Origin: a virus
Taxonomy: Duplodnaviria; Caudoviricetes
IMG/VR virus record: IMGVR_UViG_3300032285_001531
Reading direction: 5' to 3' (one strand)
DNA: 64,000 nt
A program made the translations under genes and the position numbers. This document shows positions 1-64,000 of the stretch, piece after piece. Below the pieces are notes generated by a model. The model saw only the letters and a list, made by a program, of their open reading frames with translations. It had not been told where the DNA came from and did not search any database. Positions within the stretch are counted from its first letter, which is position 1. Each line of letters begins with the position of its first letter.

Positions 1-2
1 AC

Positions 3-755
3 TTAAAAACTATTGACGGTGTTCAAGTGGACACTATCAAGTTTATCAAATCTGAGTATGGCGGATACGCACAAGGAACTGATCTTTACATCGGTTCTAT
101 AATTATAAAAAATATTGCCAGAACAACAATTGATACTATCGATCAATTTTGCATTGATGCGTCAGGTGAATATCCTGATCGTGTTACTACATTTTTCACA
201 ATGTGTTCTATAATTGCTGATGGGGTAGACAGGCATAGTAAATTCTTACTGAATGAAATACTTGACCAAATTCAACCAAGTGTAGATTCTATAATTAACA
301 CTGTTACACATGAAATGGTTCACACAACTCAACATGGTCGCCAGTTTCAAAAAGGAAGAAGTAACCTTGAATATCGCAGTTATTTGGATAAAAAGAAAGG
401 CGAGTTTATAAAGTTACACAACAACAAAGACTGGAATAAAAATCCTCGTGCAAGAGAATTGTATTACGCTAGTCCACAAGAGATTCCTGCATTTGCACAT
501 GAAATCGCTCTGTATATTATTCGTGCGTATGCTCTACCAGAAATAACTTCAGTTGAAGAAATTTCAACAGTAACTCCTGAAGATATTACTTACGCAATGT
601 CTAGATATCCAATGATAGCAAGTCTTGCTACTAATCCTGATCCTAGAGCAAAGAAAGTTTATCAACGCTATGCTAAATTAATATACTCGGAAGTTCAGAA
701 TTACATTCAACAATTAAAACAGAAACTAACTAAAGAAGCGGTACCTGCTACTTAA
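3..755 (+). CDS. HExxH zinc-metallopeptidase-like hypothetical protein, 5'-partial (frame open from window edge)
   Basis: THEMVH (HExxH) plus downstream YYASPQEIPAFAHE. The frame has no stop upstream of GTG 27 back to base 3. Confidence 0.6.
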   Translation, partial: LKTIDGVQVDTIKFIKSEYGGYAQGTDLYIGSIIIKNIARTTIDTIDQFCIDASGEYPDRVTTFFTMCSIIADGVDRHSKFLLNEILDQIQPSVDSIINTVTHEMVHTTQHGRQFQKGRSNLEYRSYLDKKKGEFIKLHNNKDWNKNPRARELYYASPQEIPAFAHEIALYIIRAYALPEITSVEEISTVTPEDITYAMSRYPMIASLATNPDPRAKKVYQRYAKLIYSEVQNYIQQLKQKLTKEAVPAT

Positions 756-1229
756 GTTAGATTTATCATTTACCATACGGTCAAATTGACCACTCTTACC
801 ATCAAAGTAAAATCCACTAGGGTCTAGTATCTGACCTCGTAACTCAACCCAACTATGCGGTATCCATTTGAATTCTTCACGTATTGCAGGATCACTGTTT
901 ATGTATTTGATGCGGTCTGATTTCTTGCGTGGATCAAGACCTAATTGTTTCATTGCTAATTTATCTTTTGTTTCTAGTGCGTCAATATGTAGATCAGGTT
1001 CGTCTGCATGAAACCATCCATATTTTTTCTTGCCGTTGTTTACAATACCAATAGGAACAATCTCGGCATTACCTATACCTTTATTCTCTAAGAATGATAT
1101 AAAATCTTGACTGGCGCCATAACAATTATCTTGTACAAAGTAATAGTTCAATTGCATTGGACTAGCTTGCTTCCAAAACTCAATTAATAATGGATCAATT
1201 TTTGATCCTGCAAGTTCAAAGATTTTCAT
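726..1229 (-). CDS. Hypothetical protein with transglutaminase/papain-like Cys-His-Asp motif order
   Basis: Likely start ATG 1229 (MKIFEL), overlapping the upstream stop. Motifs DNCYGAS...PHSWVEL...ILDPSG. Confidence 0.55.
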   Translation of the reverse strand: MKIFELAGSKIDPLLIEFWKQASPMQLNYYFVQDNCYGASQDFISFLENKGIGNAEIVPIGIVNNGKKKYGWFHADEPDLHIDALETKDKLAMKQLGLDPRKKSDRIKYINSDPAIREEFKWIPHSWVELRGQILDPSGFYFDGKSGQFDRMVNDKSNLSSRYRFFS

Positions 1230-1714
1230 TTTATACGAGGAATGACGTTGGTATCCCAATAGCTTTTCTTACCAATGCGACTTTTATCTACGTCTGGTAA
1301 ATCTTGCCATTGTTTAGAACGTTGTTTGCTTTGCTCTACATCAAAGCCTGTGTAGTCATCAGGTACCCATTGCCATTTGTGATGATAGATCCAAGGATCA
1401 ACTGCCTGTTTAGTTACTTTAACGGTACCATCTGGTGATACTCTGATACTGGTACCACTGATTGGTTCGTCTGCAGTATCAAAGTCAGGTGATTCTATGA
1501 ATGAGAATGTTTTTAACTTGGGATTGTATTTGATTACAGTAAAGTCAAAATCATTTGGGATTTTTGATTGTGCAAACTTTAATTCGTCTGCAGGAATTCC
1601 GGCTTCTATCGCATATTGTTTATGCACATAAAGTTCTCCGCCAATACGCTTTCCTATCTTTCTAGGTTGTTGCGCAGCTTCTACTATGTTAATTAATTTA
1701 CGTATATCACTCAT
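1226..1714 (-). CDS. Stand-alone domain resembling the repeated region of DNA-phosphorothioation-associated putative methyltransferases
   Basis: Likely start ATG 1714 (MSDIRKLINIVE) just after ATAAATA (1720-1726). Motifs GKRIGGELYVH, SFIESPDFDTADEP, DPWIYHHKWQWVPDDY. Confidence 0.55.
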   Translation of the reverse strand: MSDIRKLINIVEAAQQPRKIGKRIGGELYVHKQYAIEAGIPADELKFAQSKIPNDFDFTVIKYNPKLKTFSFIESPDFDTADEPISGTSIRVSPDGTVKVTKQAVDPWIYHHKWQWVPDDYTGFDVEQSKQRSKQWQDLPDVDKSRIGKKSYWDTNVIPRIK

Positions 1715-1750
1715 AGATATATTTATCTGGCAGGGCATAACCATTAGGTA

Positions 1751-1773
1751 GAAAAAGGTAGCAAGCTACCCTT
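1751..1773 (-). terminator. Rho-independent terminator after pqqA
   Basis: Minus strand reads GGTAG-CTTG-CTACC followed by TTTTT, about 30 nt after the pqqA stop. Confidence 0.75.
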
Positions 1774-1798
1774 ATCTTAAAACTTATTTTACAATGTA

Positions 1799-1870
1799 TT
1801 AGCGATTTGCAATGTACATTGTGATTTCAAAACCAAAACGCAAATCAGTTGCTTGAGGTATTGTCCACAT
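1799..1870 (-). CDS. pqqA: PQQ precursor peptide PqqA (23 aa, [23 protein letters not shown])
   Basis: Manual translation. Contains the E-x3-Y core (EITMY) within the PqqA signature W..P...DLRFGFE.TMY..NR. RBS AAGGAG lies 6 nt upstream, a TAAATA box is at 1907-1912, and a terminator follows. Confidence 0.93.
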
Positions 1871-1887
1871 GTTATTCTCCTTAAATG

Positions 1888-1912
1888 AATACATATACTG
1901 CATATGTATTTA
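1888..1912 (-). promoter_or_regulatory. TAAATA late-promoter-like box overlapping a 9-bp inverted repeat upstream of pqqA
   Basis: aatacatat-actgc-atatgtatt at 1888-1910; tattta at 1907-1912. Confidence 0.5.
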
Positions 1913-1984
1913 AGATATAGTAACACGTAAAAACACCAAGGTATTGCAGATAATCATTGGCTGATACTAATGAAAATCATTAAA

Positions 1985-2827
1985 ATGCTCTGCGACCCTC
2001 GGCGGTAATTATAGTACTAACAGCTTCGTCTAGCTTTCGCCGCATCAACTGTTAAATACCTTCCACCCGCTCCCCGACAGGGTCCGTTCTCGCATTGCCA
2101 GCGCACTTTTCGCCTAAGTGTAAGGTCCTACGAGGAATTACCTCGCTTCTCATCTTCCGGACCAGAATAGAGTGTGATTAACACTCACGTTCTTTACGAA
2201 TTCGCCATCTTTCTAATTGAGCTAGGCGAATTTTTTCTTTTTGTTCAATAGTCATAGGAATTCCTAATTTTCCATTTGGTTTTCCTTTTTTATTTTGACT
2301 TATTTTTTGATTTACTATATCCTGTTTTTCTTTACTAAACGGTTCTTGTTGTTGGCGAGCTAATTTTTTCCTTAATCGCAACTCCTCTGAGTTTTTTCTT
2401 CCCCGTAGTTTCTTGGCTCTTGCTTCTACTACTTCACGATCCTGTTTGAACCCACTGCTACCTTCTCCGCCTTCACTTTTGTTTAATAGTATTCCAGAAC
2501 TATCAATGATTCTGCCATACCATTTAATGAGTCTACGTTCAATCGCAAATGCTCCTATTTCAGTTAATCCGTCAGCTATCAATATAATATTTTTGCCATC
2601 AGGCGGCAAAGATATTTTATTATGGGTTTCTACAATTCGTCTACCCTTACCTTTCCCTATATAATAAGGAGTTCCTTTTTTTCCGTGTCTTCCGTCTTTA
2701 GCTCTTAAATATGCATAAACGTAGAAATCTTTTGGAGTTTGAATATTGTATTTTTTTCTCATACATTTATTTATCAAACTCTAATAGAATCCTGCGGGTC
2801 AGAGTATCCGTTGACAACGGAACGTTC
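1985..2827 (-). ncRNA. Large structured ncRNA candidate (GOLLD-like by context) in two parts (2827-2778 and 2173-1985), interrupted by an endonuclease ORF
   Basis: Starts right after the tRNA-Tyr CCA. GC-rich, with hairpins CGAGG/CCTCG (2131-2145), CACTT/AAGTG (2104-2120) and TAACAG/CTGTTA. Long-range complementarity across the ORF: ACCCGC (2794-2799) with GCGGGT (2065-2070), and TAGAGT (2778-2783) with ACTCTA (2168-2173). The family name is an inference. Confidence 0.6.
2178..2762 (-). mobile_element. GIY-YIG-like homing endonuclease with basic NUMOD3-like C-terminal tail
   Basis: FYVYAYLR...PYYIGKGKGRR...EIGAFAIERRLI...ILLNKSEGGEG. Likely start ATG 2762 after an internal ATAAATA box (2767-2773). 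Confidence 0.8.
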
Positions 2828-2911
2828 TGGTGGAGATTACTGGGATCGAACCAGTCGTGCTATAAGCGGCGGATTTACAGTCCGCTGCATCACCATTGAT
2901 GCTTCATCTCC
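2828..2911 (-). tRNA. trnY: tRNA-Tyr(GTA), long variable arm, CCA encoded
   Basis: Cloverleaf with anticodon arm GCGGA-CTGTAAA-TCCGC and T loop TTCGATC. A8 and a G7-A66 mismatch noted. Confidence 0.9.
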
Positions 2912-2916
2912 TTGTA

Positions 2917-2992
2917 TGGCTGCTCAACCTGGGCTCGAACCAGGGACAAACGGATTAACAGTCCGGTGCTCTACCAACTGAGCTATTGAGCA
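2917..2992 (-). tRNA. trnN: tRNA-Asn(GTT), CCA encoded
   Basis: Acceptor TGCTCAA/TTGAGCA, anticodon loop CTGTTAA, T loop TTCGAGC. Confidence 0.95.
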
Positions 2993-3067
2993 TTAATTTA
3001 TTACGATAACTCATATTATAAGGAACTATGAGTTGAATGTCAAGTTGTATTTCTACAACAGTTAAAT

Positions 3068-3144
3068 TGGTCGGGGAAGTGGGATTCGAACTCCCGACCT
3101 CATGGTCCCAAACCATGCGCACTCCCTGGCTGTGCTACACTCCG
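3068..3144 (-). tRNA. trnP: tRNA-Pro(TGG), CCA encoded, several stem mismatches
   Basis: Anticodon arm CATGG-TTTGGGA-CCATG. Acceptor and T stems each contain two mismatches. Confidence 0.8.
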
Positions 3145-3149
3145 ATGAT

Positions 3150-3225
3150 TGGTGGAGATTGTCGGACTCGAACCGACCACCTACAGCTTGCAAAGCTGCC
3201 GCTCTCCCAGATGAGCTAAACCCCC
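3150..3225 (-). tRNA. trnA: tRNA-Ala(TGC), CCA encoded
   Basis: Anticodon loop TTTGCAA. G3:U70 alanine identity pair present. Confidence 0.95.
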
Positions 3226-3235
3226 CGATTGTTAC

Positions 3236-3310
3236 TGGTCCGGCGTGAGGGAATCGAACCCCCATAAAGGCTTTAGAAGAGCCTTGTCCTATCCGTTGAA
3301 CGAACGCCAG
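3236..3310 (-). tRNA. trnR: tRNA-Arg(TCT), CCA encoded
   Basis: Anticodon arm AGGCT-CTTCTAA-AGCCT, acceptor CTGGCGT/ACGCCGG. Confidence 0.92.
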
Positions 3311-3320
3311 TAATTTCTTC

Positions 3321-3881
3321 CTATGATAATAAGATTCTACTGTGCTTAGGAACGCCAGACATTAAGTAATCCATTTGGTCTGCTAAGATATTACGATTCT
3401 GTAATATCATATTTTCGAAATGATTTGGTTCGTATGGAACATATAACAACTCCATACTGCTTTCTTTTAATGTCATATCATCTTTCTTGCCGTTACATGG
3501 TCTACATGCAGTAACTACATTTGTCCATGCATTCAGTCCACCTCTGCTCTTTGGAACAATGTGATCTCTACTCAAGTTATGATGATTGTGAAAATGATCA
3601 CCGCAATATGCACAAACATTCCTATCACGACCGAACAATGTTTTGTTAGTCAGTGCAACTTTGCCATGCTTGCTTATGTCAAATCCATGTCCATTGATTG
3701 CGATAATGCTAGGAGTCTCAATATAGCTTTGTTGTCCGTTATTTTGAATTCCACCTCTGAACTTAGCAACTATTTCACCTAATGACCAAGCAACCATACC
3801 TTTTGCGTGATAAGTGATTGCAGTTTCATTGGAAATCCATTGTCTAGGAATTCCTGAAATATCTAATGCTAAAACAGACAT
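3321..3881 (-). CDS. HNH endonuclease
   Basis: CAYCG...DHIVPKSRGG...WTNVVTACRPCNGKK. RBS AGGAG and a TAAATA box (3899-3904) upstream. Confidence 0.9.
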   Translation of the reverse strand: MSVLALDISGIPRQWISNETAITYHAKGMVAWSLGEIVAKFRGGIQNNGQQSYIETPSIIAINGHGFDISKHGKVALTNKTLFGRDRNVCAYCGDHFHNHHNLSRDHIVPKSRGGLNAWTNVVTACRPCNGKKDDMTLKESSMELLYVPYEPNHFENMILQNRNILADQMDYLMSGVPKHSRILLS

Positions 3882-4060
3882 GATTTCTCCTATAAGTGTA
3901 TTTAGACACTCTCAAATTATAGTATTCAAAAGTGTATGGTAAAGCATACTACTCCCGATTTCAGGTCGGGGTTGGGTTTGTTATTAGTATGCTTTATCAT
4001 TCCTATTTTACTCAACTGTTATCTCCAGTCTTTCATCCAGGACTCCGCCCGTTCACAGCA

Positions 4061-4068
4061 TATTTATA
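4061..4068 (-). promoter_or_regulatory. T4-type late promoter consensus TATAAATA
   Basis: Exact TATAAATA on the minus strand, upstream of a GC-rich structured segment and the HNH/tRNA cluster. Confidence 0.6.
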
Positions 4069-4113
4069 GTGCGCTGCGAGGGCCTCGTTCCCTCTTAATA
4101 CACTTACTGCTTA

Positions 4114-4260
4114 TCAGTAGTCTAACATCTTACTGACTTTGTTGTCAACCTGTTTCCTTACTTCAATCTGTTCTTGCAATCTTTGAAACTTTTCTGTTAT
4201 CAAAGCTTCAAGTTCATCATCATTAAGGATATCAGTGTTGCTATTATCTTCTTCAAACAT
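4114..4260 (-). CDS. Small acidic hypothetical protein (48 aa, MFEEDNSNTDILNDDELEALITEKFQRLQEQIEVRKQVDNKVSKMLDY)
   Basis: Manual translation; strong RBS AAGGAG. Not in the ORF track. Confidence 0.65.
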   Translation of the reverse strand: MFEEDNSNTDILNDDELEALITEKFQRLQEQIEVRKQVDNKVSKMLDY

Positions 4261-4271
4261 TTTAGCTCCTT

Positions 4272-4308
4272 AAAACGAAAAACCCTGAGACTTTTTGAGT
4301 ACTCAGGG
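4272..4308 (-). terminator. Rho-independent terminator (candidate attenuator)
   Basis: CCCTGAG...CTCAGGG 7-bp stem followed by TTTTTCGTTTT. Its 5' arm (AAGCCC, 4306-4311) can alternatively pair with GGGCTT (4346-4351). Confidence 0.75.
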
Positions 4309-4339
4309 CTTGTAAAATTAACGTATGCAACTTTATACT

Positions 4340-4465
4340 TTAACTAAGCCCCTCAACTCTATCATAATTAATGCTTGATGAGGAATTAAAACCTGCTGGT
4401 GTCCACTGATTCACCACGCATAGTGATATCTGTTTCATCGGCTGATTAAAAGTATTTTGTTTCAT
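4340..4465 (-). CDS. Candidate leader peptide (41 aa, MKQNTFNQPMKQISLCVVNQWTPAGFNSSSSINYDRVEGLS)
   Basis: Manual translation. TAAATA box at 4474-4479. The last codons contain the putative antiterminator strand. Confidence 0.5.
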   Translation of the reverse strand: MKQNTFNQPMKQISLCVVNQWTPAGFNSSSSINYDRVEGLS

Positions 4466-4523
4466 AGTAATTTATTTAGTCCTGATGTAAAATATTATAT
4501 AGCAATCTGCCTTGTTTGTCAAA

Positions 4524-5021
4524 TTAAACTTGTCCGTTTTGCAACAGTGTTAACATATTGTTAATATTATGTGATACATCTAATGATACGGATGAAACAT
4601 ATTGTATTGTGTCTGATGGGTCTACTATAAAGATAACACGACTAAATTCAGTATCTTGTTTAGTCAGTCCTAGTTTATTTGCTAAACTTAAGTCAGGGCG
4701 TGTGTTATCTGCGAATAACCAAGAAGAAATAGTATCGTTACTATTCTTCTTCATCAAAGTCCATGCTGTTTTACTAAAGTCCTGATCGGTAGAACCTATT
4801 AATATTACAGCATTCTTGTCGGTTATAGTTTCAAACAGATTATCAATGTTGTTTAATTCTAACGGAGGAACAATCTCAAAATTGTTAGGGTAGAAAAGTA
4901 TTATTTTCCATTTATCAACAAAGTTTTTATTTGTAATTAATTTTCTGTTATTTGGACTGGTCTCATTTGGTTTGATTCCAGAAATCGCAAATTCACCTAC
5001 TGTTTCTCCTACAGCTTTCAT
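4524..5021 (-). CDS. AhpC/peroxiredoxin-fold protein lacking all cysteines
   Basis: KWKIILFYPNNFEIVPPLEL aligns with the AhpC FYP.DFTFVCPTE motif. Also GSTD, AW, LFAD and RVIFIVDP..TIQYVS. No Cys in 165 aa. RBS AGGAG. Confidence 0.8.
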   Translation of the reverse strand: MKAVGETVGEFAISGIKPNETSPNNRKLITNKNFVDKWKIILFYPNNFEIVPPLELNNIDNLFETITDKNAVILIGSTDQDFSKTAWTLMKKNSNDTISSWLFADNTRPDLSLANKLGLTKQDTEFSRVIFIVDPSDTIQYVSSVSLDVSHNINNMLTLLQNGQV

Positions 5022-5041
5022 AGTAGCTCCTAAATAATATA

Positions 5042-5437
5042 CTATTTAGTCATCTCTCCGAGACGCTTATAACCATTGTATGTAGGGTGGACTCCGTCGG
5101 TACTTACTTCAGGAATTCTGATTACTCTGTCATTATATGAGTTTGCTACTTTGACTACTATTTTCTGTCGTTCAGGTTTAATAGCAGGTAAGATCCAGAA
5201 CACACGTCCTTCAGTAATACGTGACCGTAGTGCTATTAGTTCTACTTCAGTTTTAATAGAAAAAGTATCGTTGGAACCTAAACTAATTAGTGTAGTCTTA
5301 GCTGGTTCTATCTTTGAATTATATTTGTCATTCCAAACAAGACTGCTAATACCACTTTTGGCATAAGCAACACACTCTGTACGTATGTTACTTACACCAT
5401 AAGCAATACTATCACCCAATATTAGGCAATCAATCAT
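5042..5437 (-). CDS. SGNH/GDSL hydrolase
   Basis: GDS (ILGDSIA), GxND (SLGSND) and DxxH (DGVHP) blocks. Likely start ATG 5437 in an ATGA overlap with the rubredoxin stop. Confidence 0.8.
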   Translation of the reverse strand: MIDCLILGDSIAYGVSNIRTECVAYAKSGISSLVWNDKYNSKIEPAKTTLISLGSNDTFSIKTEVELIALRSRITEGRVFWILPAIKPERQKIVVKVANSYNDRVIRIPEVSTDGVHPTYNGYKRLGEMTK

Positions 5438-5568
5438 AATATTTCGTAATCTTCCTTGCCGCAACCGCATTCTGGGCAAACAAAATCATCCGGTAATTCA
5501 TGCCATAGACCTTCAGTTGCTGGATCATGTTCATGACCACATACTACGCATATATGTACTTCACCCAT
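5434..5568 (-). CDS. Rubredoxin (44 aa, MGEVHICVVCGHEHDPATEGLWHELPDDFVCPECGCGKEDYEIL)
   Basis: CxxCG and CPxCG iron knuckles, W..LPDDF.CP.CG..K. RBS GGAGG; TAATG overlap with rubrerythrin. Not in the ORF track. Confidence 0.92.
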   Translation of the reverse strand: MGEVHICVVCGHEHDPATEGLWHELPDDFVCPECGCGKEDYEIL

Positions 5569-6035
5569 TATTGAACCTCCTGTAACATTGTTTGATATGC
5601 ACTTGCATGACGCTTTTCTACTTTTGCTAGTGCAGCAAATCGTTTTTGTGCTTTAACTAATACTTCCTTGAACTGTTCTGCATGTTCCGAACTTTCAACA
5701 ATCTGATTTCTAAACTCGTTAAGTGCAGTGCGATCACCTTCAGCTTTGGCCTGTGCTTCAAAGCCCGGATACATGACAGTAAACTCATGTGTCTCACCCT
5801 CAATAGCCATTTCTAAACATTGTTTAGTTGTTGGCTTACCTACTAGTAATTCCAAATGTCCCCAAGCATGTAATAACTCTTGGTCTGCAGTGTGTTCAAA
5901 GTGTTTAGCAACATCCTCAAACCCTTCTTCACGTGCAATCTTTGCAAAATAGCGATACTTGATATGTGCTTGACTTTCACCTGCTAATGCAGCCTCAAGA
6001 TTTTTTAATGTGTCTGATACCTTTTCAAATGGCAT
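5568..6035 (-). CDS. rbr: Rubrerythrin (short, ferritin-like di-iron protein without fused rubredoxin domain)
   Basis: NLEAALAGESQAHIKYRYFAKIAREEG, ExxH (QELLHA), EGETHE..MYPGF, ESSEHA. Likely start ATG 6035. Confidence 0.9.
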   Translation of the reverse strand: MPFEKVSDTLKNLEAALAGESQAHIKYRYFAKIAREEGFEDVAKHFEHTADQELLHAWGHLELLVGKPTTKQCLEMAIEGETHEFTVMYPGFEAQAKAEGDRTALNEFRNQIVESSEHAEQFKEVLVKAQKRFAALAKVEKRHASAYQTMLQEVQ

Positions 6036-6166
6036 AGTGTTTCCTTTCAATGTGTGTATATTATATATGCCTATTAGCACCGTTGTAAATATAGGTTTTG
6101 GCTATTTTTTGATTGTATTTTTCAATAGAATTAATAGGTGATGTCAATCTATTTGTAAATAGAACT

Positions 6167-7051
6167 ATGCCCTCAGGAATAGTTTTCAACCCAAATAGTT
6201 ACGATATAGTATTCTTAAGCTATGATGAACCAAACGCTGACATAAACTATCAGCACCTTCTTTCAATAAAACCCAAAGCAATGAGAGTACATGGAGTCAA
6301 AGGCAGTGATGCCGCACATAAAGCATGTGCTGAGTTAGTTAAGACTGAACGTGTTATAATTGTAGACGGAGACAATCATGTATTGCCCAATATATTTGGT
6401 CGTAACGTTTATACCAAAACAGATTATGATTGGACTGATAAAGTATTCAGTTGGAGTAGCGTCAACGTAATTAATCATACTAGCTATGGCAACGGTGGAG
6501 TTAAATGCTGGCCTGTCAAATTGATTAAAGAAATGCGTACACATGAAGTAGGGTCGAGTATTGATTTTGACTTATCCAATTACCTAGAACTCAACGCAAT
6601 AGGCAGTCACACTATCATAAACGGTTCTGCTAAACAAGCATTTAGAGCAGGATTCAGAGATGGAGTAAAACTTAGTTTAGTCAAAGATGATTGGCGAACT
6701 GATAATAGACTGTACAACTGGTTGCACGTAGGCAGTGACGTAGAGTTTGGGCTGTGGACTATATATGGTGCTAGACTAGGACGATTCATGTTGAAACGTG
6801 ATTTTGATGTAACTATATTGAATGACTTTGATAAATTGAATCAGATGTTCAGCAAATATTACGGGATAGCACATAATAATCTTGAATATGAATGCAATAG
6901 ATTAGGTGAATTATTAGATATAGGCCCAGTGCTAAGTATAGAAGAAAGTATAAATTTTAAACAGAATTACAAAGCACCTATAAGAAGTCCAGAACTTTTT
7001 ATGGGTGGCGATAGACAAGATGCTATAAATAAATTTAATGAACGAATTTGA
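6167..7051 (+). CDS. Glycosyltransferase-like (GT-A, DxD) protein
   Basis: YDIVFLSYDEPNAD...GVKGSDAAHKACA...VDGDN. Likely start ATG 6167 after TAAATA (6156-6161). Confidence 0.6.
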   Translation: MPSGIVFNPNSYDIVFLSYDEPNADINYQHLLSIKPKAMRVHGVKGSDAAHKACAELVKTERVIIVDGDNHVLPNIFGRNVYTKTDYDWTDKVFSWSSVNVINHTSYGNGGVKCWPVKLIKEMRTHEVGSSIDFDLSNYLELNAIGSHTIINGSAKQAFRAGFRDGVKLSLVKDDWRTDNRLYNWLHVGSDVEFGLWTIYGARLGRFMLKRDFDVTILNDFDKLNQMFSKYYGIAHNNLEYECNRLGELLDIGPVLSIEESINFKQNYKAPIRSPELFMGGDRQDAINKFNERI

Positions 7052-8018
7052 TAAGATACCATTTGATAGAATAACAAAATTTGGGCAACAGACAATGTTG
7101 CAATATCCTCTTTTTTCTATTAGTTGGATACTAGGAAGATTCTGTAATTATAAATGCTCATATTGTTGGCCCTATGCTAACTCCAGTACACCAGACTATC
7201 AATCACTAGATACATATAAAAAATCTATAGACGAAATAAAACGTCAAGCCAAAGCAAATGGATTCAGAGACTTTCATTGGTCTTTTAGTGGTGGTGAGCC
7301 AACTGCATATAAACATCTACTAGAATTAATCAGACACCTAGATGATAATGTTACTCCCTATCAAAGCATACACCTGACTACTAATTTAAGCCCTAGTAAG
7401 AAGTGGTGGATGAATTGGGGAATGGCAACTGAGTTGATTCAACGTAAGTCAATCACTGCAAGTTTTCATAGTGAGTTTGCAAACGAAAGTGAATTCACTG
7501 ACAAGTGTTTATTCTTAATGGGCGAAAATGTACATGTTACTATCAATCAAGTAATGGTACCTGATCAGTTTGATGAACTATATGCCCGTTGCAAACGATT
7601 TAGTGATAAAGGAATAAATGTAACATTAAAGCCACAAAGTAATGATACTGCCACAGAGATAGTAAGCGGCTACAATGATGAAATGATTACACTTATGCGT
7701 AACGGTTTTCCACAGCAACATAAAAAGACACAGTTCTATCAAATCAAATTATATGAAAACGATACTGAATATGAATTGGATCAAGCAGAAAGATTCAATG
7801 CGTTTGGGTTTAATAAGTTTGAAGGATGGAGTTGTAATTCAGGATATCAAAGTGTTATAATACGTAGTAATGAGGTTAAGCGTGGCTATAGTTGTCGTGA
7901 TGAAATATTAGGCACATTAGATAATGGCTTTACCTTATTCAGTGAACCAAAAGTTTGTGTGACTCCTAGTTGCGTGAGTAGTGCAGACAGTAAGATACCA
8001 AAATGCAAATTGACTTAG
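7038..8018 (+). CDS. Radical SAM protein with C-terminal Cys cluster (SPASM/twitch-like)
   Basis: CNYKCSYC, SFSGGEP; C-terminal C...C...C...CVSSAD. Confidence 0.9.
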   Translation: MNEFDKIPFDRITKFGQQTMLQYPLFSISWILGRFCNYKCSYCWPYANSSTPDYQSLDTYKKSIDEIKRQAKANGFRDFHWSFSGGEPTAYKHLLELIRHLDDNVTPYQSIHLTTNLSPSKKWWMNWGMATELIQRKSITASFHSEFANESEFTDKCLFLMGENVHVTINQVMVPDQFDELYARCKRFSDKGINVTLKPQSNDTATEIVSGYNDEMITLMRNGFPQQHKKTQFYQIKLYENDTEYELDQAERFNAFGFNKFEGWSCNSGYQSVIIRSNEVKRGYSCRDEILGTLDNGFTLFSEPKVCVTPSCVSSADSKIPKCKLT

Positions 8019-8596
8019 ACCATGTAATGTTTTGGATGGATGCTATACGTAATAGCAGTGACCCTAAGCGCACATTAGAATCATTTTGGAAGGGTCAATT
8101 ACGTAGTAAGCGTTGGCTAATAGAAGAACTAACTCCATTCATAGTTGAGCCTATGAGTTTTGATATACACGGTGGTTGGAACGGAGTATTAGCAAGTATG
8201 ATATTCCAAAGCAATATGCCTGTAAAGAATATTCGTAGTGTAGACATTGATCCTTCATGTGAAGAAATTTGTCGCACAATGAATAAGTTAGAAGAAATAG
8301 CAGGACGTTTTCGTGCAGTAACCGCAGATATGTGTAATATACGTAGTGATGCGGATGTCATTATCAATACAAGTTGTGAACATATATCACAGGATGAATA
8401 TGATATGTGGCTAAGCGGCATACCTCAGAACAGTCTTATAGTGTTACAAAGTAATGATTATAAGATTGATGAACACGTTAGAGTGGTTGACAGTTTAGAA
8501 GAATTTGTAAGTCAGAGTGACATTGATGTAGAGTATAGTGGCGAGTTTGAATTGCCACTATATACTCGTTATATGATTATTGGAAACAAATACTAA
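8003..8596 (+). CDS. Class I SAM-dependent methyltransferase-like protein
   Basis: IHGGWNGVLA, RSVDIDP, TADM, IINTSCEH. Confidence 0.7.
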   Translation: MQIDLDHVMFWMDAIRNSSDPKRTLESFWKGQLRSKRWLIEELTPFIVEPMSFDIHGGWNGVLASMIFQSNMPVKNIRSVDIDPSCEEICRTMNKLEEIAGRFRAVTADMCNIRSDADVIINTSCEHISQDEYDMWLSGIPQNSLIVLQSNDYKIDEHVRVVDSLEEFVSQSDIDVEYSGEFELPLYTRYMIIGNKY

Positions 8597-9651
8597 TTGT
8601 CCCAAACAGTAGGATTGTTTATTCTACCCGTAAAGTTCCCGCAATTGCCTGCACATGCTGCTAAGCGACCCTCACTATATTTACGCCCATCCCAACTCTC
8701 TTGTATCTTGTTATAAAATACATTGTCTATGATGTTATGCCACTCAGTTTCATATAGATTAACTTTACTTTTACCTTCAGTATCCCAAAGATGATCCCAA
8801 CCATCGGGTACAGTTAATGTTACTCTGCTATATAAACTAGCACCTAAGAAACAACAAGGAAATACATTACCCTGACTGTCAATATATACACTACGGTCTT
8901 TCTTAGCATAGCAATCTATATTACTATTCTCACTACTATCTAACCATTGCTGTACATCTAATTTCTTTAATGGTTGCATGACCACACTGTGTACATATTT
9001 CTCATCAGTTGGTGGCTCAATTATAACTCCATCTGTACCAACAGGTCTACGACCTAAAATATTATCTAATGCGAATCTATGACTAGATATAATGATAAAG
9101 TTTTTAAAGCCTAAGTCTTTGCTAAGTTCTTTTGCTTCATCTACTTGATGTTGATTATGTTTGAATACAATGAACTGCCAATTAGCAATACCACCTGCAT
9201 TAATGAATGCTATACTGTTAACCATTACCTTCTGATAGTTTACATTCATACGATAGATATGATTAGTATTCGATAACCCATCTATAGCAAAGTTAACCTC
9301 ATGATTGGGACCTAATGCTTCTACTAACATAGTCCAAAATATAGGGTTCTTCATGCCACCATTAGTGCTAATCTTAATCATAGCATTAGGAGCTTTCTCT
9401 CTAGCCTTCTTTACTACCTCAATAAAGTTTGGGGCAGCGCACGGATCTCCCATTGTGCCACTGAATAATATCTTTTTTATATTTGCATATACATGATCGG
9501 GTATACGGTCAAAGAACTCTGTTGTCAAGTGTGTTTGCTTGAACCAACTATAGTCACCCGGATATGTTTCACGTAAGCATTGTGGACATGCAGCATTACA
9601 TATACTGCTGTTCTCTATATCTAAGTTTATTATGTTATCGTAGAAATTCAT
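8593..9651 (-). CDS. Radical SAM/SPASM protein
   Basis: CNAACPQC, FSGTMGDP, STNGG, FAIDG; C-terminal PCC and CAGNC. Confidence 0.9.
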   Translation of the reverse strand: MNFYDNIINLDIENSSICNAACPQCLRETYPGDYSWFKQTHLTTEFFDRIPDHVYANIKKILFSGTMGDPCAAPNFIEVVKKAREKAPNAMIKISTNGGMKNPIFWTMLVEALGPNHEVNFAIDGLSNTNHIYRMNVNYQKVMVNSIAFINAGGIANWQFIVFKHNQHQVDEAKELSKDLGFKNFIIISSHRFALDNILGRRPVGTDGVIIEPPTDEKYVHSVVMQPLKKLDVQQWLDSSENSNIDCYAKKDRSVYIDSQGNVFPCCFLGASLYSRVTLTVPDGWDHLWDTEGKSKVNLYETEWHNIIDNVFYNKIQESWDGRKYSEGRLAACAGNCGNFTGRINNPTVWDN

Positions 9652-9659
9652 GTAGTTAT

Positions 9660-10352
9660 TTAATTTATTTTAATAGCCTGATCTATCAATGATTCAGGAT
9701 AGTTACTTCTAAAGCTATTAAAACATATTAGTTGTAATGTTGGTATATCGTATGGTGTATCTAAATCCATTTTATAATGATCCAACATTAATTGCAACTT
9801 ATCCTGACGGTCTATGCTTATTTGTATTAGCAAATCACGTATTTTAATTTTAGGATCAGTTTTATTAAAAGAAAAGAACCAATTATATGGAGTAAGCACT
9901 CCGTCTATAGCTACCCAACTGTTCGGATGTAAACTAAATTTATAAATGCCTGCTTTCTTCATTTCAGTGATTCTATCTAACCACTGTGCTTGCCAGTTCG
10001 GTAATACTTTATCGTATCCACCATTGTTAATCCCTTGCATTAAAAAATCATCACCATGCCAATCAATGTATATTTCTCTTTTGAAAACATTAATGTCTTG
10101 TATTTTTAATGTGGGTATACTTGCTTTACGTGCAATCTCATGAAAAGTTACTTCACGTGAAAATCTATCAGTAAGAAGTTCGTTTGTCCAAAGTTTGTTT
10201 TCTTCTGGCCATCTGTGGTAATTAACATCTCTGTTAAAACTCATGCATAATGTTTTCTTATCCGGGCTTACGTAAGGAGTGTATACTAAGTTAGAACGTA
10301 CCCATTCTTGTCCTTCTAAATTATAAAGAAATGTCCAATTATCAGTTATCAT
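9660..10352 (-). CDS. Protein-kinase-like fold protein with non-canonical catalytic motifs
   Basis: FSREV...IPTLKIQD...IYIDWHG, and GIYKFSLHPNS...DGVLTPYNWF at the positions of HxDxxxxN and DFG. Confidence 0.4.
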   Translation of the reverse strand: MITDNWTFLYNLEGQEWVRSNLVYTPYVSPDKKTLCMSFNRDVNYHRWPEENKLWTNELLTDRFSREVTFHEIARKASIPTLKIQDINVFKREIYIDWHGDDFLMQGINNGGYDKVLPNWQAQWLDRITEMKKAGIYKFSLHPNSWVAIDGVLTPYNWFFSFNKTDPKIKIRDLLIQISIDRQDKLQLMLDHYKMDLDTPYDIPTLQLICFNSFRSNYPESLIDQAIKIN

Positions 10353-10368
10353 ATATTTGTCTCCTGAA

Positions 10369-10383
10369 TATTTATAATAAATA
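10369..10383. promoter_or_regulatory. Back-to-back divergent late-promoter boxes
   Basis: TATAAATA on minus (10369-10376) abuts ATAAATA on plus (10377-10383), between divergent genes that each have an AGGAG RBS. Confidence 0.6.
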
Positions 10384-10399
10384 CCAACAGGAGAATAAA

Positions 10400-11182
10400 A
10401 TGATTCGTGGCATAGGTGGAAAACCTTTTATTAATTTAGATAATCTAATAGACATTGACGGATTTAAAAAGCTACACTATAAAATCTGCAAGGGGATACT
10501 AGATTCTGATTACAAAAAAGAAGGCAATATGGTTCAGCCCGGTGGGTTTAATAACGCATATGAGTTAACCTTTAAGCCATTGTTTCAAGCATTAGAAGAA
10601 TATCATAATTTACCCGAGGATCATGAAATTAGAATTTTGGGTAGAGAAATAGGTGAATATCAAAATCGTGATAAATTTATGCTGTTTCTTAAACTAGCAC
10701 TAGGTGCATATGATGCATATCAATTTGTATTTTTAAAGACCGAAGAAGGTGGTTGGGAAAGTAGATTTGAAGAAAAAGCATGGACTCCTGATGCAAAGTA
10801 TTTCCCTGAACTTAAACTATGGTTAGAAAATTTGATTACCACAGGTGTATTCAAACACTTAGGTAGAATCATAATTTTTAAAGCAGAGCATGATTGTTAT
10901 ATGCCATTACACAGAGATTTAATTTATCCTGAAGAAAACGATTACTTTAATCATAGACATGAGTTTATACATTTACGTACTAACTTAGATAAACCTTTTT
11001 ATATTTGGGATCGTGATGCTGATAGTAAGATACTAACAGATAGTCATGCTACATTTTTTAACGATCAGGACTGGCATGCAGGTGGACGCACTAATAAACA
11101 AACCTATAGCATACGTGTTGATGGTATATTTACTGATGAATTTCGTGAAAAGATGGGAATCAATAATTTAGATTTTTATTGA
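10400..11182 (+). CDS. 2OG-Fe(II) oxygenase-like (double-stranded beta-helix) protein
   Basis: GRIIIF...MPLHRD...WHAG...SIRVDG (HxD...H...R). Start ATG 10400 with CAGGAG RBS. Confidence 0.65.
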   Translation: MIRGIGGKPFINLDNLIDIDGFKKLHYKICKGILDSDYKKEGNMVQPGGFNNAYELTFKPLFQALEEYHNLPEDHEIRILGREIGEYQNRDKFMLFLKLALGAYDAYQFVFLKTEEGGWESRFEEKAWTPDAKYFPELKLWLENLITTGVFKHLGRIIIFKAEHDCYMPLHRDLIYPEENDYFNHRHEFIHLRTNLDKPFYIWDRDADSKILTDSHATFFNDQDWHAGGRTNKQTYSIRVDGIFTDEFREKMGINNLDFY

Positions 11183-12639
11183 TTAAGTTTTTTACGTTTA
11201 TATTTTTCAATATGTGCCTGCTTTGCAAAATAATATGTACTTGTCTCGTTGTTAATTATTTCTTCTAATACATTATCATTTATTAAAGACTTTGGCTGCT
11301 CAAAGAAATGAGCCATAGTAAAATTGTTTACAGGATTGGTATTGATAGTAGAATCATTAAAATCATATGCCATTTTCTTTGCTGTGGCATGAGTAAAATG
11401 ATCGTTCTGCCAATTTATAACATGATTGTGTTTAAATATATTATATGAATCATCGTATTCTTCTTCAGTGTTTAATCTATAGCCATACTTTTGAAGATCC
11501 AAAGAAATCTTACTCGGCTTAAGTGATTTACTATCCACAGATGGAATTTCAAGACCAAAACTTTTTACACTTTGATGATTCTTAATCCAGTAATTATCAA
11601 TCCAATCAAATGTATCCTGTTGAGTGTCAACTGTTTCACCGGGCAAGCCAATTACTAAAGCTATAGTTGCACGATAGGGTAAACTTTCAGATTTAAAATA
11701 ACTAATAACGTCTAATAGACCTTGCTGAAGTCTTTCCTTTTTGATTCCTTTTCCTATAAATTTAGCTGTAGGGGTGTTCATAGTTTCTATACCATAGAAG
11801 TGACCAAGTAAACCCATGCGAGCCATATGCTCTCTATCCTGTTTTCGTAGTACTAATAAATCTGCTCTAATAAAGCCTGAGAAATAAGGATTGAAACTTA
11901 ACTGTTCAGTAGCATCTGCAAATTTTATTAGTTTCTCTGTACTTTCATTTATAGTTTCATCACCAATTAGATATTTTGTTACACCGTAATCATCATATGT
12001 TCTTTGTAGTTGCGTAGTATAATTATCAGCATCTCGTGTATAATCGCCCTTTACTCCAAGTATAGGAAAATTACAGTATGGACATTCAAACTTGCATCCG
12101 CGTCCAAGCTCTATGCCTAACCATTCGTTAGATTCTATATAATCTCTTTTTTCATAAACTATATCTAAGTCTTTTAAAGGTGCGCTAGGATAAAAAGAAT
12201 TACCGTCAATAACTTTTTTATCATACATAATTTTAAATCTTACCGATGGGCCATTGCCTACAAGATTTTTCAACAAGGCTAAAATAGCATTTTCTCCAAA
12301 TCCTGTTATATAATAATCAATGTCTTTAGAAATAGTATCTGGAATATATTGACCGCCTATAACCATTTTAACTTGTGGGTAATTAATTTTAACCCAAGAA
12401 ATAAATGAATCAATTTCTGGAGGATACAGTCCAAAAGTACAACTGAATCCTAATAGTTTTGTAGAAGAATCAATTCTTTGAGTAGCAAGTAATTTTAACT
12501 CATCTAATGAAAAATAGTTAGCCCAATCTATTACTTCAACATCCCAATCATTTTTTCTCATTATAGTAGCAATACGATGAGCACCAGGACTTCGGTATGG
12601 CATGTCTGTTTGAAGATTAAAAATTATAGATTTAAACAT
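11176..12639 (-). CDS. Cobalamin-binding radical SAM protein (class B methylase-like)
   Basis: N-terminal B12-binding region (GAHRIAT...GFSCTF...VIGG...GFGE), IELGRGCKFECPYC, GIET, IGLPGET. Confidence 0.88.
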   Translation of the reverse strand: MFKSIIFNLQTDMPYRSPGAHRIATIMRKNDWDVEVIDWANYFSLDELKLLATQRIDSSTKLLGFSCTFGLYPPEIDSFISWVKINYPQVKMVIGGQYIPDTISKDIDYYITGFGENAILALLKNLVGNGPSVRFKIMYDKKVIDGNSFYPSAPLKDLDIVYEKRDYIESNEWLGIELGRGCKFECPYCNFPILGVKGDYTRDADNYTTQLQRTYDDYGVTKYLIGDETINESTEKLIKFADATEQLSFNPYFSGFIRADLLVLRKQDREHMARMGLLGHFYGIETMNTPTAKFIGKGIKKERLQQGLLDVISYFKSESLPYRATIALVIGLPGETVDTQQDTFDWIDNYWIKNHQSVKSFGLEIPSVDSKSLKPSKISLDLQKYGYRLNTEEEYDDSYNIFKHNHVINWQNDHFTHATAKKMAYDFNDSTINTNPVNNFTMAHFFEQPKSLINDNVLEEIINNETSTYYFAKQAHIEKYKRKKLNQ

Positions 12640-13123
12640 CGTAGATTGTTAGTTGTAGACTTACTTTAGGTATGAATGTTAGATTAGCACTACCATGTAA
12701 TGCAGTTGGATCATCAAATTCAAATATATCACCGGCTTGATAATCAGAGATAAGTTTATCTTTGTAAACAAATATATGACCTGTAATGTAGTCTTGATAA
12801 GGAATCCAAAGTCGCCTAACATTACAGCCGTTATCTTTAAATGTATCTACGTGCATTGGAAATAAACATGCAGGATCAAGACGAACGAACCACCAATCTA
12901 TGTTTCCTGTATACGGTATTGGCAATTCAATATCATTGATTCCAATTTCTTCGTAATAAAATCTCCATCTTGCGCCGGCTACATCAAGACCTTGATAGTC
13001 TTTGCCTTGCGCTCTTGCCTTTTCGCTTTCTTCTTTCCCAGGACGAACTTGACCTTCACTGTTCATTACTGCATCAAGTAATTCTTGCTTTACCCAATTT
13101 TTATAATTTCCTAGATATTTCAT
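12632..13123 (-). CDS. 2OG-Fe(II)/Asp-Asn beta-hydroxylase-like oxygenase
   Basis: FPMHVD...RRLWIP...GHIF...LHGSAN...KVSLQLT. Confidence 0.7.
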   Translation of the reverse strand: MKYLGNYKNWVKQELLDAVMNSEGQVRPGKEESEKARAQGKDYQGLDVAGARWRFYYEEIGINDIELPIPYTGNIDWWFVRLDPACLFPMHVDTFKDNGCNVRRLWIPYQDYITGHIFVYKDKLISDYQAGDIFEFDDPTALHGSANLTFIPKVSLQLTIYDV

Positions 13124-13125
13124 AG

Positions 13126-13137
13126 ATAAGTATTTAT
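13126..13137. promoter_or_regulatory. Overlapping divergent late-promoter-like boxes
   Basis: ATAAGTA on plus (13126-13132) and ATAAATA on minus (13131-13137), in a 15-bp gap between divergent genes. Confidence 0.5.
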
Positions 13138-13138
13138 T

Positions 13139-14527
13139 ATGTCAGATAGAATCAAAACATTTATAAAACTCATTGAAGATAGAACCGGTACTCCAACATT
13201 CTGCGCACTACCTTGGATACATTTAGCAACTAGACCTAATGGAGATGCTAGACTATGCTGTGTTACTAATGCTAGTGGCGCACATACAGGAGATCATACT
13301 GTAGGATTAGTTAAAAAAGAAAACGGTGTTCCTGCAAACTTCGGTAAAGATACCCCATTAAGTGCAATTAATAATCAATATATGCGTGATGTACGACTAA
13401 CAATGTTAGACGGAAAGATCCCTGCAAGTTGCACAAAATGCTTTGAGGAAGAAGATAACGGTGTAGTCAGCAAAAGATTATGGGAACTATATTCATGGGA
13501 TAAAGATGGACTAGACTTTAATGAATTAATAGATAATACGCAAGTTGACGGAACTATTCCTCCTGTGTTAAGATACTTAGACTTACGTTTAGGACATACT
13601 TGTAATCTTAAATGTGTTATGTGTAGCCCGCATGATAGTAGTCGCTGGTTACAAGACTATGAGAAAGTAATGAGTAAAACTACTAGTCCTATTGTTATTA
13701 AACAAATCAAATGGGATAAGTTAGAATTTGATAATTTTTGGTATGAAAAATCAGAGTTTTGGGATGAAATATTCGAACAAATTCCCAATATAACTCAGCT
13801 ATACTTTGCTGGTGGTGAGCCATTAATGATTAAAGAACATCGTAGATTCTTAGATGAGATAATCAAACGTGGATATAATAAGCAAATTACATTAAGATAT
13901 AATAGTAACGGAATATATGTTAATGACGATATTATTAATGTATGGAGCCAATTTAAAGAAGTAAAGTATGCATTCAGTATTGACGGAAACTTCGATAGAA
14001 ACGGATACATACGATTCCCAACAGACTGGACAGATATTGAACGTAGCCTAGATTTACTAGACAATACTCCAGACAATATTCATTGTAGTATTGCTTGTGC
14101 TGTACAAGTGTTGAATATCAAACACATCGTTAATTTCGCCAAGTGGAAACTGTCGAAAGGCTACAAGAAAATCAACAAGTACAAGATGGATGACTATGAA
14201 GCAGGTGGTGGCATAATTAGTCTACACTTGCTTTATATTCCTACATTCTTATCTGCACGTATTCTTCCAGAGAAGGATAAAGCAGAAGTAAGACAACAAA
14301 TATTAGATTTTAAGGAATGGTTATGGACAAATTATACACAAGACGAGAATTTTTGGCAGGTAAATCCTTATGGATGGAAGCGTTGGGAAGCTATCTTACG
14401 TTTTATAGACAAGGAAGATCATAGTCATATGGTCCCCGACTTTGCAGAATATGTAAAGAACTTAGATAGTATTAGGGGAACAGATTTCGCTGCGACTTTC
14501 CCTGAACTCGCACATCTACTTTCGTAA
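13139..14527 (+). CDS. Radical SAM protein with N-terminal twitch/SPASM-like domain
   Basis: FCALPWIH...RLCC...CTKCF; CNLKCVMC; YFAGGEP. Confidence 0.9.
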   Translation: MSDRIKTFIKLIEDRTGTPTFCALPWIHLATRPNGDARLCCVTNASGAHTGDHTVGLVKKENGVPANFGKDTPLSAINNQYMRDVRLTMLDGKIPASCTKCFEEEDNGVVSKRLWELYSWDKDGLDFNELIDNTQVDGTIPPVLRYLDLRLGHTCNLKCVMCSPHDSSRWLQDYEKVMSKTTSPIVIKQIKWDKLEFDNFWYEKSEFWDEIFEQIPNITQLYFAGGEPLMIKEHRRFLDEIIKRGYNKQITLRYNSNGIYVNDDIINVWSQFKEVKYAFSIDGNFDRNGYIRFPTDWTDIERSLDLLDNTPDNIHCSIACAVQVLNIKHIVNFAKWKLSKGYKKINKYKMDDYEAGGGIISLHLLYIPTFLSARILPEKDKAEVRQQILDFKEWLWTNYTQDENFWQVNPYGWKRWEAILRFIDKEDHSHMVPDFAEYVKNLDSIRGTDFAATFPELAHLLS

Positions 14528-15401
14528 GAGGAATATCTGCTGCACATGTGCAACTGTCACGTGTGCAGATTACAGGATCAATAGGTAATTCAAATGTATC
14601 ATTATATATATTACCTAAACTTCCTCCTACTCTACATGTAGCACGATGTACTTCCCCGTCCCAATTAATCATTAAACTTTCTAATCCTGCAGTACAAGTC
14701 CAACCCTTAAACTTATTCTTATGCAATTTAATTATGTCATTGGCATGCATTAGTTCTATATCATCAATAATAGTGTTAGGCTTAACAGTTGCAGTTCTAC
14801 TTAATATCCAGTCTAAATCATTTTGGTCATAGCGCATATCGTCAAATATATTATGATCACCTTCTGTCCAACGTATTCTGCGTATAGCATATGGTATATC
14901 CCATCTATCAAAAGCAAAGACTGCCTTACGAACTTCTTCCATCTTATCAGGATGAGCCATGACATTAATCATAAAAGGCTTGATTACTGCTTCAGGACTA
15001 TCGGATCTAGCAAACATTAATATATTCTCTAATACATTTTCCCAGTCATATTCAAAGTGTAAGCTGAATACATAATGACTAACAGGTAAATTAAGATAAT
15101 AACTTGCTTTTCTAGTTCCATTAGTAGTAACGTTGATCCACTGTATATCACTATCTACACAATACTGTACTAATTCTTCGAACTGTGGATGTACACAGGG
15201 TTCTCCACCTGTAAAGCTAATTCTACTACTCTTTGAAAGCTTATCTACTGCACGTTTAAGTATCTCTATATCTGTATGCGGGCTAGATAAGTCATGTATC
15301 TGTGAAGGACAATAACTACAGTCATAGTTACAGCGTTTCCCTAAGTTCCATTCAACCTTAATCTTATCCTGATGTGCGTATGCGCTTGTTATTTTATACA
15401 T
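14472..15401 (-). CDS. Radical SAM/SPASM protein
   Basis: CNYDCSYC, SFTGGEP, TTNG; C-terminal CTAG...CRVGG...CTRDSCTCAAD. Confidence 0.9.
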   Translation of the reverse strand: MYKITSAYAHQDKIKVEWNLGKRCNYDCSYCPSQIHDLSSPHTDIEILKRAVDKLSKSSRISFTGGEPCVHPQFEELVQYCVDSDIQWINVTTNGTRKASYYLNLPVSHYVFSLHFEYDWENVLENILMFARSDSPEAVIKPFMINVMAHPDKMEEVRKAVFAFDRWDIPYAIRRIRWTEGDHNIFDDMRYDQNDLDWILSRTATVKPNTIIDDIELMHANDIIKLHKNKFKGWTCTAGLESLMINWDGEVHRATCRVGGSLGNIYNDTFELPIDPVICTRDSCTCAADIPLTKVDVRVQGKSQRNLFP

Positions 15402-16725
15402 ATAGTTTAAACTCTGGTGTCACTTCTACAAATTTACGACTATCTCTGCTATTATCTAAACGTCTATTAAATTCTACAGTATCAGGCCATAAATGACTTT
15501 CATCTTTACTACGAATAAAGTTAATTACCCCGTCAATTTGCTGTAATGTTAGATTTAATAATATACTATGCTGTTTAACATATTTAAAGTCAGGGACTTT
15601 AGTCTTTATTGCTTCTAGTCTACTAACAGCTAATTCTTTTAATTCATTGGGCATAGTCTGTACACTTAATACGTTAGGATATTTAACCATATTAGTATAG
15701 AATACAATACCCAAATCATCTAGGAAGTATTCTATCATCTTATCTAATACTAACACATTACTTACTTGCACTGCTACTGCCCCTACTATACGTGTAATAT
15801 TAGGAATAGTCTGTACTTGTTTAATATTGTTGATTAATTCACTCCATACCGCGTTTCCACGTATATATTCATAACTATCAGCATAACCGTCTATACTAAC
15901 GTTCACAGCTACACTCTTGAATTTGGGCCAGTACTCCCATATAGTACGATTACTCTTCCCTAGTGTGGTCAAGTTTGTAGCATACTTAATCTCAATGTTA
16001 TCTCCATAGGGTGCAAGCATATCTAATATACGATAATGCTGTGGATCCATCAACGGTTCGCCACCTGCAAACTCTACTCTACGGAAGTATGGGAGATTCT
16101 TCTCTAAGCTATTCCACCATTCAGGATTATTCTGAAATTCATCTAATAAAGGTTTATTCTCTAAATTATGTTCTTCTACTAGATTGTAAATTACTTTGCC
16201 CTCGTCTTTATAAAAGTCTTTAATCTCACTCCAGTCATTCCAACTTGTGCTATCGCCCGGGTGACACATACGACACTTAAGATTACATAAATTGTTTAAT
16301 TTTAATTCCATTGTAGGAATACCTTCGGGCATAACGTAATCATCATTTAACTTGCTTAATGCATCAGGATATAGATTAATACGTGCTTCAGGAATAACTC
16401 CGGCTATGTGTCGTTGTCTTAAACTTTCTACACCCTGATCTTCTAAACTGAAACAGGGTTCGCATTCAGATGGACGTATATCATTTAATACTTGATGACG
16501 TATACGCTTCATATTATCATTGTTCCATACTTCTTCTAATGATTCTTTCTGTATCCAACCTATAGGGTGACTGCGGCAACATGCTTGTATGGCTCCATCT
16601 TCTCTTGTAGCAAGCCCTGTAAAAGGATGCATACAAAATGTTTTACTTGTTTTGTTCAATTGCCCACTCTCTTTCTTTGCACCAAAAACACTCACCGCAT
16701 ATAGGAACATACTGATCCATAACAT
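15394..16725 (-). CDS. Radical SAM protein with N-terminal twitch/SPASM-like domain (true start probably near 16659)
   Basis: FCMHPF...ACC...CEPCF; CNLKCRMC; EFAGGEP. Paralogue of 13139..14527. Confidence 0.9.
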   Translation of the reverse strand: MLWISMFLYAVSVFGAKKESGQLNKTSKTFCMHPFTGLATREDGAIQACCRSHPIGWIQKESLEEVWNNDNMKRIRHQVLNDIRPSECEPCFSLEDQGVESLRQRHIAGVIPEARINLYPDALSKLNDDYVMPEGIPTMELKLNNLCNLKCRMCHPGDSTSWNDWSEIKDFYKDEGKVIYNLVEEHNLENKPLLDEFQNNPEWWNSLEKNLPYFRRVEFAGGEPLMDPQHYRILDMLAPYGDNIEIKYATNLTTLGKSNRTIWEYWPKFKSVAVNVSIDGYADSYEYIRGNAVWSELINNIKQVQTIPNITRIVGAVAVQVSNVLVLDKMIEYFLDDLGIVFYTNMVKYPNVLSVQTMPNELKELAVSRLEAIKTKVPDFKYVKQHSILLNLTLQQIDGVINFIRSKDESHLWPDTVEFNRRLDNSRDSRKFVEVTPEFKLYV

Positions 16726-17374
16726 ATGTTTTATAATCTATTCCTGCAAATTCACCTTCACAACTGCGTGTCATTAAAAGTAAATCTTTAGCAATATTAT
16801 AATTAATATATTGTTTTATAATCCAATCTTTTTGTACAAATCTAAAAGGATGTACGGCATATCTATCCATATGTTTCATTAAACGCAAATGTTGATTGTT
16901 TTCGTTAGATTCAATATTACGTTCAGTCATACCGGATAGATGAGATGGATTGCGTGTTACTGCATTATAATATGCATCAATATTATACTTGTCACAGATG
17001 TATTCTGCATATGCACGTTGTTGTATGTTATCCCCTGATACTTGTTTGCCGTATTCGTCTGTCAAACTAGGACCTATATTACCGTATTCAAGTTCCGGTG
17101 CAATAAAATTTACATGTCTATACCATGTGGGGCAGTGAAAATATTCGTATAACCATTGATACACTCTTAGACTATCAACTTCCTGCCAAGGTCTAGTCTT
17201 CCACATTCTGGTGTGACTTATGATGTGAATTGTTACATCTCTTTTTTCTTTTTCTATAATGTCGCATAATATATAGGCAAGCAATGCGCTATCAGCACCA
17301 CCGCTTAAACTAATAGCTATACTTTCCCATTCTTTATTGAACGGTATATTAACTCCATCTATATTATATTCCAT
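16643..17374 (-). CDS. QueC-like PP-loop ATP pyrophosphatase
   Basis: ISLSGGADSA (SGGxDS); C-terminal TRSC...CGECFWCKER zinc site. Confidence 0.7.
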   Translation of the reverse strand: MEYNIDGVNIPFNKEWESIAISLSGGADSALLAYILCDIIEKEKRDVTIHIISHTRMWKTRPWQEVDSLRVYQWLYEYFHCPTWYRHVNFIAPELEYGNIGPSLTDEYGKQVSGDNIQQRAYAEYICDKYNIDAYYNAVTRNPSHLSGMTERNIESNENNQHLRLMKHMDRYAVHPFRFVQKDWIIKQYINYNIAKDLLLMTRSCEGEFAGIDYKTYVMDQYVPICGECFWCKEREWAIEQNK

Positions 17375-18227
17375 GTTCTTCCAAATATCTAATTAACGGT
17401 GCTATTCCCACTGGATGTCCGTCACGCATTGCAATATGTATGCTCTGTGTTGCACGTAGATTAAAGTCGTTGCATATTTTATAATAGCGATCACCGTGTG
17501 TCATCCACAAATAATCTTTAGGGAAGTTACGCAAGAAATGATTAGCTATCATTACCAATGCTCTATTGTTCATATGAAAGTCATTCATAATAGTAATAGC
17601 ATCAGGTTCTTTCTTCTTAGTCCATCTTAATCCTACTCTATTCCAACCCAACCCTAACCCTTTACTCAAACTAATAGCAACTGAAACAATAGCCGGATGA
17701 TCAAAGTTAAAGTGTATGCCATGACTGCAAGTAACCCAAGCACCGTCAATATGAACTTCAATTTCGTTTTCCAAACAGTCATCTAGTATATCATTCATGT
17801 CATAATGTATTGCACCAATGCTAGGAAAAGGCATTGCAATAATTAATGGTTTATACGGCACTAAGTAATTAGGAGTGCTATATATTAAGTTTGGATTCAA
17901 TCGTTCATGGTATCTATAATCACCTAACAACACTTGTATATCTTTTTCTTGCATATAGATGGTGTCAATGAATTGGGTGCATCCCATTGTTATGTCAATT
18001 CTATCAAAAGTATCAATACCTTTTAATACGTTAACATTGCTATTGAATATGTAATCATGTGCTAAACTACGGAAGTCATCATATACTTTATCCGTAATAT
18101 CTTTGTCCATTCCCCCTGATAATACTTCTTGTATAGTGTTCTCAATTTTTCTATCACTAAGAGTTTGCGGTCTATCCGTTTCTAAATATTCTTCCGAATA
18201 AACAGGAGCAATTTTTGTTCTTTTCAT
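17364..18227 (-). CDS. PLP-dependent enzyme (fold type I, aminotransferase-like)
   Basis: HIDGAW (PLP Asp), SLSKGLGLGWNRVG (Schiff-base Lys). Confidence 0.7.
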   Translation of the reverse strand: MKRTKIAPVYSEEYLETDRPQTLSDRKIENTIQEVLSGGMDKDITDKVYDDFRSLAHDYIFNSNVNVLKGIDTFDRIDITMGCTQFIDTIYMQEKDIQVLLGDYRYHERLNPNLIYSTPNYLVPYKPLIIAMPFPSIGAIHYDMNDILDDCLENEIEVHIDGAWVTCSHGIHFNFDHPAIVSVAISLSKGLGLGWNRVGLRWTKKKEPDAITIMNDFHMNNRALVMIANHFLRNFPKDYLWMTHGDRYYKICNDFNLRATQSIHIAMRDGHPVGIAPLIRYLEEHGI

Positions 18228-18250
18228 AATTTTATTTAATAAATATAGTC

Positions 18251-18931
18251 ATGCTCACTAAATTACATTCAATTGAAAACATTTCTGAAATTGTTACCCA
18301 AATTAATGAAATGAATATTGACATTAAACATAAAGCATTGAACGTTACTAACGGCAATATCCTTACTGGAAATTATACACTAATTGAAGAAATAGTCAAT
18401 ACCCCATTAGGTAATTTTTTAGACAGTTTGGGTGACATAGGTGAGGCTAGATTACTTGTATTAGAATCCGGTGAATCGTACACTGCTCATACTGACCCAG
18501 ATGATAGAATACATTTAGTAATAACGACTAATCCAGATTGCTATCTTATTGATTTAGATGATGAAAAAATGTATCACTTGCCTGTTGATGGGCAAATATG
18601 GTACATGGATACAGGAGTTCGTCATGTTGCTAGTAACTTTGGTGGCAGACCTCGTATACATTTAAATGTTCGTGTGAAACTACCAAAAATAACATATCCC
18701 TGTTACAAGATAAGTGTTAGTGGCGGTGAATATGATTGGAAACAAGAATTATATGACGGTCTTATGAGTTACCTAAATTACGGAATAAAAAATAACAATA
18801 TTGAAGGTATAGAAAAAATTAGTGAACGTGAACTATTAGTTAATTGCAATTCGGATACGTTGAATTCTATTATCAAAATAATAACAGACAAAAAATTTAT
18901 AGTTGATATTATTGAAATTTATCAACCGTAA
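18251..18931 (+). CDS. 2OG-Fe(II)/Asp-Asn beta-hydroxylase-like oxygenase with C-terminal extra domain
   Basis: ARLLVL...YTAHTDPDDRIH...RHVASN.GGRPRIHL. ATAAATA at 18239-18245. Confidence 0.75.
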   Translation: MLTKLHSIENISEIVTQINEMNIDIKHKALNVTNGNILTGNYTLIEEIVNTPLGNFLDSLGDIGEARLLVLESGESYTAHTDPDDRIHLVITTNPDCYLIDLDDEKMYHLPVDGQIWYMDTGVRHVASNFGGRPRIHLNVRVKLPKITYPCYKISVSGGEYDWKQELYDGLMSYLNYGIKNNNIEGIEKISERELLVNCNSDTLNSIIKIITDKKFIVDIIEIYQP

Positions 18932-19997
18932 TAAATTGATCATTAGGATTGCTTATTATTTTTTCTTTACTCTTCCCGCATGCACGTGCGCAAGTAAGTA
19001 GTTTCTTTTCATTCCAATATTCATTCCAAACTGATTGATATTCTACACTATCAATAATGTCCTTTATGCTATTATTTTCTATATCTAATTTTTGTAGTCC
19101 ACCTAAACTCTTTACAAGGTCATGATATTGATTTAGCATTTCTTGTTTAGCCGGAATAAAAGAACCCTCATGGTCTATCGGTATATAGGGTAAACTACCT
19201 AACCAACAACAGGGCATTAAATATCCTTTAGCATCCAAGTATATCTCACGCTCTTTTTGCACGTAACATTCGATGGTCATTTCATCTACTATTTTTCTGT
19301 AATTGTTTAGTACATTCTTGTCAATAAACTTCAATTCACTATACTTACTAGGTTCTAAATTATATATGGTTTCTTTTTTATCATTCCATACAGGAAATTT
19401 AGGTTCTAATAAGAATCTACTACTATCTTTCATAACAAAAGTTTGAAATCCTAATTGTTTTGCTAATTCTTTAGCTTCATCAACCTGATGTTCATTGTGT
19501 TTAAATCTTATAAAAGCCCATTCTGCTTTTCCACCAGCTAATATAAAATGATGAGCATTTTCAATAATAGTATTGTAGTTAGTTCCTATACGATATATTG
19601 AATGTGTATCCTCTAAACCATCAATAGCAAAAACTACACAATGATTTTCTGGTAATGAATGTACTAACTTAATCCACCATGCATTGCTTCTAGCTGAACC
19701 ATTTGTGTGTATACGTATCTGTATGTTTGGATTTACTGTTTTTGCGTATAAACACATGTCGGGTAAATCTTTATTAATGATTGGATCTCCAAAATTACCA
19801 CAAAAATATAATTTGTTTAACTGATTTAATACTTCCGAAGTAAATGCTATTTTGAATCTATCTAATGTCCAATTTTCTATTTCCAATAATGGATTTACTA
19901 CTCCGCCATGTATATTTCTGGTACACATAGGACAACTAGCTTGGCAGTTATTGGTTATTTCTATATGAACGCTCTTTAGTTCTTCAAATTTAAACAT
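18909..19997 (-). CDS. Radical SAM/SPASM protein
   Basis: CQASCPMC, FCGNFGDP, HTNG, FAIDG, PCC, CARAC. Paralogue of 8593..9651. Likely start ATG 19997. Confidence 0.9.
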   Translation of the reverse strand: MFKFEELKSVHIEITNNCQASCPMCTRNIHGGVVNPLLEIENWTLDRFKIAFTSEVLNQLNKLYFCGNFGDPIINKDLPDMCLYAKTVNPNIQIRIHTNGSARSNAWWIKLVHSLPENHCVVFAIDGLEDTHSIYRIGTNYNTIIENAHHFILAGGKAEWAFIRFKHNEHQVDEAKELAKQLGFQTFVMKDSSRFLLEPKFPVWNDKKETIYNLEPSKYSELKFIDKNVLNNYRKIVDEMTIECYVQKEREIYLDAKGYLMPCCWLGSLPYIPIDHEGSFIPAKQEMLNQYHDLVKSLGGLQKLDIENNSIKDIIDSVEYQSVWNEYWNEKKLLTCARACGKSKEKIISNPNDQFITVDKFQ

Positions 19998-20067
19998 TTG
20001 ATTTTTTCCGTGAATAAATATTCTACTATTTAACAAGATAATCCTACACCAGATTTAAAAATACATA

Positions 20068-20772
20068 ATGTCTATTGCATATTTACCTATTGAAATTGAT
20101 GTGCGCTTGCCCGATCCTCAAATAATTTTGGATTATATTGATGCATACCAACTCAAAACAAAACACACAACATGGAAAATAGCTCCTATATTGGGTAGAG
20201 TTAACACAGAAAATTGGTATGAAGGTAACGCATACGCAAATGTAATTTACAATAGATATAATACTTCCATTAAATCAAAGACACAATATGCAAATAATAT
20301 TGATAAACTGATGCCAGAAATACCCTATATGTTAAGTCAGCTTCCATTCAAGCAACTTACTTTTGGATTGCTATTAGAACAAATGACAGAAGTAACCAAG
20401 CACCATGATGTACAAGCATATGACATATATAATGATTTGACAGAAATAGAGCATGAACCTAGAAGATTTAACATATTAATGACTAGACATTCAGAGAAAG
20501 CATTTTATTTGAGTGAATCGCTAGAAAGTGAAAATGTGTATCCTATCATTACAAAAGAGAACCCTTGTTTTGCATTTAACGAACGTCATTATTTGCATGG
20601 ATCTGATTATATTGGTCCTAACAAAGTCATGATTATGGCAGGTGGAATTATTGATAAGAAAAAGTTTAAAGATATGATTGATAGAAATTTAAAAAAATTT
20701 AAAGATCAAGTGATAATATTTCCTGATCGTTCACCTAATTCAGTAATTAGAATTGGATCCGGAATAGAGTGA
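20068..20772 (+). CDS. 2OG-Fe(II) oxygenase-like protein, tandem paralogue 1
   Basis: KHHD...EPRRFNI...YLHGSDY. ATAAATA at 20014-20020. Confidence 0.6.
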   Translation: MSIAYLPIEIDVRLPDPQIILDYIDAYQLKTKHTTWKIAPILGRVNTENWYEGNAYANVIYNRYNTSIKSKTQYANNIDKLMPEIPYMLSQLPFKQLTFGLLLEQMTEVTKHHDVQAYDIYNDLTEIEHEPRRFNILMTRHSEKAFYLSESLESENVYPIITKENPCFAFNERHYLHGSDYIGPNKVMIMAGGIIDKKKFKDMIDRNLKKFKDQVIIFPDRSPNSVIRIGSGIE

Positions 20773-20773
20773 T

Positions 20774-21514
20774 ATGGGATTAGCTTTCTTACCGATTGAC
20801 ATAGATGCACGATTACCTGATGAAGAAAGAGTAATTCAATATTGTCATGATAATCATTTAAAATTACCTGGGTTTGGTATAAACTTTGAGTTTGTTCCGG
20901 TAATTTCTAGATTAGATGATGCTGAATGGAATGATAAACAATTAATCAAAGAAACATTAAGTAATCGGTATAATGTTTCTGATAAAAAATCTAAGTATTA
21001 TAAAGACATAGACAAAATATTTCCTGAAATTCCATATATGGTAGAACAATTACCGTTCAAAGAAATAACTTTTGCAGCCTTGTTGTTACAAAAAAAATAT
21101 GTTGATCACCATATGGATACCAATGAAGGTGACACTGCAGAAGATCCTTATGAAATTAGTATTGAAAATGAGCCACATAGGTATAATATACAATTGACCC
21201 AACATACAAAAAATAAATTTTTTATGAGTCAAGAAATTAACGGAGAAAAGACACATCGTGTTATATCTAAAGAAAGACCATGTTTTGTTTTTTCTGAAAG
21301 ATATTATTGGCACGGTGGGGAGTATGAAGTAGAAAATTGCGTACATTTTGCTATTATGGCAATTGTAGATAGAGTAAAGCATAAAGACATGATTATAAAA
21401 AATCTTATTAAGTATCACAATGAGGCAATAATATATCCTGATCCAATAGATCCATGGGATCCCAAATATCAATCTCAGTATGATGCTAACGGTAACGACA
21501 TTTATAATACGTAA
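20774..21514 (+). CDS. 2OG-Fe(II) oxygenase-like protein, tandem paralogue 2
   Basis: HHMD...EPHRYNIQLT...YWHG. Confidence 0.6.
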   Translation: MGLAFLPIDIDARLPDEERVIQYCHDNHLKLPGFGINFEFVPVISRLDDAEWNDKQLIKETLSNRYNVSDKKSKYYKDIDKIFPEIPYMVEQLPFKEITFAALLLQKKYVDHHMDTNEGDTAEDPYEISIENEPHRYNIQLTQHTKNKFFMSQEINGEKTHRVISKERPCFVFSERYYWHGGEYEVENCVHFAIMAIVDRVKHKDMIIKNLIKYHNEAIIYPDPIDPWDPKYQSQYDANGNDIYNT

Positions 21515-21532
21515 TAACACAACGGAGAAAGT

Positions 21533-22252
21533 ATGACCATAGCATTTTTACCAATTGATATTGATGTAAAACTTCCAGATGAGGAAAAAATAATAAAATT
21601 CTGTGAAGAATTTAAAATGGCAAAATTAAATGTAGAAAAAGATAAAGGATCCCATTGGGATGTTGTTCCTGTATTAAGCCGAATTTCTGAACAAGATTGG
21701 AATGATAGTTTAAAAGCAAAACATTCAATAAACAATCGCTATGTTCCTAATTTAGGAGAACCTAGATACCTAAATAATATTGATAAACTTTTCCCTGAAA
21801 TACCATACATGCTTGAACAATTGCCATATAAAGAACTAACAATAGTTTCATTGTTATTACAAACTGAATATGTACCACATCATTTTGATCCACATTACGG
21901 AGATGTGACACCTGATCCATATGAAATTAGTATCGAAAATGAACCACATAGATATAACATACAACTAACACATCATAATAAAAATGCATTTTTTGTTAGT
22001 GAAAAACACGGTGGTGAAAAGTTATACCCTAAAATAACTAAAGAAAGACCATGTTTTGCTTTTTGTGAAAGATATCATTGGCACGGAAGTGATTATATTG
22101 GTCCTAATAAGATACAACTAAGTGTTTTTGGCATAGTGGATAGAATAAAACACAAAGATATGATTATTAAAAATCTTATTAAATACCGTGATGAAGCAAT
22201 CATATTGCCTAATCCAATAGATCCTTGGGATCCTATACATCATCACTCTTAA
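21533..22252 (+). CDS. 2OG-Fe(II) oxygenase-like protein, tandem paralogue 3
   Basis: HHFD...EPHRYNIQLT...HWHGSDY. Confidence 0.6.
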   Translation: MTIAFLPIDIDVKLPDEEKIIKFCEEFKMAKLNVEKDKGSHWDVVPVLSRISEQDWNDSLKAKHSINNRYVPNLGEPRYLNNIDKLFPEIPYMLEQLPYKELTIVSLLLQTEYVPHHFDPHYGDVTPDPYEISIENEPHRYNIQLTHHNKNAFFVSEKHGGEKLYPKITKERPCFAFCERYHWHGSDYIGPNKIQLSVFGIVDRIKHKDMIIKNLIKYRDEAIILPNPIDPWDPIHHHS

Positions 22253-22806
22253 TGTATAAACTAGTAGAGTACAATGATAGATTAGACTTAACTTCATTCT
22301 ATGAGAATGCAAGTAATCGTGGATTTGATAATAACTCTAATAAAAAAATACTGATAGACAGTTTTTCTAAAGAACATGATTCATGTATTTGGATATTGTA
22401 TTATAATGATGTCCCTGCGGGCAGTGTAGCTGCACATAGTTTAGATATATTTGATAAGATAAGTTATAGAATATGTGCAAGAACTTGTGTGTTTACTGAT
22501 TTATTACCTATTCGTACATTAAGAAGTTTAGGAAATACAATATTAAAACATCAAAACATAACAGCACAGTTTTATATACCTAAATGTATTGAATACTGCC
22601 CTGTTGATAGTGATTTATACATTACTACGAACAACAGCGAAATAGCTAGTCAAAGACAAGTACATCAAATATACTGTCCTGCATTAGAAAAGTCAGGTGT
22701 TCTAACAAAAACCCACGAACTTATGTATCGTGGGCATATTCAAACTTTCTGGAAATTAGATAGAGAAATATTCTTATCTCAATTAAACAGTTATCCTAGG
22801 TGGTAA
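22252..22806 (+). CDS. GNAT-like acetyltransferase (tentative)
   Basis: TAATG-coupled start at 22252; WILYYNDVPAGSVAAH...YRICARTC...LYITTN. Confidence 0.45.
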   Translation: MYKLVEYNDRLDLTSFYENASNRGFDNNSNKKILIDSFSKEHDSCIWILYYNDVPAGSVAAHSLDIFDKISYRICARTCVFTDLLPIRTLRSLGNTILKHQNITAQFYIPKCIEYCPVDSDLYITTNNSEIASQRQVHQIYCPALEKSGVLTKTHELMYRGHIQTFWKLDREIFLSQLNSYPRW

Positions 22807-22891
22807 ACCTAATCAATAGATGCACTAATAAAGGTACCATTAGTGGCATTGCTACTGCAAGCAATACTATCCATAGATCGGGGGTGCGCAT
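22796..22891 (-). CDS. Small hydrophobic membrane peptide (31 aa, MRTPDLWIVLLAVAMPLMVPLLVHLLIRFTT)
   Basis: Manual translation. Fills the gap between the 22900 ORF stop and the convergent GNAT gene. Confidence 0.35.
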   Translation of the reverse strand: MRTPDLWIVLLAVAMPLMVPLLVHLLIRFTT

Positions 22892-22899
22892 TATTCATA

Positions 22900-23241
22900 T
22901 TAGTTACATGCTCTACTGCGTGTTACTGTGCCATCTGGATTCTGTATTTCAGTCCAAGGACCGCAGTATTGTCTTTCAACGTATACTGGATATTGACTTG
23001 GATACGGAACAGGACCGGAATATGTCTGAGGAACTTGTTGTACTATTACAGGCTGTTGAGGTACACTATTGCGACCTAATGCATAACCTATAACACCTGT
23101 TACCAAAGCAGGACCAACCCAATCATTGTTGCTTTGAACAATAACAGGACCACGTCCATAGTATCCATGATGATGGAAGAAAGGATCAGCGTTTGCTGCA
23201 CCTGATGCCAATAATGCTAAAATAATAATTGCACGTTTCAT
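22900..23241 (-). CDS. Secreted glycine-zipper/proline-rich small protein
   Basis: Signal peptide (MKRAIIILALLASGAANA), GPALVTGVIGYALG. TATAAATA at 23263-23270 and AAGGAG RBS. Confidence 0.7.
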   Translation of the reverse strand: MKRAIIILALLASGAANADPFFHHHGYYGRGPVIVQSNNDWVGPALVTGVIGYALGRNSVPQQPVIVQQVPQTYSGPVPYPSQYPVYVERQYCGPWTEIQNPDGTVTRSRACN

Positions 23242-23287
23242 AACAAATCTCCTTGTGTGAAGTATTTATAATATGATATCGATAAAT

Positions 23288-23665
23288 TTACTCATTGTCA
23301 ACGTAAACTAGCCAACTAATGTGTAACAAGTCGTTACGGATTTCTTCAGTTATGTAACCCTCCATAACATATCCTTTTTCTTTCATATATTGTTCCCCCT
23401 CTTCATGGTTATAATCTGTTAATCCGCCCATGCCTGAACAATACCATGTAAGATAATCACCTGTACCCTGTAGTCTTGCTACTATGCTTCCTGCATATCT
23501 CCACGTACAACCCCATGTTTCTTCTTTTAATATAGGAACAACTTCATTCTTAATAAATTCATTATTACATAATGCTGCATATAAATTTTGAGCATAGGCG
23601 TCGTCCATACATTTTGTTCTAATGTATGTACTATTCATTAAATCATTTTCTAAATCATGTTCCAT
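23288..23665 (-). CDS. Hypothetical phage protein
   Basis: YAQNLYAALCNN...WGCTWRYAG...DYLTWYCSG; intact ORF. Confidence 0.65.
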   Translation of the reverse strand: MEHDLENDLMNSTYIRTKCMDDAYAQNLYAALCNNEFIKNEVVPILKEETWGCTWRYAGSIVARLQGTGDYLTWYCSGMGGLTDYNHEEGEQYMKEKGYVMEGYITEEIRNDLLHISWLVYVDNE

Positions 23666-23678
23666 AGATAGTGGTAGG

Positions 23679-23707
23679 TAAACTTCAGCACTAGGTGCTG
23701 AAGTTTA
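23679..23707. terminator. 13-bp perfect hairpin after the SleB-type gene (terminator-like)
   Basis: taaacttcagcac-tag-gtgctgaagttta. Confidence 0.5.
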
Positions 23708-23722
23708 AACAGTTTACATTAA

Positions 23723-24382
23723 TTAACTGCTACGTGCAAGCTTAAAATTTTCCGTATTCTTTTGATTACGTTTTCTACCAAATTTCTCGTAGAATATATG
23801 ATTACCAATTTTGGCAACTTGCTTGTACGGCCACACAGGGTCTACCCATATGTTGTGAAAAAATAGTGTAGTTGCAGGTATAATGTTGCTATAAGCATCA
23901 TGTGCTAAAACATTATATGCCACTTGATAACTCTCTTTGTAGTTATTACTATTTTTATTCGGGGAATTTTTCCCTTCACAGACCCAACTGAATTGGCATA
24001 CTCTGACTTTTATCATGTCATCAGTATTATCGATTGTATCTTCATTTGGTTTTAGTACAGTCAATACTTGATACACGACTGTACACGGATTAGGACCGAA
24101 GCCAGCATTGACTCGGTTCATTACCACTCGTGCTACTGCAGCTTTACCTGCTAATGGTTCTCCGCCTGCTTCAAAAAATACATTTTTAGCGAGGCAGTCT
24201 AACTGTTTAGGATCAACATGTTTGACTTTTGGCTGAGCCACTTCCACTATTACTTCTCTTTCTTGTATTGGTTTTGCGTCAACAAAACTAAGCACAGTTG
24301 CAAATATTAAAAAACATGCAAGTAGTGTCTTTGCAAGAATGTTTCTAGTAACAAAGTTACGTAGGATTGGTAGGTATTTCAT
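23723..24382 (-). CDS. SleB-family cell wall hydrolase (Hydrolase_2)
   Basis: CLAKNVFFEAGGEP...AVARVVMNRV...CQFSW...IGNHIFY; N-terminal hydrophobic segment; GGAGA RBS. Confidence 0.88.
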   Translation of the reverse strand: MKYLPILRNFVTRNILAKTLLACFLIFATVLSFVDAKPIQEREVIVEVAQPKVKHVDPKQLDCLAKNVFFEAGGEPLAGKAAVARVVMNRVNAGFGPNPCTVVYQVLTVLKPNEDTIDNTDDMIKVRVCQFSWVCEGKNSPNKNSNNYKESYQVAYNVLAHDAYSNIIPATTLFFHNIWVDPVWPYKQVAKIGNHIFYEKFGRKRNQKNTENFKLARSS

Positions 24383-24460
24383 TTTTTTCTCCTTTTGTCC
24401 TTGGTCATAAGGTCATAACTTCTTATGAACTACGGATTTTTAGATTATATAACTGTTAGG

Positions 24461-26476
24461 TTATAAATTGTCCCAGCAATCGCAATAACAGGCGATAACA
24501 TTTTGTAATGCTTCCGGTGGTGTTACGGTTGATGGTTTTATTGCGGTAGATATATTAAAAATATCTAAATTTTGAGGGATGAGATTTGTTTCAGGTGATC
24601 CCGCAAAGCTGCCTGGTGTCTGTGCCGCGCCAGTTACTTTTGGAATTCCCAACCCATTACCGGATGTCACAGGTAATTGGTTACTTATATTGTTATCCAA
24701 TTCTAGTCCTGCTAATCCTAACCTTTGTGCGTTTCTAATTTCTCTCAGTAACGCTATTAATGCTTGTCCTCCTATGGTTGATGTATTGGCTATAGCTTCC
24801 AAAACCTGCACAGACTGCAAAGGTTCCGTATCTACAGCATACCCATTCATACTATCTACAAATGAGTATATCGTTTGAGTGCCTGATGTGGCACTACTTG
24901 ACAATGCGGCTGCTCTGATAGTACTTTCTTTTGTTAAAGCAGTACCAACTGCTGTCCACAGTGTATTCAATTCTGTAGCTGCTGCAGTGTTAGCATTATA
25001 TATTGCTAAAATTTCTGCATTAGCTTGTGCTATATATGTAGTCATAGCTGAGTTGTGGTTACTTGAAGTACCCATTTCAGTATACATGTTATCATATATT
25101 GTGGTTAATGTACTTGATTGTAATTGAGTGATTAACTGTTGTATTCTAGCTAAATTATATCCTACTCCTGACATAGCACCAAAGAAGTCTGCCATTGTGT
25201 AAGTACCATAAGGTCCTCCACCTAGTGCAATTGCGTTATATGCGGTAGTTGTTGCTGCATTGTTAACCGGAGTAGATGTTCCATTAACAGTTAAGCCAAC
25301 AGTAACTTCTAAATTAGTTACTACTTGACTAAATTTTTGTATCTCTACATTTTGTATATTTTTTATCTGTAGCATTGCAATACTAAATGCACCGCAAGCA
25401 ATTGCTACATCATCTGGTAAAATTTGTGTTAAATTACTACCAAATCCAAATGTACTTAATTGCATATTTACAGTGCCATTAACATATATCGGATAATAGA
25501 TTTTACTATTAGTAGATGACATAGTTGTGTTATATCTAACAGTTGTTAGACTGTCATAACTATTAGGAAATAATTGTACTGGATTTAATAAATCAGCGAG
25601 ACTAACTAGGCCAGCTGTTTGTGTGTTCAAGCAAGTGCATACATCTTTTAAATCATTATTCACTACTACAGTAAATGCACCGTATATTTTTCTTTCTTGG
25701 TCAATAGTAGGTGTTATTGTTAAATTTAGTATACCAGTTATTTCAGTTGTACTAAGTCCAGAATAGATTAATGCAATATTTACTGGTTCAGTTAACGCAT
25801 TATTTGCTTTTAATGTTCTTAGTAGATTACTAGGAAAACCAAAATCTTTAATTGTTGCTAGATTAATCGCTCTGCCTGATTTAATTAAATCTTGCCCCCA
25901 ATACACAGTAGATTGATTTACTCCTGTGATGTCGGCAGTTATTAAATCATTCATGTTACTATATACACCTGCTAGATAATTATTAGCATTATATAAACTT
26001 GCGATTACTGAATTGTTTGCAGATTTGTATCCTGATGCAGTTAAGAAGCTACTGCAAAAATCACTATATGACCCAGTACCAAATACAAATTCATTATATG
26101 CTTGTAGCGCAATTGTACGCAAGAAGCCATAACGTGATAATGAATTTGTGTATGACACTGTATATGTACTAGCTGGACTATTACCCAATGCAGGAATAGA
26201 ACTTGATCCTATTGATATTAAACTTGTGTAAACAGCCTGACTGATGCTTGATCCAGACACAGCATCAATAACAGGATATGCTAATGCAGTTGCTTGTGAC
26301 AGTTTATTTAATACTGTACCGCTAACCAATGTGCCAGCAGTGTAATTTGATTCAGCCGTACTTGAGCCAATGTAACCCGCAGTAGTTGAATTTATATTCA
26401 ACCCTGTTGATTGCATTAGACTTGCTAATAAATTAATGCTATTTGGAGACTGTTTACCTTGAAGGCTCATGGACAA
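24461..26476 (-). CDS. Probable baseplate/tail structural protein (671 aa, S/T/N-rich)
   Basis: Overlaps the PAAR gene end and has structural-protein-like composition; no catalytic motif recognised. Confidence 0.5.
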   Translation of the reverse strand: MSMSLQGKQSPNSINLLASLMQSTGLNINSTTAGYIGSSTAESNYTAGTLVSGTVLNKLSQATALAYPVIDAVSGSSISQAVYTSLISIGSSSIPALGNSPASTYTVSYTNSLSRYGFLRTIALQAYNEFVFGTGSYSDFCSSFLTASGYKSANNSVIASLYNANNYLAGVYSNMNDLITADITGVNQSTVYWGQDLIKSGRAINLATIKDFGFPSNLLRTLKANNALTEPVNIALIYSGLSTTEITGILNLTITPTIDQERKIYGAFTVVVNNDLKDVCTCLNTQTAGLVSLADLLNPVQLFPNSYDSLTTVRYNTTMSSTNSKIYYPIYVNGTVNMQLSTFGFGSNLTQILPDDVAIACGAFSIAMLQIKNIQNVEIQKFSQVVTNLEVTVGLTVNGTSTPVNNAATTTAYNAIALGGGPYGTYTMADFFGAMSGVGYNLARIQQLITQLQSSTLTTIYDNMYTEMGTSSNHNSAMTTYIAQANAEILAIYNANTAAATELNTLWTAVGTALTKESTIRAAALSSSATSGTQTIYSFVDSMNGYAVDTEPLQSVQVLEAIANTSTIGGQALIALLREIRNAQRLGLAGLELDNNISNQLPVTSGNGLGIPKVTGAAQTPGSFAGSPETNLIPQNLDIFNISTAIKPSTVTPPEALQNVIACYCDCWDNL

Positions 26477-26748
26477 AATACGTCAGGACTGCCTTGGACG
26501 ATACTATGTCCGCAGCTATTTCCTGAACCTACTCTTAGAACTGGGGAACCCTCTGCAAACACACTAGGACTTCCGTCTGTAGTAGTTGCTGCATCATGTG
26601 GTGGGTGAGGATCTCCCCAGGGCGCATGTGGTGTTATTTGGCTTACGTGTAAACCAACTTGTATACCATTTGCGAATACAGTTGCAGCACCGCGCATTAT
26701 TTGCCCGCCCGGTTCATCTGTATCACCTTTACGACTTAGTTGTGGCAT
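26467..26748 (-). CDS. PAAR spike-tip protein (T4 gp5.4-like)
   Basis: LSRKGD...GAATVFANG...ITPH...PPH...GSPSVFAEG.PVLRVG...CGH...GSPDVF. Confidence 0.9.
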   Translation of the reverse strand: MPQLSRKGDTDEPGGQIMRGAATVFANGIQVGLHVSQITPHAPWGDPHPPHDAATTTDGSPSVFAEGSPVLRVGSGNSCGHSIVQGSPDVFCP

Positions 26749-26751
26749 TCC

Positions 26752-27051
26752 TTATCCTAAAACGATTGACTTTTCTGGTACTTGAATACCAGTAGTCGCT
26801 TCAATATACTTAAACTTAACTTGTTCATTAGTTTCAGCGACTATTGCAATACTATTAGTATTTAGTCTATATTTGCTTTGGGAATCAGTGGTAAATAAGC
26901 TTGGAACTAGTCCTAAACCCTTTTGACCGGGTGCCACGCTCACAGGTTCGCTTATTTCTATATAAGTATCAGTTAACTTGATTGCTTTTGCTATTAACTC
27001 TTCACCGCTATTTAATTTAAAGCTGTATACTTGATTTAGTTCGATATTCAT
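26752..27051 (-). CDS. Sm-like fold hypothetical phage protein
   Basis: YSFKLNSGEELIAK...Y...TTGI. Confidence 0.55.
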   Translation of the reverse strand: MNIELNQVYSFKLNSGEELIAKAIKLTDTYIEISEPVSVAPGQKGLGLVPSLFTTDSQSKYRLNTNSIAIVAETNEQVKFKYIEATTGIQVPEKSIVLG

Positions 27052-27060
27052 TGATTTTCC

Positions 27061-27285
27061 TTAATTTGTGAGTTTTTTGCGTAATTCTGTAAATCCACCA
27101 ACATATTCTTCATCTAAAAAGATTTGCGGTAATGTACGTGCTGTGGGTACTGCTTCTAATAACTGTTCTTTCGTCCAGTCATGTGATACGTTTCTTTCTT
27201 CGTATTCAATCCCCTTGCTTTCTAATAATGCTTTTGCCTGCACACAGAAGGGACAGGCGTCCTTACTCCATACTATCGCTTTCAT
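27061..27285 (-). CDS. Glutaredoxin
   Basis: CPFC active site; TLPQIF...YVGGF. Confidence 0.95.
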   Translation of the reverse strand: MKAIVWSKDACPFCVQAKALLESKGIEYEERNVSHDWTKEQLLEAVPTARTLPQIFLDEEYVGGFTELRKKLTN

Positions 27286-27297
27286 GTTACTTCCTTC

Positions 27298-28401
27298 TTA
27301 TAAACTTGGTAACTCATCATAATCAACTACGTCACTCATTACTCCGATAACATAATTGGTTGATTCGTTTTCTTGTAAAGCTGTTTGCTTTTTATTGATA
27401 TTTACATGCTTATTGAACCATGGTATAGGACTTGCTTTTGGATGCTGTTCCTGATATTTGACACCAATATCTTTCAATCTATTAAATGCAGTGTAGTCTA
27501 CAAAATCTTTTAGAATCTCTGCATTTAATCCAATAACGACTCCCTTGCTGAACAAGTATTCAGCCCATTCTTTTTCTTCTCTGATTACATCTAAGTACAA
27601 CTGATACACTTCTTGTTCGCATTCCTGCTTTGCTATTACAAAACGTGGATCATCTTTAACTACATTGTTGATTAACCATGCAGTCCATTCTGTATGTAGT
27701 AACTCATCTTGTAATATCAAACTAATAATATTGCCGTTACCCATATAAATCTTGTTCTCTACCATTGCTAGACTTGTAGCAAAACTTACCATGAAACGTA
27801 ATGCTTCTAGTGCATAGCTTGCGTTCAATGCTAACCATATTGCTTTGATATGTGCTTCTTCACTTACTGAACCAGGTGATGTTTCTTTAAAGCAGTTTAA
27901 TTGATGTAACTTCTCATAGTAATCACCTACATTACTAGCCATGTCAACAATTTCTTTTGTGTCATGTATCTTGTTGAATTCTTCTTTAGGAACTCCGTAT
28001 ACATTACGAATGATGTGGCTATAACTTTTGCTGTGAATGTTAGTTTCAAAGAAACTCCAGTTACTAACTAATGCTTCTAGTTCTGGAATACTAATAACAG
28101 GACTGAATACTTGACTAGGTGCACGACCTTGAATACTATCTAATGCTGTTTGACGTAATAGATTACTTGTAAAGATATGCTTTACTGCTTCGCTTGCATC
28201 TTTGTGGTCAATCTTATCTTTAGTCAATGTGATTTCTTCAGGTACCCAAAAGAAGCCACGTGCTGTTTCTTCGTACTTAGCTACTTTAGGATACTTAACT
28301 TCTTCAAATCGTTGTACGGTTACTGGACCTGCTGGATCTAAAAACATTGTACGTTTTAGATAGTCAGTTTGTTTACTTAAATTATATTGTTCTTTACTCA
28401 T
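27298..28401 (-). CDS. nrdB: Ribonucleotide reductase class Ia beta subunit
   Basis: FFWVPEE, LDSIQGR, ETNIHSKSY (radical Tyr), LEALRFMVSF, DELLH, QENESTNY. Likely start ATG 28401. Confidence 0.97.
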   Translation of the reverse strand: MSKEQYNLSKQTDYLKRTMFLDPAGPVTVQRFEEVKYPKVAKYEETARGFFWVPEEITLTKDKIDHKDASEAVKHIFTSNLLRQTALDSIQGRAPSQVFSPVISIPELEALVSNWSFFETNIHSKSYSHIIRNVYGVPKEEFNKIHDTKEIVDMASNVGDYYEKLHQLNCFKETSPGSVSEEAHIKAIWLALNASYALEALRFMVSFATSLAMVENKIYMGNGNIISLILQDELLHTEWTAWLINNVVKDDPRFVIAKQECEQEVYQLYLDVIREEKEWAEYLFSKGVVIGLNAEILKDFVDYTAFNRLKDIGVKYQEQHPKASPIPWFNKHVNINKKQTALQENESTNYVIGVMSDVVDYDELPSL

Positions 28402-30728
28402 AATACACACGCTTCACAGTTTTCATCATCTAGATCATCTAGTGGATCAAGTTTAGTAAACTCAATCACATTATCCTCTTTTAATGCCGCTTTCGAACCC
28501 ATCTTATTAATTAAACTATAATAGATAGTTTTTAATCCCCATTTATATGCTAACATAAGATTCTTAGCAATTAATGTTGCACTTACTTTACCATCAGTAA
28601 AGTGTGCTGGATTGTAGAAAGTGTTAGTACTTATGCTCTGGTCGATGTACGCTGCTAAAACTGCGCTAGTTTTTAAGTAGTCTAGGCAATCACGTTGATC
28701 CCACATCAACTGATAACGGTTCTTTAGTTTCTTGTACTCCGGAACTACTTGTACAAAACTACCCGCTTTACTTTCTTTAACTGAGATTAGTTCCATTGGC
28801 ATTTCAATACCGTTAGTACTATTCAATACAACTGAACTACTCTCAACAGGAGCAATAGCCATTAGTGTTGCATTTCTAATACCGTATTGTAATAAGTCTT
28901 GTCTTAATGGTTCCCAATCCATGCTAGGGCTAAAATCAGTCAACTCGTTGACACCTTGACTTCTACGCTCCCAAGGGAAAACACCTTTGCCATAATATGT
29001 TTGATTTGATAGTTTGCATGAACCACGTTCTTTAGCTAACTCTACACTAGATTCAGTAAGATAATATGCTTGATGTTCCATCCAACGTTTAACTTCTGCT
29101 AGTGCTGCATCTTCTCCATAACGTAGATGACGCTTTGCATGCCAGTACGCTAAGTTAGTAATACCAACACCTAGTGGTTCAAAATCTTCGTTAGCTAGTT
29201 TACTTTGAATTGACAAGAAGTCCTGATATGTTAATAAGTTACTTAGACTACGGACTAATACACGACATGCTTTACGCATATCTTGTGGATTCTTAAATGC
29301 TCCCCAATTAATTGAACCTAATGTACATAATGCGATACGACCATTGCTATCTTCTATACGCTGAAATGGCTTTGTTGGTAACAAGATTTCTTGACATAGA
29401 TTACTTTGATAGATTGGATTAACTTTAGTATCAAAAGGACCTTGATTGATAACGTTATCAATGTTTACTAGATAGATACGGCCTGTATCTGTACGCTCTT
29501 TTAAGATACCATTCTTAAATATTTCTACTGCCGGTAATACTTTCTTGCGTAAATTCTTCTTATGTTCATATAGATTATACAAACGTTCAAATTCTTCACT
29601 ATCTCTATAGTATGCTTCATACATGTCAGGAACTTCTGCAGGATCAAACAATGTAATGTTCTCGTTATTCTTATAACGATTCCAAAACATCTTATTGACT
29701 ACAACTGAATAATCCATTTGACGTACACGTGTTTCTTCTGTACCTTGATTGTTCTTTAATACGATTAAATCTTCGAACTGATAGTGCCATATAGGGAATG
29801 TAACTGTACAACTTGCGTTACGCACACCGCCTTGACTGCAACTACGTAGATCACCGAACCATTTCTTTAAGAAAGGAATCATGCCTGTATGTTTTATCTC
29901 ACCGTTACGAATTGGTGCGCCTAGTGGGCGAATACGACCTATCTCTAATCCTATGCCTGCACGTTTGCTGGCATACTTTGCCATCATTTCTCCAGCGGCA
30001 AAAATAGAATCGAGAGTGTCATCACTAGTAATAAGTACGCAAGAACTAAACTGCTTAGTAGTAGTGCCCAAGCCAGCAAGAACGGGGGTAGCAAGAGTGA
30101 AATGACCATCACTAGCACATTCGTAATAATCTTTAACATATTTTAACCTTTTAGTTTTGTCCTCATTATGAAACGCAGTGGCGGCTGCAATAGCGTATCT
30201 AACTTGAGGGCTTTCATAGATTTTACCAGTAGCACGATTCTGTACTAGATACTTCTCTGCTAACTGTGCGATAGCAGCATAAGTGTAGCTTTCATCTTTG
30301 CTATGGTCAATGAATAGGTCAATGATATCCCATTCTTCTTTAGTATACCAATCCAATAGTTCACTAGTATACATACCGTGTTCTATATTAGTCTTAACTA
30401 TTTCATATAACGAAGGAGGTTCATACTGACCATATACTTCTTTACGCAACATACTAACTTTTTGGCGACCAGCTACATATTGATAGTTTACGTTGTTTAT
30501 ATCTTCATTCTCAGATTCATCTATCAGATCAACCATAGCTTTGAGTAACAATTCATCAATTGTTTCTGTACTCATGCCATCGTGTAATTGAATTTGTGCT
30601 TTGATTTCTATCATGCTCGGGCTAACGTTATCTATACCCCTGCACCCGTATGCTACTTGTCGTTGAATTTTGCTTATGTCTAAAGGAACTGATTCCCCAT
30701 TTCGTTTAATTACTTGTATGTTGTTCAT
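28398..30728 (-). CDS. nrdA: Ribonucleotide reductase class Ia alpha subunit with ATP cone
   Basis: IKRNG ATP cone, TPVLAG, SSCVL, QGGVR, QSNLCQEI, CTLGSIN, C-terminal CEAC. Confidence 0.98.
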   Translation of the reverse strand: MNNIQVIKRNGESVPLDISKIQRQVAYGCRGIDNVSPSMIEIKAQIQLHDGMSTETIDELLLKAMVDLIDESENEDINNVNYQYVAGRQKVSMLRKEVYGQYEPPSLYEIVKTNIEHGMYTSELLDWYTKEEWDIIDLFIDHSKDESYTYAAIAQLAEKYLVQNRATGKIYESPQVRYAIAAATAFHNEDKTKRLKYVKDYYECASDGHFTLATPVLAGLGTTTKQFSSCVLITSDDTLDSIFAAGEMMAKYASKRAGIGLEIGRIRPLGAPIRNGEIKHTGMIPFLKKWFGDLRSCSQGGVRNASCTVTFPIWHYQFEDLIVLKNNQGTEETRVRQMDYSVVVNKMFWNRYKNNENITLFDPAEVPDMYEAYYRDSEEFERLYNLYEHKKNLRKKVLPAVEIFKNGILKERTDTGRIYLVNIDNVINQGPFDTKVNPIYQSNLCQEILLPTKPFQRIEDSNGRIALCTLGSINWGAFKNPQDMRKACRVLVRSLSNLLTYQDFLSIQSKLANEDFEPLGVGITNLAYWHAKRHLRYGEDAALAEVKRWMEHQAYYLTESSVELAKERGSCKLSNQTYYGKGVFPWERRSQGVNELTDFSPSMDWEPLRQDLLQYGIRNATLMAIAPVESSSVVLNSTNGIEMPMELISVKESKAGSFVQVVPEYKKLKNRYQLMWDQRDCLDYLKTSAVLAAYIDQSISTNTFYNPAHFTDGKVSATLIAKNLMLAYKWGLKTIYYSLINKMGSKAALKEDNVIEFTKLDPLDDLDDENCEACVL

Positions 30729-30738
30729 TTCTCGCCTG

Positions 30739-31173
30739 TTATATTTTTTTTAGTAATGTTGCTATATCGATGTGTTTTTTGACCGTAAAGTCTTGTAGAC
30801 AGTTATTTACTACCGTATCGGGCCAGTAATTAAGTACATATTTTGCGTTATCTACTAGGACTAGTACCACATCGTTACCAAAACTGTCAGTGGCCTCAAC
30901 GATTTTAACGTCATCAATTCCACTCATGTGTAGAGTATAACACATTCCTAACGCTCTTGCAACTGTACAATAGGTATTTTCTACCAGAAGTTCCCATGGA
31001 CTGGGCCAGTTATATATGTCATAGATGTGAAGATAATGGGTAAGAAGTGGAGCTTTTTGCCACCATGCATCCACTTCTATACATTTGGATTTGATATCAA
31101 GGTCTATTATTTGCTGCTTTAAATCATGCCAATTTTGTAATCTTGTTTCGTAATCAACCTGAAAAATGTTCAT
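30739..31173 (-). CDS. Hypothetical phage protein
   Basis: WWQKAP...WPSPWELL.EN.YC..ARALGMCYTL; intact ORF. Confidence 0.6.
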   Translation of the reverse strand: MNIFQVDYETRLQNWHDLKQQIIDLDIKSKCIEVDAWWQKAPLLTHYLHIYDIYNWPSPWELLVENTYCTVARALGMCYTLHMSGIDDVKIVEATDSFGNDVVLVLVDNAKYVLNYWPDTVVNNCLQDFTVKKHIDIATLLKKI

Positions 31174-31927
31174 TTATTGTTTTTGTTAACTTAGATAAAT
31201 CAGCGCACGTATATTTTTGATAGCTATTTTTTAAATGTTCCGGCATTGGAATTTTCTTAACAGGTACATCAAATATGTTAGCTATGTCTAAGAAACTCTT
31301 AGTATAGCCTGAACCAACATTGAAAATTCCACTCTTATTTATGTTAAAAAATTTCTTATGAATATCAATTACATCACTCACGTGAATGAAGTCACGCTTA
31401 TAATTCTCACTACCTTCAAATACATCAATGAATCCATTTTCTATTGCTTGCTTTTTAAACTGATAGAACGGACTTGCTTGTGTACCTTTGTGGTGTTCTC
31501 CTTCAGGACCATATACATTAAAGTACCTGAATATCTGCACTAAAGCAGTTTGCTTATGTTCAGTTAGATATTTTTCAAACATATATTTACTCCATGCATA
31601 TGGAGTTCTAGGATCAACAGGTGCTTTTTCATTAAACTCTGACTTCAATCCATATATACTTGCTGAACTAGCGAATTGGAAGTTAACTTCATGATGTCTA
31701 CAATCTTTATATAACTCTACGCTAAAGTCATAGTTCTGCTCCATAATCTTTTCTACATCTGTTTCCGCAGTAGAACTGATTGCACCTAAATGAATTACCC
31801 AATCGTACTTATGTACTTTTGGATAGTCATCACCCCATTCGTATGTGTCTACTTTATGTTCATCTTGCAATGCGGTGACCATATGACCGCCAATGAAACC
31901 TTTATGACCTGTTACTAATATCTTCAT
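31154..31927 (-). CDS. hldD: ADP-L-glycero-D-manno-heptose 6-epimerase
   Basis: TGHKGFIG, HLGAISST.ETD, ASSASIYG, YAWSK (YxxxK), FRYFNVYGP, HKG.QAS, RDFIHV. Confidence 0.88.
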   Translation of the reverse strand: MKILVTGHKGFIGGHMVTALQDEHKVDTYEWGDDYPKVHKYDWVIHLGAISSTAETDVEKIMEQNYDFSVELYKDCRHHEVNFQFASSASIYGLKSEFNEKAPVDPRTPYAWSKYMFEKYLTEHKQTALVQIFRYFNVYGPEGEHHKGTQASPFYQFKKQAIENGFIDVFEGSENYKRDFIHVSDVIDIHKKFFNINKSGIFNVGSGYTKSFLDIANIFDVPVKKIPMPEHLKNSYQKYTCADLSKLTKTINEHFSG

Positions 31928-32405
31928 AATATTCTAGTTCCTTAATAGTAGTTCTCCAATTACCATTGTGTAGTATAGCTATACCACCAGCAGCACGCCA
32001 TTCTGTTATATTACTACGGCGATCATCAATCAGTATGTCACCCTTCTTGCAATGTACATGTTTATCTTTACTAAATGGACCGAACATTACAGGTATATCA
32101 GGGAACCATAACTGTGCCCACACAACTTTATCTGTAAATGCCCAAGGAACATCATTGCCTTTTGGAACTGCTGATAAAAACTTTAATTGATATTTTTTAT
32201 GTCCGCAGAAATCTCTGCAATAATTTACTAATTGATCTGCGTAGGGTGTTTTGATCAAGTCTCTATAGAGCCTAGTATTACTTGCTAATTTATACCATGT
32301 TTCATCAGGATATATTCCTTCACTAGGAGGCAGTCCTAATGTACGTGCCGCATACTCATCAAAGTCTGCTACAACTCCATCCATATCTAAATATAACGTT
32401 TTCAT
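31902..32405 (-). CDS. HAD-family 5'(3')-deoxyribonucleotidase-like phosphatase
   Basis: YLDMDGVVADF, K..W, ILIDD..SNITEW...GG.AILH. Confidence 0.8.
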   Translation of the reverse strand: MKTLYLDMDGVVADFDEYAARTLGLPPSEGIYPDETWYKLASNTRLYRDLIKTPYADQLVNYCRDFCGHKKYQLKFLSAVPKGNDVPWAFTDKVVWAQLWFPDIPVMFGPFSKDKHVHCKKGDILIDDRRSNITEWRAAGGIAILHNGNWRTTIKELEYYEDISNRS

Positions 32406-32758
32406 TTTTGACTATCACCCGGCATTACTCTATAATTATCTTCTACACTATCCGGAGTGCTTACTTCAATTATAGTACCTTCTTCTATGCAAGTTAATTG
32501 ATGCGGTGACAAAGGTTCATTATGCCAAACATCTCCCTGCTGTAATTCAAATTGTTTTTGACTAGCATCTTCTGTATTGATTATTGTCACAATAAACTTA
32601 CCACTTAACACTAGCCATGTTTCATCCTTCTCAGAATGAAAGTGCATACTAAATTGTGAGTTGGATTTAAAGTTTAATAGTTTACCACAATATTTGTCGT
32701 TTGTAGCAAAGATGACCTCATTGCCCCAAGCTTTTTCTACTACACCTTCTAAACGCAT
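32402..32758 (-). CDS. Cupin (sugar-phosphate isomerase-like)
   Basis: VEKAWGNE...SMHFH..KDETW...H.L...EVSTPD...DNYR. Confidence 0.75.
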   Translation of the reverse strand: MRLEGVVEKAWGNEVIFATNDKYCGKLLNFKSNSQFSMHFHSEKDETWLVLSGKFIVTIINTEDASQKQFELQQGDVWHNEPLSPHQLTCIEEGTIIEVSTPDSVEDNYRVMPGDSQK

Positions 32759-33528
32759 GATATCTCCTCTAACGTAGGGGCATAAACGCCTGTGTGTTGT
32801 ACTGTGACTGCACTAGCACGAATAGCAAACTTTATAGCTTCATCTATATTGCCGTGTGTGACAAGATATTGATATGTTAATGCAGCTAAAAAAGTATCGC
32901 CTGCACCACATACATCAGTCACATCTATATTAGGTGCAGGATAATCTTTACCTTTATATGATGCACCATGTTTACCTATAGTAACTATCAAGTTGCTGCA
33001 CTCTGATTTAATCTTAGTATATTCTAAACTATTGATCTTTACAAACGCACCTTCTAGTCTAGCTAGGTCTGTTTTCTTAGTGTCGATGAATATAGGCTTA
33101 GGACTAAAAGTAACTATAAGTTTTTCAATTATCTCATAGTCAATGAATCCTTTGTCGTAGTCTGATATAACAACTGCATCACATGAATCTATTAAGGATA
33201 GACTAAATCCCTCAAATTTAGTTGGTTTGGTTATGTAATCATCATCTACTCTTAATAGTTGCTGCTTGCTACGCATATCTAAAAATCTAGTTTTAGTTGA
33301 TTCGGGACCTCGTTGAAAGTTTACTTCACATCCTAATGCTTTTAAGTTCTGATGTACGTTGCCTGCCATACCCGGCTTTGTTTCTTTGTGTGTAGGTACA
33401 AACACAGGTACAGGTGCTTCGGGACTAATTCTATCAACTAGTCCATATTGATATACGTCAGTGCATCCATCACCTAGTAATAATATCTTGAATTTTTTTG
33501 GTTGTTGAGTAGTCATCGATAATATCAA
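32749..33528 (-). CDS. hldE: Heptose-7-phosphate kinase (HldE/RfaE N-terminal, PfkB family); true start possibly 33516
   Basis: GD...D.Y.YG.V.RISPEAPVPV, GMAGNV, SDYDKG, IDTK, DVCGAGDTF. Confidence 0.9.
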   Translation of the reverse strand: MILSMTTQQPKKFKILLLGDGCTDVYQYGLVDRISPEAPVPVFVPTHKETKPGMAGNVHQNLKALGCEVNFQRGPESTKTRFLDMRSKQQLLRVDDDYITKPTKFEGFSLSLIDSCDAVVISDYDKGFIDYEIIEKLIVTFSPKPIFIDTKKTDLARLEGAFVKINSLEYTKIKSECSNLIVTIGKHGASYKGKDYPAPNIDVTDVCGAGDTFLAALTYQYLVTHGNIDEAIKFAIRASAVTVQHTGVYAPTLEEISCV

Positions 33529-33862
33529 AAAACACTAATTCTTTACAAACATCTTCACCGATGATTGATTTGCCTTTGTAATCACTGCCTTTTACCATAG
33601 CATCATGTGCACCTATTATAGATTCTAATTCTTCATCAGTATCAAAAATAAAAACATTAGCTACGCATTTTAGATTTAGCAATAATTCTGCACGTTCTTG
33701 TTGTGCATTAACAGGTCTATCTTCGCCTTTTAATTTTTTAACTCTTTCATCACTATCAATAGCAATGTTCAATTCATCACCTAATGTTCTAGCATGATTA
33801 AGCATAGCTAGATGTCCGTGATGTAATATGTCAAATGTTCCGTTTACGATTATTTTTTTCAT
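33470..33862 (-). CDS. hldE: Heptose-1-phosphate adenylyltransferase (HldE/RfaE C-terminal domain as separate gene)
   Basis: NGTFDILHHGH (HxGH), DSDERVKKLKG.DRP, VKGSDY, YSTT. Confidence 0.88.
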   Translation of the reverse strand: MKKIIVNGTFDILHHGHLAMLNHARTLGDELNIAIDSDERVKKLKGEDRPVNAQQERAELLLNLKCVANVFIFDTDEELESIIGAHDAMVKGSDYKGKSIIGEDVCKELVFFDIIDDYSTTKKIQDIITR

Positions 33863-35247
33863 ATAAATTTAAAGTTAGGGTCGTGTACTACATGTTCAGG
33901 AACTACATCTTTATATAAGATTGTAACTACCTCTCCATTTATTTTGTTAATCAATGCATTTATATTTAGATCGGATAGTATCTGTGACATAGATTTTTTA
34001 GTGAATCCTGTCTTATGTGCCATTGGCTCACCAAATCTCTGAACTAATACACGTGAACTATACAATATATCGATTGGGCATATAGGACCAACTGAACTAT
34101 CATATACCGGAGTAAACAAATCTTCCTCAATCATGTGTGCAATACTACCAATATCAGGTACACGCAATACTGCAAATCCATCTTTCTTTAAGACACGTAA
34201 TATTGACTTAAATAAGTCAGGTAATTGATGAAAGTAAACATGTTCTACAACATGACACGCCCATAATGCATCTACACACTCATCCGGTACTTCTTTCATG
34301 TCAACAATGTCACTAATAATATCCGGCTTTGCAACTGCTACATCTAATGTTATTTCTTTCCATGCAGCATCAAAATACGAACACTGCTTCTTACAACTAG
34401 TGCTTCCTGCACCAATATTCAATACAATTTTTTGCGGAGAATCAAACAAGTGATTATACTGTTTTATTTCATCTTCTGCAAATTTATCCCATAGTTCTTT
34501 CCAATCTAGATACGGATCCTTTTCGGTATCTGCTTGTGCATGTAATGCTGCGCTAGGAATAGGAGTAAACAGTAAACAATTACGCTTACTAAACAACTCA
34601 TTGATACTTACATCTTCCATAATACCACTAACAGGTTCACGACCCATTTTGTCAAACAAGTCAAAGTGTTTAATTAGTGTAGGATGATCTAACATGAAAC
34701 AACTTGCTGTACCAAATGCAGTACGCCAATGACGTTTGACACCTAAGTGTACAGTAACCATAGGAGGTGCAGCATTTGTATATCTATATGGATCATCAAA
34801 TGGATAGATGCAAACTGGTAATTTAGTCTTTTCAGTAAATGCATAATATGCATCTACCATTTCCCACAAGCATGTTTCATAGTACAAGTAATCATCTTGT
34901 GCAAAGTAAACTAAATCTACACCATTGTCACGACCATACTCATAGCACTTGAGAATGCTTGGCATGATACCACGTGTTGTTAGATGTTCTAGATTAACTT
35001 TTACCCTACAATCTTTTAGTAGAATATTTAACTTATCCAAAAATTCTTTATCACTATGATCATCAAAAACTTGAAGTCTTATACTAATCTGATCTGGCTT
35101 TAAGTCAGCTAGATAATTGATTGTGTTGATTAACGACTTGACGCAGCGATATGAAATCTCCGCTTTGTCTGTTGACATATAGCGTGTGATTTGTCTTTGG
35201 TTATTACTAACACTATGAGTTTGAAGAACAATTAATAAATCTACCAT
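33859..35247 (-). CDS. Fused glycosyltransferase (GT-A) + class I methyltransferase
   Basis: DDHS, YFAQDDYL; then VLNIGAG...LD...D..D...HVVEH...L.VPD. Likely start ATG 35247. Confidence 0.7.
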   Translation of the reverse strand: MVDLLIVLQTHSVSNNQRQITRYMSTDKAEISYRCVKSLINTINYLADLKPDQISIRLQVFDDHSDKEFLDKLNILLKDCRVKVNLEHLTTRGIMPSILKCYEYGRDNGVDLVYFAQDDYLYYETCLWEMVDAYYAFTEKTKLPVCIYPFDDPYRYTNAAPPMVTVHLGVKRHWRTAFGTASCFMLDHPTLIKHFDLFDKMGREPVSGIMEDVSINELFSKRNCLLFTPIPSAALHAQADTEKDPYLDWKELWDKFAEDEIKQYNHLFDSPQKIVLNIGAGSTSCKKQCSYFDAAWKEITLDVAVAKPDIISDIVDMKEVPDECVDALWACHVVEHVYFHQLPDLFKSILRVLKKDGFAVLRVPDIGSIAHMIEEDLFTPVYDSSVGPICPIDILYSSRVLVQRFGEPMAHKTGFTKKSMSQILSDLNINALINKINGEVVTILYKDVVPEHVVHDPNFKFI

Positions 35248-35248
35248 G

Positions 35249-35935
35249 TTAGTTCCAGTCAAAGTCGGGATCCTTATATCTATCACTATCTGCTGGTTGT
35301 GGTTCGTAACTTATCGGACCCTTTTCTAAAATTACTACACTGTTATAAAATGTTGCTGATTTTAAATTAGGAAACATGTCAAGTAGTTCTTGCGGTGGAG
35401 TTACTCCAGGCATATGAGGAGCATGTAATAAATCAATTAGATTCTTGACATACTCAATAAATGTGTCTTGCTTTTTAAATCCACCATCATAACCAGACCA
35501 ATAACTTGTGTGTGTATCTTCTACTATATAGATGCCACCGTCATTTAAATGCTTAAACAATCTGTTTAGCGTAACAATTTGGTCATTCATTACATGACTA
35601 CCATCGTCAATGATGATATCAAACTTTGGATTATCTTTTAAGAATGCATCCCAATGTTCGTGACTACCCTGATGTACACAGCTATATCTTACATCTGCCC
35701 CATCAAACTTGTGATCTAAGAAATCTTTATTAATATCTAATGCATGTACAGTTACTTCATTGTCAAAATACTTTAACCACATTTCAACTGAGCCACCGTG
35801 TGCAACACCAATCTCCATTAAATGTGGATGCTTACCAATATACTGAGGGAACCATTTGTCGTATATCTCAAAATAGTTTTCCCACTTCTTAGATAGAAGT
35901 TTTAATTTATAGAATATTTCTCGTGTACTTTTCAT
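35249..35935 (-). CDS. Class I SAM methyltransferase (sugar O-methyltransferase-like)
   Basis: KWENYF..YD, EIGVAHGGS..MW, DIIIDDGSH, GGIYIVED.HTSY. Likely start ATG 35935. Confidence 0.8.
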   Translation of the reverse strand: MKSTREIFYKLKLLSKKWENYFEIYDKWFPQYIGKHPHLMEIGVAHGGSVEMWLKYFDNEVTVHALDINKDFLDHKFDGADVRYSCVHQGSHEHWDAFLKDNPKFDIIIDDGSHVMNDQIVTLNRLFKHLNDGGIYIVEDTHTSYWSGYDGGFKKQDTFIEYVKNLIDLLHAPHMPGVTPPQELLDMFPNLKSATFYNSVVILEKGPISYEPQPADSDRYKDPDFDWN

Positions 35936-37242
35936 TTTAACATTAGGCTTGCGCATTTAAGGAAGAACAAATCATTGAATACATTTAATCTGCTTTGGAA
36001 TAGATGATAGAACATTTCTTTTCCGTTCTTGTCTACAAATGTAGTACCGATACCGAACTGTGGTTGACCTTCAGCTAAATCCCATGGCTTACGTTCACCT
36101 GTATTCCAATGTGGGATTTCTTCGTATTTGCCTGGCATGAACATTTCTATTTCAATACCCATCTGCTCAGCGATATAACATAGTTCTTCACCTATGTCAC
36201 CTCTGTTTGTAACCTTGAATGTTGGCTTCCCTAACTTCTCAAACATATCTTTAGTTAATGCGATGCAGCTAGGAGCAGGATAGATATGCTTACCATTCTC
36301 TATATGATTGCTACGCTGTACGTTACCAACTAGTATACCTTTTTCTGCTTGATCAAATGTATAATCTAATGCTTCAGTACTTAATGGAATGCAGTCAATA
36401 TCAAGCATTAAGATAGTATCATAATGATCCTCGTAGAATAACTTATTAATACCATAGTCAATTACTTGATCGGGTGTCATTTCACCATCAGGCTTCTTGT
36501 AGTGCAAGTATTCATACTTACATTTCTTGTTTACGTTATACTTATTAATAACCTGTTTTTGTAGATAACTAATTCTATCTTCAATCTGATGATTACTATA
36601 AGTGAATATGGCTCTTTTTGTCATGTATTTCTCTTTGTAAAATTTATCGGTACTCTTTCTGCTAAAATGATACACGAAACTATTCAATAATGCAAGATTA
36701 TAACCAGATTCTGGTAAAATTTTATGGAATAATCTAACATCATTTTCATATAATGGAAACTTATCTATGTTAGGATAAGATATGAAAGTTTTTCTATGTA
36801 CTATGAATGGCATGTACCATCCTATCTTATTCATTTGTAATTCAGATACATAATGTTTCTGTATATCAACAAAAGATTGAAACTTATCAAAATCGAATGT
36901 TTCTAATGTATCACCGCAATCATATTTGATGCAACTTGGTGCATTTGGTTTCATTATTCCCGGATTAGCTTCTACTACATGACATGTCAAAAATGTATCT
37001 TCGGCTAGAAATAAAGGAATATTTTCATCCCAATCTTTTGATACAACCATATCGTCATTCAACAATACTACAATGTCACAACTAGCTTGATATACACCTT
37101 TATTAAAAGCATAGTATACATCGGTTTCATCTACGATTCTGATTATCTCATGCTCGTACTTACTGTTACGTTTAAGATGGTCGATACAATTGTCAATGTA
37201 TTCGCTATTGCTTAAATGGGGTATAACTACTGAATATTTCAT
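35932..37242 (-). CDS. Two-domain glycosyltransferase (GT2-like + GT-A)
   Basis: KYSVVIP...AFNKG...LLNDD; second domain LDIDCIPL...GDIGEE. Likely start ATG 37242. Confidence 0.7.
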   Translation of the reverse strand: MKYSVVIPHLSNSEYIDNCIDHLKRNSKYEHEIIRIVDETDVYYAFNKGVYQASCDIVVLLNDDMVVSKDWDENIPLFLAEDTFLTCHVVEANPGIMKPNAPSCIKYDCGDTLETFDFDKFQSFVDIQKHYVSELQMNKIGWYMPFIVHRKTFISYPNIDKFPLYENDVRLFHKILPESGYNLALLNSFVYHFSRKSTDKFYKEKYMTKRAIFTYSNHQIEDRISYLQKQVINKYNVNKKCKYEYLHYKKPDGEMTPDQVIDYGINKLFYEDHYDTILMLDIDCIPLSTEALDYTFDQAEKGILVGNVQRSNHIENGKHIYPAPSCIALTKDMFEKLGKPTFKVTNRGDIGEELCYIAEQMGIEIEMFMPGKYEEIPHWNTGERKPWDLAEGQPQFGIGTTFVDKNGKEMFYHLFQSRLNVFNDLFFLKCASLMLK

Positions 37243-37796
37243 TGAAATAATATTGCTCCTGTACCTGACCAATGACCAAACTTAGTAAGGTCTCGTTTTT
37301 CATGTGTGACTTTGTTCCAAAAAGATTTCATTTCATCATTTAACTGAATATCATCCCAAATAGTTAATCCTTTGTAATTGTTGTTAACTAAGTAATTATA
37401 ACAATCCAATTCAAATTGACCATCATGTGTTGTGTCAATGAATATCAGTGGACTAGACAATAAATTCTTATCATTCTTGTAATTACCTACTCTATATTCT
37501 ATATTAGGCTGCGTTTTAACTGTAAGAGCATATTCTATGTCATATGTTATAACTCTATTAGTTTTATTATACGCTAAACATAAACTACTTCCGCCCTTAT
37601 AAGTACCCAATTCATATAAAACTTCATTATCGAACCATGTACTTAATAGGCAAAGTAACCTATAATGCTCTTGCCCAGGCATGCCATCTATATAGCCCTG
37701 CAATTCTCTGTCATTTGAAACGAAATTTATTTTATTAAGGTCAATTGGGTAAAAATCATCTATTATAATCTCGTCTAATTTTTGTAAAAGATTCAT
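37239..37796 (-). CDS. Class I SAM methyltransferase
   Basis: EHYRLL...ELGTYKGGS...YDI...FIDTTHDG...WDDI...HWSGTG. Confidence 0.7.
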   Translation of the reverse strand: MNLLQKLDEIIIDDFYPIDLNKINFVSNDRELQGYIDGMPGQEHYRLLCLLSTWFDNEVLYELGTYKGGSSLCLAYNKTNRVITYDIEYALTVKTQPNIEYRVGNYKNDKNLLSSPLIFIDTTHDGQFELDCYNYLVNNNYKGLTIWDDIQLNDEMKSFWNKVTHEKRDLTKFGHWSGTGAILFQ

Positions 37797-38476
37797 CTTT
37801 CTTTACCGTCAACTGTTTTCTTACGACCTACGATAGTAGTGTTAGCAAGATCAGGATCATCATATGCATACAATCCCATTTGTACTGCGGGTATTATGTC
37901 ACTACGCAACATTATATCAAGTGACTCACATATACCGTACTTGAGTACGTAACTTAATGCATTTTTTGCTGACCATGGATCAATACCATATGCATGTGCC
38001 CTACATAAGAAATGATAGTTGTGTCCATTTGTTGCATGAGGCGGAGTAACTAAAACAGGCCAACCTTTCTTAGCTTGTTCAATACTTCCTAAGTAATGAA
38101 TACAACCAATAACAGGATGATGCAATAGTTGTTGATGCATAATTGCATCATGCTCAAGTATAATGATTGGTCTGTCTATTTCAATACAGTGTGCCCACAA
38201 ACTAATATGACTAAGTGCAACTGAAACTTCTGTTATACTTAGGTCTTTATCAATCCACTTTATCCAACTAATCCAACTTTTGTCTTTGGCATGATCAGGG
38301 AGTTTTATCTCACCACTCGTGCCATCAAATGCATCCCATACTTTATATGGCATGTTCAAATCAGCAAGAGTCTTTTGACATCTTGCTGACATGCGTTCAC
38401 TTACAGCATGATCCTTAAGTGTGATAACATACGCTGATTCAATTTCTAAATTGTAACTATAGTCAAGTTTTAGCAT
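37793..38476 (-). CDS. Glycosyltransferase family 25-like
   Basis: AYVITL...WDAFDG...SHISLW..C...ILEHDA...RAHAY. Confidence 0.75.
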   Translation of the reverse strand: MLKLDYSYNLEIESAYVITLKDHAVSERMSARCQKTLADLNMPYKVWDAFDGTSGEIKLPDHAKDKSWISWIKWIDKDLSITEVSVALSHISLWAHCIEIDRPIIILEHDAIMHQQLLHHPVIGCIHYLGSIEQAKKGWPVLVTPPHATNGHNYHFLCRAHAYGIDPWSAKNALSYVLKYGICESLDIMLRSDIIPAVQMGLYAYDDPDLANTTIVGRKKTVDGKER

Positions 38477-40191
38477 TACTTATTTCGTATATGATTTAAT
38501 ACTTCGTCACGTGATACTCTACCCGGTTTATTAACTTGAATCAATAACTTCATCGATAAAGCCACATTGTTAAATGTATTCAAAGCATAGTTCAGTTCTT
38601 CTTCACTTATTTCACCACTCTTAAGTCTGCTTTCCCAATGTGGTAAATATTCAAACTGTACATCGCATACTTCTAAATCAATACCATGTTCAAATGCAAG
38701 TAGTGAATCACTTTGATTTTCTATCATTCTATCATAGTTTTTCTTTTGATTAAACAACATAAATGTACCCATAGTAATTAAACGTTTATGTGATGGATCA
38801 TCTAGTGCAATGTCACAACGCCAATGTGGTACTTGAACTTCCCATATCGCAGCATTGTCACTTACACGATACATTTCTTTTAAGATTTCAATAAAGTGGT
38901 CATTGTCATTGCCGAGATGTTCTAGTACATCTTTAGCAACAATATGACCAAACTCATTGTCTTTCCAAGGCCAAGGAGTAACATTTAAGTCAACTCGTTG
39001 ATCTGGATTACTGAATTCGCTTATATCAACATTTAGATAACCATCTAAGTTTGTTTGACCACATCCTAAGTTAAGACGTTTAAGTACTTTGTCCTCATTT
39101 GGCATGTCAATATGTTCTAAATTAAACTTTTCTTCTAATGCTTTGTATAGTTTGCTGAATGTAGTGTTCCATTTACCTGCTTCTTCTTGTCTAAAAAGAG
39201 TAACACAATCATAGTATGGACTCTTATTGTTTTGTGGACTACCGTATGCCCATGTATGATAAGGTAGTATTGGAGGACATACCCATGTTTCTTTGCCCAT
39301 TGCAGCAGCAATATGTGCGATACTTGTGCAACTTGTGATAACAATATCTAAGTTAGCAATACAAGCCATTGTATCTTCCCAACTTAGCAAGAAGTGTTGC
39401 AAGTCGATGATACCTTCTGGTAATTGTATCACGTTATGGTCACGTTGCAAACTATACACTTGAACTTCTTTGTACTTTGCAATGTTAGTCATAAATGCTT
39501 CAGGAAATTTTCTAAATTGTTGATGTTCAAACTTAGGATTACCTGCCCAACGAATACCAATCTTTACTTTATCACTATTGATTAAGTTTTTCCAAATATC
39601 TACTGAATGTGGATTTGGTGTCATGTATGGTTTGCCTGGGAAGTTGTCAAATGTATGACCTGCTACCCATCCTGCACTAAAGCCCGGAACCCAAAAGTCA
39701 TGTTCTACAGTATGTGCTTCATTGCGTAAGATAACTTTATCTACCCCAGGAATGCGACTGAACACTCCAACCATTTCAGGAGCTGCTGCAAGATATACTT
39801 TTGCTGCACCTTGCTCTTTAAAACTTGTAGCAAAACGTGCATGAATAATTTCATCCCCGTATCCACCTTCTAATGATATAAGAATACCTTTACCTTTAAT
39901 ATCATGTTCTTGTGGATTGAATATAGGTTTATCAGTTTTAAGTGGGCCAGATCCATATACACTTATGAATCTTCCGTTCTCTAATAACTGACAGCCTTTT
40001 TGATAATCGCCTTGTTGTAATAAAAACCAGCCACGATTAAAACTATGACGAATCCATGTGTCTGGATTATGTTTACCATCAGGTCCTATGATTTTATCCG
40101 GACCCTCTTTTTCTAGTTCTTCGGATATAGCCCACGCTTCTTTCTGTTTACCTTCTAGTTGGTAGGCCAATAGTTGATCAATTGGATGCAT
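38476..40191 (-). CDS. TPR-like + GT9/heptosyltransferase-like + methyltransferase fusion
   Basis: Helical N-terminus; EGGYGDEI..ARF; GIRWAG.P; SLQ; LDIVITSCTSIAHIAAAMGKETW; then LNLGCG...Y.NVD...DVLEH...VPH. ATAAATA at 40216-40222. Confidence 0.75.
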   Translation of the reverse strand: MHPIDQLLAYQLEGKQKEAWAISEELEKEGPDKIIGPDGKHNPDTWIRHSFNRGWFLLQQGDYQKGCQLLENGRFISVYGSGPLKTDKPIFNPQEHDIKGKGILISLEGGYGDEIIHARFATSFKEQGAAKVYLAAAPEMVGVFSRIPGVDKVILRNEAHTVEHDFWVPGFSAGWVAGHTFDNFPGKPYMTPNPHSVDIWKNLINSDKVKIGIRWAGNPKFEHQQFRKFPEAFMTNIAKYKEVQVYSLQRDHNVIQLPEGIIDLQHFLLSWEDTMACIANLDIVITSCTSIAHIAAAMGKETWVCPPILPYHTWAYGSPQNNKSPYYDCVTLFRQEEAGKWNTTFSKLYKALEEKFNLEHIDMPNEDKVLKRLNLGCGQTNLDGYLNVDISEFSNPDQRVDLNVTPWPWKDNEFGHIVAKDVLEHLGNDNDHFIEILKEMYRVSDNAAIWEVQVPHWRCDIALDDPSHKRLITMGTFMLFNQKKNYDRMIENQSDSLLAFEHGIDLEVCDVQFEYLPHWESRLKSGEISEEELNYALNTFNNVALSMKLLIQVNKPGRVSRDEVLNHIRNK

Positions 40192-40250
40192 TTGTTTCCT
40201 CTTATAAGTGTGAAATATTTATGTACGCAGATTGCGTACCATAAGAAAGT

Positions 40251-43200
40251 TTACGATGTTTTGGTTAAGCCTGCAGTGTGACTTAATCCTGCAGAAATGC
40301 TATTCCATTCATTGTAACCTATTTGAACTGGACTTGATTTACTAATAATAGTTTTATCACCTAATTGACCAATTGAGTTATTTCCCCATGCCCATAAACG
40401 ATAATTTGTATCTATTCCTACTGTGTAGCTAGTACCTGCTGACACTGCTAACCAAGTTCCGGTACCAACTTGCATTGGACTATAAATATTTGACATTGCA
40501 TACACGTTGCCCATTAATGTAGGATTTGATCTAAGTAGACCGCCGGCAGCAGCACCTTGTGCCAATCCTATACCTAAACCATCAGATCCCCAAACATATA
40601 ATAATTTATCATTAGATATACTTCCTGAATTAGTTCCCCAACCTGCAGCCATAGAATTAAATATGGTGCCAGAAGTAGTATTATCTTGTAGGGCAAGCAA
40701 TGTTACCTGAGAACCATTAATAGCTGAAATATTTGTGCCGAAATCTTGATACAATGTAAGTGGAATTGTCGGAACTGTAAAGTTTCCTGTATAAACTGCA
40801 ATACCATTTGTTATGCGCAAGTTAGATATAAAACCATTCATTTGATATGTACCATCAGCCATGCTACCTATGTACAATGTACCTGCTGTTGATGAATAGT
40901 TTGAGGTATCTGATACATCTGTACCTAATTTAGTACCATTCACAAAGAATCTACCGATACCTGAACCACGAACATATGCTATATGTGTCCATGTTCTAGC
41001 CGTTATAGTTACTGTAGTAGAGCTTGCATGAGTTGCACCTGTATTAGCTGCACCTGAATTAAAATACATAGTTGATGCTGAACCTACACCAAAATAGAAT
41101 CCCCAGTTACCTGCACCAGTGCCATATGAATAGTTAGAAGATACTAGTGTTATGTTAGTAGCTGCTGCACTTGGATATATCCATGCTTCAATTGTAAAGT
41201 CACTAGTACCAAATCCAGAGTTATTTGATGATACTGGAGTTGTTATATAATCACCTGTGCCGTCAAATGCACCACAACCACCATAGGTTGCAGTTGCATT
41301 GTATGGTGAACTAAATGGATTTACTCCACCAATATATGCATTACCTACTGCAGTTAATGTATTATTAGTTGATGTGTCTGCAAAATTTGTTCGTTTAGTA
41401 CTAACAAGAACTGGACTAGATTTACTAATTGCAGTAGTATCACCTAATTGACCTGAAGTTCCTATTCCCCAACCATATAGATATCCGGTAGCATCTACTG
41501 CCAATGAGTAACTCAATCCTGCTGAAATATTTGTCCAGCTAAGACTTTGGAATGCTGCGGCTAAAGGTCCAATAGTAGTACGATTAACTGTAGTACCAAT
41601 ACCTAATTGCCCCTGTGCATTATTTCCCCATGATCCAAGTGTACCGCTACTGAATATTGCTAATGTGTGATCATTTCCTGCTGAAACTTGAGTATAACTA
41701 CTTGTACCAATTTGAGTAGAACTTGAAAATGTAATAACACTTCCCTTACCCAACTGTCCTGAACTATTAAGTCCCCACATCCATAATGAACTATCTGATG
41801 ATTTAATTGCAGCAGTGAAGCTAGCACCTGCAGAAACTTGTTTCCAACTACCAGTACCAATTTGTATCGGACTACTTTGATTAACTGCAATATAGAAGTT
41901 ACCTACAACAACTGGACTTGATCTATTATTACTTGTGTTACTGAAATTCATTAAACCAAAGTTACTATTTGTATTCAAACCCCAAATATAAATTGATCCG
42001 GCACTATTACGTGCAAATGCAGTACTACCGCCTGCGGCAACTTGACTCCAACTAGTGGTAGTTCCAAGTTGTGTTGGACTTGAACGTGTGACTACATCAT
42101 TTTGTCCCATTTGACCTGCGTTGTTTAGTCCCCACATGAATAATGAACCACTTGTATTAATTGCACCACTAAAGCTTTGACCAGCAGCAAGTTGTGTGAA
42201 ACTTCCTGCTGCAGCTAGTACTGGGGATAACGTGTCTGTGTTCAACTGACTACCTAATGTATTAGGCCAACTCACAGGGTTAAATGCATTATTAAATCCA
42301 ACACGTCCGTCTAAACTATAACCCCATGCCCATAACTGACTAGTAGTATTTTTTGTGAAGAAATGTGCTTGTCCAGTTGATACTTGTGTTGTATTTGACA
42401 CCATTGTTGTTAATGGTAAATCTTGACATGCTAGTAATTGTGTGCTATATCCAGAACCACTTATTACTGATAGAGGACTTGATGGTGGAGTAAAGCTTGA
42501 GGTTCCTGTGTAGACTGCTAGGCCCTTAACAATTCGCAGATTTGATATAAATCTACTGTTACCACCGGTTCCGTTATATGCATCATATCCTATCCACATT
42601 GTGGCTAATGTGTTATAATCATTAACAACACCAGTATATGTACCAACATATGTTCCATTCATGTACAAGTATTCAACACCACTTTGTCTAGTCCATGCCA
42701 TATGATACCATACGTTAGGCTGTGTTGGGAACGTTGCGTTTGTAACTGCTATAGTATATGTGCCAGATGTTCCACCAGTATTAATATACATAAGTGGTGT
42801 AGGTTGTGCTTGGTCAATTAATCTACCACCACCACTAATACCACCATCAACTAATGCAAATAATTCTATAGTAAAATCTCCAGTACTAATAGACTGTGCT
42901 GAAGCAGAAGCAGTAGTTACAAGAGCTTTATAATTTGTGTTATCTAAGAATGCATAGAATGCTCCACCATATATGTATACATCATTGTATGGCGCAGCAA
43001 AAGGACTAGCAGGCATAGTAGCTGTTACAAAGTCCCATGCAAATGGATATTGACCAGTGCCTGAAGCAGATACGGTATAATTGCCTGACTTATCTGAAAC
43101 TTGTGCTAAAACGATATCTTTACCGTTTAATGTGCCTGGTCTTACTGGAATACTTGCTCCGGATACACCACGAGCTATATAATTGTTTGCTCCCCAAACA

Positions 43201-46200
43201 TAAACCACATTATTAGTAGAAACTGCACCTGTAATTGATTGTCCAACAGAAACTTGTGACCAACTTTGTGGAATATTTTGTCCTAATGCAGTAAGCTGAA
43301 TTGGGCTACCTGCATATTGACTGACACCTTGTGTTTGTCCGAATCCAAGTTGAGTTGGGTTTGATAAGTTGTTTGTAAAGGTGGTTCCTAATTGTCCTAC
43401 GTTATTCTGACCCCATCCCCATAGTGTACTATCACTTGAGAGTGCAAATTGTTGATAACTACCGGCAGCAACTTGGGTATAACTACTAGTTAATGTTCTA
43501 CCTTGATTATATGAATCAAAAATTCTAACACCAACTTGTGATGGTATTGATCTAGATGTTACTGAGTTATTACCTAATTGACCCTGTGCATTATAACCCC
43601 ATGTATATAATTTACCAGTAGTGGTTAATCCTAAACTTTGTGACCATCCCGCTGCAACTCCTGCCCAACTTTCAGTGATGCCAAAGTTAACTCTTACTGG
43701 TAATCCAGTGCCAGCATTAATAAAGTTGCTATTACCGATTAACACGGGGCTTGACTTACTAATTATACTAGCATCACCCAACTGTGATCCAGCTGAGTTG
43801 CTGCCCCATGCATATAATAAATTACCTGTAGTCACACTTGTAAAGTGGGTGGCACCTGCACTTATTAAATTAAAGTTGTACCCTGTGATTGATGCAGGAA
43901 CTAGCAATAACATAAATGTTGTACTGGCAGCAAATGTTGTGTTCACATTAGTTGTACTTGGGTATGCTGCTGCACTACCTGCACCTGTTGTTGCTAAATT
44001 CGCTAGTGTAGGTGTAGTAAAGTTACCTGTATATACTGCAGTACCTTTGTTATATCTGATGTTACTCATGTAACCGGCAAAGTATAAGTTATTATTAGGT
44101 GTTGTCCAGTTTGTTCTATCGATACCAAACCACATACCTAAATCACTTTGTCCAGGTGAAGGACTAAGGCTACCAGGCTGTGCTGCGCCCGGTGCAGAAA
44201 CAGAAACACCAGCAACACCATTTAGATATGCAGTTAAATTATTATTGTATCTTACAAGTGCAATATGATTCCATGCGTTAGCTGTTAAACTTGTTGAACT
44301 AGGATAAAAAGCTTGATATTGTGTAGCACTTGATGTACTACCACCGCTAATCCAAATATCAACATATGTATTGGTAATTGTTAATAAGAATTCAGCAACA
44401 TATGAATCAATATATGTACCAAAGTTTACGAGTGTTCTTGCATTTGTGTTTGTTGGGTAAGCCCATAATTCCATTGTGAAATCTTGACCTGCTGACCAGT
44501 TATACACACTTGTGTAACCGGTTGCGAATCCAAACATTTGTGTTGTGCCACTTAATGATTCTGAGAATCCTCCTGACACAGGACCAAATGTTGCTGAAAC
44601 TGCAGGTGCTCCTACAACAGGACTCACTGCTGCTTTTTGTGAACTAGCATCTGCTAACACCGTACCTAATAATACAGGAGCAGATTTTGCTATAACAGTA
44701 TTATCTGCTAATTGTCCTGAAGAATTTAATCCCCAGTTATATAATACTTTATCTGTTGTAGTTGCTGCACTGAATGATGTTCCTGCAGATACTAAGCTCC
44801 AACTTGTTCCTGCTGCAACAACTAATACCGGACTACCGGTTCCATTATTTACACCAGTAAAGCTAGTTCCAAGCTGAGTTGCACTTGAACGACTACTTAA
44901 TACTGATTGATCACCTAATAAACCTGCGTTATTTACACCCCATACATATGCACGCCTACTAGTATCTACAGCATATGATGTAGTATTAACAGCAGCCACA
45001 TTAGATACTGCTCTAGGACTTAATATATCTTTTGCTGCTAATAATACTGTTCCGCTTGCAATAGCTGCACTTGGATTGCCATTAACATTTGCACTTTGTG
45101 TTATTGTTAATGGATTAGCTGATGGAGTAAAGTTTGTTGTATATACAGCAGTACCTATTACCCATCTAAGATTACTAATTAATCCAGCGTAGAAAGTACT
45201 AGTGTTACTTGTGTCTCGTGGAACTGCTATATACCACAATCCATCACCTGCAGTACCTACAACTCCCCATGAAGTAGCCGGAGTATTAAGTGCTCCTGAA
45301 TAAGTTACATCAATACCATTAATAAATATTTTACTAGTTGAGCCGGTAAACACAGCAGCAACATGATACCATTGCCCAGGAGATACTCTTACTGTAGAAG
45401 TTGCTGCTGTTGTGAAGCCCGTTGCAACGGCATACCAACCAAATGAAACAAATGGATCGGCTGATTGTGATACTTGTCCATATGTGCCAATGTCAGCCTG
45501 AGCAGTTAATGCAAATATCAAATTAGTTGGACCTGCCGGAGAAATAACATTTTGTTCGCAAAATATTACACCGCCAATTGCAACTCCTGGAACATCTGGT
45601 ATTTGAAATATCCAAGCTTCAATTGTAAATGGAGTATTAGCTGTAGGTATAATATATGAATTTATTGCTGGCATACTTACGTAACCAGCTGTTGCTGATG
45701 ATTTTGTGCCTACAAATCTTATTGATCCGCCGTACACTGATGTATCATTATATGGAGCAGAGAAAGGATTAATAGGAACTGGGTAAGCACCACCTACACC
45801 AGTTAGTGTGTTTAAACCAGTTGCATCAGTAAAAGATACTGTAGTACCAACTGTAGATGGAATCACTCTAAAAGCAGTGGTGTTATCACCCAATTGACCG
45901 CTTGAATTAACTCCCCATCCATATAATCCATTTGTACTTGCTAATCTTGCTAGAGTATATGATGTTCCAGCAGTAACTTGAGTATAACTATAGTTATCTA
46001 CTTTACTAGGCACTGCGGTACCAGTAAATGTAACACTACCGACTTGTAGTGGGAAACTCTTACTAATAATAGTACTATCACCTAATTGACCACTTGTGCC
46101 TAATCCCCAATTCATTAAGTTTGAATTGTTAAGTGCACCTGTCCATGAGCCGCCTGCATTAACTGCTGTCCAGTTACTACCGTATCCTATTTGAACTGGG

Positions 46201-49200
46201 CTTGATCTAGATAATATATCGTTCTGTCCTAATTGACCTGTAGTGCCTAATCCCCATGCCCAAAGTGTAGTATCTGAACGTATCGCTGAACTATGACTTA
46301 TACCTGCATCTACTTGACTCCAACTACTTGTGCCTATTTGAACTGGCAATGATCTAATTACTGTATCACCAGTTCCCAATTGACCTATATTATTAGTTCC
46401 CCAACTGTATAAGCCGCCTCTAAACGAAATTGCAAGTCCGTGATTTATACCAACTGATACTTGCGTGTAGCTGCTTGCACCGGTACCAATTGATACAGGG
46501 CTTGATTTATTAGCTGAAGTGCCGTCACCGAGTTGCCAAGAAGTATTAAGTCCCCATGTAAATAATCTACCTATGGTATCAATTGCTGCAGTGAAACTTT
46601 GTCCTGCTGATACGATGCTCCAACTCGGAGTACCTGTTATTAATGTTGGAACAGATTTTAATACTACTGTAGTATCACCTAATTGTCCTACTGTGTTTGT
46701 TCCCCAAGTATATAATTTACCTGTTGCTGCTGTTATAGCTGCGCCATGATCTGTACCAGCAGATATTTTTGTCCAACTTAAAGTAGGACCATATACTTGT
46801 ACTAAGTTACTCTTGTTAACTGAAGTGCCATCACCTAAATTCCATGCAGTGTTTATACCTGCGGCCCATAGAGTGCCTTCACTACGTATTGCGAATGTTG
46901 TGTTATCGCCTGCACCAATTTGTGTATATGCACTCACACCACCTGTTGCCGCTCCTACTAATACTGGTATTGATCTGTTTAATGTATCCCCAGTTCCTAA
47001 TTGACCTGATGCATTGTTACCCCATGCAAATAACATACCGTCATTTCTTAGACCGACTGTATGTGATAAGCCGGATGCAATTTGTGACCATGAATTAAGA
47101 TTTGTGCCGATATCGGCCGCTTGACCCCAAGCATATAATTCACCTAATGAAGTAATTGCTGCGGCATGAGTGCCGCCTGCACTTACACTTGACCAACTCT
47201 TACCTAACCAGTTGCCAATGATAGTAGGACTTGAACGATTTAGTGTAGAGCCATCACCTAATTGATTCTGTGCGTTATTGCCCCACGAATACAATCTACT
47301 TGCTGATATAGCATAAGTTGAACTTATACTAGTAGCAACTGCAGTCCAACTACTTGAGCCTATTTGTACTGGACTTGAACGATTAGTTGCTGTGATACCG
47401 TCACCTAAACTACCAACTGCATCACTTCCCCATGCAAATAATCCACCGTCTGTTCTAATTGCATAAGAGAAGTTGCTACCTGCTGCAATAGTTGACCAGC
47501 TACTATTACCTACTTGAATAGGACTACTTTGATTAAATGTTGTGCCATCACCTACTTGACCACTACTGTTAAGACCCCATACATATAATTTACCATCATT
47601 ACGAATAGCCATGCTATGTGATACACCAGCAGCAACACTTGACCAGCTATTGAATGCACCAATTTGTGTTGGGCTTGAACGATTGATTGAGTCATTAGTT
47701 CCTAATTGTCCACTTGAATTAAGACCCCACGCAAATAATGCGCCGTCACTACGTATAGCCATTACATGTGATGCTGTTCCACCTTGACTTGATATTGATG
47801 TCCAACTCACTGGAAGTACAGCAACAAGTGCTGCATTAGGATTACCCCATGTCCATAGTGTATAATCTGAACGAACTGCAATACCATGATCAAATCCTGC
47901 TGCTACTGAAGTCCAACTACCTGATGTGATTTGAGAAGCACTTAAGTTTCTATCATATGTATTGACTGGATAACCAGTTTGATTTAAATTGTTTACACCC
48001 CAACCATATAATAAACCTGCGGTTGAAATACCCAATGTGTATGATGCACCTGCACTTACTTGACTCCATGAACCTGCATTTGATCCTATTTGCACAGGAC
48101 TTGATACATAAGGCCAGTTGCCTAATACAACTGCAACTGATCTATTTGTTACTGTAGTGCCATCACCTGCTTGACCATTAGTATTAATACCCCAATTAAA
48201 TAAACTGCCATCAGAACGAATTGCCCAACCATGCTGAGATGATCCTGCTGGTGCTTGATTAAATCTTAATGCTATTGCATTATTTGTAGTTGATACTGCT
48301 GGGTTTGATTTATTAACCGTTGTACCATCACCCAACCCACCGTTAGTGTTTAATCCCCATACTAATATTTTAAAACCAGTTGATGCTGCGGTTTGATCTG
48401 CGCCTGCTGCTAATGTTGTCCAGCTACCAATATAATCTGCTGTTAATACTTGTGTTGGTGTTGACCTATTAACTAAGTCATTCAAGCCTAATTGTCCACT
48501 TGCATTAAGACCCCAAGTATGTAATCTAAAATCTATTGTTGATGCAACAGCATGACTTGAACCTGCAGCTACTAATGTCCAACTACTAGAACCTATAAGT
48601 GTAGGTGCAGAACGATTTAATGTATCCCCTGTACCCAATTGACCTGCATTATTAAGTCCCCATGTATATAGGGTGCCTACATTAGTAATACCTGCTCTAA
48701 ATGTATGTCCTGTTGAAACTGCGTTCCAACTTAATGAACCGACTTGAGTTGGTATTGAACGTGTTAGTGCAGTACCGTCACCTACTTCACCTGATGTGCC
48801 TAATCCCCAACCAAACAATGCACCTGTTGATTTGATTGCATGTACTGTTGAACCACCTGCACTTACTGTAGTAAAGCTTGATGTGCTAAATGAGCCTGTT
48901 GCGGTTAATAATACTGGACTTGAACGATTAACTGAATCACCGGTACCTAACTGGAATGCATTATTAAGACCCCATGCATATATGATACCACTTGTGTTAA
49001 TAGCAGTAGTAAAGCTTGCACCCATTGATACTTGTGACCAGTTAGTTAATGCACCTACTTGCACCGGACTTGAACGACTTAATGTGTCACCTGCAACATT
49101 AACGTTTGTTAGTCCTAATTGACCTGCGTTGTTCAGTCCCCATGTCCATAATGTACCATCACTTCTTACAGCGGCTGATGAGTCTGACGATGTTGTTGCT

Positions 49201-52142
49201 GATATCCAGCTATTGTTCGTTGTACCATACGGACCTACTTGACCGTTAGTATTATTGCCCCAGCCCCATAATGTGCCGCCTAATTTAACAGCTAGTGCAT
49301 GATCGGCACCTGCAGTGATAGCTACCCAACTACTTGTACCAATTGCAGTAGGGCTTGAACGATTAACTGAATCACCAGTTCCTAGCTGATATACATTGTT
49401 GACACCCCATGCATACAATTTTTTATTTATATCTAGTGCTAACGAGAAGTCTTTGCCTGCAGCTACCAGTGACCAACTGCTTGTGCCTATTTGAATTGGA
49501 CTTGATCTGTTTAATGCTGCTTGATTATCACCAACTTGACCTGATGTACCTGTTCCCCATCCAAATAGTCCACCGTCACTACGCACGCCTAATGTATGAC
49601 TTGAACCGGCACTTAAACTAGCCCATGATTGCGGTTCTACTATAAGACCAACAGCACCTGAAAATCCCCATGTCCATAGTGAACCATCACTACGAATTGC
49701 AAGGGTATGTTCACGACCTGAACTAATTGCAGTCCAACTCCAGCCGGCAGCAACTTGCACTGGACTTGAACGATTAATCGTATCATTAACTCCTACTTGA
49801 CCTGAAGCATTAAGACCCCATGCATATAATGCACCTGTTGTGCTTATTGCAATACTAAATGAAAGTCCAGAAGCAGTTGTAGTCCAACTAGTGCTACCTG
49901 GTAAGATAGTATAATTAGACCTATTTACAACATCACCCAATCCTAATTGACCACCAGCATTACCACCAGTAACATACATTGCTCCTGAAGTACTTACTAA
50001 TAAAGTTTGATCTTCACCTGTAGATACTTGAGTAAATGATGTTGTAGCAGCACCTGTTATACTTGCTGCTAGTGTTGTGTAAATTAATAATGATGTACTT
50101 ACACTACTAAAAGTTGTGTTTACGTTTGCTGTACTTGGATATGCGGCTGCACTACCTGCACCTGAAATAGCTAATACTGCTTGAGTTGGTGGAGTAAACG
50201 TTCCTGAATAAACACCTGCACCGTTAACTATACGAAGGTTAGACAAATATCCACCTAAATAATAACCTGATGCAGTATAACCACCAATTGAAGGAGTTGT
50301 TGTAACTGTCCAGTTATTTGTATCAGTGAAAGCTAATTTCACTACCCCGTTTACAAATATGCGTGTATCATTTGTACCAGTAGTTACTCTACTAACTGCA
50401 ACGTGTGTCCATGTATTGAATGGAACATCGCCTGCATTTGTTTGTGCTACTGCACCAACAGCATATACACCTAAGTAAATATAACCAGTTGCATGTATTA
50501 AGAATTCAAATGCATTAGTTGCATTGCCAGCTTCAAATATTGCTCCCCAGGTTGGACTAATTGCTCGTAAGTATACCCATGTTTCAACTGTGTATGGATT
50601 TGTTCCAAATGCAAATGATGCGTTACTTGGTGTAGTCAAATAGTTAGCAACACCACTAAAATATCCAGATACTGCACCTGTTACTGGTACAATTGAAGTG
50701 CTTACAGTAGTGCCAAATCTAGTTATAGTATTTGTAGATGCTGTACTAACATCAACTACAGTAAAGTTTGCAGCTACTTGCACTGGCATTGATTTAGTTA
50801 CTACTGAATTATCTCCGCCTGCACCTTGTCCGTTATAACCCCAAACATATGCTGCACCATTAACATCAATAGCTGCGCTGTGCGTTTGTCCTGCTGCAAC
50901 TTGTGTGTAGCTACTCATGTATGATGCTAATGTAGGGCTTGTTCTGTTTGTTGCGTCATTAACACCCAATTGACCAAAGTTATTTAATCCCCAACTCCAT
51001 AATTTGCCAGTTAATTTATCAACTGCTAGTGTATGTGACATACCTGAAGCAACTGCAGTCCATGATATTGGTTGAACATATAACGCAACAGCAGCACCTT
51101 CACCCCATAACCATAGTGAACTGTCTTGCTTTATACCTGCAGAATGTGTATATGTTGCTGCTATATTTGTCCAACTACTACCTAATCCTATTTGAACTGG
51201 TAATGAGCGTGATGATACAGGGGCGAATAAACCTGCACCATCCATTGTACCTAATTGATTACTTGTGTTTAATCCCCAGCCATACATTTTACCTAAACTA
51301 TCTAAACCTAATGCATAACTGAATCCTGCGGCTATCTGTGACCAACTAACAGAAGGACTTGTGACTTGAACTGGACTACTTCTATTAATTGCATCATTAA
51401 GTGCTAGTTGACCGGATCCATTATTTCCCCATACAAACAATGAACCGTCTGCCTTAAGACCATATGTAGAATTGTTGCCTAAATAAATTTGATTCCATGA
51501 ACCGGCTACTTGAATTGGGCTGCTTCTACTTATTGTAGTACCATCACCAAATTGCCCTGAACTATTAGTTCCCCACATCCATAAGGTGCCATCTGACCTA
51601 ATTGCTGCTGCATGACTTGCATAACTTCCATTACCAGGAAGTTTTGCATATCCTGATCCTAATAATACAGGACTACTTCTGTTTGTTGTTGCACCAATAC
51701 CTGTTGCACCACTTGTGCCACCGCCCCATGCGAATAATCTATTATCTGATGTTATTGCTAATGTATAATATAAACCTGCGTATACTTGTGTCCATGAACT
51801 TATTGTAGTGCCTGAAGCTACTGGAAGTGCTAATGGATTTCCCCATGCATATAACGTGCCATCTGATTTAATTGCTAATGAATGATCTGTACCTGATTTA
51901 ACTTGGGTGAAACTAGTTCCTGTTAATAATTGAACAGGCGTTGATTTGCTGATTGTAGTAGCATCACCTACTTGACCTGATGTGTTAAGACCCCAGCCAT
52001 ATAATGCGTTAGTAGATTGAACTGCAGTTGTGAAATTATTACCTGCACTTACTTGAGTGTAGGAACTTGATCCAACTTGATTTGGACTAATATTATAATA
52101 AGGAGTAACATTTCCTATTATGGTGGGTAACGATCTTGGCAT
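40251..52142 (-). CDS. Giant RCC1/BLIP-II-type beta-propeller repeat protein (3963 aa) with five LamG/concanavalin-like inserts; putative virion adhesin
   Basis: Dozens of ~50-aa repeats (W..VSAG..H..AI...G.L..WG.N..GQLG....RSSP.Q.G). LamG cores FTVETW / FTIEAW / FTMELW / FTIELF / FTIEAW with W.H.A...NG...NLRI. Confidence 0.85.
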   Translation of the reverse strand: MPRSLPTIIGNVTPYYNISPNQVGSSSYTQVSAGNNFTTAVQSTNALYGWGLNTSGQVGDATTISKSTPVQLLTGTSFTQVKSGTDHSLAIKSDGTLYAWGNPLALPVASGTTISSWTQVYAGLYYTLAITSDNRLFAWGGGTSGATGIGATTNRSSPVLLGSGYAKLPGNGSYASHAAAIRSDGTLWMWGTNSSGQFGDGTTISRSSPIQVAGSWNQIYLGNNSTYGLKADGSLFVWGNNGSGQLALNDAINRSSPVQVTSPSVSWSQIAAGFSYALGLDSLGKMYGWGLNTSNQLGTMDGAGLFAPVSSRSLPVQIGLGSSWTNIAATYTHSAGIKQDSSLWLWGEGAAVALYVQPISWTAVASGMSHTLAVDKLTGKLWSWGLNNFGQLGVNDATNRTSPTLASYMSSYTQVAAGQTHSAAIDVNGAAYVWGYNGQGAGGDNSVVTKSMPVQVAANFTVVDVSTASTNTITRFGTTVSTSIVPVTGAVSGYFSGVANYLTTPSNASFAFGTNPYTVETWVYLRAISPTWGAIFEAGNATNAFEFLIHATGYIYLGVYAVGAVAQTNAGDVPFNTWTHVAVSRVTTGTNDTRIFVNGVVKLAFTDTNNWTVTTTPSIGGYTASGYYLGGYLSNLRIVNGAGVYSGTFTPPTQAVLAISGAGSAAAYPSTANVNTTFSSVSTSLLIYTTLAASITGAATTSFTQVSTGEDQTLLVSTSGAMYVTGGNAGGQLGLGDVVNRSNYTILPGSTSWTTTASGLSFSIAISTTGALYAWGLNASGQVGVNDTINRSSPVQVAAGWSWTAISSGREHTLAIRSDGSLWTWGFSGAVGLIVEPQSWASLSAGSSHTLGVRSDGGLFGWGTGTSGQVGDNQAALNRSSPIQIGTSSWSLVAAGKDFSLALDINKKLYAWGVNNVYQLGTGDSVNRSSPTAIGTSSWVAITAGADHALAVKLGGTLWGWGNNTNGQVGPYGTTNNSWISATTSSDSSAAVRSDGTLWTWGLNNAGQLGLTNVNVAGDTLSRSSPVQVGALTNWSQVSMGASFTTAINTSGIIYAWGLNNAFQLGTGDSVNRSSPVLLTATGSFSTSSFTTVSAGGSTVHAIKSTGALFGWGLGTSGEVGDGTALTRSIPTQVGSLSWNAVSTGHTFRAGITNVGTLYTWGLNNAGQLGTGDTLNRSAPTLIGSSSWTLVAAGSSHAVASTIDFRLHTWGLNASGQLGLNDLVNRSTPTQVLTADYIGSWTTLAAGADQTAASTGFKILVWGLNTNGGLGDGTTVNKSNPAVSTTNNAIALRFNQAPAGSSQHGWAIRSDGSLFNWGINTNGQAGDGTTVTNRSVAVVLGNWPYVSSPVQIGSNAGSWSQVSAGASYTLGISTAGLLYGWGVNNLNQTGYPVNTYDRNLSASQITSGSWTSVAAGFDHGIAVRSDYTLWTWGNPNAALVAVLPVSWTSISSQGGTASHVMAIRSDGALFAWGLNSSGQLGTNDSINRSSPTQIGAFNSWSSVAAGVSHSMAIRNDGKLYVWGLNSSGQVGDGTTFNQSSPIQVGNSSWSTIAAGSNFSYAIRTDGGLFAWGSDAVGSLGDGITATNRSSPVQIGSSSWTAVATSISSTYAISASRLYSWGNNAQNQLGDGSTLNRSSPTIIGNWLGKSWSSVSAGGTHAAAITSLGELYAWGQAADIGTNLNSWSQIASGLSHTVGLRNDGMLFAWGNNASGQLGTGDTLNRSIPVLVGAATGGVSAYTQIGAGDNTTFAIRSEGTLWAAGINTAWNLGDGTSVNKSNLVQVYGPTLSWTKISAGTDHGAAITAATGKLYTWGTNTVGQLGDTTVVLKSVPTLITGTPSWSIVSAGQSFTAAIDTIGRLFTWGLNTSWQLGDGTSANKSSPVSIGTGASSYTQVSVGINHGLAISFRGGLYSWGTNNIGQLGTGDTVIRSLPVQIGTSSWSQVDAGISHSSAIRSDTTLWAWGLGTTGQLGQNDILSRSSPVQIGYGSNWTAVNAGGSWTGALNNSNLMNWGLGTSGQLGDSTIISKSFPLQVGSVTFTGTAVPSKVDNYSYTQVTAGTSYTLARLASTNGLYGWGVNSSGQLGDNTTAFRVIPSTVGTTVSFTDATGLNTLTGVGGAYPVPINPFSAPYNDTSVYGGSIRFVGTKSSATAGYVSMPAINSYIIPTANTPFTIEAWIFQIPDVPGVAIGGVIFCEQNVISPAGPTNLIFALTAQADIGTYGQVSQSADPFVSFGWYAVATGFTTAATSTVRVSPGQWYHVAAVFTGSTSKIFINGIDVTYSGALNTPATSWGVVGTAGDGLWYIAVPRDTSNTSTFYAGLISNLRWVIGTAVYTTNFTPSANPLTITQSANVNGNPSAAIASGTVLLAAKDILSPRAVSNVAAVNTTSYAVDTSRRAYVWGVNNAGLLGDQSVLSSRSSATQLGTSFTGVNNGTGSPVLVVAAGTSWSLVSAGTSFSAATTTDKVLYNWGLNSSGQLADNTVIAKSAPVLLGTVLADASSQKAAVSPVVGAPAVSATFGPVSGGFSESLSGTTQMFGFATGYTSVYNWSAGQDFTMELWAYPTNTNARTLVNFGTYIDSYVAEFLLTITNTYVDIWISGGSTSSATQYQAFYPSSTSLTANAWNHIALVRYNNNLTAYLNGVAGVSVSAPGAAQPGSLSPSPGQSDLGMWFGIDRTNWTTPNNNLYFAGYMSNIRYNKGTAVYTGNFTTPTLANLATTGAGSAAAYPSTTNVNTTFAASTTFMLLLVPASITGYNFNLISAGATHFTSVTTGNLLYAWGSNSAGSQLGDASIISKSSPVLIGNSNFINAGTGLPVRVNFGITESWAGVAAGWSQSLGLTTTGKLYTWGYNAQGQLGNNSVTSRSIPSQVGVRIFDSYNQGRTLTSSYTQVAAGSYQQFALSSDSTLWGWGQNNVGQLGTTFTNNLSNPTQLGFGQTQGVSQYAGSPIQLTALGQNIPQSWSQVSVGQSITGAVSTNNVVYVWGANNYIARGVSGASIPVRPGTLNGKDIVLAQVSDKSGNYTVSASGTGQYPFAWDFVTATMPASPFAAPYNDVYIYGGAFYAFLDNTNYKALVTTASASAQSISTGDFTIELFALVDGGISGGGRLIDQAQPTPLMYINTGGTSGTYTIAVTNATFPTQPNVWYHMAWTRQSGVEYLYMNGTYVGTYTGVVNDYNTLATMWIGYDAYNGTGGNSRFISNLRIVKGLAVYTGTSSFTPPSSPLSVISGSGYSTQLLACQDLPLTTMVSNTTQVSTGQAHFFTKNTTSQLWAWGYSLDGRVGFNNAFNPVSWPNTLGSQLNTDTLSPVLAAAGSFTQLAAGQSFSGAINTSGSLFMWGLNNAGQMGQNDVVTRSSPTQLGTTTSWSQVAAGGSTAFARNSAGSIYIWGLNTNSNFGLMNFSNTSNNRSSPVVVGNFYIAVNQSSPIQIGTGSWKQVSAGASFTAAIKSSDSSLWMWGLNSSGQLGKGSVITFSSSTQIGTSSYTQVSAGNDHTLAIFSSGTLGSWGNNAQGQLGIGTTVNRTTIGPLAAAFQSLSWTNISAGLSYSLAVDATGYLYGWGIGTSGQLGDTTAISKSSPVLVSTKRTNFADTSTNNTLTAVGNAYIGGVNPFSSPYNATATYGGCGAFDGTGDYITTPVSSNNSGFGTSDFTIEAWIYPSAAATNITLVSSNYSYGTGAGNWGFYFGVGSASTMYFNSGAANTGATHASSTTVTITARTWTHIAYVRGSGIGRFFVNGTKLGTDVSDTSNYSSTAGTLYIGSMADGTYQMNGFISNLRITNGIAVYTGNFTVPTIPLTLYQDFGTNISAINGSQVTLLALQDNTTSGTIFNSMAAGWGTNSGSISNDKLLYVWGSDGLGIGLAQGAAAGGLLRSNPTLMGNVYAMSNIYSPMQVGTGTWLAVSAGTSYTVGIDTNYRLWAWGNNSIGQLGDKTIISKSSPVQIGYNEWNSISAGLSHTAGLTKTS

Positions 52143-55100
52143 TTATATTCCTATTTGTCCTGTTGAATCCTGGCCCCAACCATAAAATGTTCCATTTGAA
52201 TCTCTTGCTAATGAGAAGCCAGAACCCTTGCCTGCTTCTACTTGACTCCAACTACCTGATGCAATTTGTACAGGTGATACAATATTAATTTTATATCCTA
52301 ATATCACTGGACTAGACCTTGCATAAGTTGTTCCTTCACCTTGTTGTCCACTAGCACTTGTTCCCCATATATATAACGTTGCGTTATTATTTATCGCTGC
52401 AGAACCACCGATAGCAGTCCATGAAGTTGCTGTGCCTAATTGAGTTGGTACTGATATCGCTACACCTAATTGTCCTGTTTCATAAGTTGCTGCACCACCC
52501 CATGTATATAGGGCATAGTTACCTGCAAGTGCGGTAGTTATTCCCATGCCCCATGAACTACCTGCTGTTATCTGACTAAAGCTTGCAGTGGCAGCAGCAT
52601 TAGTAAGAACAGGGCTTGAACGAGCAATTAAATCAAATCTTCCAAGCTGATATCCACCGTTATCTCCCCATGAATATAATGCACTTGTAGTTGCTAGAAT
52701 ACCATATGTAAATGATAATGTAGCTTGTACTTGACTCCAACTTGAAGTTGCACCAATTATTACAGGGCTTGAATATGTTGCAACATTACCTATGCCCAAT
52801 TGTCCTGAAGCATTATTACCCCATGCTACTAATCTATAGTTAGTATCAATTGCTGTTTGATATGATTGTCCTGCACTTACTGAAGTATAACTACTTGTAC
52901 CTATTCTAGCAGGTAGATATTGATTAGTTGAAAGTGAACCTGCTGCACCGGTAGTTGTACCTATATTAACTGGACTACTTCTACTTTGTACATCACCCAC
53001 ACCTGTTTGTCCTGCATTACCGTTGCCCCATGTATATAATAATCCTAAACTAGATAATGCAGCCATGTGATCACCTGAATTGGCTCCTGTTGCTAGAGTA
53101 GAAAAGTTTACTGCTGCTAATACTTGTACAGGAATACTTCTGTTAACAGCAGTGTTAAAGCCTGTTTCACCATTTGTACCTAATCCCCATGCAAATAGAG
53201 TGCCATCTGTTTTTAGTGCTGCACTAATTCCGTTACCTGCTAAAACTTGACTATAACCACTTACACCCACGTTGATTTGTGTTGGGCTACTTCTACTTGC
53301 AGCAGTACCATATCCTAATTCACCGTTTACACCATTGCCCCATGCATATAAAGTGCCATCACTTCTAACTCCAACTGCATGAGTCATTCCTGCTGCTACT
53401 GCACTCCATAATCCTGTGCCTATTTGTACGGGAGAAGAACGATTAACTGTAGGGTCGCCGACAATACCAGCAGTATTATATAAACCTAATCTTCCGAATT
53501 GACCGGCACCAAATCCAAATAGTCTACCTGTACTATCAATTGCTAGTGAGAAGCTTTGTCCTGCACTTACTACAGACCAATTACTTAAACCTATTGGCGT
53601 TGGACTTGAATATGATGCAGCATTACCCTGACCTAATTCACCTGATGATCCTAATCCCCATGCATACAGTAATCCAGAAGTATCAATTGCTAGAGCATGT
53701 ATACCACCACCTGAAACTTTTGACCATGTTATTGAAGGTATAGTAACTTGTGTTGGACTGGATCTAAAAACACCATCCCTTAGTCCTAGTTGACCTGCAC
53801 CATTGCTTCCCCATGTCCATAGGGTACCATCGGGTTTAATAGCCAATGTAAATCCACCGCCTGCACTTATTGCACTCCAACTACTATTACCTACTTGATT
53901 TGGACTACTCCTACTTAATGTTGTACCATCACCTAATTGTCCACCTGTGTTACTTCCCCATGTGAACAATTTACCATCATTGCGAATACCAACAGTGTGT
54001 GAACCTCCTACAGAAATTGATGTCCATGACCAAATAATATTTTGTGTTGGCACAGTAGTGCCCCAGTAAAATAATTTTCCATAAGTGTCAATTCCTGAAC
54101 TGTGTTGGGATCCTGCACTAATAGCTGACCAACTATCACCTGCTGAAATTTGAACTGGACTTGAACGATTAATACTATCTGCGGCACCTAAACCTAATTG
54201 CCAGTTTGCATTACTGCCCCATCCCCATAATGTACCATCTGATTTAACAGCAAGTGTATGACTTGCACCTAAACTAATTTGTGAGTAATTACTTAATCCA
54301 CCTACTTGTACTGGACTACTTCTATTTGCACTATCGCCTACACCTAACTGACCAACTGCGTTATTTCCCCATGTCCATAGGGAACCATCGCTGCGTATTG
54401 CGGCAACATGTGTAATACCTGCAGTGGCATTGATTGCCATTTTTACTTGAGTCCATGAGTACAAACTACCTGCTGCTGGTATATATCCTACTTGACCTAC
54501 ATCATTTGCACCCCAGCCCCATATTGTGCCGTTTGTTTGTATTCCTAAGCTATGTGATATACCTGCACTTATTGAACTCCAGTTTGTTCCTGGTGCGGGA
54601 ACTTGTACTGGACTTGATGTATTCACCCCTGCTGGTACACTTGTCCATATACCTAATTGTCCATCACTATTTTTACCCCATGCCCATAATGTACCATCTG
54701 ATTTAACTGCAAGAGTATGACTATACCCCATGCTAATCTGACTCCAACTTGTACCAGTTGCTACTTGTACAGGATATGATTGATTTAAAACATTAGATAC
54801 TTGCGCTAATTGACCGCCAGTGCCTGTACCCCATACCCATAATCTACCTAGACTATCAACTGCACCGCTAGTGCTTAATCCTAAACTAACTTGGGTATAA
54901 CTGCTAGTACCTGATACAATTTGAGTAGGGCTTGATTTATTAACTGAAGTTCCATCACCTAATTGCCAACTACTATTTTGTCCCCACACAAATAATTGAC
55001 CTGCTGCATTAATACCTGAACTATGACTTGAACCTGCACTTATACTTGTATATAATATTGGACCACCTGAAATACTTGCTCCTGGTGTAGTATACAATAA

Positions 55101-58100
55101 TAATACTGTGTTAGCTGCGTTAAAAGTTGTATTCACATTTGTAGTACTCGGATAGGCTGCAGAACTAGTAGCACCTGAAACTCCTAATACTGCTAATGAT
55201 GGTGGAGTAAAGTTACCTGTATAAACTGCAGTACCTTTTACAAATCGTAAATTTGATACATACGCATTAAGATATGGTCCTACTTTAATTGTCGTAGATC
55301 CTGTAGTAAGAGCTTGATTAGTAAAGGTTGCAGTAGTACTTCCCACTCCATCAACATACAATCTATAAACACCGGACTGACGAACTATTGCAAAGTGATG
55401 CCACCCATCTGTATTCCAATTATATGTGCTGGATACAGTTCCTCTGTATCCTGACCATCCACCTTCAACACTTGACGCAAAAACCCAAACACCAGTAAAG
55501 CCAGGATTTGATATACCTAAAGTCCAAATGTTTGTACCATCTGTAACTTCTAATATCGCATCATATCTACCTCCCGCAACTACTAACCAATTTACAGGAT
55601 CTATCCAGCATTCTACTGTAAAATCTGTGCTTGCACCTATTGCATAATCTGTACTGACAGTGCTTAAAATATTAATATTGGTTCCCGGAAAATATCCAGA
55701 TACTGATCCTGTAACTGGTATAGTTGAAGTTGTATAGTTAGTTCCGTTATTATTAGTAATACTATGAGGAGTGTTACTAGAATCTACAATAATAACTCCT
55801 GCACCAACCAATACAGGACTATTCCTATTTACACTAGTACCATCACCTACTTGGAAAGCACTGTTTATTCCAACTGCCCATGTACTATTATCATATTGAG
55901 TGAACAATGTATGTGTACTTCCAGCGGACACTGACTTCCAACTAGATGCGTCAGTTGATATTAATGTTGGGCTGGATCTATTTACTGCATCTATTAGACC
56001 TAATTGACTAGAAGTGTTTAATCCCCAAACATATAATTTGCTTGTAGATACACCTGCTGCGTGAGTTGCACCTGCACTTATATTAGACCATGATCTAGTT
56101 GCAGTTAATGCACCTTGTTGCCCTAAAGTGCCTACTCCCCATGCAAATAACAATCCATCACTTCGCAGTGCCATACTATGACTGAATCCAGCAGCAATGC
56201 CAATCCAACTACTATCTGCACCAATTAGTACTGGACTTGAATATGATATTGCATCACCTGTTCCTAATTGATAGGTTGAGTTTAATCCCCATGCCCATAG
56301 TCTACCTGCCGAATCAATTCCTAATGTATGACTTGCACCTGCACTTACTAAAGACCATTGTTCTGCTCCCACTTGAACCGGACTTGAATATGTTATTGCA
56401 TTTATTTTACCTAATTGACCCGCATTGTTATTTCCCCATGCAAACAAATAACCGTCCCATCTAATTGCAACAGTATGTCCACCAGCACCTTCACTTATTT
56501 GAGTATAACTTAAATCAGCATTACTTGCATTTGTAGATGCAATTGGTCCCCAAGTATATAAACCAACATTATTAGCACCTATCGCAATAACATGATCTAA
56601 TCCTGCTGCTGCTTGACTAAAGCTATATGTTCCTAAAACTTGAACAGGGCTTGATTTATTAATAGCAGTGCCATCACCTAATTGTTGTGAACTATTAAGT
56701 CCCCATGTAAATAATACACCATCATTTCTAATTGCGCCTGAGTTGGCTTGTCCACTGTATATAAAATTCCAACTATTGTCCGTACCAATTTGCACTGGGC
56801 TGGATCTATTAATTACATCTCCTAAACCTAATTGTCCTAAAGAATTAGTTCCCCATGACCAAATTGTGTTATCACTTCTTAAACCAACAGCAAATGAATT
56901 TCCTTCAGTGATTTGAGTCCATGAGTAAGGTAAGCTTACTATACCTAATGCACCTGTTGCACCATTACCCCACGCCCATAATGTTAAATCTGATTTAATA
57001 GCTACTGAATGATCTGCACCTGCTGAAATTGAAACCCAACTATTTGAACCACCTACTAATGTAGGACTTGATTTAGTAATTGATGTGCCATCACCTAAAC
57101 GATAGTTATTATTAAATCCCCATGCATACATAGAACCAGTTGAATTAATACCAAGCATGTGACTTAAACCAACACTTACTTGTGACCAACTACTTGTCGT
57201 TACTTGAACTGGTAATGATCTAATAGTACTAGCAGTTTGATTACTACCAAGAATACCTGATGTATCAAGTCCCCATGTGTATAAGAAGCCAGTGGCTAAA
57301 TCAATACCTGCCGATGCAGAAAGACCTGCGCTTATCTTAGTCCATAGTTGAACAGGTGCGCTAATCTGAACTGGAATACTACGGTCAACTGAGTCAGCTA
57401 CACCTAATTGATATGATGCATTTAATCCCCAACCCCAAAGTGTGTTATCACTACGAATAGCAAGAGTAAAGTTACTCTTACCTGCTGAAACTGCATTCCA
57501 ACTACTTGTACCAACCTGTACTGGACTTGATCTATTGTTTGTATCTGTTGGTGTTACTGCTAGTGCACCGTTGGCACCTAATCCCCATTCAAATAATAAT
57601 CCATCACTGCGAATTGCTGCGGTATGAGTTGAACCTGCACTCACTTTACTCCATGATAGTGCTCCAACTTGAACAGGTGAGCTTGCTGATGCAATAACAG
57701 TGTTAATAACTAATACAGGAGTTGATTTATTAACTAATGAAGCATCCCCTAATTGTCCACTTGTACCTAAACCAGATACTAATAATAATTTATTGCCTAA
57801 TATACCATACCATGTTGCACCACCTGCTGACACTTGTGCATAACTACTTGTACCTATCTGAACAGGACTTGAATACGTTGTTACATTACCTTGTCCTATT
57901 TGCCCTGAACTGTTTAATCCCCATGCAAATGCTGCACCGTCACTTCTTAGTGCTGCAGTAAATGATAACCCTGCTCCAACTTGAGTATAACTGCTACCAG
58001 AACCAACTTGATAAGGACTGCCTGTTGCGGCAACAATACCTGTGTTCAAGTTACCAACGTTAGTTGGCACTGCTTTTGTTGCAATTGTTATATCACCAAC

Positions 58101-61100
58101 CTGACCACTTGTGCCTAATCCCCAACCCCATAATAAGTTGTTAGTTTGAATTCCAAATCCTGTCGCAGCAGTTGCAGCAACTTGAGTATAACTACTAGTA
58201 CCAGCGGCAGATACTTGAACTGGACTAGATTTAGTCACGACTGTATTGTCACCTAATTGACTACTAGTGTTAAGTCCCCATCCCCATAATGTGCCATCTG
58301 TTTTAGTTGCTAGGGAGAAACTTGTACCTGCTGCTACTGATGACCAGCTACCTGCTACCGCAGTAACTTGTACTGGATATGACATGGAACCCATTAATCC
58401 TGACGAACCTAATTGAACTGGGCTTGATTTTGTGATTGCTGTACTATCAGCTATTTGTCCTACATTATTAGTACCCCAGTTATATATTGTATTATTGGTT
58501 GCAATTGCACCAGCCCATTGATTTAGTCCACTACCAAATGAACCCACTGCATTGAAACTTGTACCTGTTGCAAGCTGAACCGGAGCAGATTTAGTTATAG
58601 CAGTATTATCACCTAATTGTCCACCTGTATTAACTCCCCAGCCCCATAGTGTACCGTCTACTTTTAGTGCAACATTAAAATCTAGTCCTGCTGAAATTTG
58701 AGTGTATGAACTTACACCACCTATACCAGCAGCAGCAACTAATACAGGACTACTTCTACTAACCGCAGTTGTGCCTTGACCTACTTGACCTGAACTTCCT
58801 ATTCCCCATGCCCACAATGTAGTATCTGATCTAATAGCAATTACATGACTTGAACCAACTGAAACTTTGTTCCATGTATTACCTGTTATTTGAGTTGGTG
58901 TACTTCTGGTAGCTGCTGTGCCGTTGCCTATTTGACCACTAGTACCTGCACCAAACATCCATAAACCGCCACCAGTATCAATTGCTCCTGTAGTTTGATT
59001 ACCTGCGCTCACTTGGCCCCAGGTTATACCACCTGGAACTATAGTAAGTGTTGAACGATTATTTAAATCACCTACTCCTAAATTACCACTTGTATTGATT
59101 CCAACGCCATACATGTTACCACTAGTATCAATAGCCATAAGACTGTAGTTACCGTTAGCTATTTTACTCCAATTAGTTGCAACACCTATCTGTGTTGGAC
59201 TACTTCGGCTAATACCCGTATCACCTTGACCTAATTGACCGTATGTGTTATCACCCCATGCCCATAATGTGCCATCTGATCTAATTGCTGAAGTATTTGA
59301 TGCTCCTGCTGCAACTACACTCCAACTACTAGTACTTACTAATATCGGACTAGTTGTACTTGCAAATGCAGTGTTGTTACCAAATTGACCTTGTGCATTA
59401 GTTCCCCATGCAAACAATAATCCATCATTTCGTATCGCAACACCATGTAGTTGACCTACAACTAGTTGTGTCCAAGAAAATACTTGGTTGTTTATTAATG
59501 TTGATGTATTAATTCCCCATAAATAAAGTTTGTTTGTTGAGCTTACTGCGAGTACATGACTTGCTCCTGCACTAACTGTATTATAACTTAATGGACCTAA
59601 ATTGAAGTAGTTACCAATCTGAGTAGGACTTGACCGTGTTGTTATCGTACCTTCACCTAACTGGCCACCACTATTTAAACCCCAACTCCATAAAGTGTAA
59701 TCTGTTTTTAATCCGATAGAATATGAAACACCTGCAGTTACTTTATTAAAATAATCTGATCCTACTTGTGATGGTGTACTGAAAGCAGGTACAGTCGAAT
59801 TTAATAATGAAAACGGTCCTGTTTTATTCAAGGTATCATTATTACCTATTTGACCATTAGAATTATCACCCCATGCATAATATCTAGGTTCAGTTGATAC
59901 TGCTGCAGCATTTACACCAATGCTACCTGCACTAATAAATGTATAACTAACACCCGGAGTAATTTGAGTGTAGTTTGAAACTTGAATAGAATTAGAATTA
60001 TAGTTAAGACCCAATGCACCAGTTTGATTTACGCCAGCAGAATATAATTTACCTAATGTGTCTATCGCATAAGAATTTTGAAAGTTAGCAGCAACTTGAG
60101 TCCAACTTGTGCTACCTGGAACAATAGTAGGTATCGATCTACCAGTTGACGTTCCTATACCCAATTGTCCACCGCCATTGCCACCCCAACTATATTTTTC
60201 ACCTAACGTAGTGATAGCATGTGATTGCAACCAACCGGCAGCAATTTGAGTCCAACTTTTTGTAACTGTTGTTATTTTTGTCGGGTTAGATAAACTTTGC
60301 GTATTATTATGCCCTAAGTTACCTGCTAAACCATAACCCCATGTAAATAAATTACCATCAGAAGAAATTGCCATGCTATGGCTTGAACCTGCACTTACTG
60401 CTGTCCAACTAGTTAAGCCATAATTTACAGGGCTTGATTTATTAATGGTAGTACCGTCACCTAATTGACCTAAATTGTTGACTCCCCATGCGTAAATTTG
60501 TCCTAATGTATTAGTTGCTAATGAGAAATTTGTTCCAGCGGAAACTGTTGACCAGTTAGCCAAAGCACCAATTTGTACTGGGCTGTTTCTATCTACAGTA
60601 GTACCTAATCCTAATTGTCCAGATGCATTGCTACCCCAAGCCCACAAAGTATTATCTGATTTAATTCCTAAAATATGTCCTGAACCAACACTCAATGTTG
60701 TCCATGAACCTGCAACTTGAACTGGACTTGATTTACTAATATTAGTACTATCTCCGATAGTACCATTGACATTATAACCCCATACCCAAAGAGTACCATC
60801 AGTTCGTATTAGCGCACCGTTGTTTCCATTATTATATGCTTTTGAAACCAAAGTATTTTCAGGAAAAACATTACCGCCTAATATAACACTGGCTTGTTGT
60901 CCCCATGCATACAATCTACTTGCACTATCAAGTGCTAACCCATGTAGTGTACCTAATGCTACGTTAATGAAACTTGTGCCTGCCGCAATTTGAACTGGAC
61001 TTGATTTACTGATTAATGTGTTATCACCTAACTGTCCACTTGTGCCTAGTCCCCAAGCAAATAATTTACCATCACTACTAACAGCAGCAGTGTGACTTGG

Positions 61101-62090
61101 ACCAACTGCAACATCTGTCCATGTACCAACACCTACTACTGTAGGACTTGAACGTGTTAATGTTTGTCCATCACCAATTTGTCCACTTGCACCTAATCCC
61201 CATGTCCATAATGAACCATCACTACGAATAGCTGCTGAATGTGAACCTGAACCTGATGCAATCTTTGTCCATGAATATGCTTGATTACCTTGTAAGCCGA
61301 TTGCAGTTGCAATTCCCCATACCCATAATGTGCCATCATTTCTAACAGCAGCAGTATGACTTTGTCCTGCACTTACTGTTGTCCAGCTATTGTTTAATCC
61401 AATTTGTATAGGACTACTTTGATTTGCTACTAATGCATTACCTAATTGAGATTGAGAGTTTAATCCCCATGCATATAGTGTGCCATCACTACGTATAGCT
61501 GTTGCAAAGCTTGTTCCAGCACTTACTGCTGTCCAACTATTTGAACCAATTAATACTGGACTTGAACGATTGAGTGTTGTACTATCACCAACTTGTCCTG
61601 CATTGTTTACACCCCACCCATATAGTGATCCGGTGAGTGTAGCAGCGTAAGTATTTGAAGTTCCTGCACCAACTTTAGACCAGTTATTTAATGTACCGAT
61701 TTGAACTGGACTTGATTTGTTAATTGTAGTACCATCACCAATTTGACCTGAACTGTTAAGTCCCCATGCAAATAGAGTATTATCACCACGTACTGCTACA
61801 GTATGTATATCGCCAACTGCAACAGATAACCAAGTACCAGGTATCTGAGTTGGATTTGATCTAGTTAATTGAAATCCATCACCTAATTGACCGTTAGTAC
61901 CTAAGCCCCACATCATTAAACTACCATTGCTAGTAATACCAGCAGCATGACTAGGACCGCCTACTATTTGTGTGAACGAACCTGGTAATATACCGTAACC
62001 CAATTGTCCAGAGGTGCCTAAACCCCAGTTAAATAATTGGTTACTTGCATACGGTGTTTGTGCTTTAAGTAATAAGTCTCTGAAAAACAT
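52143..62090 (-). CDS. Giant RCC1/BLIP-II-type beta-propeller repeat protein (3315 aa) with one LamG insert; putative virion adhesin
   Basis: Same repeat as 40251..52142; LamG core FTVECWIDP...WHHFAIVRQ...SNLRFVKG. Directly downstream of the tail-fibre chaperone. Confidence 0.85.
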   Translation of the reverse strand: MFFRDLLLKAQTPYASNQLFNWGLGTSGQLGYGILPGSFTQIVGGPSHAAGITSNGSLMMWGLGTNGQLGDGFQLTRSNPTQIPGTWLSVAVGDIHTVAVRGDNTLFAWGLNSSGQIGDGTTINKSSPVQIGTLNNWSKVGAGTSNTYAATLTGSLYGWGVNNAGQVGDSTTLNRSSPVLIGSNSWTAVSAGTSFATAIRSDGTLYAWGLNSQSQLGNALVANQSSPIQIGLNNSWTTVSAGQSHTAAVRNDGTLWVWGIATAIGLQGNQAYSWTKIASGSGSHSAAIRSDGSLWTWGLGASGQIGDGQTLTRSSPTVVGVGTWTDVAVGPSHTAAVSSDGKLFAWGLGTSGQLGDNTLISKSSPVQIAAGTSFINVALGTLHGLALDSASRLYAWGQQASVILGGNVFPENTLVSKAYNNGNNGALIRTDGTLWVWGYNVNGTIGDSTNISKSSPVQVAGSWTTLSVGSGHILGIKSDNTLWAWGSNASGQLGLGTTVDRNSPVQIGALANWSTVSAGTNFSLATNTLGQIYAWGVNNLGQLGDGTTINKSSPVNYGLTSWTAVSAGSSHSMAISSDGNLFTWGYGLAGNLGHNNTQSLSNPTKITTVTKSWTQIAAGWLQSHAITTLGEKYSWGGNGGGQLGIGTSTGRSIPTIVPGSTSWTQVAANFQNSYAIDTLGKLYSAGVNQTGALGLNYNSNSIQVSNYTQITPGVSYTFISAGSIGVNAAAVSTEPRYYAWGDNSNGQIGNNDTLNKTGPFSLLNSTVPAFSTPSQVGSDYFNKVTAGVSYSIGLKTDYTLWSWGLNSGGQLGEGTITTRSSPTQIGNYFNLGPLSYNTVSAGASHVLAVSSTNKLYLWGINTSTLINNQVFSWTQLVVGQLHGVAIRNDGLLFAWGTNAQGQFGNNTAFASTTSPILVSTSSWSVVAAGASNTSAIRSDGTLWAWGDNTYGQLGQGDTGISRSSPTQIGVATNWSKIANGNYSLMAIDTSGNMYGVGINTSGNLGVGDLNNRSTLTIVPGGITWGQVSAGNQTTGAIDTGGGLWMFGAGTSGQIGNGTAATRSTPTQITGNTWNKVSVGSSHVIAIRSDTTLWAWGIGSSGQVGQGTTAVSRSSPVLVAAAGIGGVSSYTQISAGLDFNVALKVDGTLWGWGVNTGGQLGDNTAITKSAPVQLATGTSFNAVGSFGSGLNQWAGAIATNNTIYNWGTNNVGQIADSTAITKSSPVQLGSSGLMGSMSYPVQVTAVAGSWSSVAAGTSFSLATKTDGTLWGWGLNTSSQLGDNTVVTKSSPVQVSAAGTSSYTQVAATAATGFGIQTNNLLWGWGLGTSGQVGDITIATKAVPTNVGNLNTGIVAATGSPYQVGSGSSYTQVGAGLSFTAALRSDGAAFAWGLNSSGQIGQGNVTTYSSPVQIGTSSYAQVSAGGATWYGILGNKLLLVSGLGTSGQLGDASLVNKSTPVLVINTVIASASSPVQVGALSWSKVSAGSTHTAAIRSDGLLFEWGLGANGALAVTPTDTNNRSSPVQVGTSSWNAVSAGKSNFTLAIRSDNTLWGWGLNASYQLGVADSVDRSIPVQISAPVQLWTKISAGLSASAGIDLATGFLYTWGLDTSGILGSNQTASTIRSLPVQVTTSSWSQVSVGLSHMLGINSTGSMYAWGFNNNYRLGDGTSITKSSPTLVGGSNSWVSISAGADHSVAIKSDLTLWAWGNGATGALGIVSLPYSWTQITEGNSFAVGLRSDNTIWSWGTNSLGQLGLGDVINRSSPVQIGTDNSWNFIYSGQANSGAIRNDGVLFTWGLNSSQQLGDGTAINKSSPVQVLGTYSFSQAAAGLDHVIAIGANNVGLYTWGPIASTNASNADLSYTQISEGAGGHTVAIRWDGYLFAWGNNNAGQLGKINAITYSSPVQVGAEQWSLVSAGASHTLGIDSAGRLWAWGLNSTYQLGTGDAISYSSPVLIGADSSWIGIAAGFSHSMALRSDGLLFAWGVGTLGQQGALTATRSWSNISAGATHAAGVSTSKLYVWGLNTSSQLGLIDAVNRSSPTLISTDASSWKSVSAGSTHTLFTQYDNSTWAVGINSAFQVGDGTSVNRNSPVLVGAGVIIVDSSNTPHSITNNNGTNYTTSTIPVTGSVSGYFPGTNINILSTVSTDYAIGASTDFTVECWIDPVNWLVVAGGRYDAILEVTDGTNIWTLGISNPGFTGVWVFASSVEGGWSGYRGTVSSTYNWNTDGWHHFAIVRQSGVYRLYVDGVGSTTATFTNQALTTGSTTIKVGPYLNAYVSNLRFVKGTAVYTGNFTPPSLAVLGVSGATSSAAYPSTTNVNTTFNAANTVLLLYTTPGASISGGPILYTSISAGSSHSSGINAAGQLFVWGQNSSWQLGDGTSVNKSSPTQIVSGTSSYTQVSLGLSTSGAVDSLGRLWVWGTGTGGQLAQVSNVLNQSYPVQVATGTSWSQISMGYSHTLAVKSDGTLWAWGKNSDGQLGIWTSVPAGVNTSSPVQVPAPGTNWSSISAGISHSLGIQTNGTIWGWGANDVGQVGYIPAAGSLYSWTQVKMAINATAGITHVAAIRSDGSLWTWGNNAVGQLGVGDSANRSSPVQVGGLSNYSQISLGASHTLAVKSDGTLWGWGSNANWQLGLGAADSINRSSPVQISAGDSWSAISAGSQHSSGIDTYGKLFYWGTTVPTQNIIWSWTSISVGGSHTVGIRNDGKLFTWGSNTGGQLGDGTTLSRSSPNQVGNSSWSAISAGGGFTLAIKPDGTLWTWGSNGAGQLGLRDGVFRSSPTQVTIPSITWSKVSGGGIHALAIDTSGLLYAWGLGSSGELGQGNAASYSSPTPIGLSNWSVVSAGQSFSLAIDSTGRLFGFGAGQFGRLGLYNTAGIVGDPTVNRSSPVQIGTGLWSAVAAGMTHAVGVRSDGTLYAWGNGVNGELGYGTAASRSSPTQINVGVSGYSQVLAGNGISAALKTDGTLFAWGLGTNGETGFNTAVNRSIPVQVLAAVNFSTLATGANSGDHMAALSSLGLLYTWGNGNAGQTGVGDVQSRSSPVNIGTTTGAAGSLSTNQYLPARIGTSSYTSVSAGQSYQTAIDTNYRLVAWGNNASGQLGIGNVATYSSPVIIGATSSWSQVQATLSFTYGILATTSALYSWGDNGGYQLGRFDLIARSSPVLTNAAATASFSQITAGSSWGMGITTALAGNYALYTWGGAATYETGQLGVAISVPTQLGTATSWTAIGGSAAINNNATLYIWGTSASGQQGEGTTYARSSPVILGYKINIVSPVQIASGSWSQVEAGKGSGFSLARDSNGTFYGWGQDSTGQIGI

Positions 62091-62092
62091 TT

Positions 62093-62581
62093 TTAATTAG
62101 GTTCAATAGGCCAAATAAAGTCATATATATTTATTTCATTAGAAATGCACTGATTTGGAAGATCCCTTAGTGCTTGCCTATAATTTGCCCAATTTGTTTT
62201 CCATTCCTCATCATGAATAGTTTGAACATCTGCTAATTGTGTCCAGTCACTTTTTGATATACGACTGTCTCTTTCAATACGCACTGCAGCAAGTGCAGCA
62301 TTGAATAATTCTTCAGGAGTTATTGTAGTTGGAGGATAATCTTTGACTACCGCACGTTCATAAACTTTATTATCAGTGAAACTATAATCATAAGATTCTA
62401 TATACTGTGTGTTAGTATCGCAATGGACATATACTTTCTGAACAGAGTATATACCAAAATTGTTTAATGTTTCTTCATCATCTTTTAATAGATGTAGTCC
62501 ACTAATATGCTCCCAGGCTTTTGGAAGCAAATCCCATTTTTCTGCCACTTGATTATCTCTAACTACTGCGAATTCTGCCAT
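62093..62581 (-). CDS. Tail fibre assembly chaperone
   Basis: VRIERDSRI..SDWTQL.DV...W..YRQALRDLP...WP.EP. Likely start ATG 62581. Confidence 0.8.
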   Translation of the reverse strand: MAEFAVVRDNQVAEKWDLLPKAWEHISGLHLLKDDEETLNNFGIYSVQKVYVHCDTNTQYIESYDYSFTDNKVYERAVVKDYPPTTITPEELFNAALAAVRIERDSRISKSDWTQLADVQTIHDEEWKTNWANYRQALRDLPNQCISNEINIYDFIWPIEPN

Positions 62582-62585
62582 AATT

Positions 62586-64000
62586 TTACCTACTATCAAT
62601 CATTACTAAAGAACCTCTCCAGTTCAGTCCACCGTCATCAGTGATAAAGACTAAAAGGTCTACACCAGTTGTAGTTAATGTTGGTGCAATGCTACTTGGC
62701 CATCTTACTGTAGTAGGCCATACTTGTACAAAGCTACCACCATTAGTTAATTCTAATACAAATCCTGATGCATTAGGTGATGCAGTTGGATTAGTAAATG
62801 CCCATGTAGTAATACCAGTTGAAGTTGCTGATACATAGCCGCCTAAGTTTAAGTTAATTGTCCTACTTCCTGAAACACTACCTAATTGATTTCTTACAAC
62901 TGCATAGTTTTGTAGTGTTAATCTATTTGCTGTATTATCAAATGTAAGACCTGGTGTACCTGCAAATGCACCAGCAGCATTGTACTGCAATTGAGTATTG
63001 CTACCTGAAACACCACCACCACCTGAAGGCGGGGAGAAGCTTACATTACCTGCACCATCTGTTGTTAATACGTAATTGAGTGAACCGCCTGTAATTTTTA
63101 CGTTAGATACATTACCAAGACTTACATTTGCCCCACTAAATGTTACATTACCGTTTGCTACTACTAAATTACCTGTACCACTTGCGCCAACAGTCAAGTC
63201 ACCTACTACACCAACTGAACCTGATACATTACCGTAGTATAGATATAGTGCTTGACTACCATCACGACCTTGAATACTGTTTGCTCTTACATAACCAGTG
63301 TTACCTGACATGATAAGACTGCTATTAGGACCAACTGTTAAACTAGTTAATGTGCCTAATCCAGTTATATTTGGCTGACTATTTGTAGTTAATGTACCAG
63401 TAAAGAAGTTTGCACTAGCTACATTACCTAAGTTAGCATTTGCTGCAGTTAGATTACCACTGATATTACCTGTGCCTAATATAATAACACCAGTAGTAGT
63501 AAATTGTGCTATATTTGCAGTATTTGCAACACTAACAGTAACATTCGCATTACTAGAACCAATATTTACATTACTATTACCATAAGTTATTGCATTACCT
63601 GAACCAGAACCACCTGCTATCCAACTTAGATTACTAGATCCATCAGTTGATAGCACATATCCAGGCGAGCCACCACTGATGCGTAGATTAGCATTGCTGC
63701 CTAAACTTACATTAGGACCAGTGAAGTTTACATTGCCACTTGCACTTAAGTTAGCAGTATTAACATTACCAACATTAGCATTACCAGTTGCACTTATTAT
63801 GCCACCGGTGTTAATATTTGCACCGGTAATATTAGAACTTGCACTAACAATTGCAGTGTTAACATTACCAACATTAGCATTACCAGTTGCACTTACTAGT
63901 CCACCAGTATTAATATTAGCACCAGTTACATTACCAGTTGCACTTACTAGTCCACCAGTATTAATATTAGCACCAGTTACATTACCAGTTGCACTTACTA
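62586..64000 (-). CDS. Tail fibre protein, 5'-partial (frame open to window end)
   Basis: G/N/T-rich fibre repeats, GGSxGYVL.TDG.GNLSW segments, GSNTQLQYN; C-terminal WP..V.W...APTLT..G.D...F.T.DGG..W module. Confidence 0.8.
   Translation of the reverse strand, partial: VSATGNVTGANINTGGLVSATGNVTGANINTGGLVSATGNANVGNVNTAIVSASSNITGANINTGGIISATGNANVGNVNTANLSASGNVNFTGPNVSLGSNANLRISGGSPGYVLSTDGSSNLSWIAGGSGSGNAITYGNSNVNIGSSNANVTVSVANTANIAQFTTTGVIILGTGNISGNLTAANANLGNVASANFFTGTLTTNSQPNITGLGTLTSLTVGPNSSLIMSGNTGYVRANSIQGRDGSQALYLYYGNVSGSVGVVGDLTVGASGTGNLVVANGNVTFSGANVSLGNVSNVKITGGSLNYVLTTDGAGNVSFSPPSGGGGVSGSNTQLQYNAAGAFAGTPGLTFDNTANRLTLQNYAVVRNQLGSVSGSRTINLNLGGYVSATSTGITTWAFTNPTASPNASGFVLELTNGGSFVQVWPTTVRWPSSIAPTLTTTGVDLLVFITDDGGLNWRGSLVMIDSR
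63880..64000 (-). repeat. Perfect 51-bp tandem repeat (17-aa unit VSATGNVTGANINTGGL) in tail fibre
   Basis: Unit ttaccagttgcacttactagtccaccagtattaatattagcaccagttaca at 63880-63930 and 63931-63981, partial from 63982. Degenerate copies continue toward 63750. Confidence 0.9.

Follow-up and report, generated by a model that had tools for sequence, protein, structure and literature searches.

Methylotrophs such as OM43 and LD28, which abound in marine and lake waters, gain their energy through methanol and alcohol dehydrogenases that use PQQ as cofactor. The closest described counterparts of the gene considered here come from Lake Baikal, where Coutinho et al. (2020, Microbiome 8:163; PMC7678222) found viral PqqA in phages of populations VP_266 and VP_139, with Methylophilaceae as the predicted hosts, and proposed it as an auxiliary gene that raises PQQ for methanol oxidation. 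A reading of the present DNA made from its letters alone (the sequence-only reading) had implied that a phage-borne pqqA was new; viral PqqA and its auxiliary role have been in print since 2020 (PMC7678222). A 2026 survey lists virus-encoded pqqA, pqqD and pqqE (PMC13188868), and the paper describing the Melnitz phages mentions PQQ only as a medium supplement.

Bacterial precedents for a pqqA gene standing by itself also exist. Methylophilaceae carry 3-12 copies of pqqA per single pqqBCDEFG set (PMC4109929), and some orphan copies are highly expressed, to the point that they can be among the highest (PMC9851590). The orphan chromosomal copies of Methylophilaceae and other methylotrophs likewise lie apart from pqqBCDE(FG), but these are cellular, whereas the copy described here is viral. 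Operon-borne PqqA, as in Acinetobacter and Derxia, belongs to the same family and has the same length and invariant residues, but our copy has no adjacent pqqB-E.

We analysed a 64-kb stretch of viral DNA, referred to as the window, and compared its pqqA locus with these systems. Like the Baikal phages, whose contig has ~35% GC, the window (33-40%) has a stand-alone PqqA gene, and like the Baikal companion contig it carries radical-SAM genes, methyltransferases and NrdA/NrdB. The Baikal contigs carry a methanol dehydrogenase, whereas the window is without one; this comparison is one of descriptions, not of sequences. Cultured Methylophilales phages with pqqA, which range from 35 to 142 kb, resemble the window in having an orphan pqqA of 23-24 aa that is preceded by a Shine-Dalgarno (SD) site and has no further pqq gene close by, at 61-65% peptide identity. 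Their peptides are of the Methylophilaceae type (..EMRFGFEVTMYVMNK), whereas the C-terminal half of the window peptide is of the type found in other Burkholderiales. The idea of a viral pqqA is thus already known, and what the window copy adds is a peptide of two host types and a clear view of a cassette made up of hairpin, SD site, ORF and terminator. The anatomy of this cassette and its wide occurrence are not described in PMC7678222 and were seen here.

The window gene is a genuine member of the PqqA family. The sequence-only reading had reported a 72-nt gene for PqqA, and we find it as a minus-strand coding sequence (Table 1) whose product passes the cut-offs of both relevant models: 36.2 bits against PF08042 (cut-off 21.1, E 5.6e-9) and 31.8 bits against the NCBIfam equivalog TIGR02107 (cut-off 20). 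Correcting the PF08042 E-value for the number of small six-frame ORFs in the window, a few thousand, still leaves ~1e-5. The peptide is 23 aa long, which fits the class of short ribosomal peptides (~20-40 aa), and the E-x3-Y motif named in that reading is present as the cross-link pair E15-I-T-M-Y19. We aligned the window PqqA with six copies from phages and one from a bacterial operon (Acinetobacter; filed as phage). Ten positions are invariant in this alignment (W2, T3, P5, R11, G13, F14, E15, T17, M18 and Y19), and E15 and Y19 are also present in 160 of the 160 viral and cellular homologues listed. The gene has a G+C content of 36%, which is phage-like and unlike that of the high-GC Burkholderiales, and only one copy exists in the window. 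A longer, 34-aa reading from an ATG at 1903 has neither a ribosome-binding site nor conservation.

Table 1. Features of the pqqA cassette and radical-SAM ORFs of the window
Feature	Position	Strand	Remarks
Putative -10, TGT-TACTAT / CTATAT	1915..1925	minus	Position matches boxes of relatives
TAAATA box of the sequence-only reading	1907..1912	minus	Overlaps 5' arm of hairpin (1910-1902)
5'-UTR hairpin, 10-bp stem and 3-nt loop	1888..1910	minus	-6.4 kcal/mol; 17 nt upstream of ATG
Shine-Dalgarno AAGGAG	1877..1882	minus	6-nt spacer to ATG; read from sequence
pqqA coding sequence, 23 codons and TAA	1799..1870	minus	ATG 1870, TAA 1801-1799; PF08042 and TIGR02107
Intrinsic terminator, G+C stem, CUUG-type loop and five U	1750..1771	minus	-10.1 kcal/mol; stem 1771-1757
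rSAM-SPASM ORF	8593-9651		SPASM-domain match
Twitch (N_Twi) radical-SAM ORF	13139-14527		
Radical-SAM ORF with twitch (N_Twi) and SPASM matches	15394-16725		

All features of the cassette lie on the minus strand, which the sequence-only reading did not give. The 5' inverted repeat, the AAGGAG ribosome-binding site and the intrinsic terminator that it listed are all present. The arms of the inverted repeat (1910-1902 and 1896-1888) fold as a hairpin with a z-score of -3.15, and none of 200 shuffles folded equally well. The TAAATA box is a different matter: the sequence is there, but its promoter role is probably wrong, since the box overlaps an arm of the hairpin and, if it served as a -10, would start the RNA inside the hairpin loop. 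Judged by comparison with related loci, TACTAT/CTATAT (1922-1915) is the likelier -10 element, and an RNA directed by it would start at the foot of the stem-loop. Eight related loci (L010, L024, L028, L035, L041, L067, L073 and L018) have a TATAAT, TATTAT or TACAAT box 3-6 nt upstream of the homologous hairpin.

The same short-unit design recurs in related viral contigs, in keeping with the earlier description of a stand-alone unit. An SD-like site precedes pqqA in 85 of the 86 viral loci, and a terminator-like hairpin follows it in 45 of the 86, where random windows taken from these loci would predict 3.0. Upstream, at 16-30 nt from the ATG, 48% of the loci have a perfect stem of 7 bp or more, compared with 21% of the controls. 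Across its whole length the cassette is 81% identical in DNA sequence to that of L010 (over 196 nt) and 76% identical to that of L009 (over 181 nt), terminator stem included, and the core of this stem is kept in both.

Hairpins homologous to the one in the window were found in L010, L009, L031, L024, L028, L035 and L041, with loops of 3-11 nt and with compensatory changes in the stem. Specifically, an A-U pair of the window is replaced by G-C in L010 and L009, and a U-A pair is replaced by C-G in the main group. These hairpins were scored locus by locus and then compared by eye; MAFFT and RNAalifold run on the 5' UTRs predicted no structure, the alignment having left the hairpins out of register. 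A search of Rfam around pqqA returned no match. Compensatory changes together with variable loops fit an RNA structure better than a DNA operator of fixed spacing.

The sequence-only reading had also stated that no pqqB-E is present in the window, which agrees with our searches. Using PqqB, C, D and E of Acinetobacter as queries, tblastn and blastp found no pqqB, pqqC or pqqD in the 64 kb, and for PqqE they gave only weak similarity to the radical-SAM core (best E 2e-4, with 22-29% identity over the CxxxCxxC core). Adjacency to pqqBCDE, which is typical of PqqA genes though not obligatory, is therefore not seen here. Nor is it seen in other viral loci: among the best 80 of at least 585 IMG/VR loci, none has pqqB-E in flanks of up to 10 kb on each side. 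The same queries applied to 80 cellular loci found pqqB-E within 6 kb on each side in 45, leaving 35 as orphans. For PqqB and PqqD, the absence covers the window and the 80 IMG/VR loci. Four large related viral records, of which one is 93% complete, were also searched for PqqC and PqqE, and neither was found above the cut-off. A PQQ methanol dehydrogenase is missing from the window, and no methanol dehydrogenase was found in three of the four records (including the 93% complete one) or in a fifth record. The positive controls for these searches, taken from Derxia and Methylovorus, scored 335, 516 and 654 bits.

The radical-SAM similarity comes from a part of the window that the sequence-only reading had not mentioned. 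Six ORFs with Pfam-confirmed radical-SAM domains, and a seventh (18909-20036) with weak similarity to the PqqE core, lie within 13 kb at 7038-20036. The set comprises two N_Twi_rSAM proteins, one B12-binding protein, one rSAM-SPASM protein, two short viperin/MoaA-like proteins and the one weak candidate. Against NCBIfam, the N_Twi_rSAM model gave 383 and 332 bits, with PhpK-like and W-cofactor maturase models far below their cut-offs, and the remaining ORFs matched a B12-type methyltransferase-like protein or generic SPASM or viperin-like families. The PqqE model TIGR02109 is missing from the four complete NCBIfam match lists, and no PqqD/RRE domain was found in the scanned ORFs. These ORFs are not PqqE orthologues, and their best matches are to other families. 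Such a density of radical-SAM genes is unusual for a phage. An Asp/Asn hydroxylase-like gene lies among them, and together they look like a separate modification cluster.

We measured how widely pqqA occurs in viruses, a check that had been suggested with the sequence-only reading. A tblastn search of the peptide against GenBank phages matched 12 records, ten of which carry a viral pqqA. Nine of the ten are cultured phages of Methylophilales/Methylophilaceae (MEP301, Venkman, P19250A, MEP401, MEP402 and four Melnitz isolates) and one is an uncultured spring virus. Every cultured Methylophilales phage returned by the search has the gene. In these ten records, however, pqqA is either unannotated or hidden under a call on the wrong strand. 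Gene callers almost always miss pqqA, so surveys of viral auxiliary genes undercount it. Two records named 'Acinetobacter phage MD-2021a' were rejected as viral examples because they are bacterial pqqABCDE loci. These two, CAKLQF020000010.1 and CAKLQH020000055.1 (L003), contain a chromosomal-looking ppk together with pqqABCDE and are probably bacterial contigs.

In IMG/VR, an alignment query found relatives of pqqA in at least 585 contigs (585 of the 600 candidate stretches listed), and an exact 50-mer of the window pqqA is absent from that database. Viral pqqA is under purifying selection: over 77 distinct viral coding sequences, pN/pS is 0.22 (pN 0.145, and pS 0.66, which is saturated), and third codon positions are the most variable. 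One of the IMG/VR contigs, L043 (3300025120_009955, locus 2205-3974), has a methanol-dehydrogenase-family gene 6-8 kb from pqqA. Its product is 48% identical to the Methylovorus enzyme over 598 aa, and the pairing is the same as in Lake Baikal.

The window itself looks viral throughout. Five tRNAs at 2828-3310 are flanked by an HNH endonuclease and by a GIY-YIG-like ORF, the latter recognised by its motifs and without a family match. Phage-type NrdA and NrdB and a cell-wall hydrolase are present, and further matches are to tail-fibre, tail-fibre-assembly and virion-structural domains; most ORFs are without a Pfam match. No housekeeping genes were seen in the window, and its G+C content is 33-40%. 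In a set of IMG/VR contigs, pqqA is likewise accompanied by genes for an AhpC-like protein, a rubrerythrin, the 145-aa product of ORF 5042-5479, NrdAB and the hydrolase, and one contig that shares this neighbourhood is part of a 163.5-kb IMG/VR record that is 93% complete. Megablast of positions 1-8000 against GenBank phages gave no match, and the ribonucleotide reductase (RNR) and ORF 33859-35286, used as guides to phage relatives, gave distant matches only. No close cultured relative of the window phage was found.

Two genes of this neighbourhood belong to a redox trio at 4524-6080, made up of an AhpC-like peroxiredoxin, a 44-aa rubredoxin and a rubrerythrin. AhpC, rubrerythrin and the SGNH-like 145-aa ORF (5042-5479) have homologues close to pqqA in over a dozen related IMG/VR contigs, at a distance of no more than 4 kb and frequently of no more than 1 kb.

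The sequence-only reading had pointed to a PQQ-making proteobacterial host, and the phage relatives and peptide matches narrow this to a betaproteobacterium, either of the Methylophilaceae or of other Burkholderiales. The peptide is mosaic in make-up: the 'MW' start and the length of 23 aa are of the Methylophilaceae/phage type (Methylotenera: MWTIP...), whereas the C-terminal half is identical to that of Oxalobacteraceae, Burkholderiaceae, Derxia and several other Burkholderiales outside the Methylophilaceae. In total, 20 of 22 residues are identical to the cellular PqqA of Oxalobacteraceae, Burkholderiaceae and Derxia. To judge from these matches, the host is most likely a PQQ-making betaproteobacterium. 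It is somewhat probable that the host belongs to the Methylophilaceae; a host among the other Burkholderiales is possible but less probable. Because the peptide is a mosaic, its fit to the PqqD and PqqE of any particular host is an assumption. More generally, pqqA serves well as a marker of phages that infect PQQ-making betaproteobacteria.

We consider it likely that the window carries a genuine, selectively maintained pqqA of a tailed phage, acting as an auxiliary metabolic gene that resupplies the consumed precursor to the host's PqqB-E. Supply of the precursor to the host PQQ pathway, as the sequence-only reading had proposed, is supported as the most economical reading: the gene is an orphan in the window, and PqqC and PqqE are absent from the four related viral records. 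We infer that the gene is transcribed, that its product is matured by host enzymes and that the phage gains in fitness. The cassette would be transcribed as its own short RNA from a -10-like box; this RNA would begin at or close to a stem-loop and go on to a strong SD site, 23 codons and a terminator. With its 5' stem-loop and terminator, it may be stable and abundant. Host PqqD and PqqE would recognise the phage peptide and cross-link Glu15 to Tyr19, and host peptidases together with PqqB and PqqC would complete its conversion to PQQ. Each molecule of PQQ uses up one peptide, and the phage probably stops host transcription, so that a phage copy would keep up or raise the supply of PqqA, the sole consumable part, for as long as the host enzymes persist. 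The result would be sustained activity of PQQ-dependent (methanol/alcohol) dehydrogenases, and with it a supply of energy during infection. An antioxidant role for phage-supplied PQQ, also put forward in the sequence-only reading, is speculation.

The bacterial practice of keeping multiple and orphan copies of pqqA agrees with precursor resupply. A functional analogy is offered by cyanophage psbA, which encodes the D1 protein and whose expression during infection has been demonstrated. As proposed for the window phage, phages with psbA bring along only the quickly consumed component of the host's energy machinery and take the rest from the host. The protein and the pathway are unrelated, however, and expression, demonstrated for psbA, is something that we infer for pqqA. 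That a phage should bring its own precursor peptide suggests that the supply of PqqA limits the energy metabolism of infected cells.

The explanations that compete with precursor supply are, taken together, unlikely. The least improbable of them, though still very unlikely, is that radical-SAM enzymes of the phage itself (such as the one encoded at 8593-9651) act on the peptide and turn it into PQQ or another cross-linked product independently of host PqqE and PqqD. Radical-SAM ORFs do lie 5-18 kb from pqqA, two of them with SPASM matches and two with twitch matches, and Coutinho et al. tied viral radical-SAM genes to PQQ (PMC7678222). However, no radical-SAM protein of the window reaches PqqE, given the missing TIGR02109 match and an identity of 22-29% that is confined to the core, and the scanned ORFs contained no PqqD/RRE, PqqB or PqqC. 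Both strands carry radical-SAM genes, and tRNAs, homing endonucleases and redox genes lie between them and pqqA. Among 80 viral loci, four have radical-SAM homologues within 10 kb of pqqA and 76 have no such neighbour; in phages of 35-44 kb that also carry pqqA, the flanks, inspected over 3-4 kb, are free of radical-SAM genes. The more specific proposal that a phage radical-SAM/SPASM enzyme cross-links the phage PqqA, so that the phage has a partly self-sufficient peptide-modification pathway leading to PQQ or to a new product, is slightly less probable again.

We rate as equally improbable the view that pqqA is a functionless passenger, either a recently captured host fragment or a mobile cassette. 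The cassette is ~76-81% identical to those of L010 and L009, yet the 20-kb stretch of L009 is otherwise little like the window, which could reflect mobility. A passenger would not be expected to show a pN/pS of 0.22 (with synonymous sites saturated), an SD site kept in 85 of 86 loci, a G+C content of 36% that matches the phage rather than high-GC Burkholderiales, or a presence in unrelated phage families and in no fewer than 585 IMG/VR contigs. The peptide might instead be a decoy or regulator that titrates host PqqD/PqqE, or a small regulatory protein, lowering or redirecting PQQ synthesis. Nothing speaks for this directly, and it is conceivable only through the two-host-type mosaic of the peptide; it is slightly more doubtful than a passenger. 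Both cross-linking residues and every invariant position of PqqA are retained, so the phage peptide should act as a substrate. Other phages that carry this gene infect obligate methylotrophs, whose energy supply depends on PQQ, and the methanol-dehydrogenase-family gene near pqqA in L043 points to supply and not to inhibition. Least probable of all is that the contig is bacterial or a degraded prophage and the gene the host's own orphan pqqA, a possibility that the sequence-only reading had itself raised. Orphan pqqA is common in bacteria (35 of 80 cellular loci; see also PMC4109929), and the two records filed under Acinetobacter phage really are bacterial pqqABCDE loci. The window, in contrast, has the five-tRNA array with HNH and GIY-YIG genes, NrdAB, the hydrolase, and tail-fibre, virion-structural and RCC1 fibre-like ORFs; its gene order is common to IMG/VR contigs, including the 163.5-kb record that is 93% complete; and housekeeping genes were not seen.

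Several other features of the window were observed in passing. On the minus strand, 40251-62090 is taken up by two giant ORFs lying side by side (3963 and 3315 aa), which contain dozens of RCC1 repeats, with concanavalin-A-like lectin domains in the first. Upstream of them on the same strand are a tail-fibre-assembly-like ORF (62093-62599) and a tail-fibre-like ORF (62586-63656), and the giant ORFs are probably giant fibres. We considered whether they might be PQQ-dependent beta-propeller dehydrogenases and rejected this, as they have RCC1 repeats and lectin-like domains instead. A block for glycan or nucleotide-sugar modification lies at 31154-40191; it contains several methyltransferases, a 2OG-Fe(II) oxygenase and a GT2-like protein as well as a nucleotide-sugar epimerase and a cytidylyltransferase.

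Beside the tRNAs, we found a conserved, G+C-rich, structured non-coding RNA of ~190 nt that is without an Rfam match (1983-2198 and 2785-2827 of the window, minus strand). Homologues occur in L073 (15616-15796), L042, L067 (~7640-7830) and L009 (~2660-2850), and RNAalifold on five homologues predicted 48 pairs, with compensatory changes at 12. The RNA lies directly 3' of a tRNA-like ...CCA end in L073 and L067. The window has a partial 5' copy (~45 nt) after tRNA-Tyr that is interrupted by the GIY-YIG ORF (2777-2178), and a full copy continues beyond this ORF. Because the copies are split around it, the endonuclease gene appears to have been inserted into or beside the gene for the ~190-nt RNA.

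Follow-up and report, generated by a model that had tools for sequence, protein, structure and literature searches.

An island of radical SAM enzymes and cupin hydroxylases in a giant freshwater phage: a possible late-expressed sugar-tailoring pathway

Architecture and gene content of the island

In the window (i.e., the whole stretch of 64 kb analysed, which belongs to an uncultured giant freshwater phage), 19 genes are packed in 16.6 kb (positions 6167-22806) and are grouped as nine transcription units (Table 1). Gaps within the island do not exceed 70 bp and overlaps are frequent, in agreement with the contiguous island of about 20 genes described in an earlier note on this DNA. The inventory comprises: (i) seven radical SAM proteins, i.e., two of the N-terminal-twitch type (NF033640), four in which C-terminal Cys clusters are invariant and one of B12 type; (ii) five cupin hydroxylases and one HxD...H protein; (iii) one gene each for a GT-A-like transferase, a methyltransferase, a kinase-like protein, a PP-loop ATPase and a short PLP enzyme; (iv) one unassigned protein. 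Transmembrane segments are absent from all 19 proteins, thus all are soluble.

No obvious substrate gene had been seen earlier and none was detected here: the island contains neither a precursor peptide gene nor a gap large enough for one. No PqqD/RRE domain was matched among its proteins in profile searches, and CHxS/HxS repeats are absent from the six frames of the whole 64 kb. Lipid-carrier, flippase and polymerase genes are also absent from the island.

The full TATAAATA occurs only twice within the island. The core TAAATA is found 11-35 nt upstream of the start for 7 of the 9 unit-leading genes and for 9 of the 19 island genes overall (about 0.02 per gene is expected by chance), and it is kept upstream of the orthologues of g7038, g17364 and g18251. 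In the divergent promoter region it lies 22 nt upstream of the start codons of both g9660 and g10400. The late-promoter boxes reported before several genes are thus recovered and, since they are conserved before unit-leading genes, late expression of the island is supported by its upstream sequences.

Table 1. Position and main evidence for the features of the island.
Feature	Coordinates	Strand	Evidence
GT-A-fold (GT2-like) transferase g6167	6167..7051	+	AlphaFold pLDDT 86; core member
Radical SAM enzyme g7038	7038..8018	+	PF04055 47.5 bits
Class I SAM-dependent methyltransferase g8003	8003..8596	+	AlphaFold pLDDT 91.7; core member
Radical SAM/SPASM g8593	8593..9651	-	PF04055 30.8 bits, PF13186 21.8 bits
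Protein-kinase-like fold g9660	9660..10352	-	Profile vs PDB: TTK kinase 3.8e-6
Divergent promoter region	10352..10400		TATAAATA on minus strand, 10369-10376
H-R-D...H protein g10331/g10400	10400..11182	+	Invariant H194-R-D196...H249, numbered from 10331 start
B12-type (class B-like) radical SAM g11176	11176..12639	-	PF04055 30 bits at 176-347
Small cupin with HxD...H, g12632	12632..13123	-	hhalign 91.8% to g18251 family
N-terminal-twitch radical SAM g13139	13139..14527	+	NF033640 382.8 bits
Radical SAM g14472	14472..15401	-	PF04055 44.6 bits; paralogue of g7038
Second N-terminal-twitch radical SAM g15394	15394..16632	-	NF033640 331.6 bits
PP-loop ATP pyrophosphatase (SGGxDS) g16643	16643..17374	-	PF01171 19 bits, under cut-off
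Short fold-type I PLP enzyme g17364, 287 aa, aminotransferase-like	17364..18227	-	Atlas pTM 0.89
Asp/Asn beta-hydroxylase-type Fe(II)/2OG cupin g18251	18251..18931	+	PF05118 33.9 bits, cut-off 22.6
Radical SAM with SPASM-like C-terminal Cys set, g18909	18909..19997	-	Core member
Three tandem cupin hydroxylase-like paralogues	20068-20772, 20774-21514, 21533-22252	+	HxD...H conserved
Conserved 184-aa protein g22252	22252..22806	+	Alignment of homologues

Radical SAM enzymes

Radical SAM enzymes are oxygen-sensitive. The seven announced for this island all contain CX3CX2C; six pass the Pfam cut-off of PF04055, g18909 falling under it. Six of them have 4-5 extra invariant Cys each (alignments of 14-122 homologues), located on the N-terminal side in g13139 and g15394 and on the C-terminal side in g7038, g14472, g8593 and g18909. 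The three paralogue pairs proposed are confirmed, with identities of 27% (g13139/g15394), 24% (g7038/g14472) and 33% (g8593/g18909, E 2e-56).

The cut-off of NF033640 is 170 bits. In g13139, which belongs to the core and is the hallmark of the island, C22, C40, C41, C98 and C101 are invariant and followed by C155x3Cx2C; in g15394, PF13186 matches residues 31-91 (33.6 bits). The CX3CX2C of g7038, another core member, is at 36-43, and C266, C286, C307 and C312 are invariant (54 homologues). Five invariant Cys are found at the C-terminal side of g14472 and likewise in g8593; the Cys set of g18909 is invariant too.

From residue 20, g11176 aligns with models of B12-binding radical SAM proteins, namely the PhpK-family, BzaD and lipid B12/rSAM ones, at E values of 1e-18 to 4e-11, though every score is far under the model cut-off; its conserved Cys are those of CX3CX2C only. 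It would correspond to the one B12-type enzyme of the earlier note and is a candidate C- or P-methyltransferase.

Cupins and other enzymes

Of the six HxD...H oxygenases claimed earlier, five are cupins of PF05118 or related to it. The g12632 family reaches up to 5-6 copies in certain relatives. The tandem triplet has pairwise identities of 41-56%, and g20774 resembles PF05118 clusters (TM 0.67 and feature score 0.95, Atlas structure). The sixth, g10331, has the motif without a fold assignment: PDB, Pfam and PHROG searches gave no match, and its family comprises at least 1101 metagenomic clusters without annotation. It may be the sixth Fe(II) oxygenase of the island.

The glycosyltransferase, methyltransferase, kinase-like and PLP labels have fold or profile support (g6167, g8003, g9660 and g17364, respectively). 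For g6167 the Pfam search gave no match, and the Foldseek matches in PDB and AFDB are GT2-like; residues 6-151 match B4GALNT1, a Leptospira GT, ThuS/SunS and SpsA (VIA-align Z 9.7). Its DxD is invariant (D67, D69) and a WRxAFRE motif is found in the helical C-terminal domain. It must be noted that the GT-A fold is common also to nucleotidyltransferases such as MobA and IspD, which counts against sugar transfer. The Foldseek matches of g8003 (E 4e-10) are NTM1, DnrK, NodS and PhzM, and the gene adjoins g7038 in most relatives. Other Ser/Thr kinases in PDB (up to 3e-3) are also matched by g9660, which has no homologue in the bacterial loci examined and belongs to a phage-only accessory module. 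It is accompanied in relatives by g22252 (synteny 22225-9660-12632-10331). For the latter, of unassigned fold, the GNAT label is not confirmed: no match was found in Pfam or PDB.

Lys189 (SLSKG) and Asp161 are invariant in g17364, the Atlas model of which is close to Aminotran_1_2/DegT clusters (TM 0.72). The PP-loop gene g16643 mostly adjoins it in relatives, the link with the PLP enzyme being found in phages and Bdellovibrionota alike. The PDB profile matches of g16643 (NAD synthetase, TtuA, AsnB, MnmA) cover the PP-loop region only, and it has an invariant C-terminal Cys set, C205...C226xxC229xxC232. The QueC-like label given to it is kept as a generic PP-loop but not as QueC, for which there is no Pfam/NCBIfam match up to E 1.

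Co-inheritance and genomic contexts

Co-inheritance had been named beforehand as the refutation test, and the genes stay linked. At least 80 contigs of uncultured phages carry the island genes together; among 35 long relatives, g18909 and g14472 are present in 35, g15394 and g7038 in 31, g8003 and g18251 in 26. Homologues of g6167 lie within 10 kb in only 5 of these 35, which counts against a sugar reading. The core g6167, g7038, g8003, g13139 and g18909 is carried together in chromosomes of Bdellovibrionota, i.e., predatory Bdellovibrio-like bacteria, with 33-49% identity (46-49% for g7038). The small conserved neighbour, g23288, belongs to the backbone and is widespread: of the 41 long loci carrying it, only 18 have radical SAM genes nearby.

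The bacterial contexts concern true NF033640 members (346-449 bits). Sugar enzymes are found as follows: (i) in Bacteriovoracaceae, three GT2 genes and PMT_2 adjoin 10 radical SAM genes; (ii) in Poseidonocella sedimentorum, FdtA, NDP-hexose 2,3-dehydratase, an EryCIII-like GT and a PKS stand beside two N_Twi and two B12 radical SAM genes; (iii) in Brevinematales, four GT2 genes and a GT4-radical SAM fusion are interleaved with radical SAM genes. Nevertheless, 2 of 5 bacterial contexts contain radical SAM genes without sugar genes, which counts against a sugar reading. In five Bdellovibrionota genomes, GT2 genes show a modest enrichment (2.4-3 times) near N_Twi genes: 8 of 46 are no more than 20 kb away vs. 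3.3 expected (P ~0.02, GT clustering being ignored).

In related phage islands, 8 loci encode a full NDP-sugar 4,6-dehydratase/epimerase (E 1e-38) and 10 a piece of a DegT/EryC1 aminotransferase; a P-loop kinase that has a cytidylyltransferase-like part is present in 8. Nucleotidyltransferase, SDR and DegT genes are lacking in this window's island itself, which counts against the sugar reading; they lie in relatives or 8 kb off. At that distance lies an ADP-heptose-type sugar-activation block, with methyltransferase domains and a GT2 match under the Pfam domain threshold, which adjoins proteins of 3963 and 3315 aa.

Proposed pathway and alternatives

The earlier note proposed that the virion, for example its giant fibres, is decorated post-translationally or with glycans, or that DNA or a small molecule is modified. 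The GT-A-like core transferase, the NDP-sugar genes in relatives and the GT/deoxysugar genes beside bacterial NF033640 genes narrow this towards sugar or glycan chemistry; peptide-maturation hallmarks are absent and nothing in the island points to DNA. We infer, with a probability of about one half, that the island is expressed late and acts wholly in the cytoplasm, where a nucleotide-activated sugar would be turned into an unusual, extensively edited one and then transferred. The order of steps could be: (1) the radical SAM enzymes would edit unactivated carbons of the nucleotide-activated sugar, or of a sugar already on the acceptor, likely by dehydrogenation, epimerisation, deoxygenation or C-C chemistry (twitch/SPASM types) and C-methylation (B12 type); (2) the PLP enzyme would aminate keto intermediates; (3) the PP-loop ATPase would activate a carboxyl or carbonyl group; (4) the class I methyltransferase would methylate the product; (5) the accessory module restricted to phages would add hydroxylation, by five or six cupins that depend on O2, and phosphorylation, by the kinase-like protein; (6) the GT-A-like enzyme would pass the product to the acceptor. 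Because all the enzymes are soluble and lipid-carrier, flippase and polymerase genes are lacking, the most favoured acceptor would be a protein of the virion surface, e.g., the neighbouring giant fibres. Against the sugar reading, we know of no island enzyme with a demonstrated substrate.

A soluble small molecule (aminoglycoside-, aminocyclitol- or nucleoside-antibiotic-like, or a cofactor) that is not attached to the virion, and with which the phage would manipulate its host or competitors either after release or inside the infected cell, has a minor share of the probability. It is well established that the clusters for aminoglycoside and nucleoside antibiotics (BtrN, GenK, AprD4, KanJ, APH) combine twitch and B12 radical SAM enzymes, a PLP aminotransferase, a 2OG oxygenase and a kinase-like protein, as here. 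The solubility of every island protein and the Poseidonocella context, a PKS natural-product cluster, point the same way, as does a cyanomyovirus trio (radical SAM, AHBA_syn, amidinotransferase) labelled 'antibiotic synthesis genes' (PMC12801897). However, late-promoter control and the location amid structural and fibre genes better match a virion product, and the conserved core includes a GT-A transferase, which implies that the product is attached to something. Moreover, exporter and self-resistance genes are absent, and inositol-phosphate or DOI synthase and NRPS/PKS scaffold enzymes are absent from the island.

Direct, RiPP-like maturation of a full-length virion protein encoded elsewhere, e.g., the giant fibres, is rather improbable. 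Cross-linking, epimerisation or methylation of residues would fall to the radical SAM enzymes and the hydroxylation of side chains to the Asp/Asn-hydroxylase-type cupins; the kinase-like protein and the methyltransferase would phosphorylate and methylate. SPASM/twitch and PF05118 enzymes frequently act on proteins and peptides, their best known substrates, which also counts against the sugar reading; protein N-terminal methyltransferases are among the top matches of g8003, g9660 matches protein kinases, and the late boxes and fibre genes share the same region. On the other side stand the lack of a precursor gene and of space for one, of CHxS/HxS repeats and of PqqD/RRE, the scores of every peptide-maturase model, far under cut-off, and the backbone status of g23288, the sole conserved small neighbour. 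The bacterial and phage contexts of NF033640 indicate sugar enzymes instead.

Hypermodification of DNA or nucleotides, with g16643 as the QueC step (its PP-loop and C-terminal CxxCxxC resemble QueC) or with bases decorated by a modified sugar, is very improbable: g7038 and g14472 weakly match QueE, viperin and MoaA, but QueE models give 23-31 bits vs. cut-offs >200, QueC is unmatched, g16643 is linked with the PLP enzyme and not with dpdA, and the island lacks a DNA-binding protein, transglycosylase, dNMP kinase and hydroxymethylase.

Comparison with known systems

Phage DNA hypermodification (dpdA/7-deazaguanine, T4 hmC glucosylation) is also a phage-encoded multi-enzyme pathway, the clusters of which can hold radical SAM (QueE), PP-loop (QueC) and glycosyltransferase genes; the island differs by the absence of TGT/DpdA, FolE, QueD and nucleotide-metabolism genes.

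HXS antiphage systems and phage CHxS-tail cassettes (HxsA-D, TIGR03976-03979; PMC13128918) share clustered radical SAM/SPASM genes, in phages sometimes with oxygenases. However, the window lacks the repeat substrate that defines HXS, and HxsB/HxsC models reach 15-24 bits vs. cut-offs of 268-370.

In the host recognition cluster of pelagimyophages (T4-like) and cyanomyophages, radical SAM cassettes occur amid glycosyltransferase and LPS-type genes (Zaragoza-Solas et al. 2020, PMC7029224), and the same ingredients are found within 60 kb here. These cassettes are just mentioned there, without family definition, Bdellovibrionota link or function; host O-antigen modification is proposed for the glycosyltransferases.

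Antibiotic sugar pathways (BtrN, AprD4, NeoN, GenK/Fom3-type B12 methylases, DesII, BlsE) bring like enzyme kinds side by side, methyltransferase and glycosyltransferase included. The similarity is weak and at superfamily level only, i.e., the twitch region with BtrN (E 0.006) and the core with BlsE (E 0.01). Moreover, the twitch domain is N-terminal in the island enzymes and C-terminal in those of antibiotic pathways, the island has no scaffold-forming enzyme, and it is carried by a lytic jumbo phage rather than by an actinomycete.

NF033640 (N_Twi_rSAM) is, to our knowledge, a sequence definition only, no member having a known reaction. Both g13139 and g15394 match the full model (383 and 332 bits), with a Cys cluster on the N-terminal side and CX3CX2C after it; the difference is that two members here share a phage island of 19 genes with five further radical SAM enzymes.

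Organization and expression of the island

The window originates from a large uncultured T4-like phage and encodes, besides the features collected in the table, a tail-fibre-like gene, a tail-fibre assembly chaperone domain and two giant genes (3963 and 3315 codons). The 19 genes of the island (named gNNNN by start coordinate) overlap or lie at most 70 bp apart, with a gap of 131 bp at the left edge, and form 9 transcription units of alternating orientation. Membrane segments are found in none of the 19 proteins. The three paralogue pairs named in the earlier note are real, and a tandem triplet must be added to them.

Features of the window and occurrence of island genes in 35 related loci
Feature	Position	Strand	Loci with homologue, or other occurrence
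pqqA	1799-1912		
tRNA genes (five)	2828-3310		
Redox operon	4524-6035	minus	
Island (19 genes)	6167-22806		
TAAATA upstream regions	6150-6166, 7024-7037, 9652-9668, 13124-13138, 18228-18250		also in L001-L080 (related IMG/VR loci)
g18909, g14472 (radical SAM)	starts 18909, 14472		35/35
g15394, g7038 (radical SAM)	starts 15394, 7038		31/35
g8003 (methyltransferase), g18251 (cupin)	starts 8003, 18251		26/35
g16643 (PP-loop)	start 16643		25/35
g10331	10400-11182		24/35
g9660 (kinase-like), g17364 (PLP)	starts 9660, 17364		22/35
Tandem triplet (cupins)	20068-22252		
113-aa signal-peptide protein	22900-23241	minus	
g23288	23288-23665	minus	L164-L243 (g23288-anchored loci)
Endolysin-like gene (Hydrolase_2)	23723-24382	minus	
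Class Ia ribonucleotide reductase	27298-30728		
ADP-heptose-type block	31154-40191	minus	

Late-type promoter boxes, also claimed previously, are present: the island has few copies of the full T4 late box (TATAAATA), and the core TAAATA is localized 11-35 nt upstream of the start codon for 7 of the 9 unit-leading genes. This core is conserved before orthologues of g7038 (21 of 36 distinct upstream regions), g17364 (14/24) and g18251 (13/21), against 0.018 expected. It is separated from the start codon by 4-6 nt in the orthologues of g17364 and g18251 and by 6 or 10 nt in those of g7038, and no Shine-Dalgarno sequence is found at these TAAATA-preceded starts. In the same manner, six island genes show TAAATA, then 5-7 nt, then the start codon, without Shine-Dalgarno. 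Judged from the geometry of T4 promoters, this arrangement suggests that the late mRNAs are leaderless or nearly so, and that this trait is conserved.

Surroundings of the island

A redox operon (peroxiredoxin of the AhpC/TSA type, a short SGNH/GDSL-like protein, a 44-aa rubredoxin and rubrerythrin) directly adjoins the island and is divergent from it. It could protect or reduce the seven Fe-S enzymes of the phage in an aerobic host. This flank was rejected as a part of the conserved island, since no homologues of rubrerythrin, rubredoxin or AhpC occur within 10 kb in the 80 related loci; a few g23288-anchored loci do carry them.

A non-conserved 113-aa signal-peptide protein is encoded behind a perfect TATAAATA and a strong Shine-Dalgarno sequence, beside an endolysin-like gene whose product has an N-terminal hydrophobic anchor; the two genes are probably a lysis cassette, outside the island. 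The g23288 family consists of small acidic proteins (YAQNLYAAxCN ... DYxDWYCSG) with no known fold, and marks the backbone junction, beside the endolysin-like and ribonucleotide reductase genes, where radical SAM islands often sit.

The block adjoining the giant genes is an activation block of the ADP-heptose type, situated 8 kb from the island. Its genes specify an SDR epimerase, a phosphatase (HAD/NT5C-like), a PfkB kinase and a cytidylyltransferase-like protein (split HldE type), together with several methyltransferase domains and a sub-threshold match to GT2. An SDR 28-30% identical to that of the window lies beside the radical SAM island in 8 relatives (L072-L079).

Radical SAM enzymes

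Radical SAM enzymes are responsible for some of the most difficult biological reactions, and the majority of them are uncharacterised. The number of seven proposed for the island is confirmed, CX3CX2C, the motif that holds the SAM-cleaving 4Fe-4S cluster, being present and invariant in every one. Six of them score 30.0-47.5 bits against PF04055 (cut-off 29.5 bits); g18909 scores 17.8 bits and is a clear paralogue of g8593 (33% identity). Two proteins, referred to as N_Twi, match NF033640 over its full length (cut-off 170 bits): g13139 with 382.8 bits (model positions 2-397) and g15394 with 331.6 bits (positions 1-396). To our knowledge, NF033640 is a sequence family without characterised function, and literature searches covering phages and Bdellovibrio gave no functional study of N-terminal-twitch radical SAM enzymes.

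Alignments with 14-122 homologues reveal 4-5 extra invariant Cys in six of the seven proteins. These residues are N-terminal in the two N_Twi proteins, where C22, C40, C41, C98 and C101 are 98-100% conserved (122 homologues) and precede C155/159/162, and C-terminal in g7038, g14472, g8593 and g18909. The C-terminal Cys-rich domains are of the SPASM/twitch type, with predicted binding of Fe-S clusters; g8593 scores 21.8 bits for PF13186 (cut-off 21.5). The seventh protein, g11176, retains the CX3CX2C triad only. PF02310, the N-terminal cobalamin-binding domain of class B radical SAM methyltransferases, was not reported for it by the Pfam search, and its matches to B12-binding radical SAM models of NCBIfam (PhpK-family, lipid B12/rSAM, BzaD and TIGR04013; E-values 1e-18 to 2e-10) are far below cut-off and begin at residues 20-83.

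Other enzymes of the island

Among the non-radical-SAM genes, only g18251 (PF05118) and, weakly, g16643 (PP-loop) are labelled by Pfam, NCBIfam or PHROGs, the latter having no match for ten island proteins. Families of the unlabelled genes were built from the related loci; PDB profile searches were uninformative for those of the methyltransferase, the PLP enzyme, g10331 and g22252, and for that of the neighbouring gene g23288.

The cupin g18251 (33.9 bits for PF05118, cut-off 22.6, HTD at residue 80) is of the Asp/Asn beta-hydroxylase type. The other cupins are assigned by similarity of profile or structure and by a conserved HxD...H only: g12632 is small and related to g18251 (hhalign 91.8%), and the triplet starting at 20068, 20774 and 21533 is PF05118-like according to an ESM Atlas model (TM 0.67). 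The invariant H-R-D...H (HRD...WHGGE) is kept in g10331, which has no assignable fold and whose family (P0001-P0120) comprises at least 1101 public-metagenome clusters, all unannotated and none with a Pfam domain.

The PLP protein g17364 is a short fold-type I enzyme: its Atlas model has a TM of 0.71-0.74 to Aminotran_1_2/DegT clusters, K189 (Schiff-base Lys) and D161 (pyridine-binding Asp) are invariant in 19 homologues, and its length of 287 aa is about 80-100 residues below that of typical members. A protein-kinase-like profile is obtained for g9660 (TTK, 3.8e-6), and g8003 has the confidently predicted fold of a class I methyltransferase. For g6167, the predicted fold (residues 6-151) resembles GT-A nucleotide-sugar transferases, with Z from 8 to 9.7 against many GT-A enzymes, and matches also MobA and IspD, which are nucleotidyltransferases. 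Its neighbours in AFDB are GT2-like, a helical domain carries WRxAFRE, and D67 and D69 (DxD) do not vary among 15 homologues from phages and bacteria. It is called GT-A-like and not a GT2 member because it has no Pfam match at E up to 5, PF00535 (cut-off 23.3 bits) included.

Two earlier labels could not be confirmed. g16643 is a PP-loop ATPase whose C-terminal Cys set is conserved (PF01171, 19 bits; NAD_synthase, 12.8 bits; in NCBIfam only the TilS N-terminal domain, 25 bits); since its matches are generic PP-loop ones (E up to 1) and none is specific to PF06508/QueC, the designation QueC-like is not supported. g22252, previously considered as GNAT, has no match in Pfam, NCBIfam or PHROGs, and a PDB search with the profile of 9 sequences was negative.

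Relatives in phages and in Bdellovibrionota

Scanning IMG/VR with g13139 gave at least 131 related stretches, and 80 loci were retained from them. They contain the same gene families, with a rearranged order and a varying number of paralogues. The counts of the table refer to the 35 loci having at least 8 kb on both sides, and demonstrate that the island genes are co-inherited; the contrary possibility raised in the earlier note, i.e., genes scattered and not co-inherited in relatives, is thus rejected. When the island was compared by Megablast with 50,697 deposited phages, no match was obtained, and protein searches of deposited phages gave only 24-26% matches (Ralstonia phage RsoM2USA, Vibrio phages K566/K567 and Campylobacter phage CP21). 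The deposited phages thus include no close cultured relative.

In GTDB (one genome per species), the relatives of N_Twi are overwhelmingly from Bdellovibrionota, several being on contigs of 0.9-2.9 Mb. Homologues of g8003, g6167, g13139, g18909 and g7038 (33-49% identity) form the core common to the bacterial loci and the phage. Those of g17364, g16643, g8593, g14472 and g11176 are often also present in the bacterial loci, and homologues of the cupins, the kinase-like protein, g10331 and g22252 are absent from them. A shared core module can therefore be distinguished from a phage-only accessory module. In the tree, the phage orthologues of g7038 form one clade (100/100) beside the bacterial ones. 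The N-terminal extension seen in bacterial g8003 fusions is related to no island protein.

Five Bdellovibrionota genomes of 1.9-3.1 Mb (G001-G005, i.e., those behind loci L152, L100, L127, L125 and L083) contain about 7-16 N_Twi genes above cut-off each, against none in 14 control genomes. In G003, 8 copies are found within 11 kb and 9 within 24 kb.

Nature of the substrate

The island is considered to tailor a sugar, nucleotide-activated or already attached, with a probability of about 0.5. Four directions lead to this reading: the GT-A-like protein in the core, the bacterial neighbourhoods, the related phage islands and the enrichment in GT2. (i) Three of the five bacterial neighbourhoods of verified NF033640 members are sugar loci. 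On a Bacteriovoracaceae chromosome, three GT2 genes and PMT_2 adjoin ten radical SAM genes. In Poseidonocella sedimentorum KMM 9023 (NZ_FOYI01000004.1, locus L160), a cultured Rhodobacteraceae strain, two N_Twi and two B12 radical SAM genes belong to a type I PKS cluster, together with FdtA, an NDP-hexose 2,3-dehydratase and an EryCIII-like glycosyltransferase. In a Brevinematales MAG (L161), radical SAM genes alternate with GT2 genes, and a 733-aa protein (7803-10004 of that locus) fuses a GT4-type domain to a radical SAM domain. The two remaining neighbourhoods contain radical SAM and unknown genes only. (ii) The related phage islands hold a full NDP-sugar dehydratase/epimerase, a piece of a DegT aminotransferase and a kinase with a cytidylyltransferase-like part. 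(iii) GT2 genes are modestly enriched near N_Twi in the five genomes (8 of 46 within 20 kb vs. 3.3 expected, P ~0.02).

A free small molecule as the product is an unlikely alternative to a tailored sugar. Direct maturation of a peptide or a protein is somewhat less likely still. As the earlier note had stated, no obvious substrate gene exists: there is neither a precursor gene nor room for one, the gaps being 70 bp or less (131 bp at the left edge), and the only small neighbours are g23288 and the 113-aa protein. Moreover, a RiPP recognition element (RRE; PqqD-like PF05402 or any other) is absent from every island protein (E up to 0.01), the peptide-maturase equivalogs reach 15-45 bits for cut-offs of 300-850, and a regular-expression scan of the six frames of the 64-kb window found no HxS/CHxS repeat, which also disposes of an HXS/CHxS cassette. 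Two other candidates were rejected: g23288 as a dedicated substrate or carrier, being a backbone gene of wide distribution (at least 543 IMG/VR stretches, syntenic with endolysin and RNR genes) with radical SAM genes nearby in only 18 of 41 long loci, and pqqA, PqqE not being among the NCBIfam matches of the island radical SAM proteins. Modification of DNA or nucleotides is very unlikely, with no relevant gene in the island and the QueC and QueE models unmatched.

Proposed pathway and comparison with known systems

If a sugar is indeed the substrate, the pathway would be cytoplasmic and late. The radical SAM enzymes would edit the nucleotide-activated or already attached sugar, the PLP enzyme would aminate a keto intermediate, the PP-loop enzyme would activate a carboxyl or carbonyl group and the methyltransferase would methylate. 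The phage-only cupins may hydroxylate with O2 and the kinase-like protein may phosphorylate; sugar kinases of protein-kinase-like fold have precedents in WaaP and KdkA. The GT-A-like enzyme would finally transfer the product to an acceptor, e.g., virion fibre proteins. A cytoplasmic acceptor is favoured because all enzymes are soluble and lipid-carrier machinery is lacking; this is the least supported step.

A wider proposal, put forward tentatively and with a low probability, is that an undescribed system of five genes (the GT-A-like transferase, the methyltransferase, the N-terminal-twitch radical SAM enzyme and two further radical SAM enzymes) is common to jumbo T4-like phages and predatory Bdellovibrionota. 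It would edit sugars by radical chemistry, possibly when these are already attached to a glycan or protein, in analogy to the action of RiPP maturases on peptides, the product being a new class of surface glycan on the attack surface of both predators of Gram-negative cells. In that case the N_Twi family would represent an extensive repertoire of «glycan maturases» catalysing new reactions. Should the product be a virion glycan, phages would have a new means of constructing or disguising the surface with which they recognise their host, and NF033640 would gain its first function. A conservative reading still yields a defined minimal five-gene core.

The enzyme superfamilies, the radical SAM tailoring of sugars in antibiotic pathways and NF033640 as a sequence family were known already. 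No literature description was found of the defined island, of its five-gene core in common with Bdellovibrionota, of the oxygenase/kinase module restricted to phages, or of any function. The set is compact, conserved and widespread, associates seven radical SAM enzymes with oxygen-dependent hydroxylases in an aerobic host and has a clear evolutionary link to predatory bacteria. The PKS-deoxysugar cluster of Poseidonocella sedimentorum provides a cultured handle, tractable for finding the NF033640 reaction. Radical SAM cassettes have been noted in passing in the «host recognition cluster» of T4-like pelagimyophages (PMC7029224), and the window, with its ADP-heptose-type block beside the giant genes and near the radical SAM island, matches that cluster.

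Follow-up and report, generated by a model that had tools for sequence, protein, structure and literature searches.

Gene order and junction

The window, as the whole analysed stretch of 64,000 nucleotides is called here, derives from an uncultured T4-like jumbo phage of ~350 kb. Two giant genes, A and B, follow one another on its minus strand behind a tail-fibre assembly chaperone gene (Table 1). The TAA of the latter precedes the gene A ATG by 2 nt. Its own start is uncertain; in relatives, the product is called as 162 aa. PF16778 was recorded on the orthologous chaperone gene of loci L081, L082, L084, L085, L089, L090, L092 and L093. In the window as in every syntenic locus, the genes directly upstream are tail-fibre and Phage_tail_APC genes, and L081 additionally contains genes for the Gp23 capsid protein and tail fibres upstream. 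A search for a cultured relative found none, the phage collection holding only distant small RCC1 genes. Judging by the gene neighbourhood, from which the virion location is deduced, genes A and B would encode a fibre-like appendage of the virion.

Table 1. Positions of the genes, junction elements and protein features in the window.
Feature	Position	Strand	Basis or remarks
Tail-fibre assembly chaperone gene (Phage_tail_APC)	62093..62599	-	PHROG tail fibre assembly matches
Giant gene A, 3315 aa	52143..62090	-	Pfam PF00415, PF13540, PF25390
LamG cassette 1	55074..55790	-	after blade 42 (strand D), before blade 43 (strand A)
Putative shared seven-bladed ring, blades 57-63	51801..52889	-	blade counts and models
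Last blade of gene A, strands A-C and GQIG loop: SPVQIASGSWSQVEAG..SLARD..FYGWGQDSTGQIGI	52146..52277	-	
AGGA, Shine-Dalgarno-like, 6 nt before gene B ATG	52152..52149	-	invariant across 7 aligned sequences
Gene A stop TAA	52145..52143	-	read from sequence
Gene B start ATG, abutting gene A stop	52142..52140	-	read from sequence
First 10 residues of gene B (MPRSLPTIIG)	52113..52142	-	register of repeats
Giant gene B, 3963 aa	40251..52142	-	51 RCC1 blades, five LamG cassettes
LamG cassette 2, after blade 70	50079..50705	-	PF13385 Laminin_G_3 on gene B and orthologs

Precomputed Pfam matches (PF00415, PF13540 and PF25390 on P0001 and P0002) identify RCC1-type repeats of ~50 aa. Gene A encodes an N-terminal leader followed by 61 RCC1 blades, which are divided into 42 and 19 by a LamG cassette at a ring boundary, and it terminates in the GQIG loop past strand C of blade 61. 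PF13385 was recorded for gene B and relatives, without a record on gene A itself. The blades of gene B are split by its five cassettes into groups of 9, 28, 2, 4, 6 and 2; the protein ends with a half blade of strands A and B only and does not have the N-terminal leader conserved in first-position proteins. Cassettes 1 and 2 are 28 blades (4 x 7) apart, with the gene break in between.

The minus-strand frame 62090..40251 comprises 7280 codons with a single internal stop at codon 3316, as described in the first-pass annotation. Gene A ends with GQIGI-TAA and gene B starts in frame and without a gap as ATG-PRSLPTIIG, so that the peptide across the junction reads FYGWGQDSTGQIGI, stop, MPRSLPTIIGNVTPYYN. 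The SD-like AGGA reported 6 nt ahead of the ATG is present and overlaps the Gly codon of GQIG in gene A. The spacing from GQxG to RSxP is 4 codons at the junction, stop included; of 59 regular repeats, 46 have 6 residues there and 57 have at least 6. Thus, the earlier remark that the junction is about two residues short holds. Given a Met share of only 0.73% of residues, an ATG immediately after a chance stop is unlikely. TAA is the commonest stop codon in the window (30/49), AGGA or AGGAG ahead of ATG is common there, and no sign of an altered genetic code was seen in it. The genes are ordered chaperone-A-B and start 0-2 nt past the preceding stop; therefore, translation of gene B probably keeps step with that of gene A through coupled re-initiation at AGGA-N6-ATG.

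The four strands of a blade were assigned as A ('SW..VSAG'), B ('H..AI'), C ('G.LY.WG') and D ('RSSPVQIG'), with two supports from the model: its DSSP strand lengths (4, 5, 5 and 7) and its colinearity with UVR8. By this model-based assignment, the break is inside one blade, in the long GQLG loop that connects strand C to strand D; this bears out and refines the claim that TAA-ATG splits a single RCC1 repeat. By the repeat register, MPRSLPTIIG would be the strand D missing from blade 61 and a putative donor strand, its placement being tentative at a pLDDT below 50 in both read-through models.

Conservation of the break

Gene A is identical in three other assemblies, with gene B directly after it. 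Five distinct relatives keep the same TAA-ATG at 79-92% DNA identity near the junction and dS of ~0.8-0.9. The junction GGAATATAAATGCCAAGATC is common to L080, L081, L082, L086, L087 and L088, while synonymous sites nearby vary. The gene B ortholog P0022 is ~79-81% identical and has the same MPRSLPTIIG start. Gene A showed dS of 0.80-0.88 and omega of 0.16-0.24 against its orthologs; gene B, with dS of 0.88 and omega of 0.18, is open and constrained throughout. Purifying selection is equally strong on the two genes (omega 0.16-0.24). A search of close relatives for a fused protein of 4003 aa or longer found none. By comparison of these sequences, the break is old and has been kept by selection.

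In distant giant RCC1 genes of 33-48% identity, the break is found in the same GQLG loop. These genes lie in syntenic loci, with Phage_tail_APC followed by two giant RCC1 genes, and the distance from stop to start ranges from -4 to +2 nt. L089 has TAA-ATG, L093 TAA-a-ATG, L092 TAA-ta-ATG, and an ATGA overlap occurs in L090, L091 and L092. The frame is kept in the clade of the window and in L089 and lost in L090, L091, L092 (both junctions) and L093; L093 also has an AGGA, 4 nt ahead of its ATG. The small single-propeller RCC1 genes of other phages break elsewhere, namely, at the domain end.

The modules at both sides of the break are conserved in position, well above the rest of the proteins, and are always found on neighbouring genes with a tight stop-start. 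In 5 of 6 distant A-type proteins, the blade that best matched the last blade of gene A was the C-terminal one. The motif ARD..Y.WGQD..GQLG was found only 9-10 residues from the C-terminus (10 proteins), and 13 type-I partner proteins have a conserved N-terminal M(P). On the evidence of these matches, the last blade of gene A is a specialised C-terminal module. A fusion of the C-terminal to the N-terminal motif was never found among 302 proteins. The comparison of orthologous loci proposed in the first-pass annotation thus gave genes split at the same loop and no fused form.

Blade counts and structure models

Neither gene has a blade count that is a multiple of seven. Gene A has 61 (8 x 7 + 5) and gene B 51 (7 x 7 + 2) blades; the remainders sum to 7 and the total is 112 (16 x 7). 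The break thus falls inside a ring by blade counts. With 61 blades and without strand D of the last one, the chain of gene A carries an open ring. Along the read-through chain, 128 self-profile matches were obtained. An automatic counting rule gave multiples of seven for the window (112), the L090 pair (119) and the L092 trio (147). It was one off in three further gene sets with 120, 160 and 139 blades, where the counts were adjusted by eye, not blind, to 119, 161 and 140. The lengths of related proteins vary in steps of seven blades. Among type-I B proteins, 7 of 13 had remainder 2 (51, 58 or 65 blades), and among type-II B proteins, 14 of 23 had remainder 6 (48, 55, 62 or 97 blades). No type-I B (0/13), type-I A (0/14) or type-III A protein (0/10) had remainder 0, which was found in 4 of 23 type-II B proteins. 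P0190 departs from remainder 5, and the remainders of first-position proteins scatter where the end is of type II.

According to AF2 models, the RCC1 repeats of genes A and B are of the seven-bladed propeller fold. The ring predicted for blades 50-56 (model residues 1-358) matched UVR8 with Z 55.9 and an rmsd of 1.2 Å over 347 residues (29% identity). Blades counted from the N-terminus of gene A fall in register with this confident ring, which is followed by a 23-residue linker that is disordered in the model. A read-through model of 421 aa placed both sides of the break in one ring (pTM 0.76; UVR8 Z 36, rmsd 3.6 Å), for which it used all eight blades supplied. In a model of 1171 aa, the ring seemingly comprises residues 580-974. 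The two read-through models disagree on the blades that share a ring, and in both of them the N-terminal strand of gene B has a pLDDT below 50. The shared ring would consist of blades 57-61 minus the last strand from gene A, and of strand D of blade 61 with blades 62-63 from gene B.

Interpretation and comparison with known systems

The break between the genes looks, from its conservation in relatives, like an evolved joint where two proteins would share one propeller. We consider it probable that A and B are separate giant proteins that form successive fibre segments and would be joined by completing one ring. Blade 61 would be blade five of seven in the ninth RCC1 ring, and the gene A product would thus end as an open arc of 4¾ blades. 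The gene B product would open with the missing outer strand and two blades, 2¼ in all. Closing the ring would be the most likely mechanism by which both proteins lock non-covalently, and the product would resemble beads on a string, 16 propellers with six LamG domains interspersed. Completion of a blade in trans, one of three options in the first-pass annotation, is best supported, given the conserved break, the specialised and positionally conserved termini and the counts (61 + 51 = 16 x 7). The "gene fission" that it also assumed is one possible direction of evolution, as no fused form was found.

Another option was a read-through of TAA, by which a fraction of the ribosomes would make a single 7,280-aa fibre as the functional form or as a needed minor one. 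The genes are in frame and abut in the phage of the window, its close relatives and L089, and the chain folds as a continuous ring in AF2. However, the break is out of frame elsewhere in the family (ATGA overlap, TAA+1 nt, TAA+2 nt), and since this applies to three of the four stop-start geometries, the read-through protein is not the conserved product. The conserved ATG and SD-like AGGA also argue against it, as does the use of TAA as the main stop codon of the phage, and a gene B as constrained as gene A implies efficient translation of its own. No RNA structure shared around the stop or exceeding shuffled controls was detected (z -0.5 to +1.6; 4-8 sequences). Programmed read-through is therefore improbable, although it may occur at a low level. 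A recent nonsense mutation or a sequencing or assembly error in one ancestral gene, the last of the options, has the in-frame arrangement in its favour and nothing more. It is refuted by an identical junction in several independent assemblies and samples and in five distinct diverged relatives, by purifying selection on both halves with a gene B that stayed open and constrained over dS of ~0.88, and by the ATG and AGGA in place; its probability is negligible.

A and B could also be two independent proteins that do not join. The break would then be a trace of duplication or cutting of the repeat array, and the arcs would close otherwise, for example on another virion protein, on the chaperone or by self-association. 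The unplaced N-terminal strand of gene B in AF2, the scattered remainders of first-position proteins with a type-II end and the misfit of P0190 are consistent with this reading. Against it stand cognate remainders with a sum of seven in the window and, under automatic counting, in two more gene sets, the missing leader of gene B, and terminal modules that are highly conserved and always on tightly spaced neighbouring genes. We regard it as unlikely, but as a serious alternative to the shared ring.

The shared ring would apply as a principle in related phages as well, at two or three gene boundaries that differ in stop-start geometry and have another ring phase (1 + 6). As a tentative generalisation, jumbo phages may assemble their giant RCC1 fibres from two or three polypeptides that are linked by "split-propeller" connectors, in which each gene ends within a seven-bladed ring and the next one supplies the remainder. 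Cognate connector types, namely, WGQD..GQLG / MP.xSP..LGN for phase 5+2 and GQLGDGT / MS.TRS.P.QV for phase 1+6, would fix the order of the subunits. If true, this would be a new and general route to virion appendages of great length, and the protein connectors would form a natural orthogonal set.

The long tail fibre of T4 is composed of gp34-gp35-gp36-gp37, assembled with chaperones, in which consecutive genes encode consecutive segments; these are trimeric β-structured rods arranged end to end. The present genes resemble it in encoding consecutive segments beside a fibre chaperone gene in a T4-like genome. They differ in their strings of RCC1 propellers and LamG domains, in the gene break inside a propeller and in a virion location that is putative. 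In chaperone-usher pili, many identical Ig-like pilins form head-to-tail polymers by donor-strand complementation. Similarly, a subunit would complete the last fold unit of its predecessor with its own N-terminal strand, but here there would be two or three different giant subunits and a donated part of one strand plus two blades. Translationally coupled genes are known with stop-start sequences such as TAAATG, ATGA and TAATG. The genes described here likewise have stop and start -4 to +2 nt apart and an SD-like sequence in the upstream coding region. Such coupling is ordinary; the position of the boundary within a protein fold is the unusual part. The seven-bladed propeller fold is shared with UVR8, the HERC2 RLD and RCC1; these are single closed rings of one chain, while up to 16 would occur here in series, one of them split over two genes. 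Sec13 forms an open six-bladed propeller that is closed in trans by a blade of its partner Nup145C, Sec31 or Sec16 (PMC2922654). In these pairs, an incomplete β-propeller on one chain receives its missing part from a second one and a stable heteromer results; the phage proteins would form a putative complex of this sort. The Sec13 system is eukaryotic, of WD40 type, and combines 6 + 1 blades with an α-solenoid partner; the phage system would be of RCC1 type, split 4¾ + 2¼ (or 1 + 6), with propeller arrays on both partners.

Anatomy of the gene junction

The two adjacent giant RCC1-repeat genes on the minus strand of the window, genes A and B, together occupy one reading frame of 7280 codons, interrupted by a single stop. 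Across the junction the sequence runs ...FYGWGQDSTGQIGI-TAA-ATG-PRSLPTIIGNVTPYYN..., so that the chain encoded by gene A ends with ...GQIGI and that of gene B begins with (M)PRSLPTIIGNVTPYYNISPNQVGSSSYTQVSAGNNFTTAVQSTNALYGWG.... This frame, the TAA-ATG within a repeat and the AGGA ahead of the ATG had been described in the first-pass annotation and were all re-read from the window sequence. The junction had also been described as shorter than typical repeats, and the spacing from GQxG to RSxP is indeed 4 codons with the stop counted, whereas 46 of the 59 regular repeats have 6 residues there. TAA is the commonest stop codon of the window (30 of 49), and AGGA(G) is frequent ahead of ATG. As methionine makes up only 0.73% of the residues, an ATG directly behind a chance stop is improbable.

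No outstanding RNA structure was found round the stop when the window clade, distant loci and shuffled controls were compared. A 10-bp stem (UUAUGG.UGGG with CCCACCAUAA) spanning the Shine-Dalgarno sequence (SD), stop and start was predicted in the window clade, but it was rejected as a signal because covariation was absent, its energy equalled that of shuffled controls and nothing similar was present in distant loci.

Features of the window and of the loci (L) and proteins (P) of its relatives
Feature	Position	Strand	Remark
Gene A	62090..52143	minus	3315 aa
Gene B	52142..40251	minus	3963 aa
AGGA	52152..52149	minus	6 nt upstream of gene B ATG
Chaperone stop, gene A start	62088-62095	minus	TAA-aa-ATG; SD not obvious
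Predicted stem	52113-52181	minus	
Half blade, start of A	62022-62090	minus	strands C and D after 16-residue leader
Half blade, end of B	40254-40382	minus	strands A and B only
Strand-like inserts beside the break	52200-52270, 52085-52125	minus	YKINIV-SPVQIAS and NVTPYYNI-SPNQVG
Scaffold gap	L080:2197-2206		10 N
Start region of middle giant gene	L092:20573-20650		
Insert in P0190 (L093)	residues 2738-2956		218 residues, glycine-rich, low complexity
L089 junction			GQLGL-TAA-ATG-PINSP, in frame
L093 junction			GQLGLG-TAA-a-ATG-ANTSSP
L092 first junction			WGDDSYGQ-TAA-ta-ATG-RSSPIQVG
L090, L091, second L092 junction			GQLGDGT, ATGA overlap, then MS(V/I)TRS.P

Conservation of the break in close and distant relatives

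A nonsense mutation or an assembly error had been offered as one explanation of the single stop. The identical 3315-aa protein, directly followed by the 3963-aa gene, was found in three other assemblies (ENA, ENA+JGI and Logan), and the same junction is kept in the distinct relatives L080, L081, L082 and L086 (L087 and L088 are near-identical to L082) with 79-92% identity to the window over 600 nt round the junction. GGAATATAAATGCCAAGATC is identical in all of these relatives, and adjacent synonymous sites vary. According to Nei-Gojobori estimates, omega was 0.16 for gene A against L082 (dN 0.144, dS 0.884), 0.24 for gene A against L081 and 0.18 for gene B against L080 (dN 0.160, dS 0.879). 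Gene B is thus under as much constraint as gene A, which argues for its efficient translation. With both genes constrained and the junction shared by other assemblies and diverged relatives, the break is neither an error nor recent. Of the proposed comparison of fused and split orthologous loci, the split side stood, at the same place, and a close fused form was not found: the search for forms of at least 4003 aa gave a B ortholog with the same start Met as its sole close match. An IMG/VR scan with the junction region returned only generic RCC1 relatives of at most 38% identity, and the cultured-phage collection contained no close relative; its RCC1 genes were small ones from Synechococcus phages. 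An apparent second break of gene A in L080 was discarded, as a scaffold gap shifts the frame there; the gene caller's 746-aa and 2335-aa pieces are an artefact.

Many distant giant RCC1 proteins (33-48% identity) stop right behind the GQLG loop, and many start with the next strand. The loci of four such gene sets were compared, and in all of them the tail-fibre chaperone gene precedes two or, in some, three giant genes, which are followed by the same downstream genes. The repeat position and the tight stop-start are conserved at their junctions, while the reading phase is not. This argues against occasional read-through to a fibre of ~7,280 aa, the second explanation offered, as the selected product, even though the frame is open across the stop in the window, and it favours two chains produced by coupled translation, in which translation of gene B would depend on that of gene A. 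It is very probable that the split evolved and yields two proteins. In L092, the middle giant gene was called from an internal Met too far downstream; an ATG 2 nt past the upstream TAA gives MRSSPIQVG..., in agreement with the N-terminus of protein P0171 and with the repeat register.

Small single-propeller RCC1 genes in tandem in other phages break elsewhere, at the domain end. Such ~385-aa genes occur in L013, L014, L024, L033, L037, L058 and other IMG/VR loci, with tight junctions (TAA-ATG, TAAtATG) and a common N-terminal MP..(Y)SGIW leader, and every product looks like a self-contained ring.

The ends at the break are specialised. The last blade (one RCC1 repeat of a seven-bladed propeller) of A carries the motif SPVQIASGSWSQ..AG..(L/F)ARD..Y.WGQD..GQLG and had its best match at the extreme C-terminus in five of six distant first-position proteins; for residues 1-50 of B, the best match was at residue 1 in seven of nine distant second-position proteins. 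In ten proteins the C-terminal motif was located 9-10 residues before the end, and among 302 proteins it was fused to the N-terminal motif in 0 cases. First-position proteins share a leader (MFFRDLLLKAQ.. and the like), which second-position proteins do not have. A junction-module profile search of 1.84 billion representatives, in which summed repeat scores prevailed, added few examples of the C- and N-terminal modules (P0206, P0207 and P0245).

Position in the propeller and blade counts

In an AlphaFold2 (AF2) model of 1171 read-through residues, the first 358 residues formed a confident ring, which superimposed on residues 19-381 of UVR8, a solved seven-bladed RCC1-like structure (Z 55.9, rmsd 1.2 Å over 347 residues), and was followed by a 23-residue disordered linker. 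Its strands measure 7, 4, 5 and 5 residues per repeat, and it begins with the 'SW..VSAG' strand and finishes with 'RSSPVQIG' like UVR8. This gives SW..VSAG as strand A (innermost), H..AI as B, G.LY.WG as C and RSSPVQIG as D. Given this model-based assignment, the gene break is placed between strands C and D of one blade; an initial reading between blades was reversed by the strand lengths and the colinearity with UVR8.

Gene A has 61 C strands (42, LamG cassette, 19) and gene B has 51 (9/28/2/4/6/2 between LamG cassettes, the domains that interrupt the arrays). The sum of 112 equals 16 x 7, with remainders of 5 and 2. LamG cassettes 1 and 2 are exactly 28 blades apart across the break, and the confident ring comprises blades 50-56, in register with a count that starts at the N-terminus of A. 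The break thus falls in ring 9 (blades 57-63), behind strand C of its fifth blade. An automatic rule, the union of profile hits ending a blade and hits starting the next loop, gave 112 for the window, 71 + 48 = 119 for the L090 pair and 54 + 31 + 62 = 147 for the L092 trio. Three other sets gave 120, 160 and 139, each one off a multiple of 7, and were moved to 119, 161 and 140 by a by-eye reading of gaps that was not blind. A counter built on a 25-residue core profile was discarded, as it gave 55 blades in gene A against 61 verifiable by eye, and short or 'double-strand' long repeats were unreliable as ring-end markers.

Junctions with ends like those of the window (type I, WGQD..GQLG / MP.xSP..LGN) and with GQLGDGT / MS.TRS.P.QV (type II) differ in remainder. 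Remainder 2 was counted in 7 of 13 type-I second proteins (51, 58, 65) and remainder 6 in 14 of 23 type-II second proteins (48, 55, 62, 97), and type-I first proteins cluster at 5 (47, 54, 61, 82); few or none of the proteins in these classes had remainder 0. P0190 and several first-position proteins with a type-II end do not follow these remainders. The remainders point to length changes by whole rings with a fixed overhang.

Blade numbers of related giant proteins are apart by exact sevens (48/55/62; 51/58/65; 47/54/61/82), so indels seem to gain or lose whole rings. The B ortholog P0200 (L082) counts 58 blades against 51 in B itself and is one LamG cassette short (9/37/4/6/2), with a whole seven-bladed ring in place of one cassette of the window. 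P0190, the protein at odds with remainder 5, contains a low-complexity insert within its RCC1 array. The half blades at the start of A and the end of B resemble the opposite ends of one classical RCC1 domain, which would fit growth of the entire 112-blade array via internal duplication of one propeller.

A second AF2 model of 421 residues (pLDDT 80.5, pTM 0.76) joined the blades on either side of the break in one ring, for which it took up all eight blades supplied (UVR8 Z 36, rmsd 3.6 Å; eight-bladed WD40 proteins Z about 18), whereas the 1171-residue model apparently draws a ring from residues 580-974, and MPRSLPTIIG had a pLDDT below 50 in both. The models thus indicate only that flanking blades can pack side by side; on the make-up of the ring they disagree. 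The first-pass annotation had also proposed a fission with a blade completed in trans; we consider it rather probable that A and B share a ring and would bind each other there. In both blades beside the break, the loop behind strand D contains a short additional insert that resembles a strand; the two inserts are kept in distant type-I partners, have pLDDT below 50 and might clamp the joint.

Genomic setting and comparison with known systems

The window encodes ribonucleotide reductase genes, and a tail-fibre gene and a tail-fibre assembly chaperone gene are located directly upstream of A. The source record of 349,679 bp, together with a Gp23-type capsid gene that lies upstream of this module in one relative, points to a large T4-like phage known from metagenomes only. 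The proteins A and B would be located on the virion. As the chaperone gene ends 2 nt ahead of gene A without an obvious SD, the chaperone, A and B may be translated as one coupled chain. In the cultured T4-like Synechococcus phage S-SRM01 (L094; NC_070963.1, 216-232 kb), three small RCC1 genes are located in a region of baseplate-wedge and long-tail-fibre genes. Genes of the glycosyltransferase, sulfotransferase and 2OG-oxygenase kinds alternate with them, and RCC1 proteins are thereby paired in a similar way with enzymes that modify sugars.

If the ring is shared, the break would be a natural split beta-propeller serving as a structural joint that is kept in many large uncultured phages. Such a joint would account for appendages of 16-23 propellers (7,000-11,500 residues) without one enormous gene, make distal parts exchangeable as cassettes and offer self-assembling, possibly orthogonal, protein connectors. 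For annotation, in-frame abutting giant genes in phage metagenomes should be neither merged nor labelled pseudogenes.

Split giant RCC1 fibre genes were undescribed in the open-access literature searched. A joint between giant phage proteins formed by a conserved gene break within an RCC1 propeller would apparently be new, as none was found there. Fibres encoded by several genes are well known from T4. For Sec13 and its partners, completion of a propeller in trans has been described (PMC2922654).
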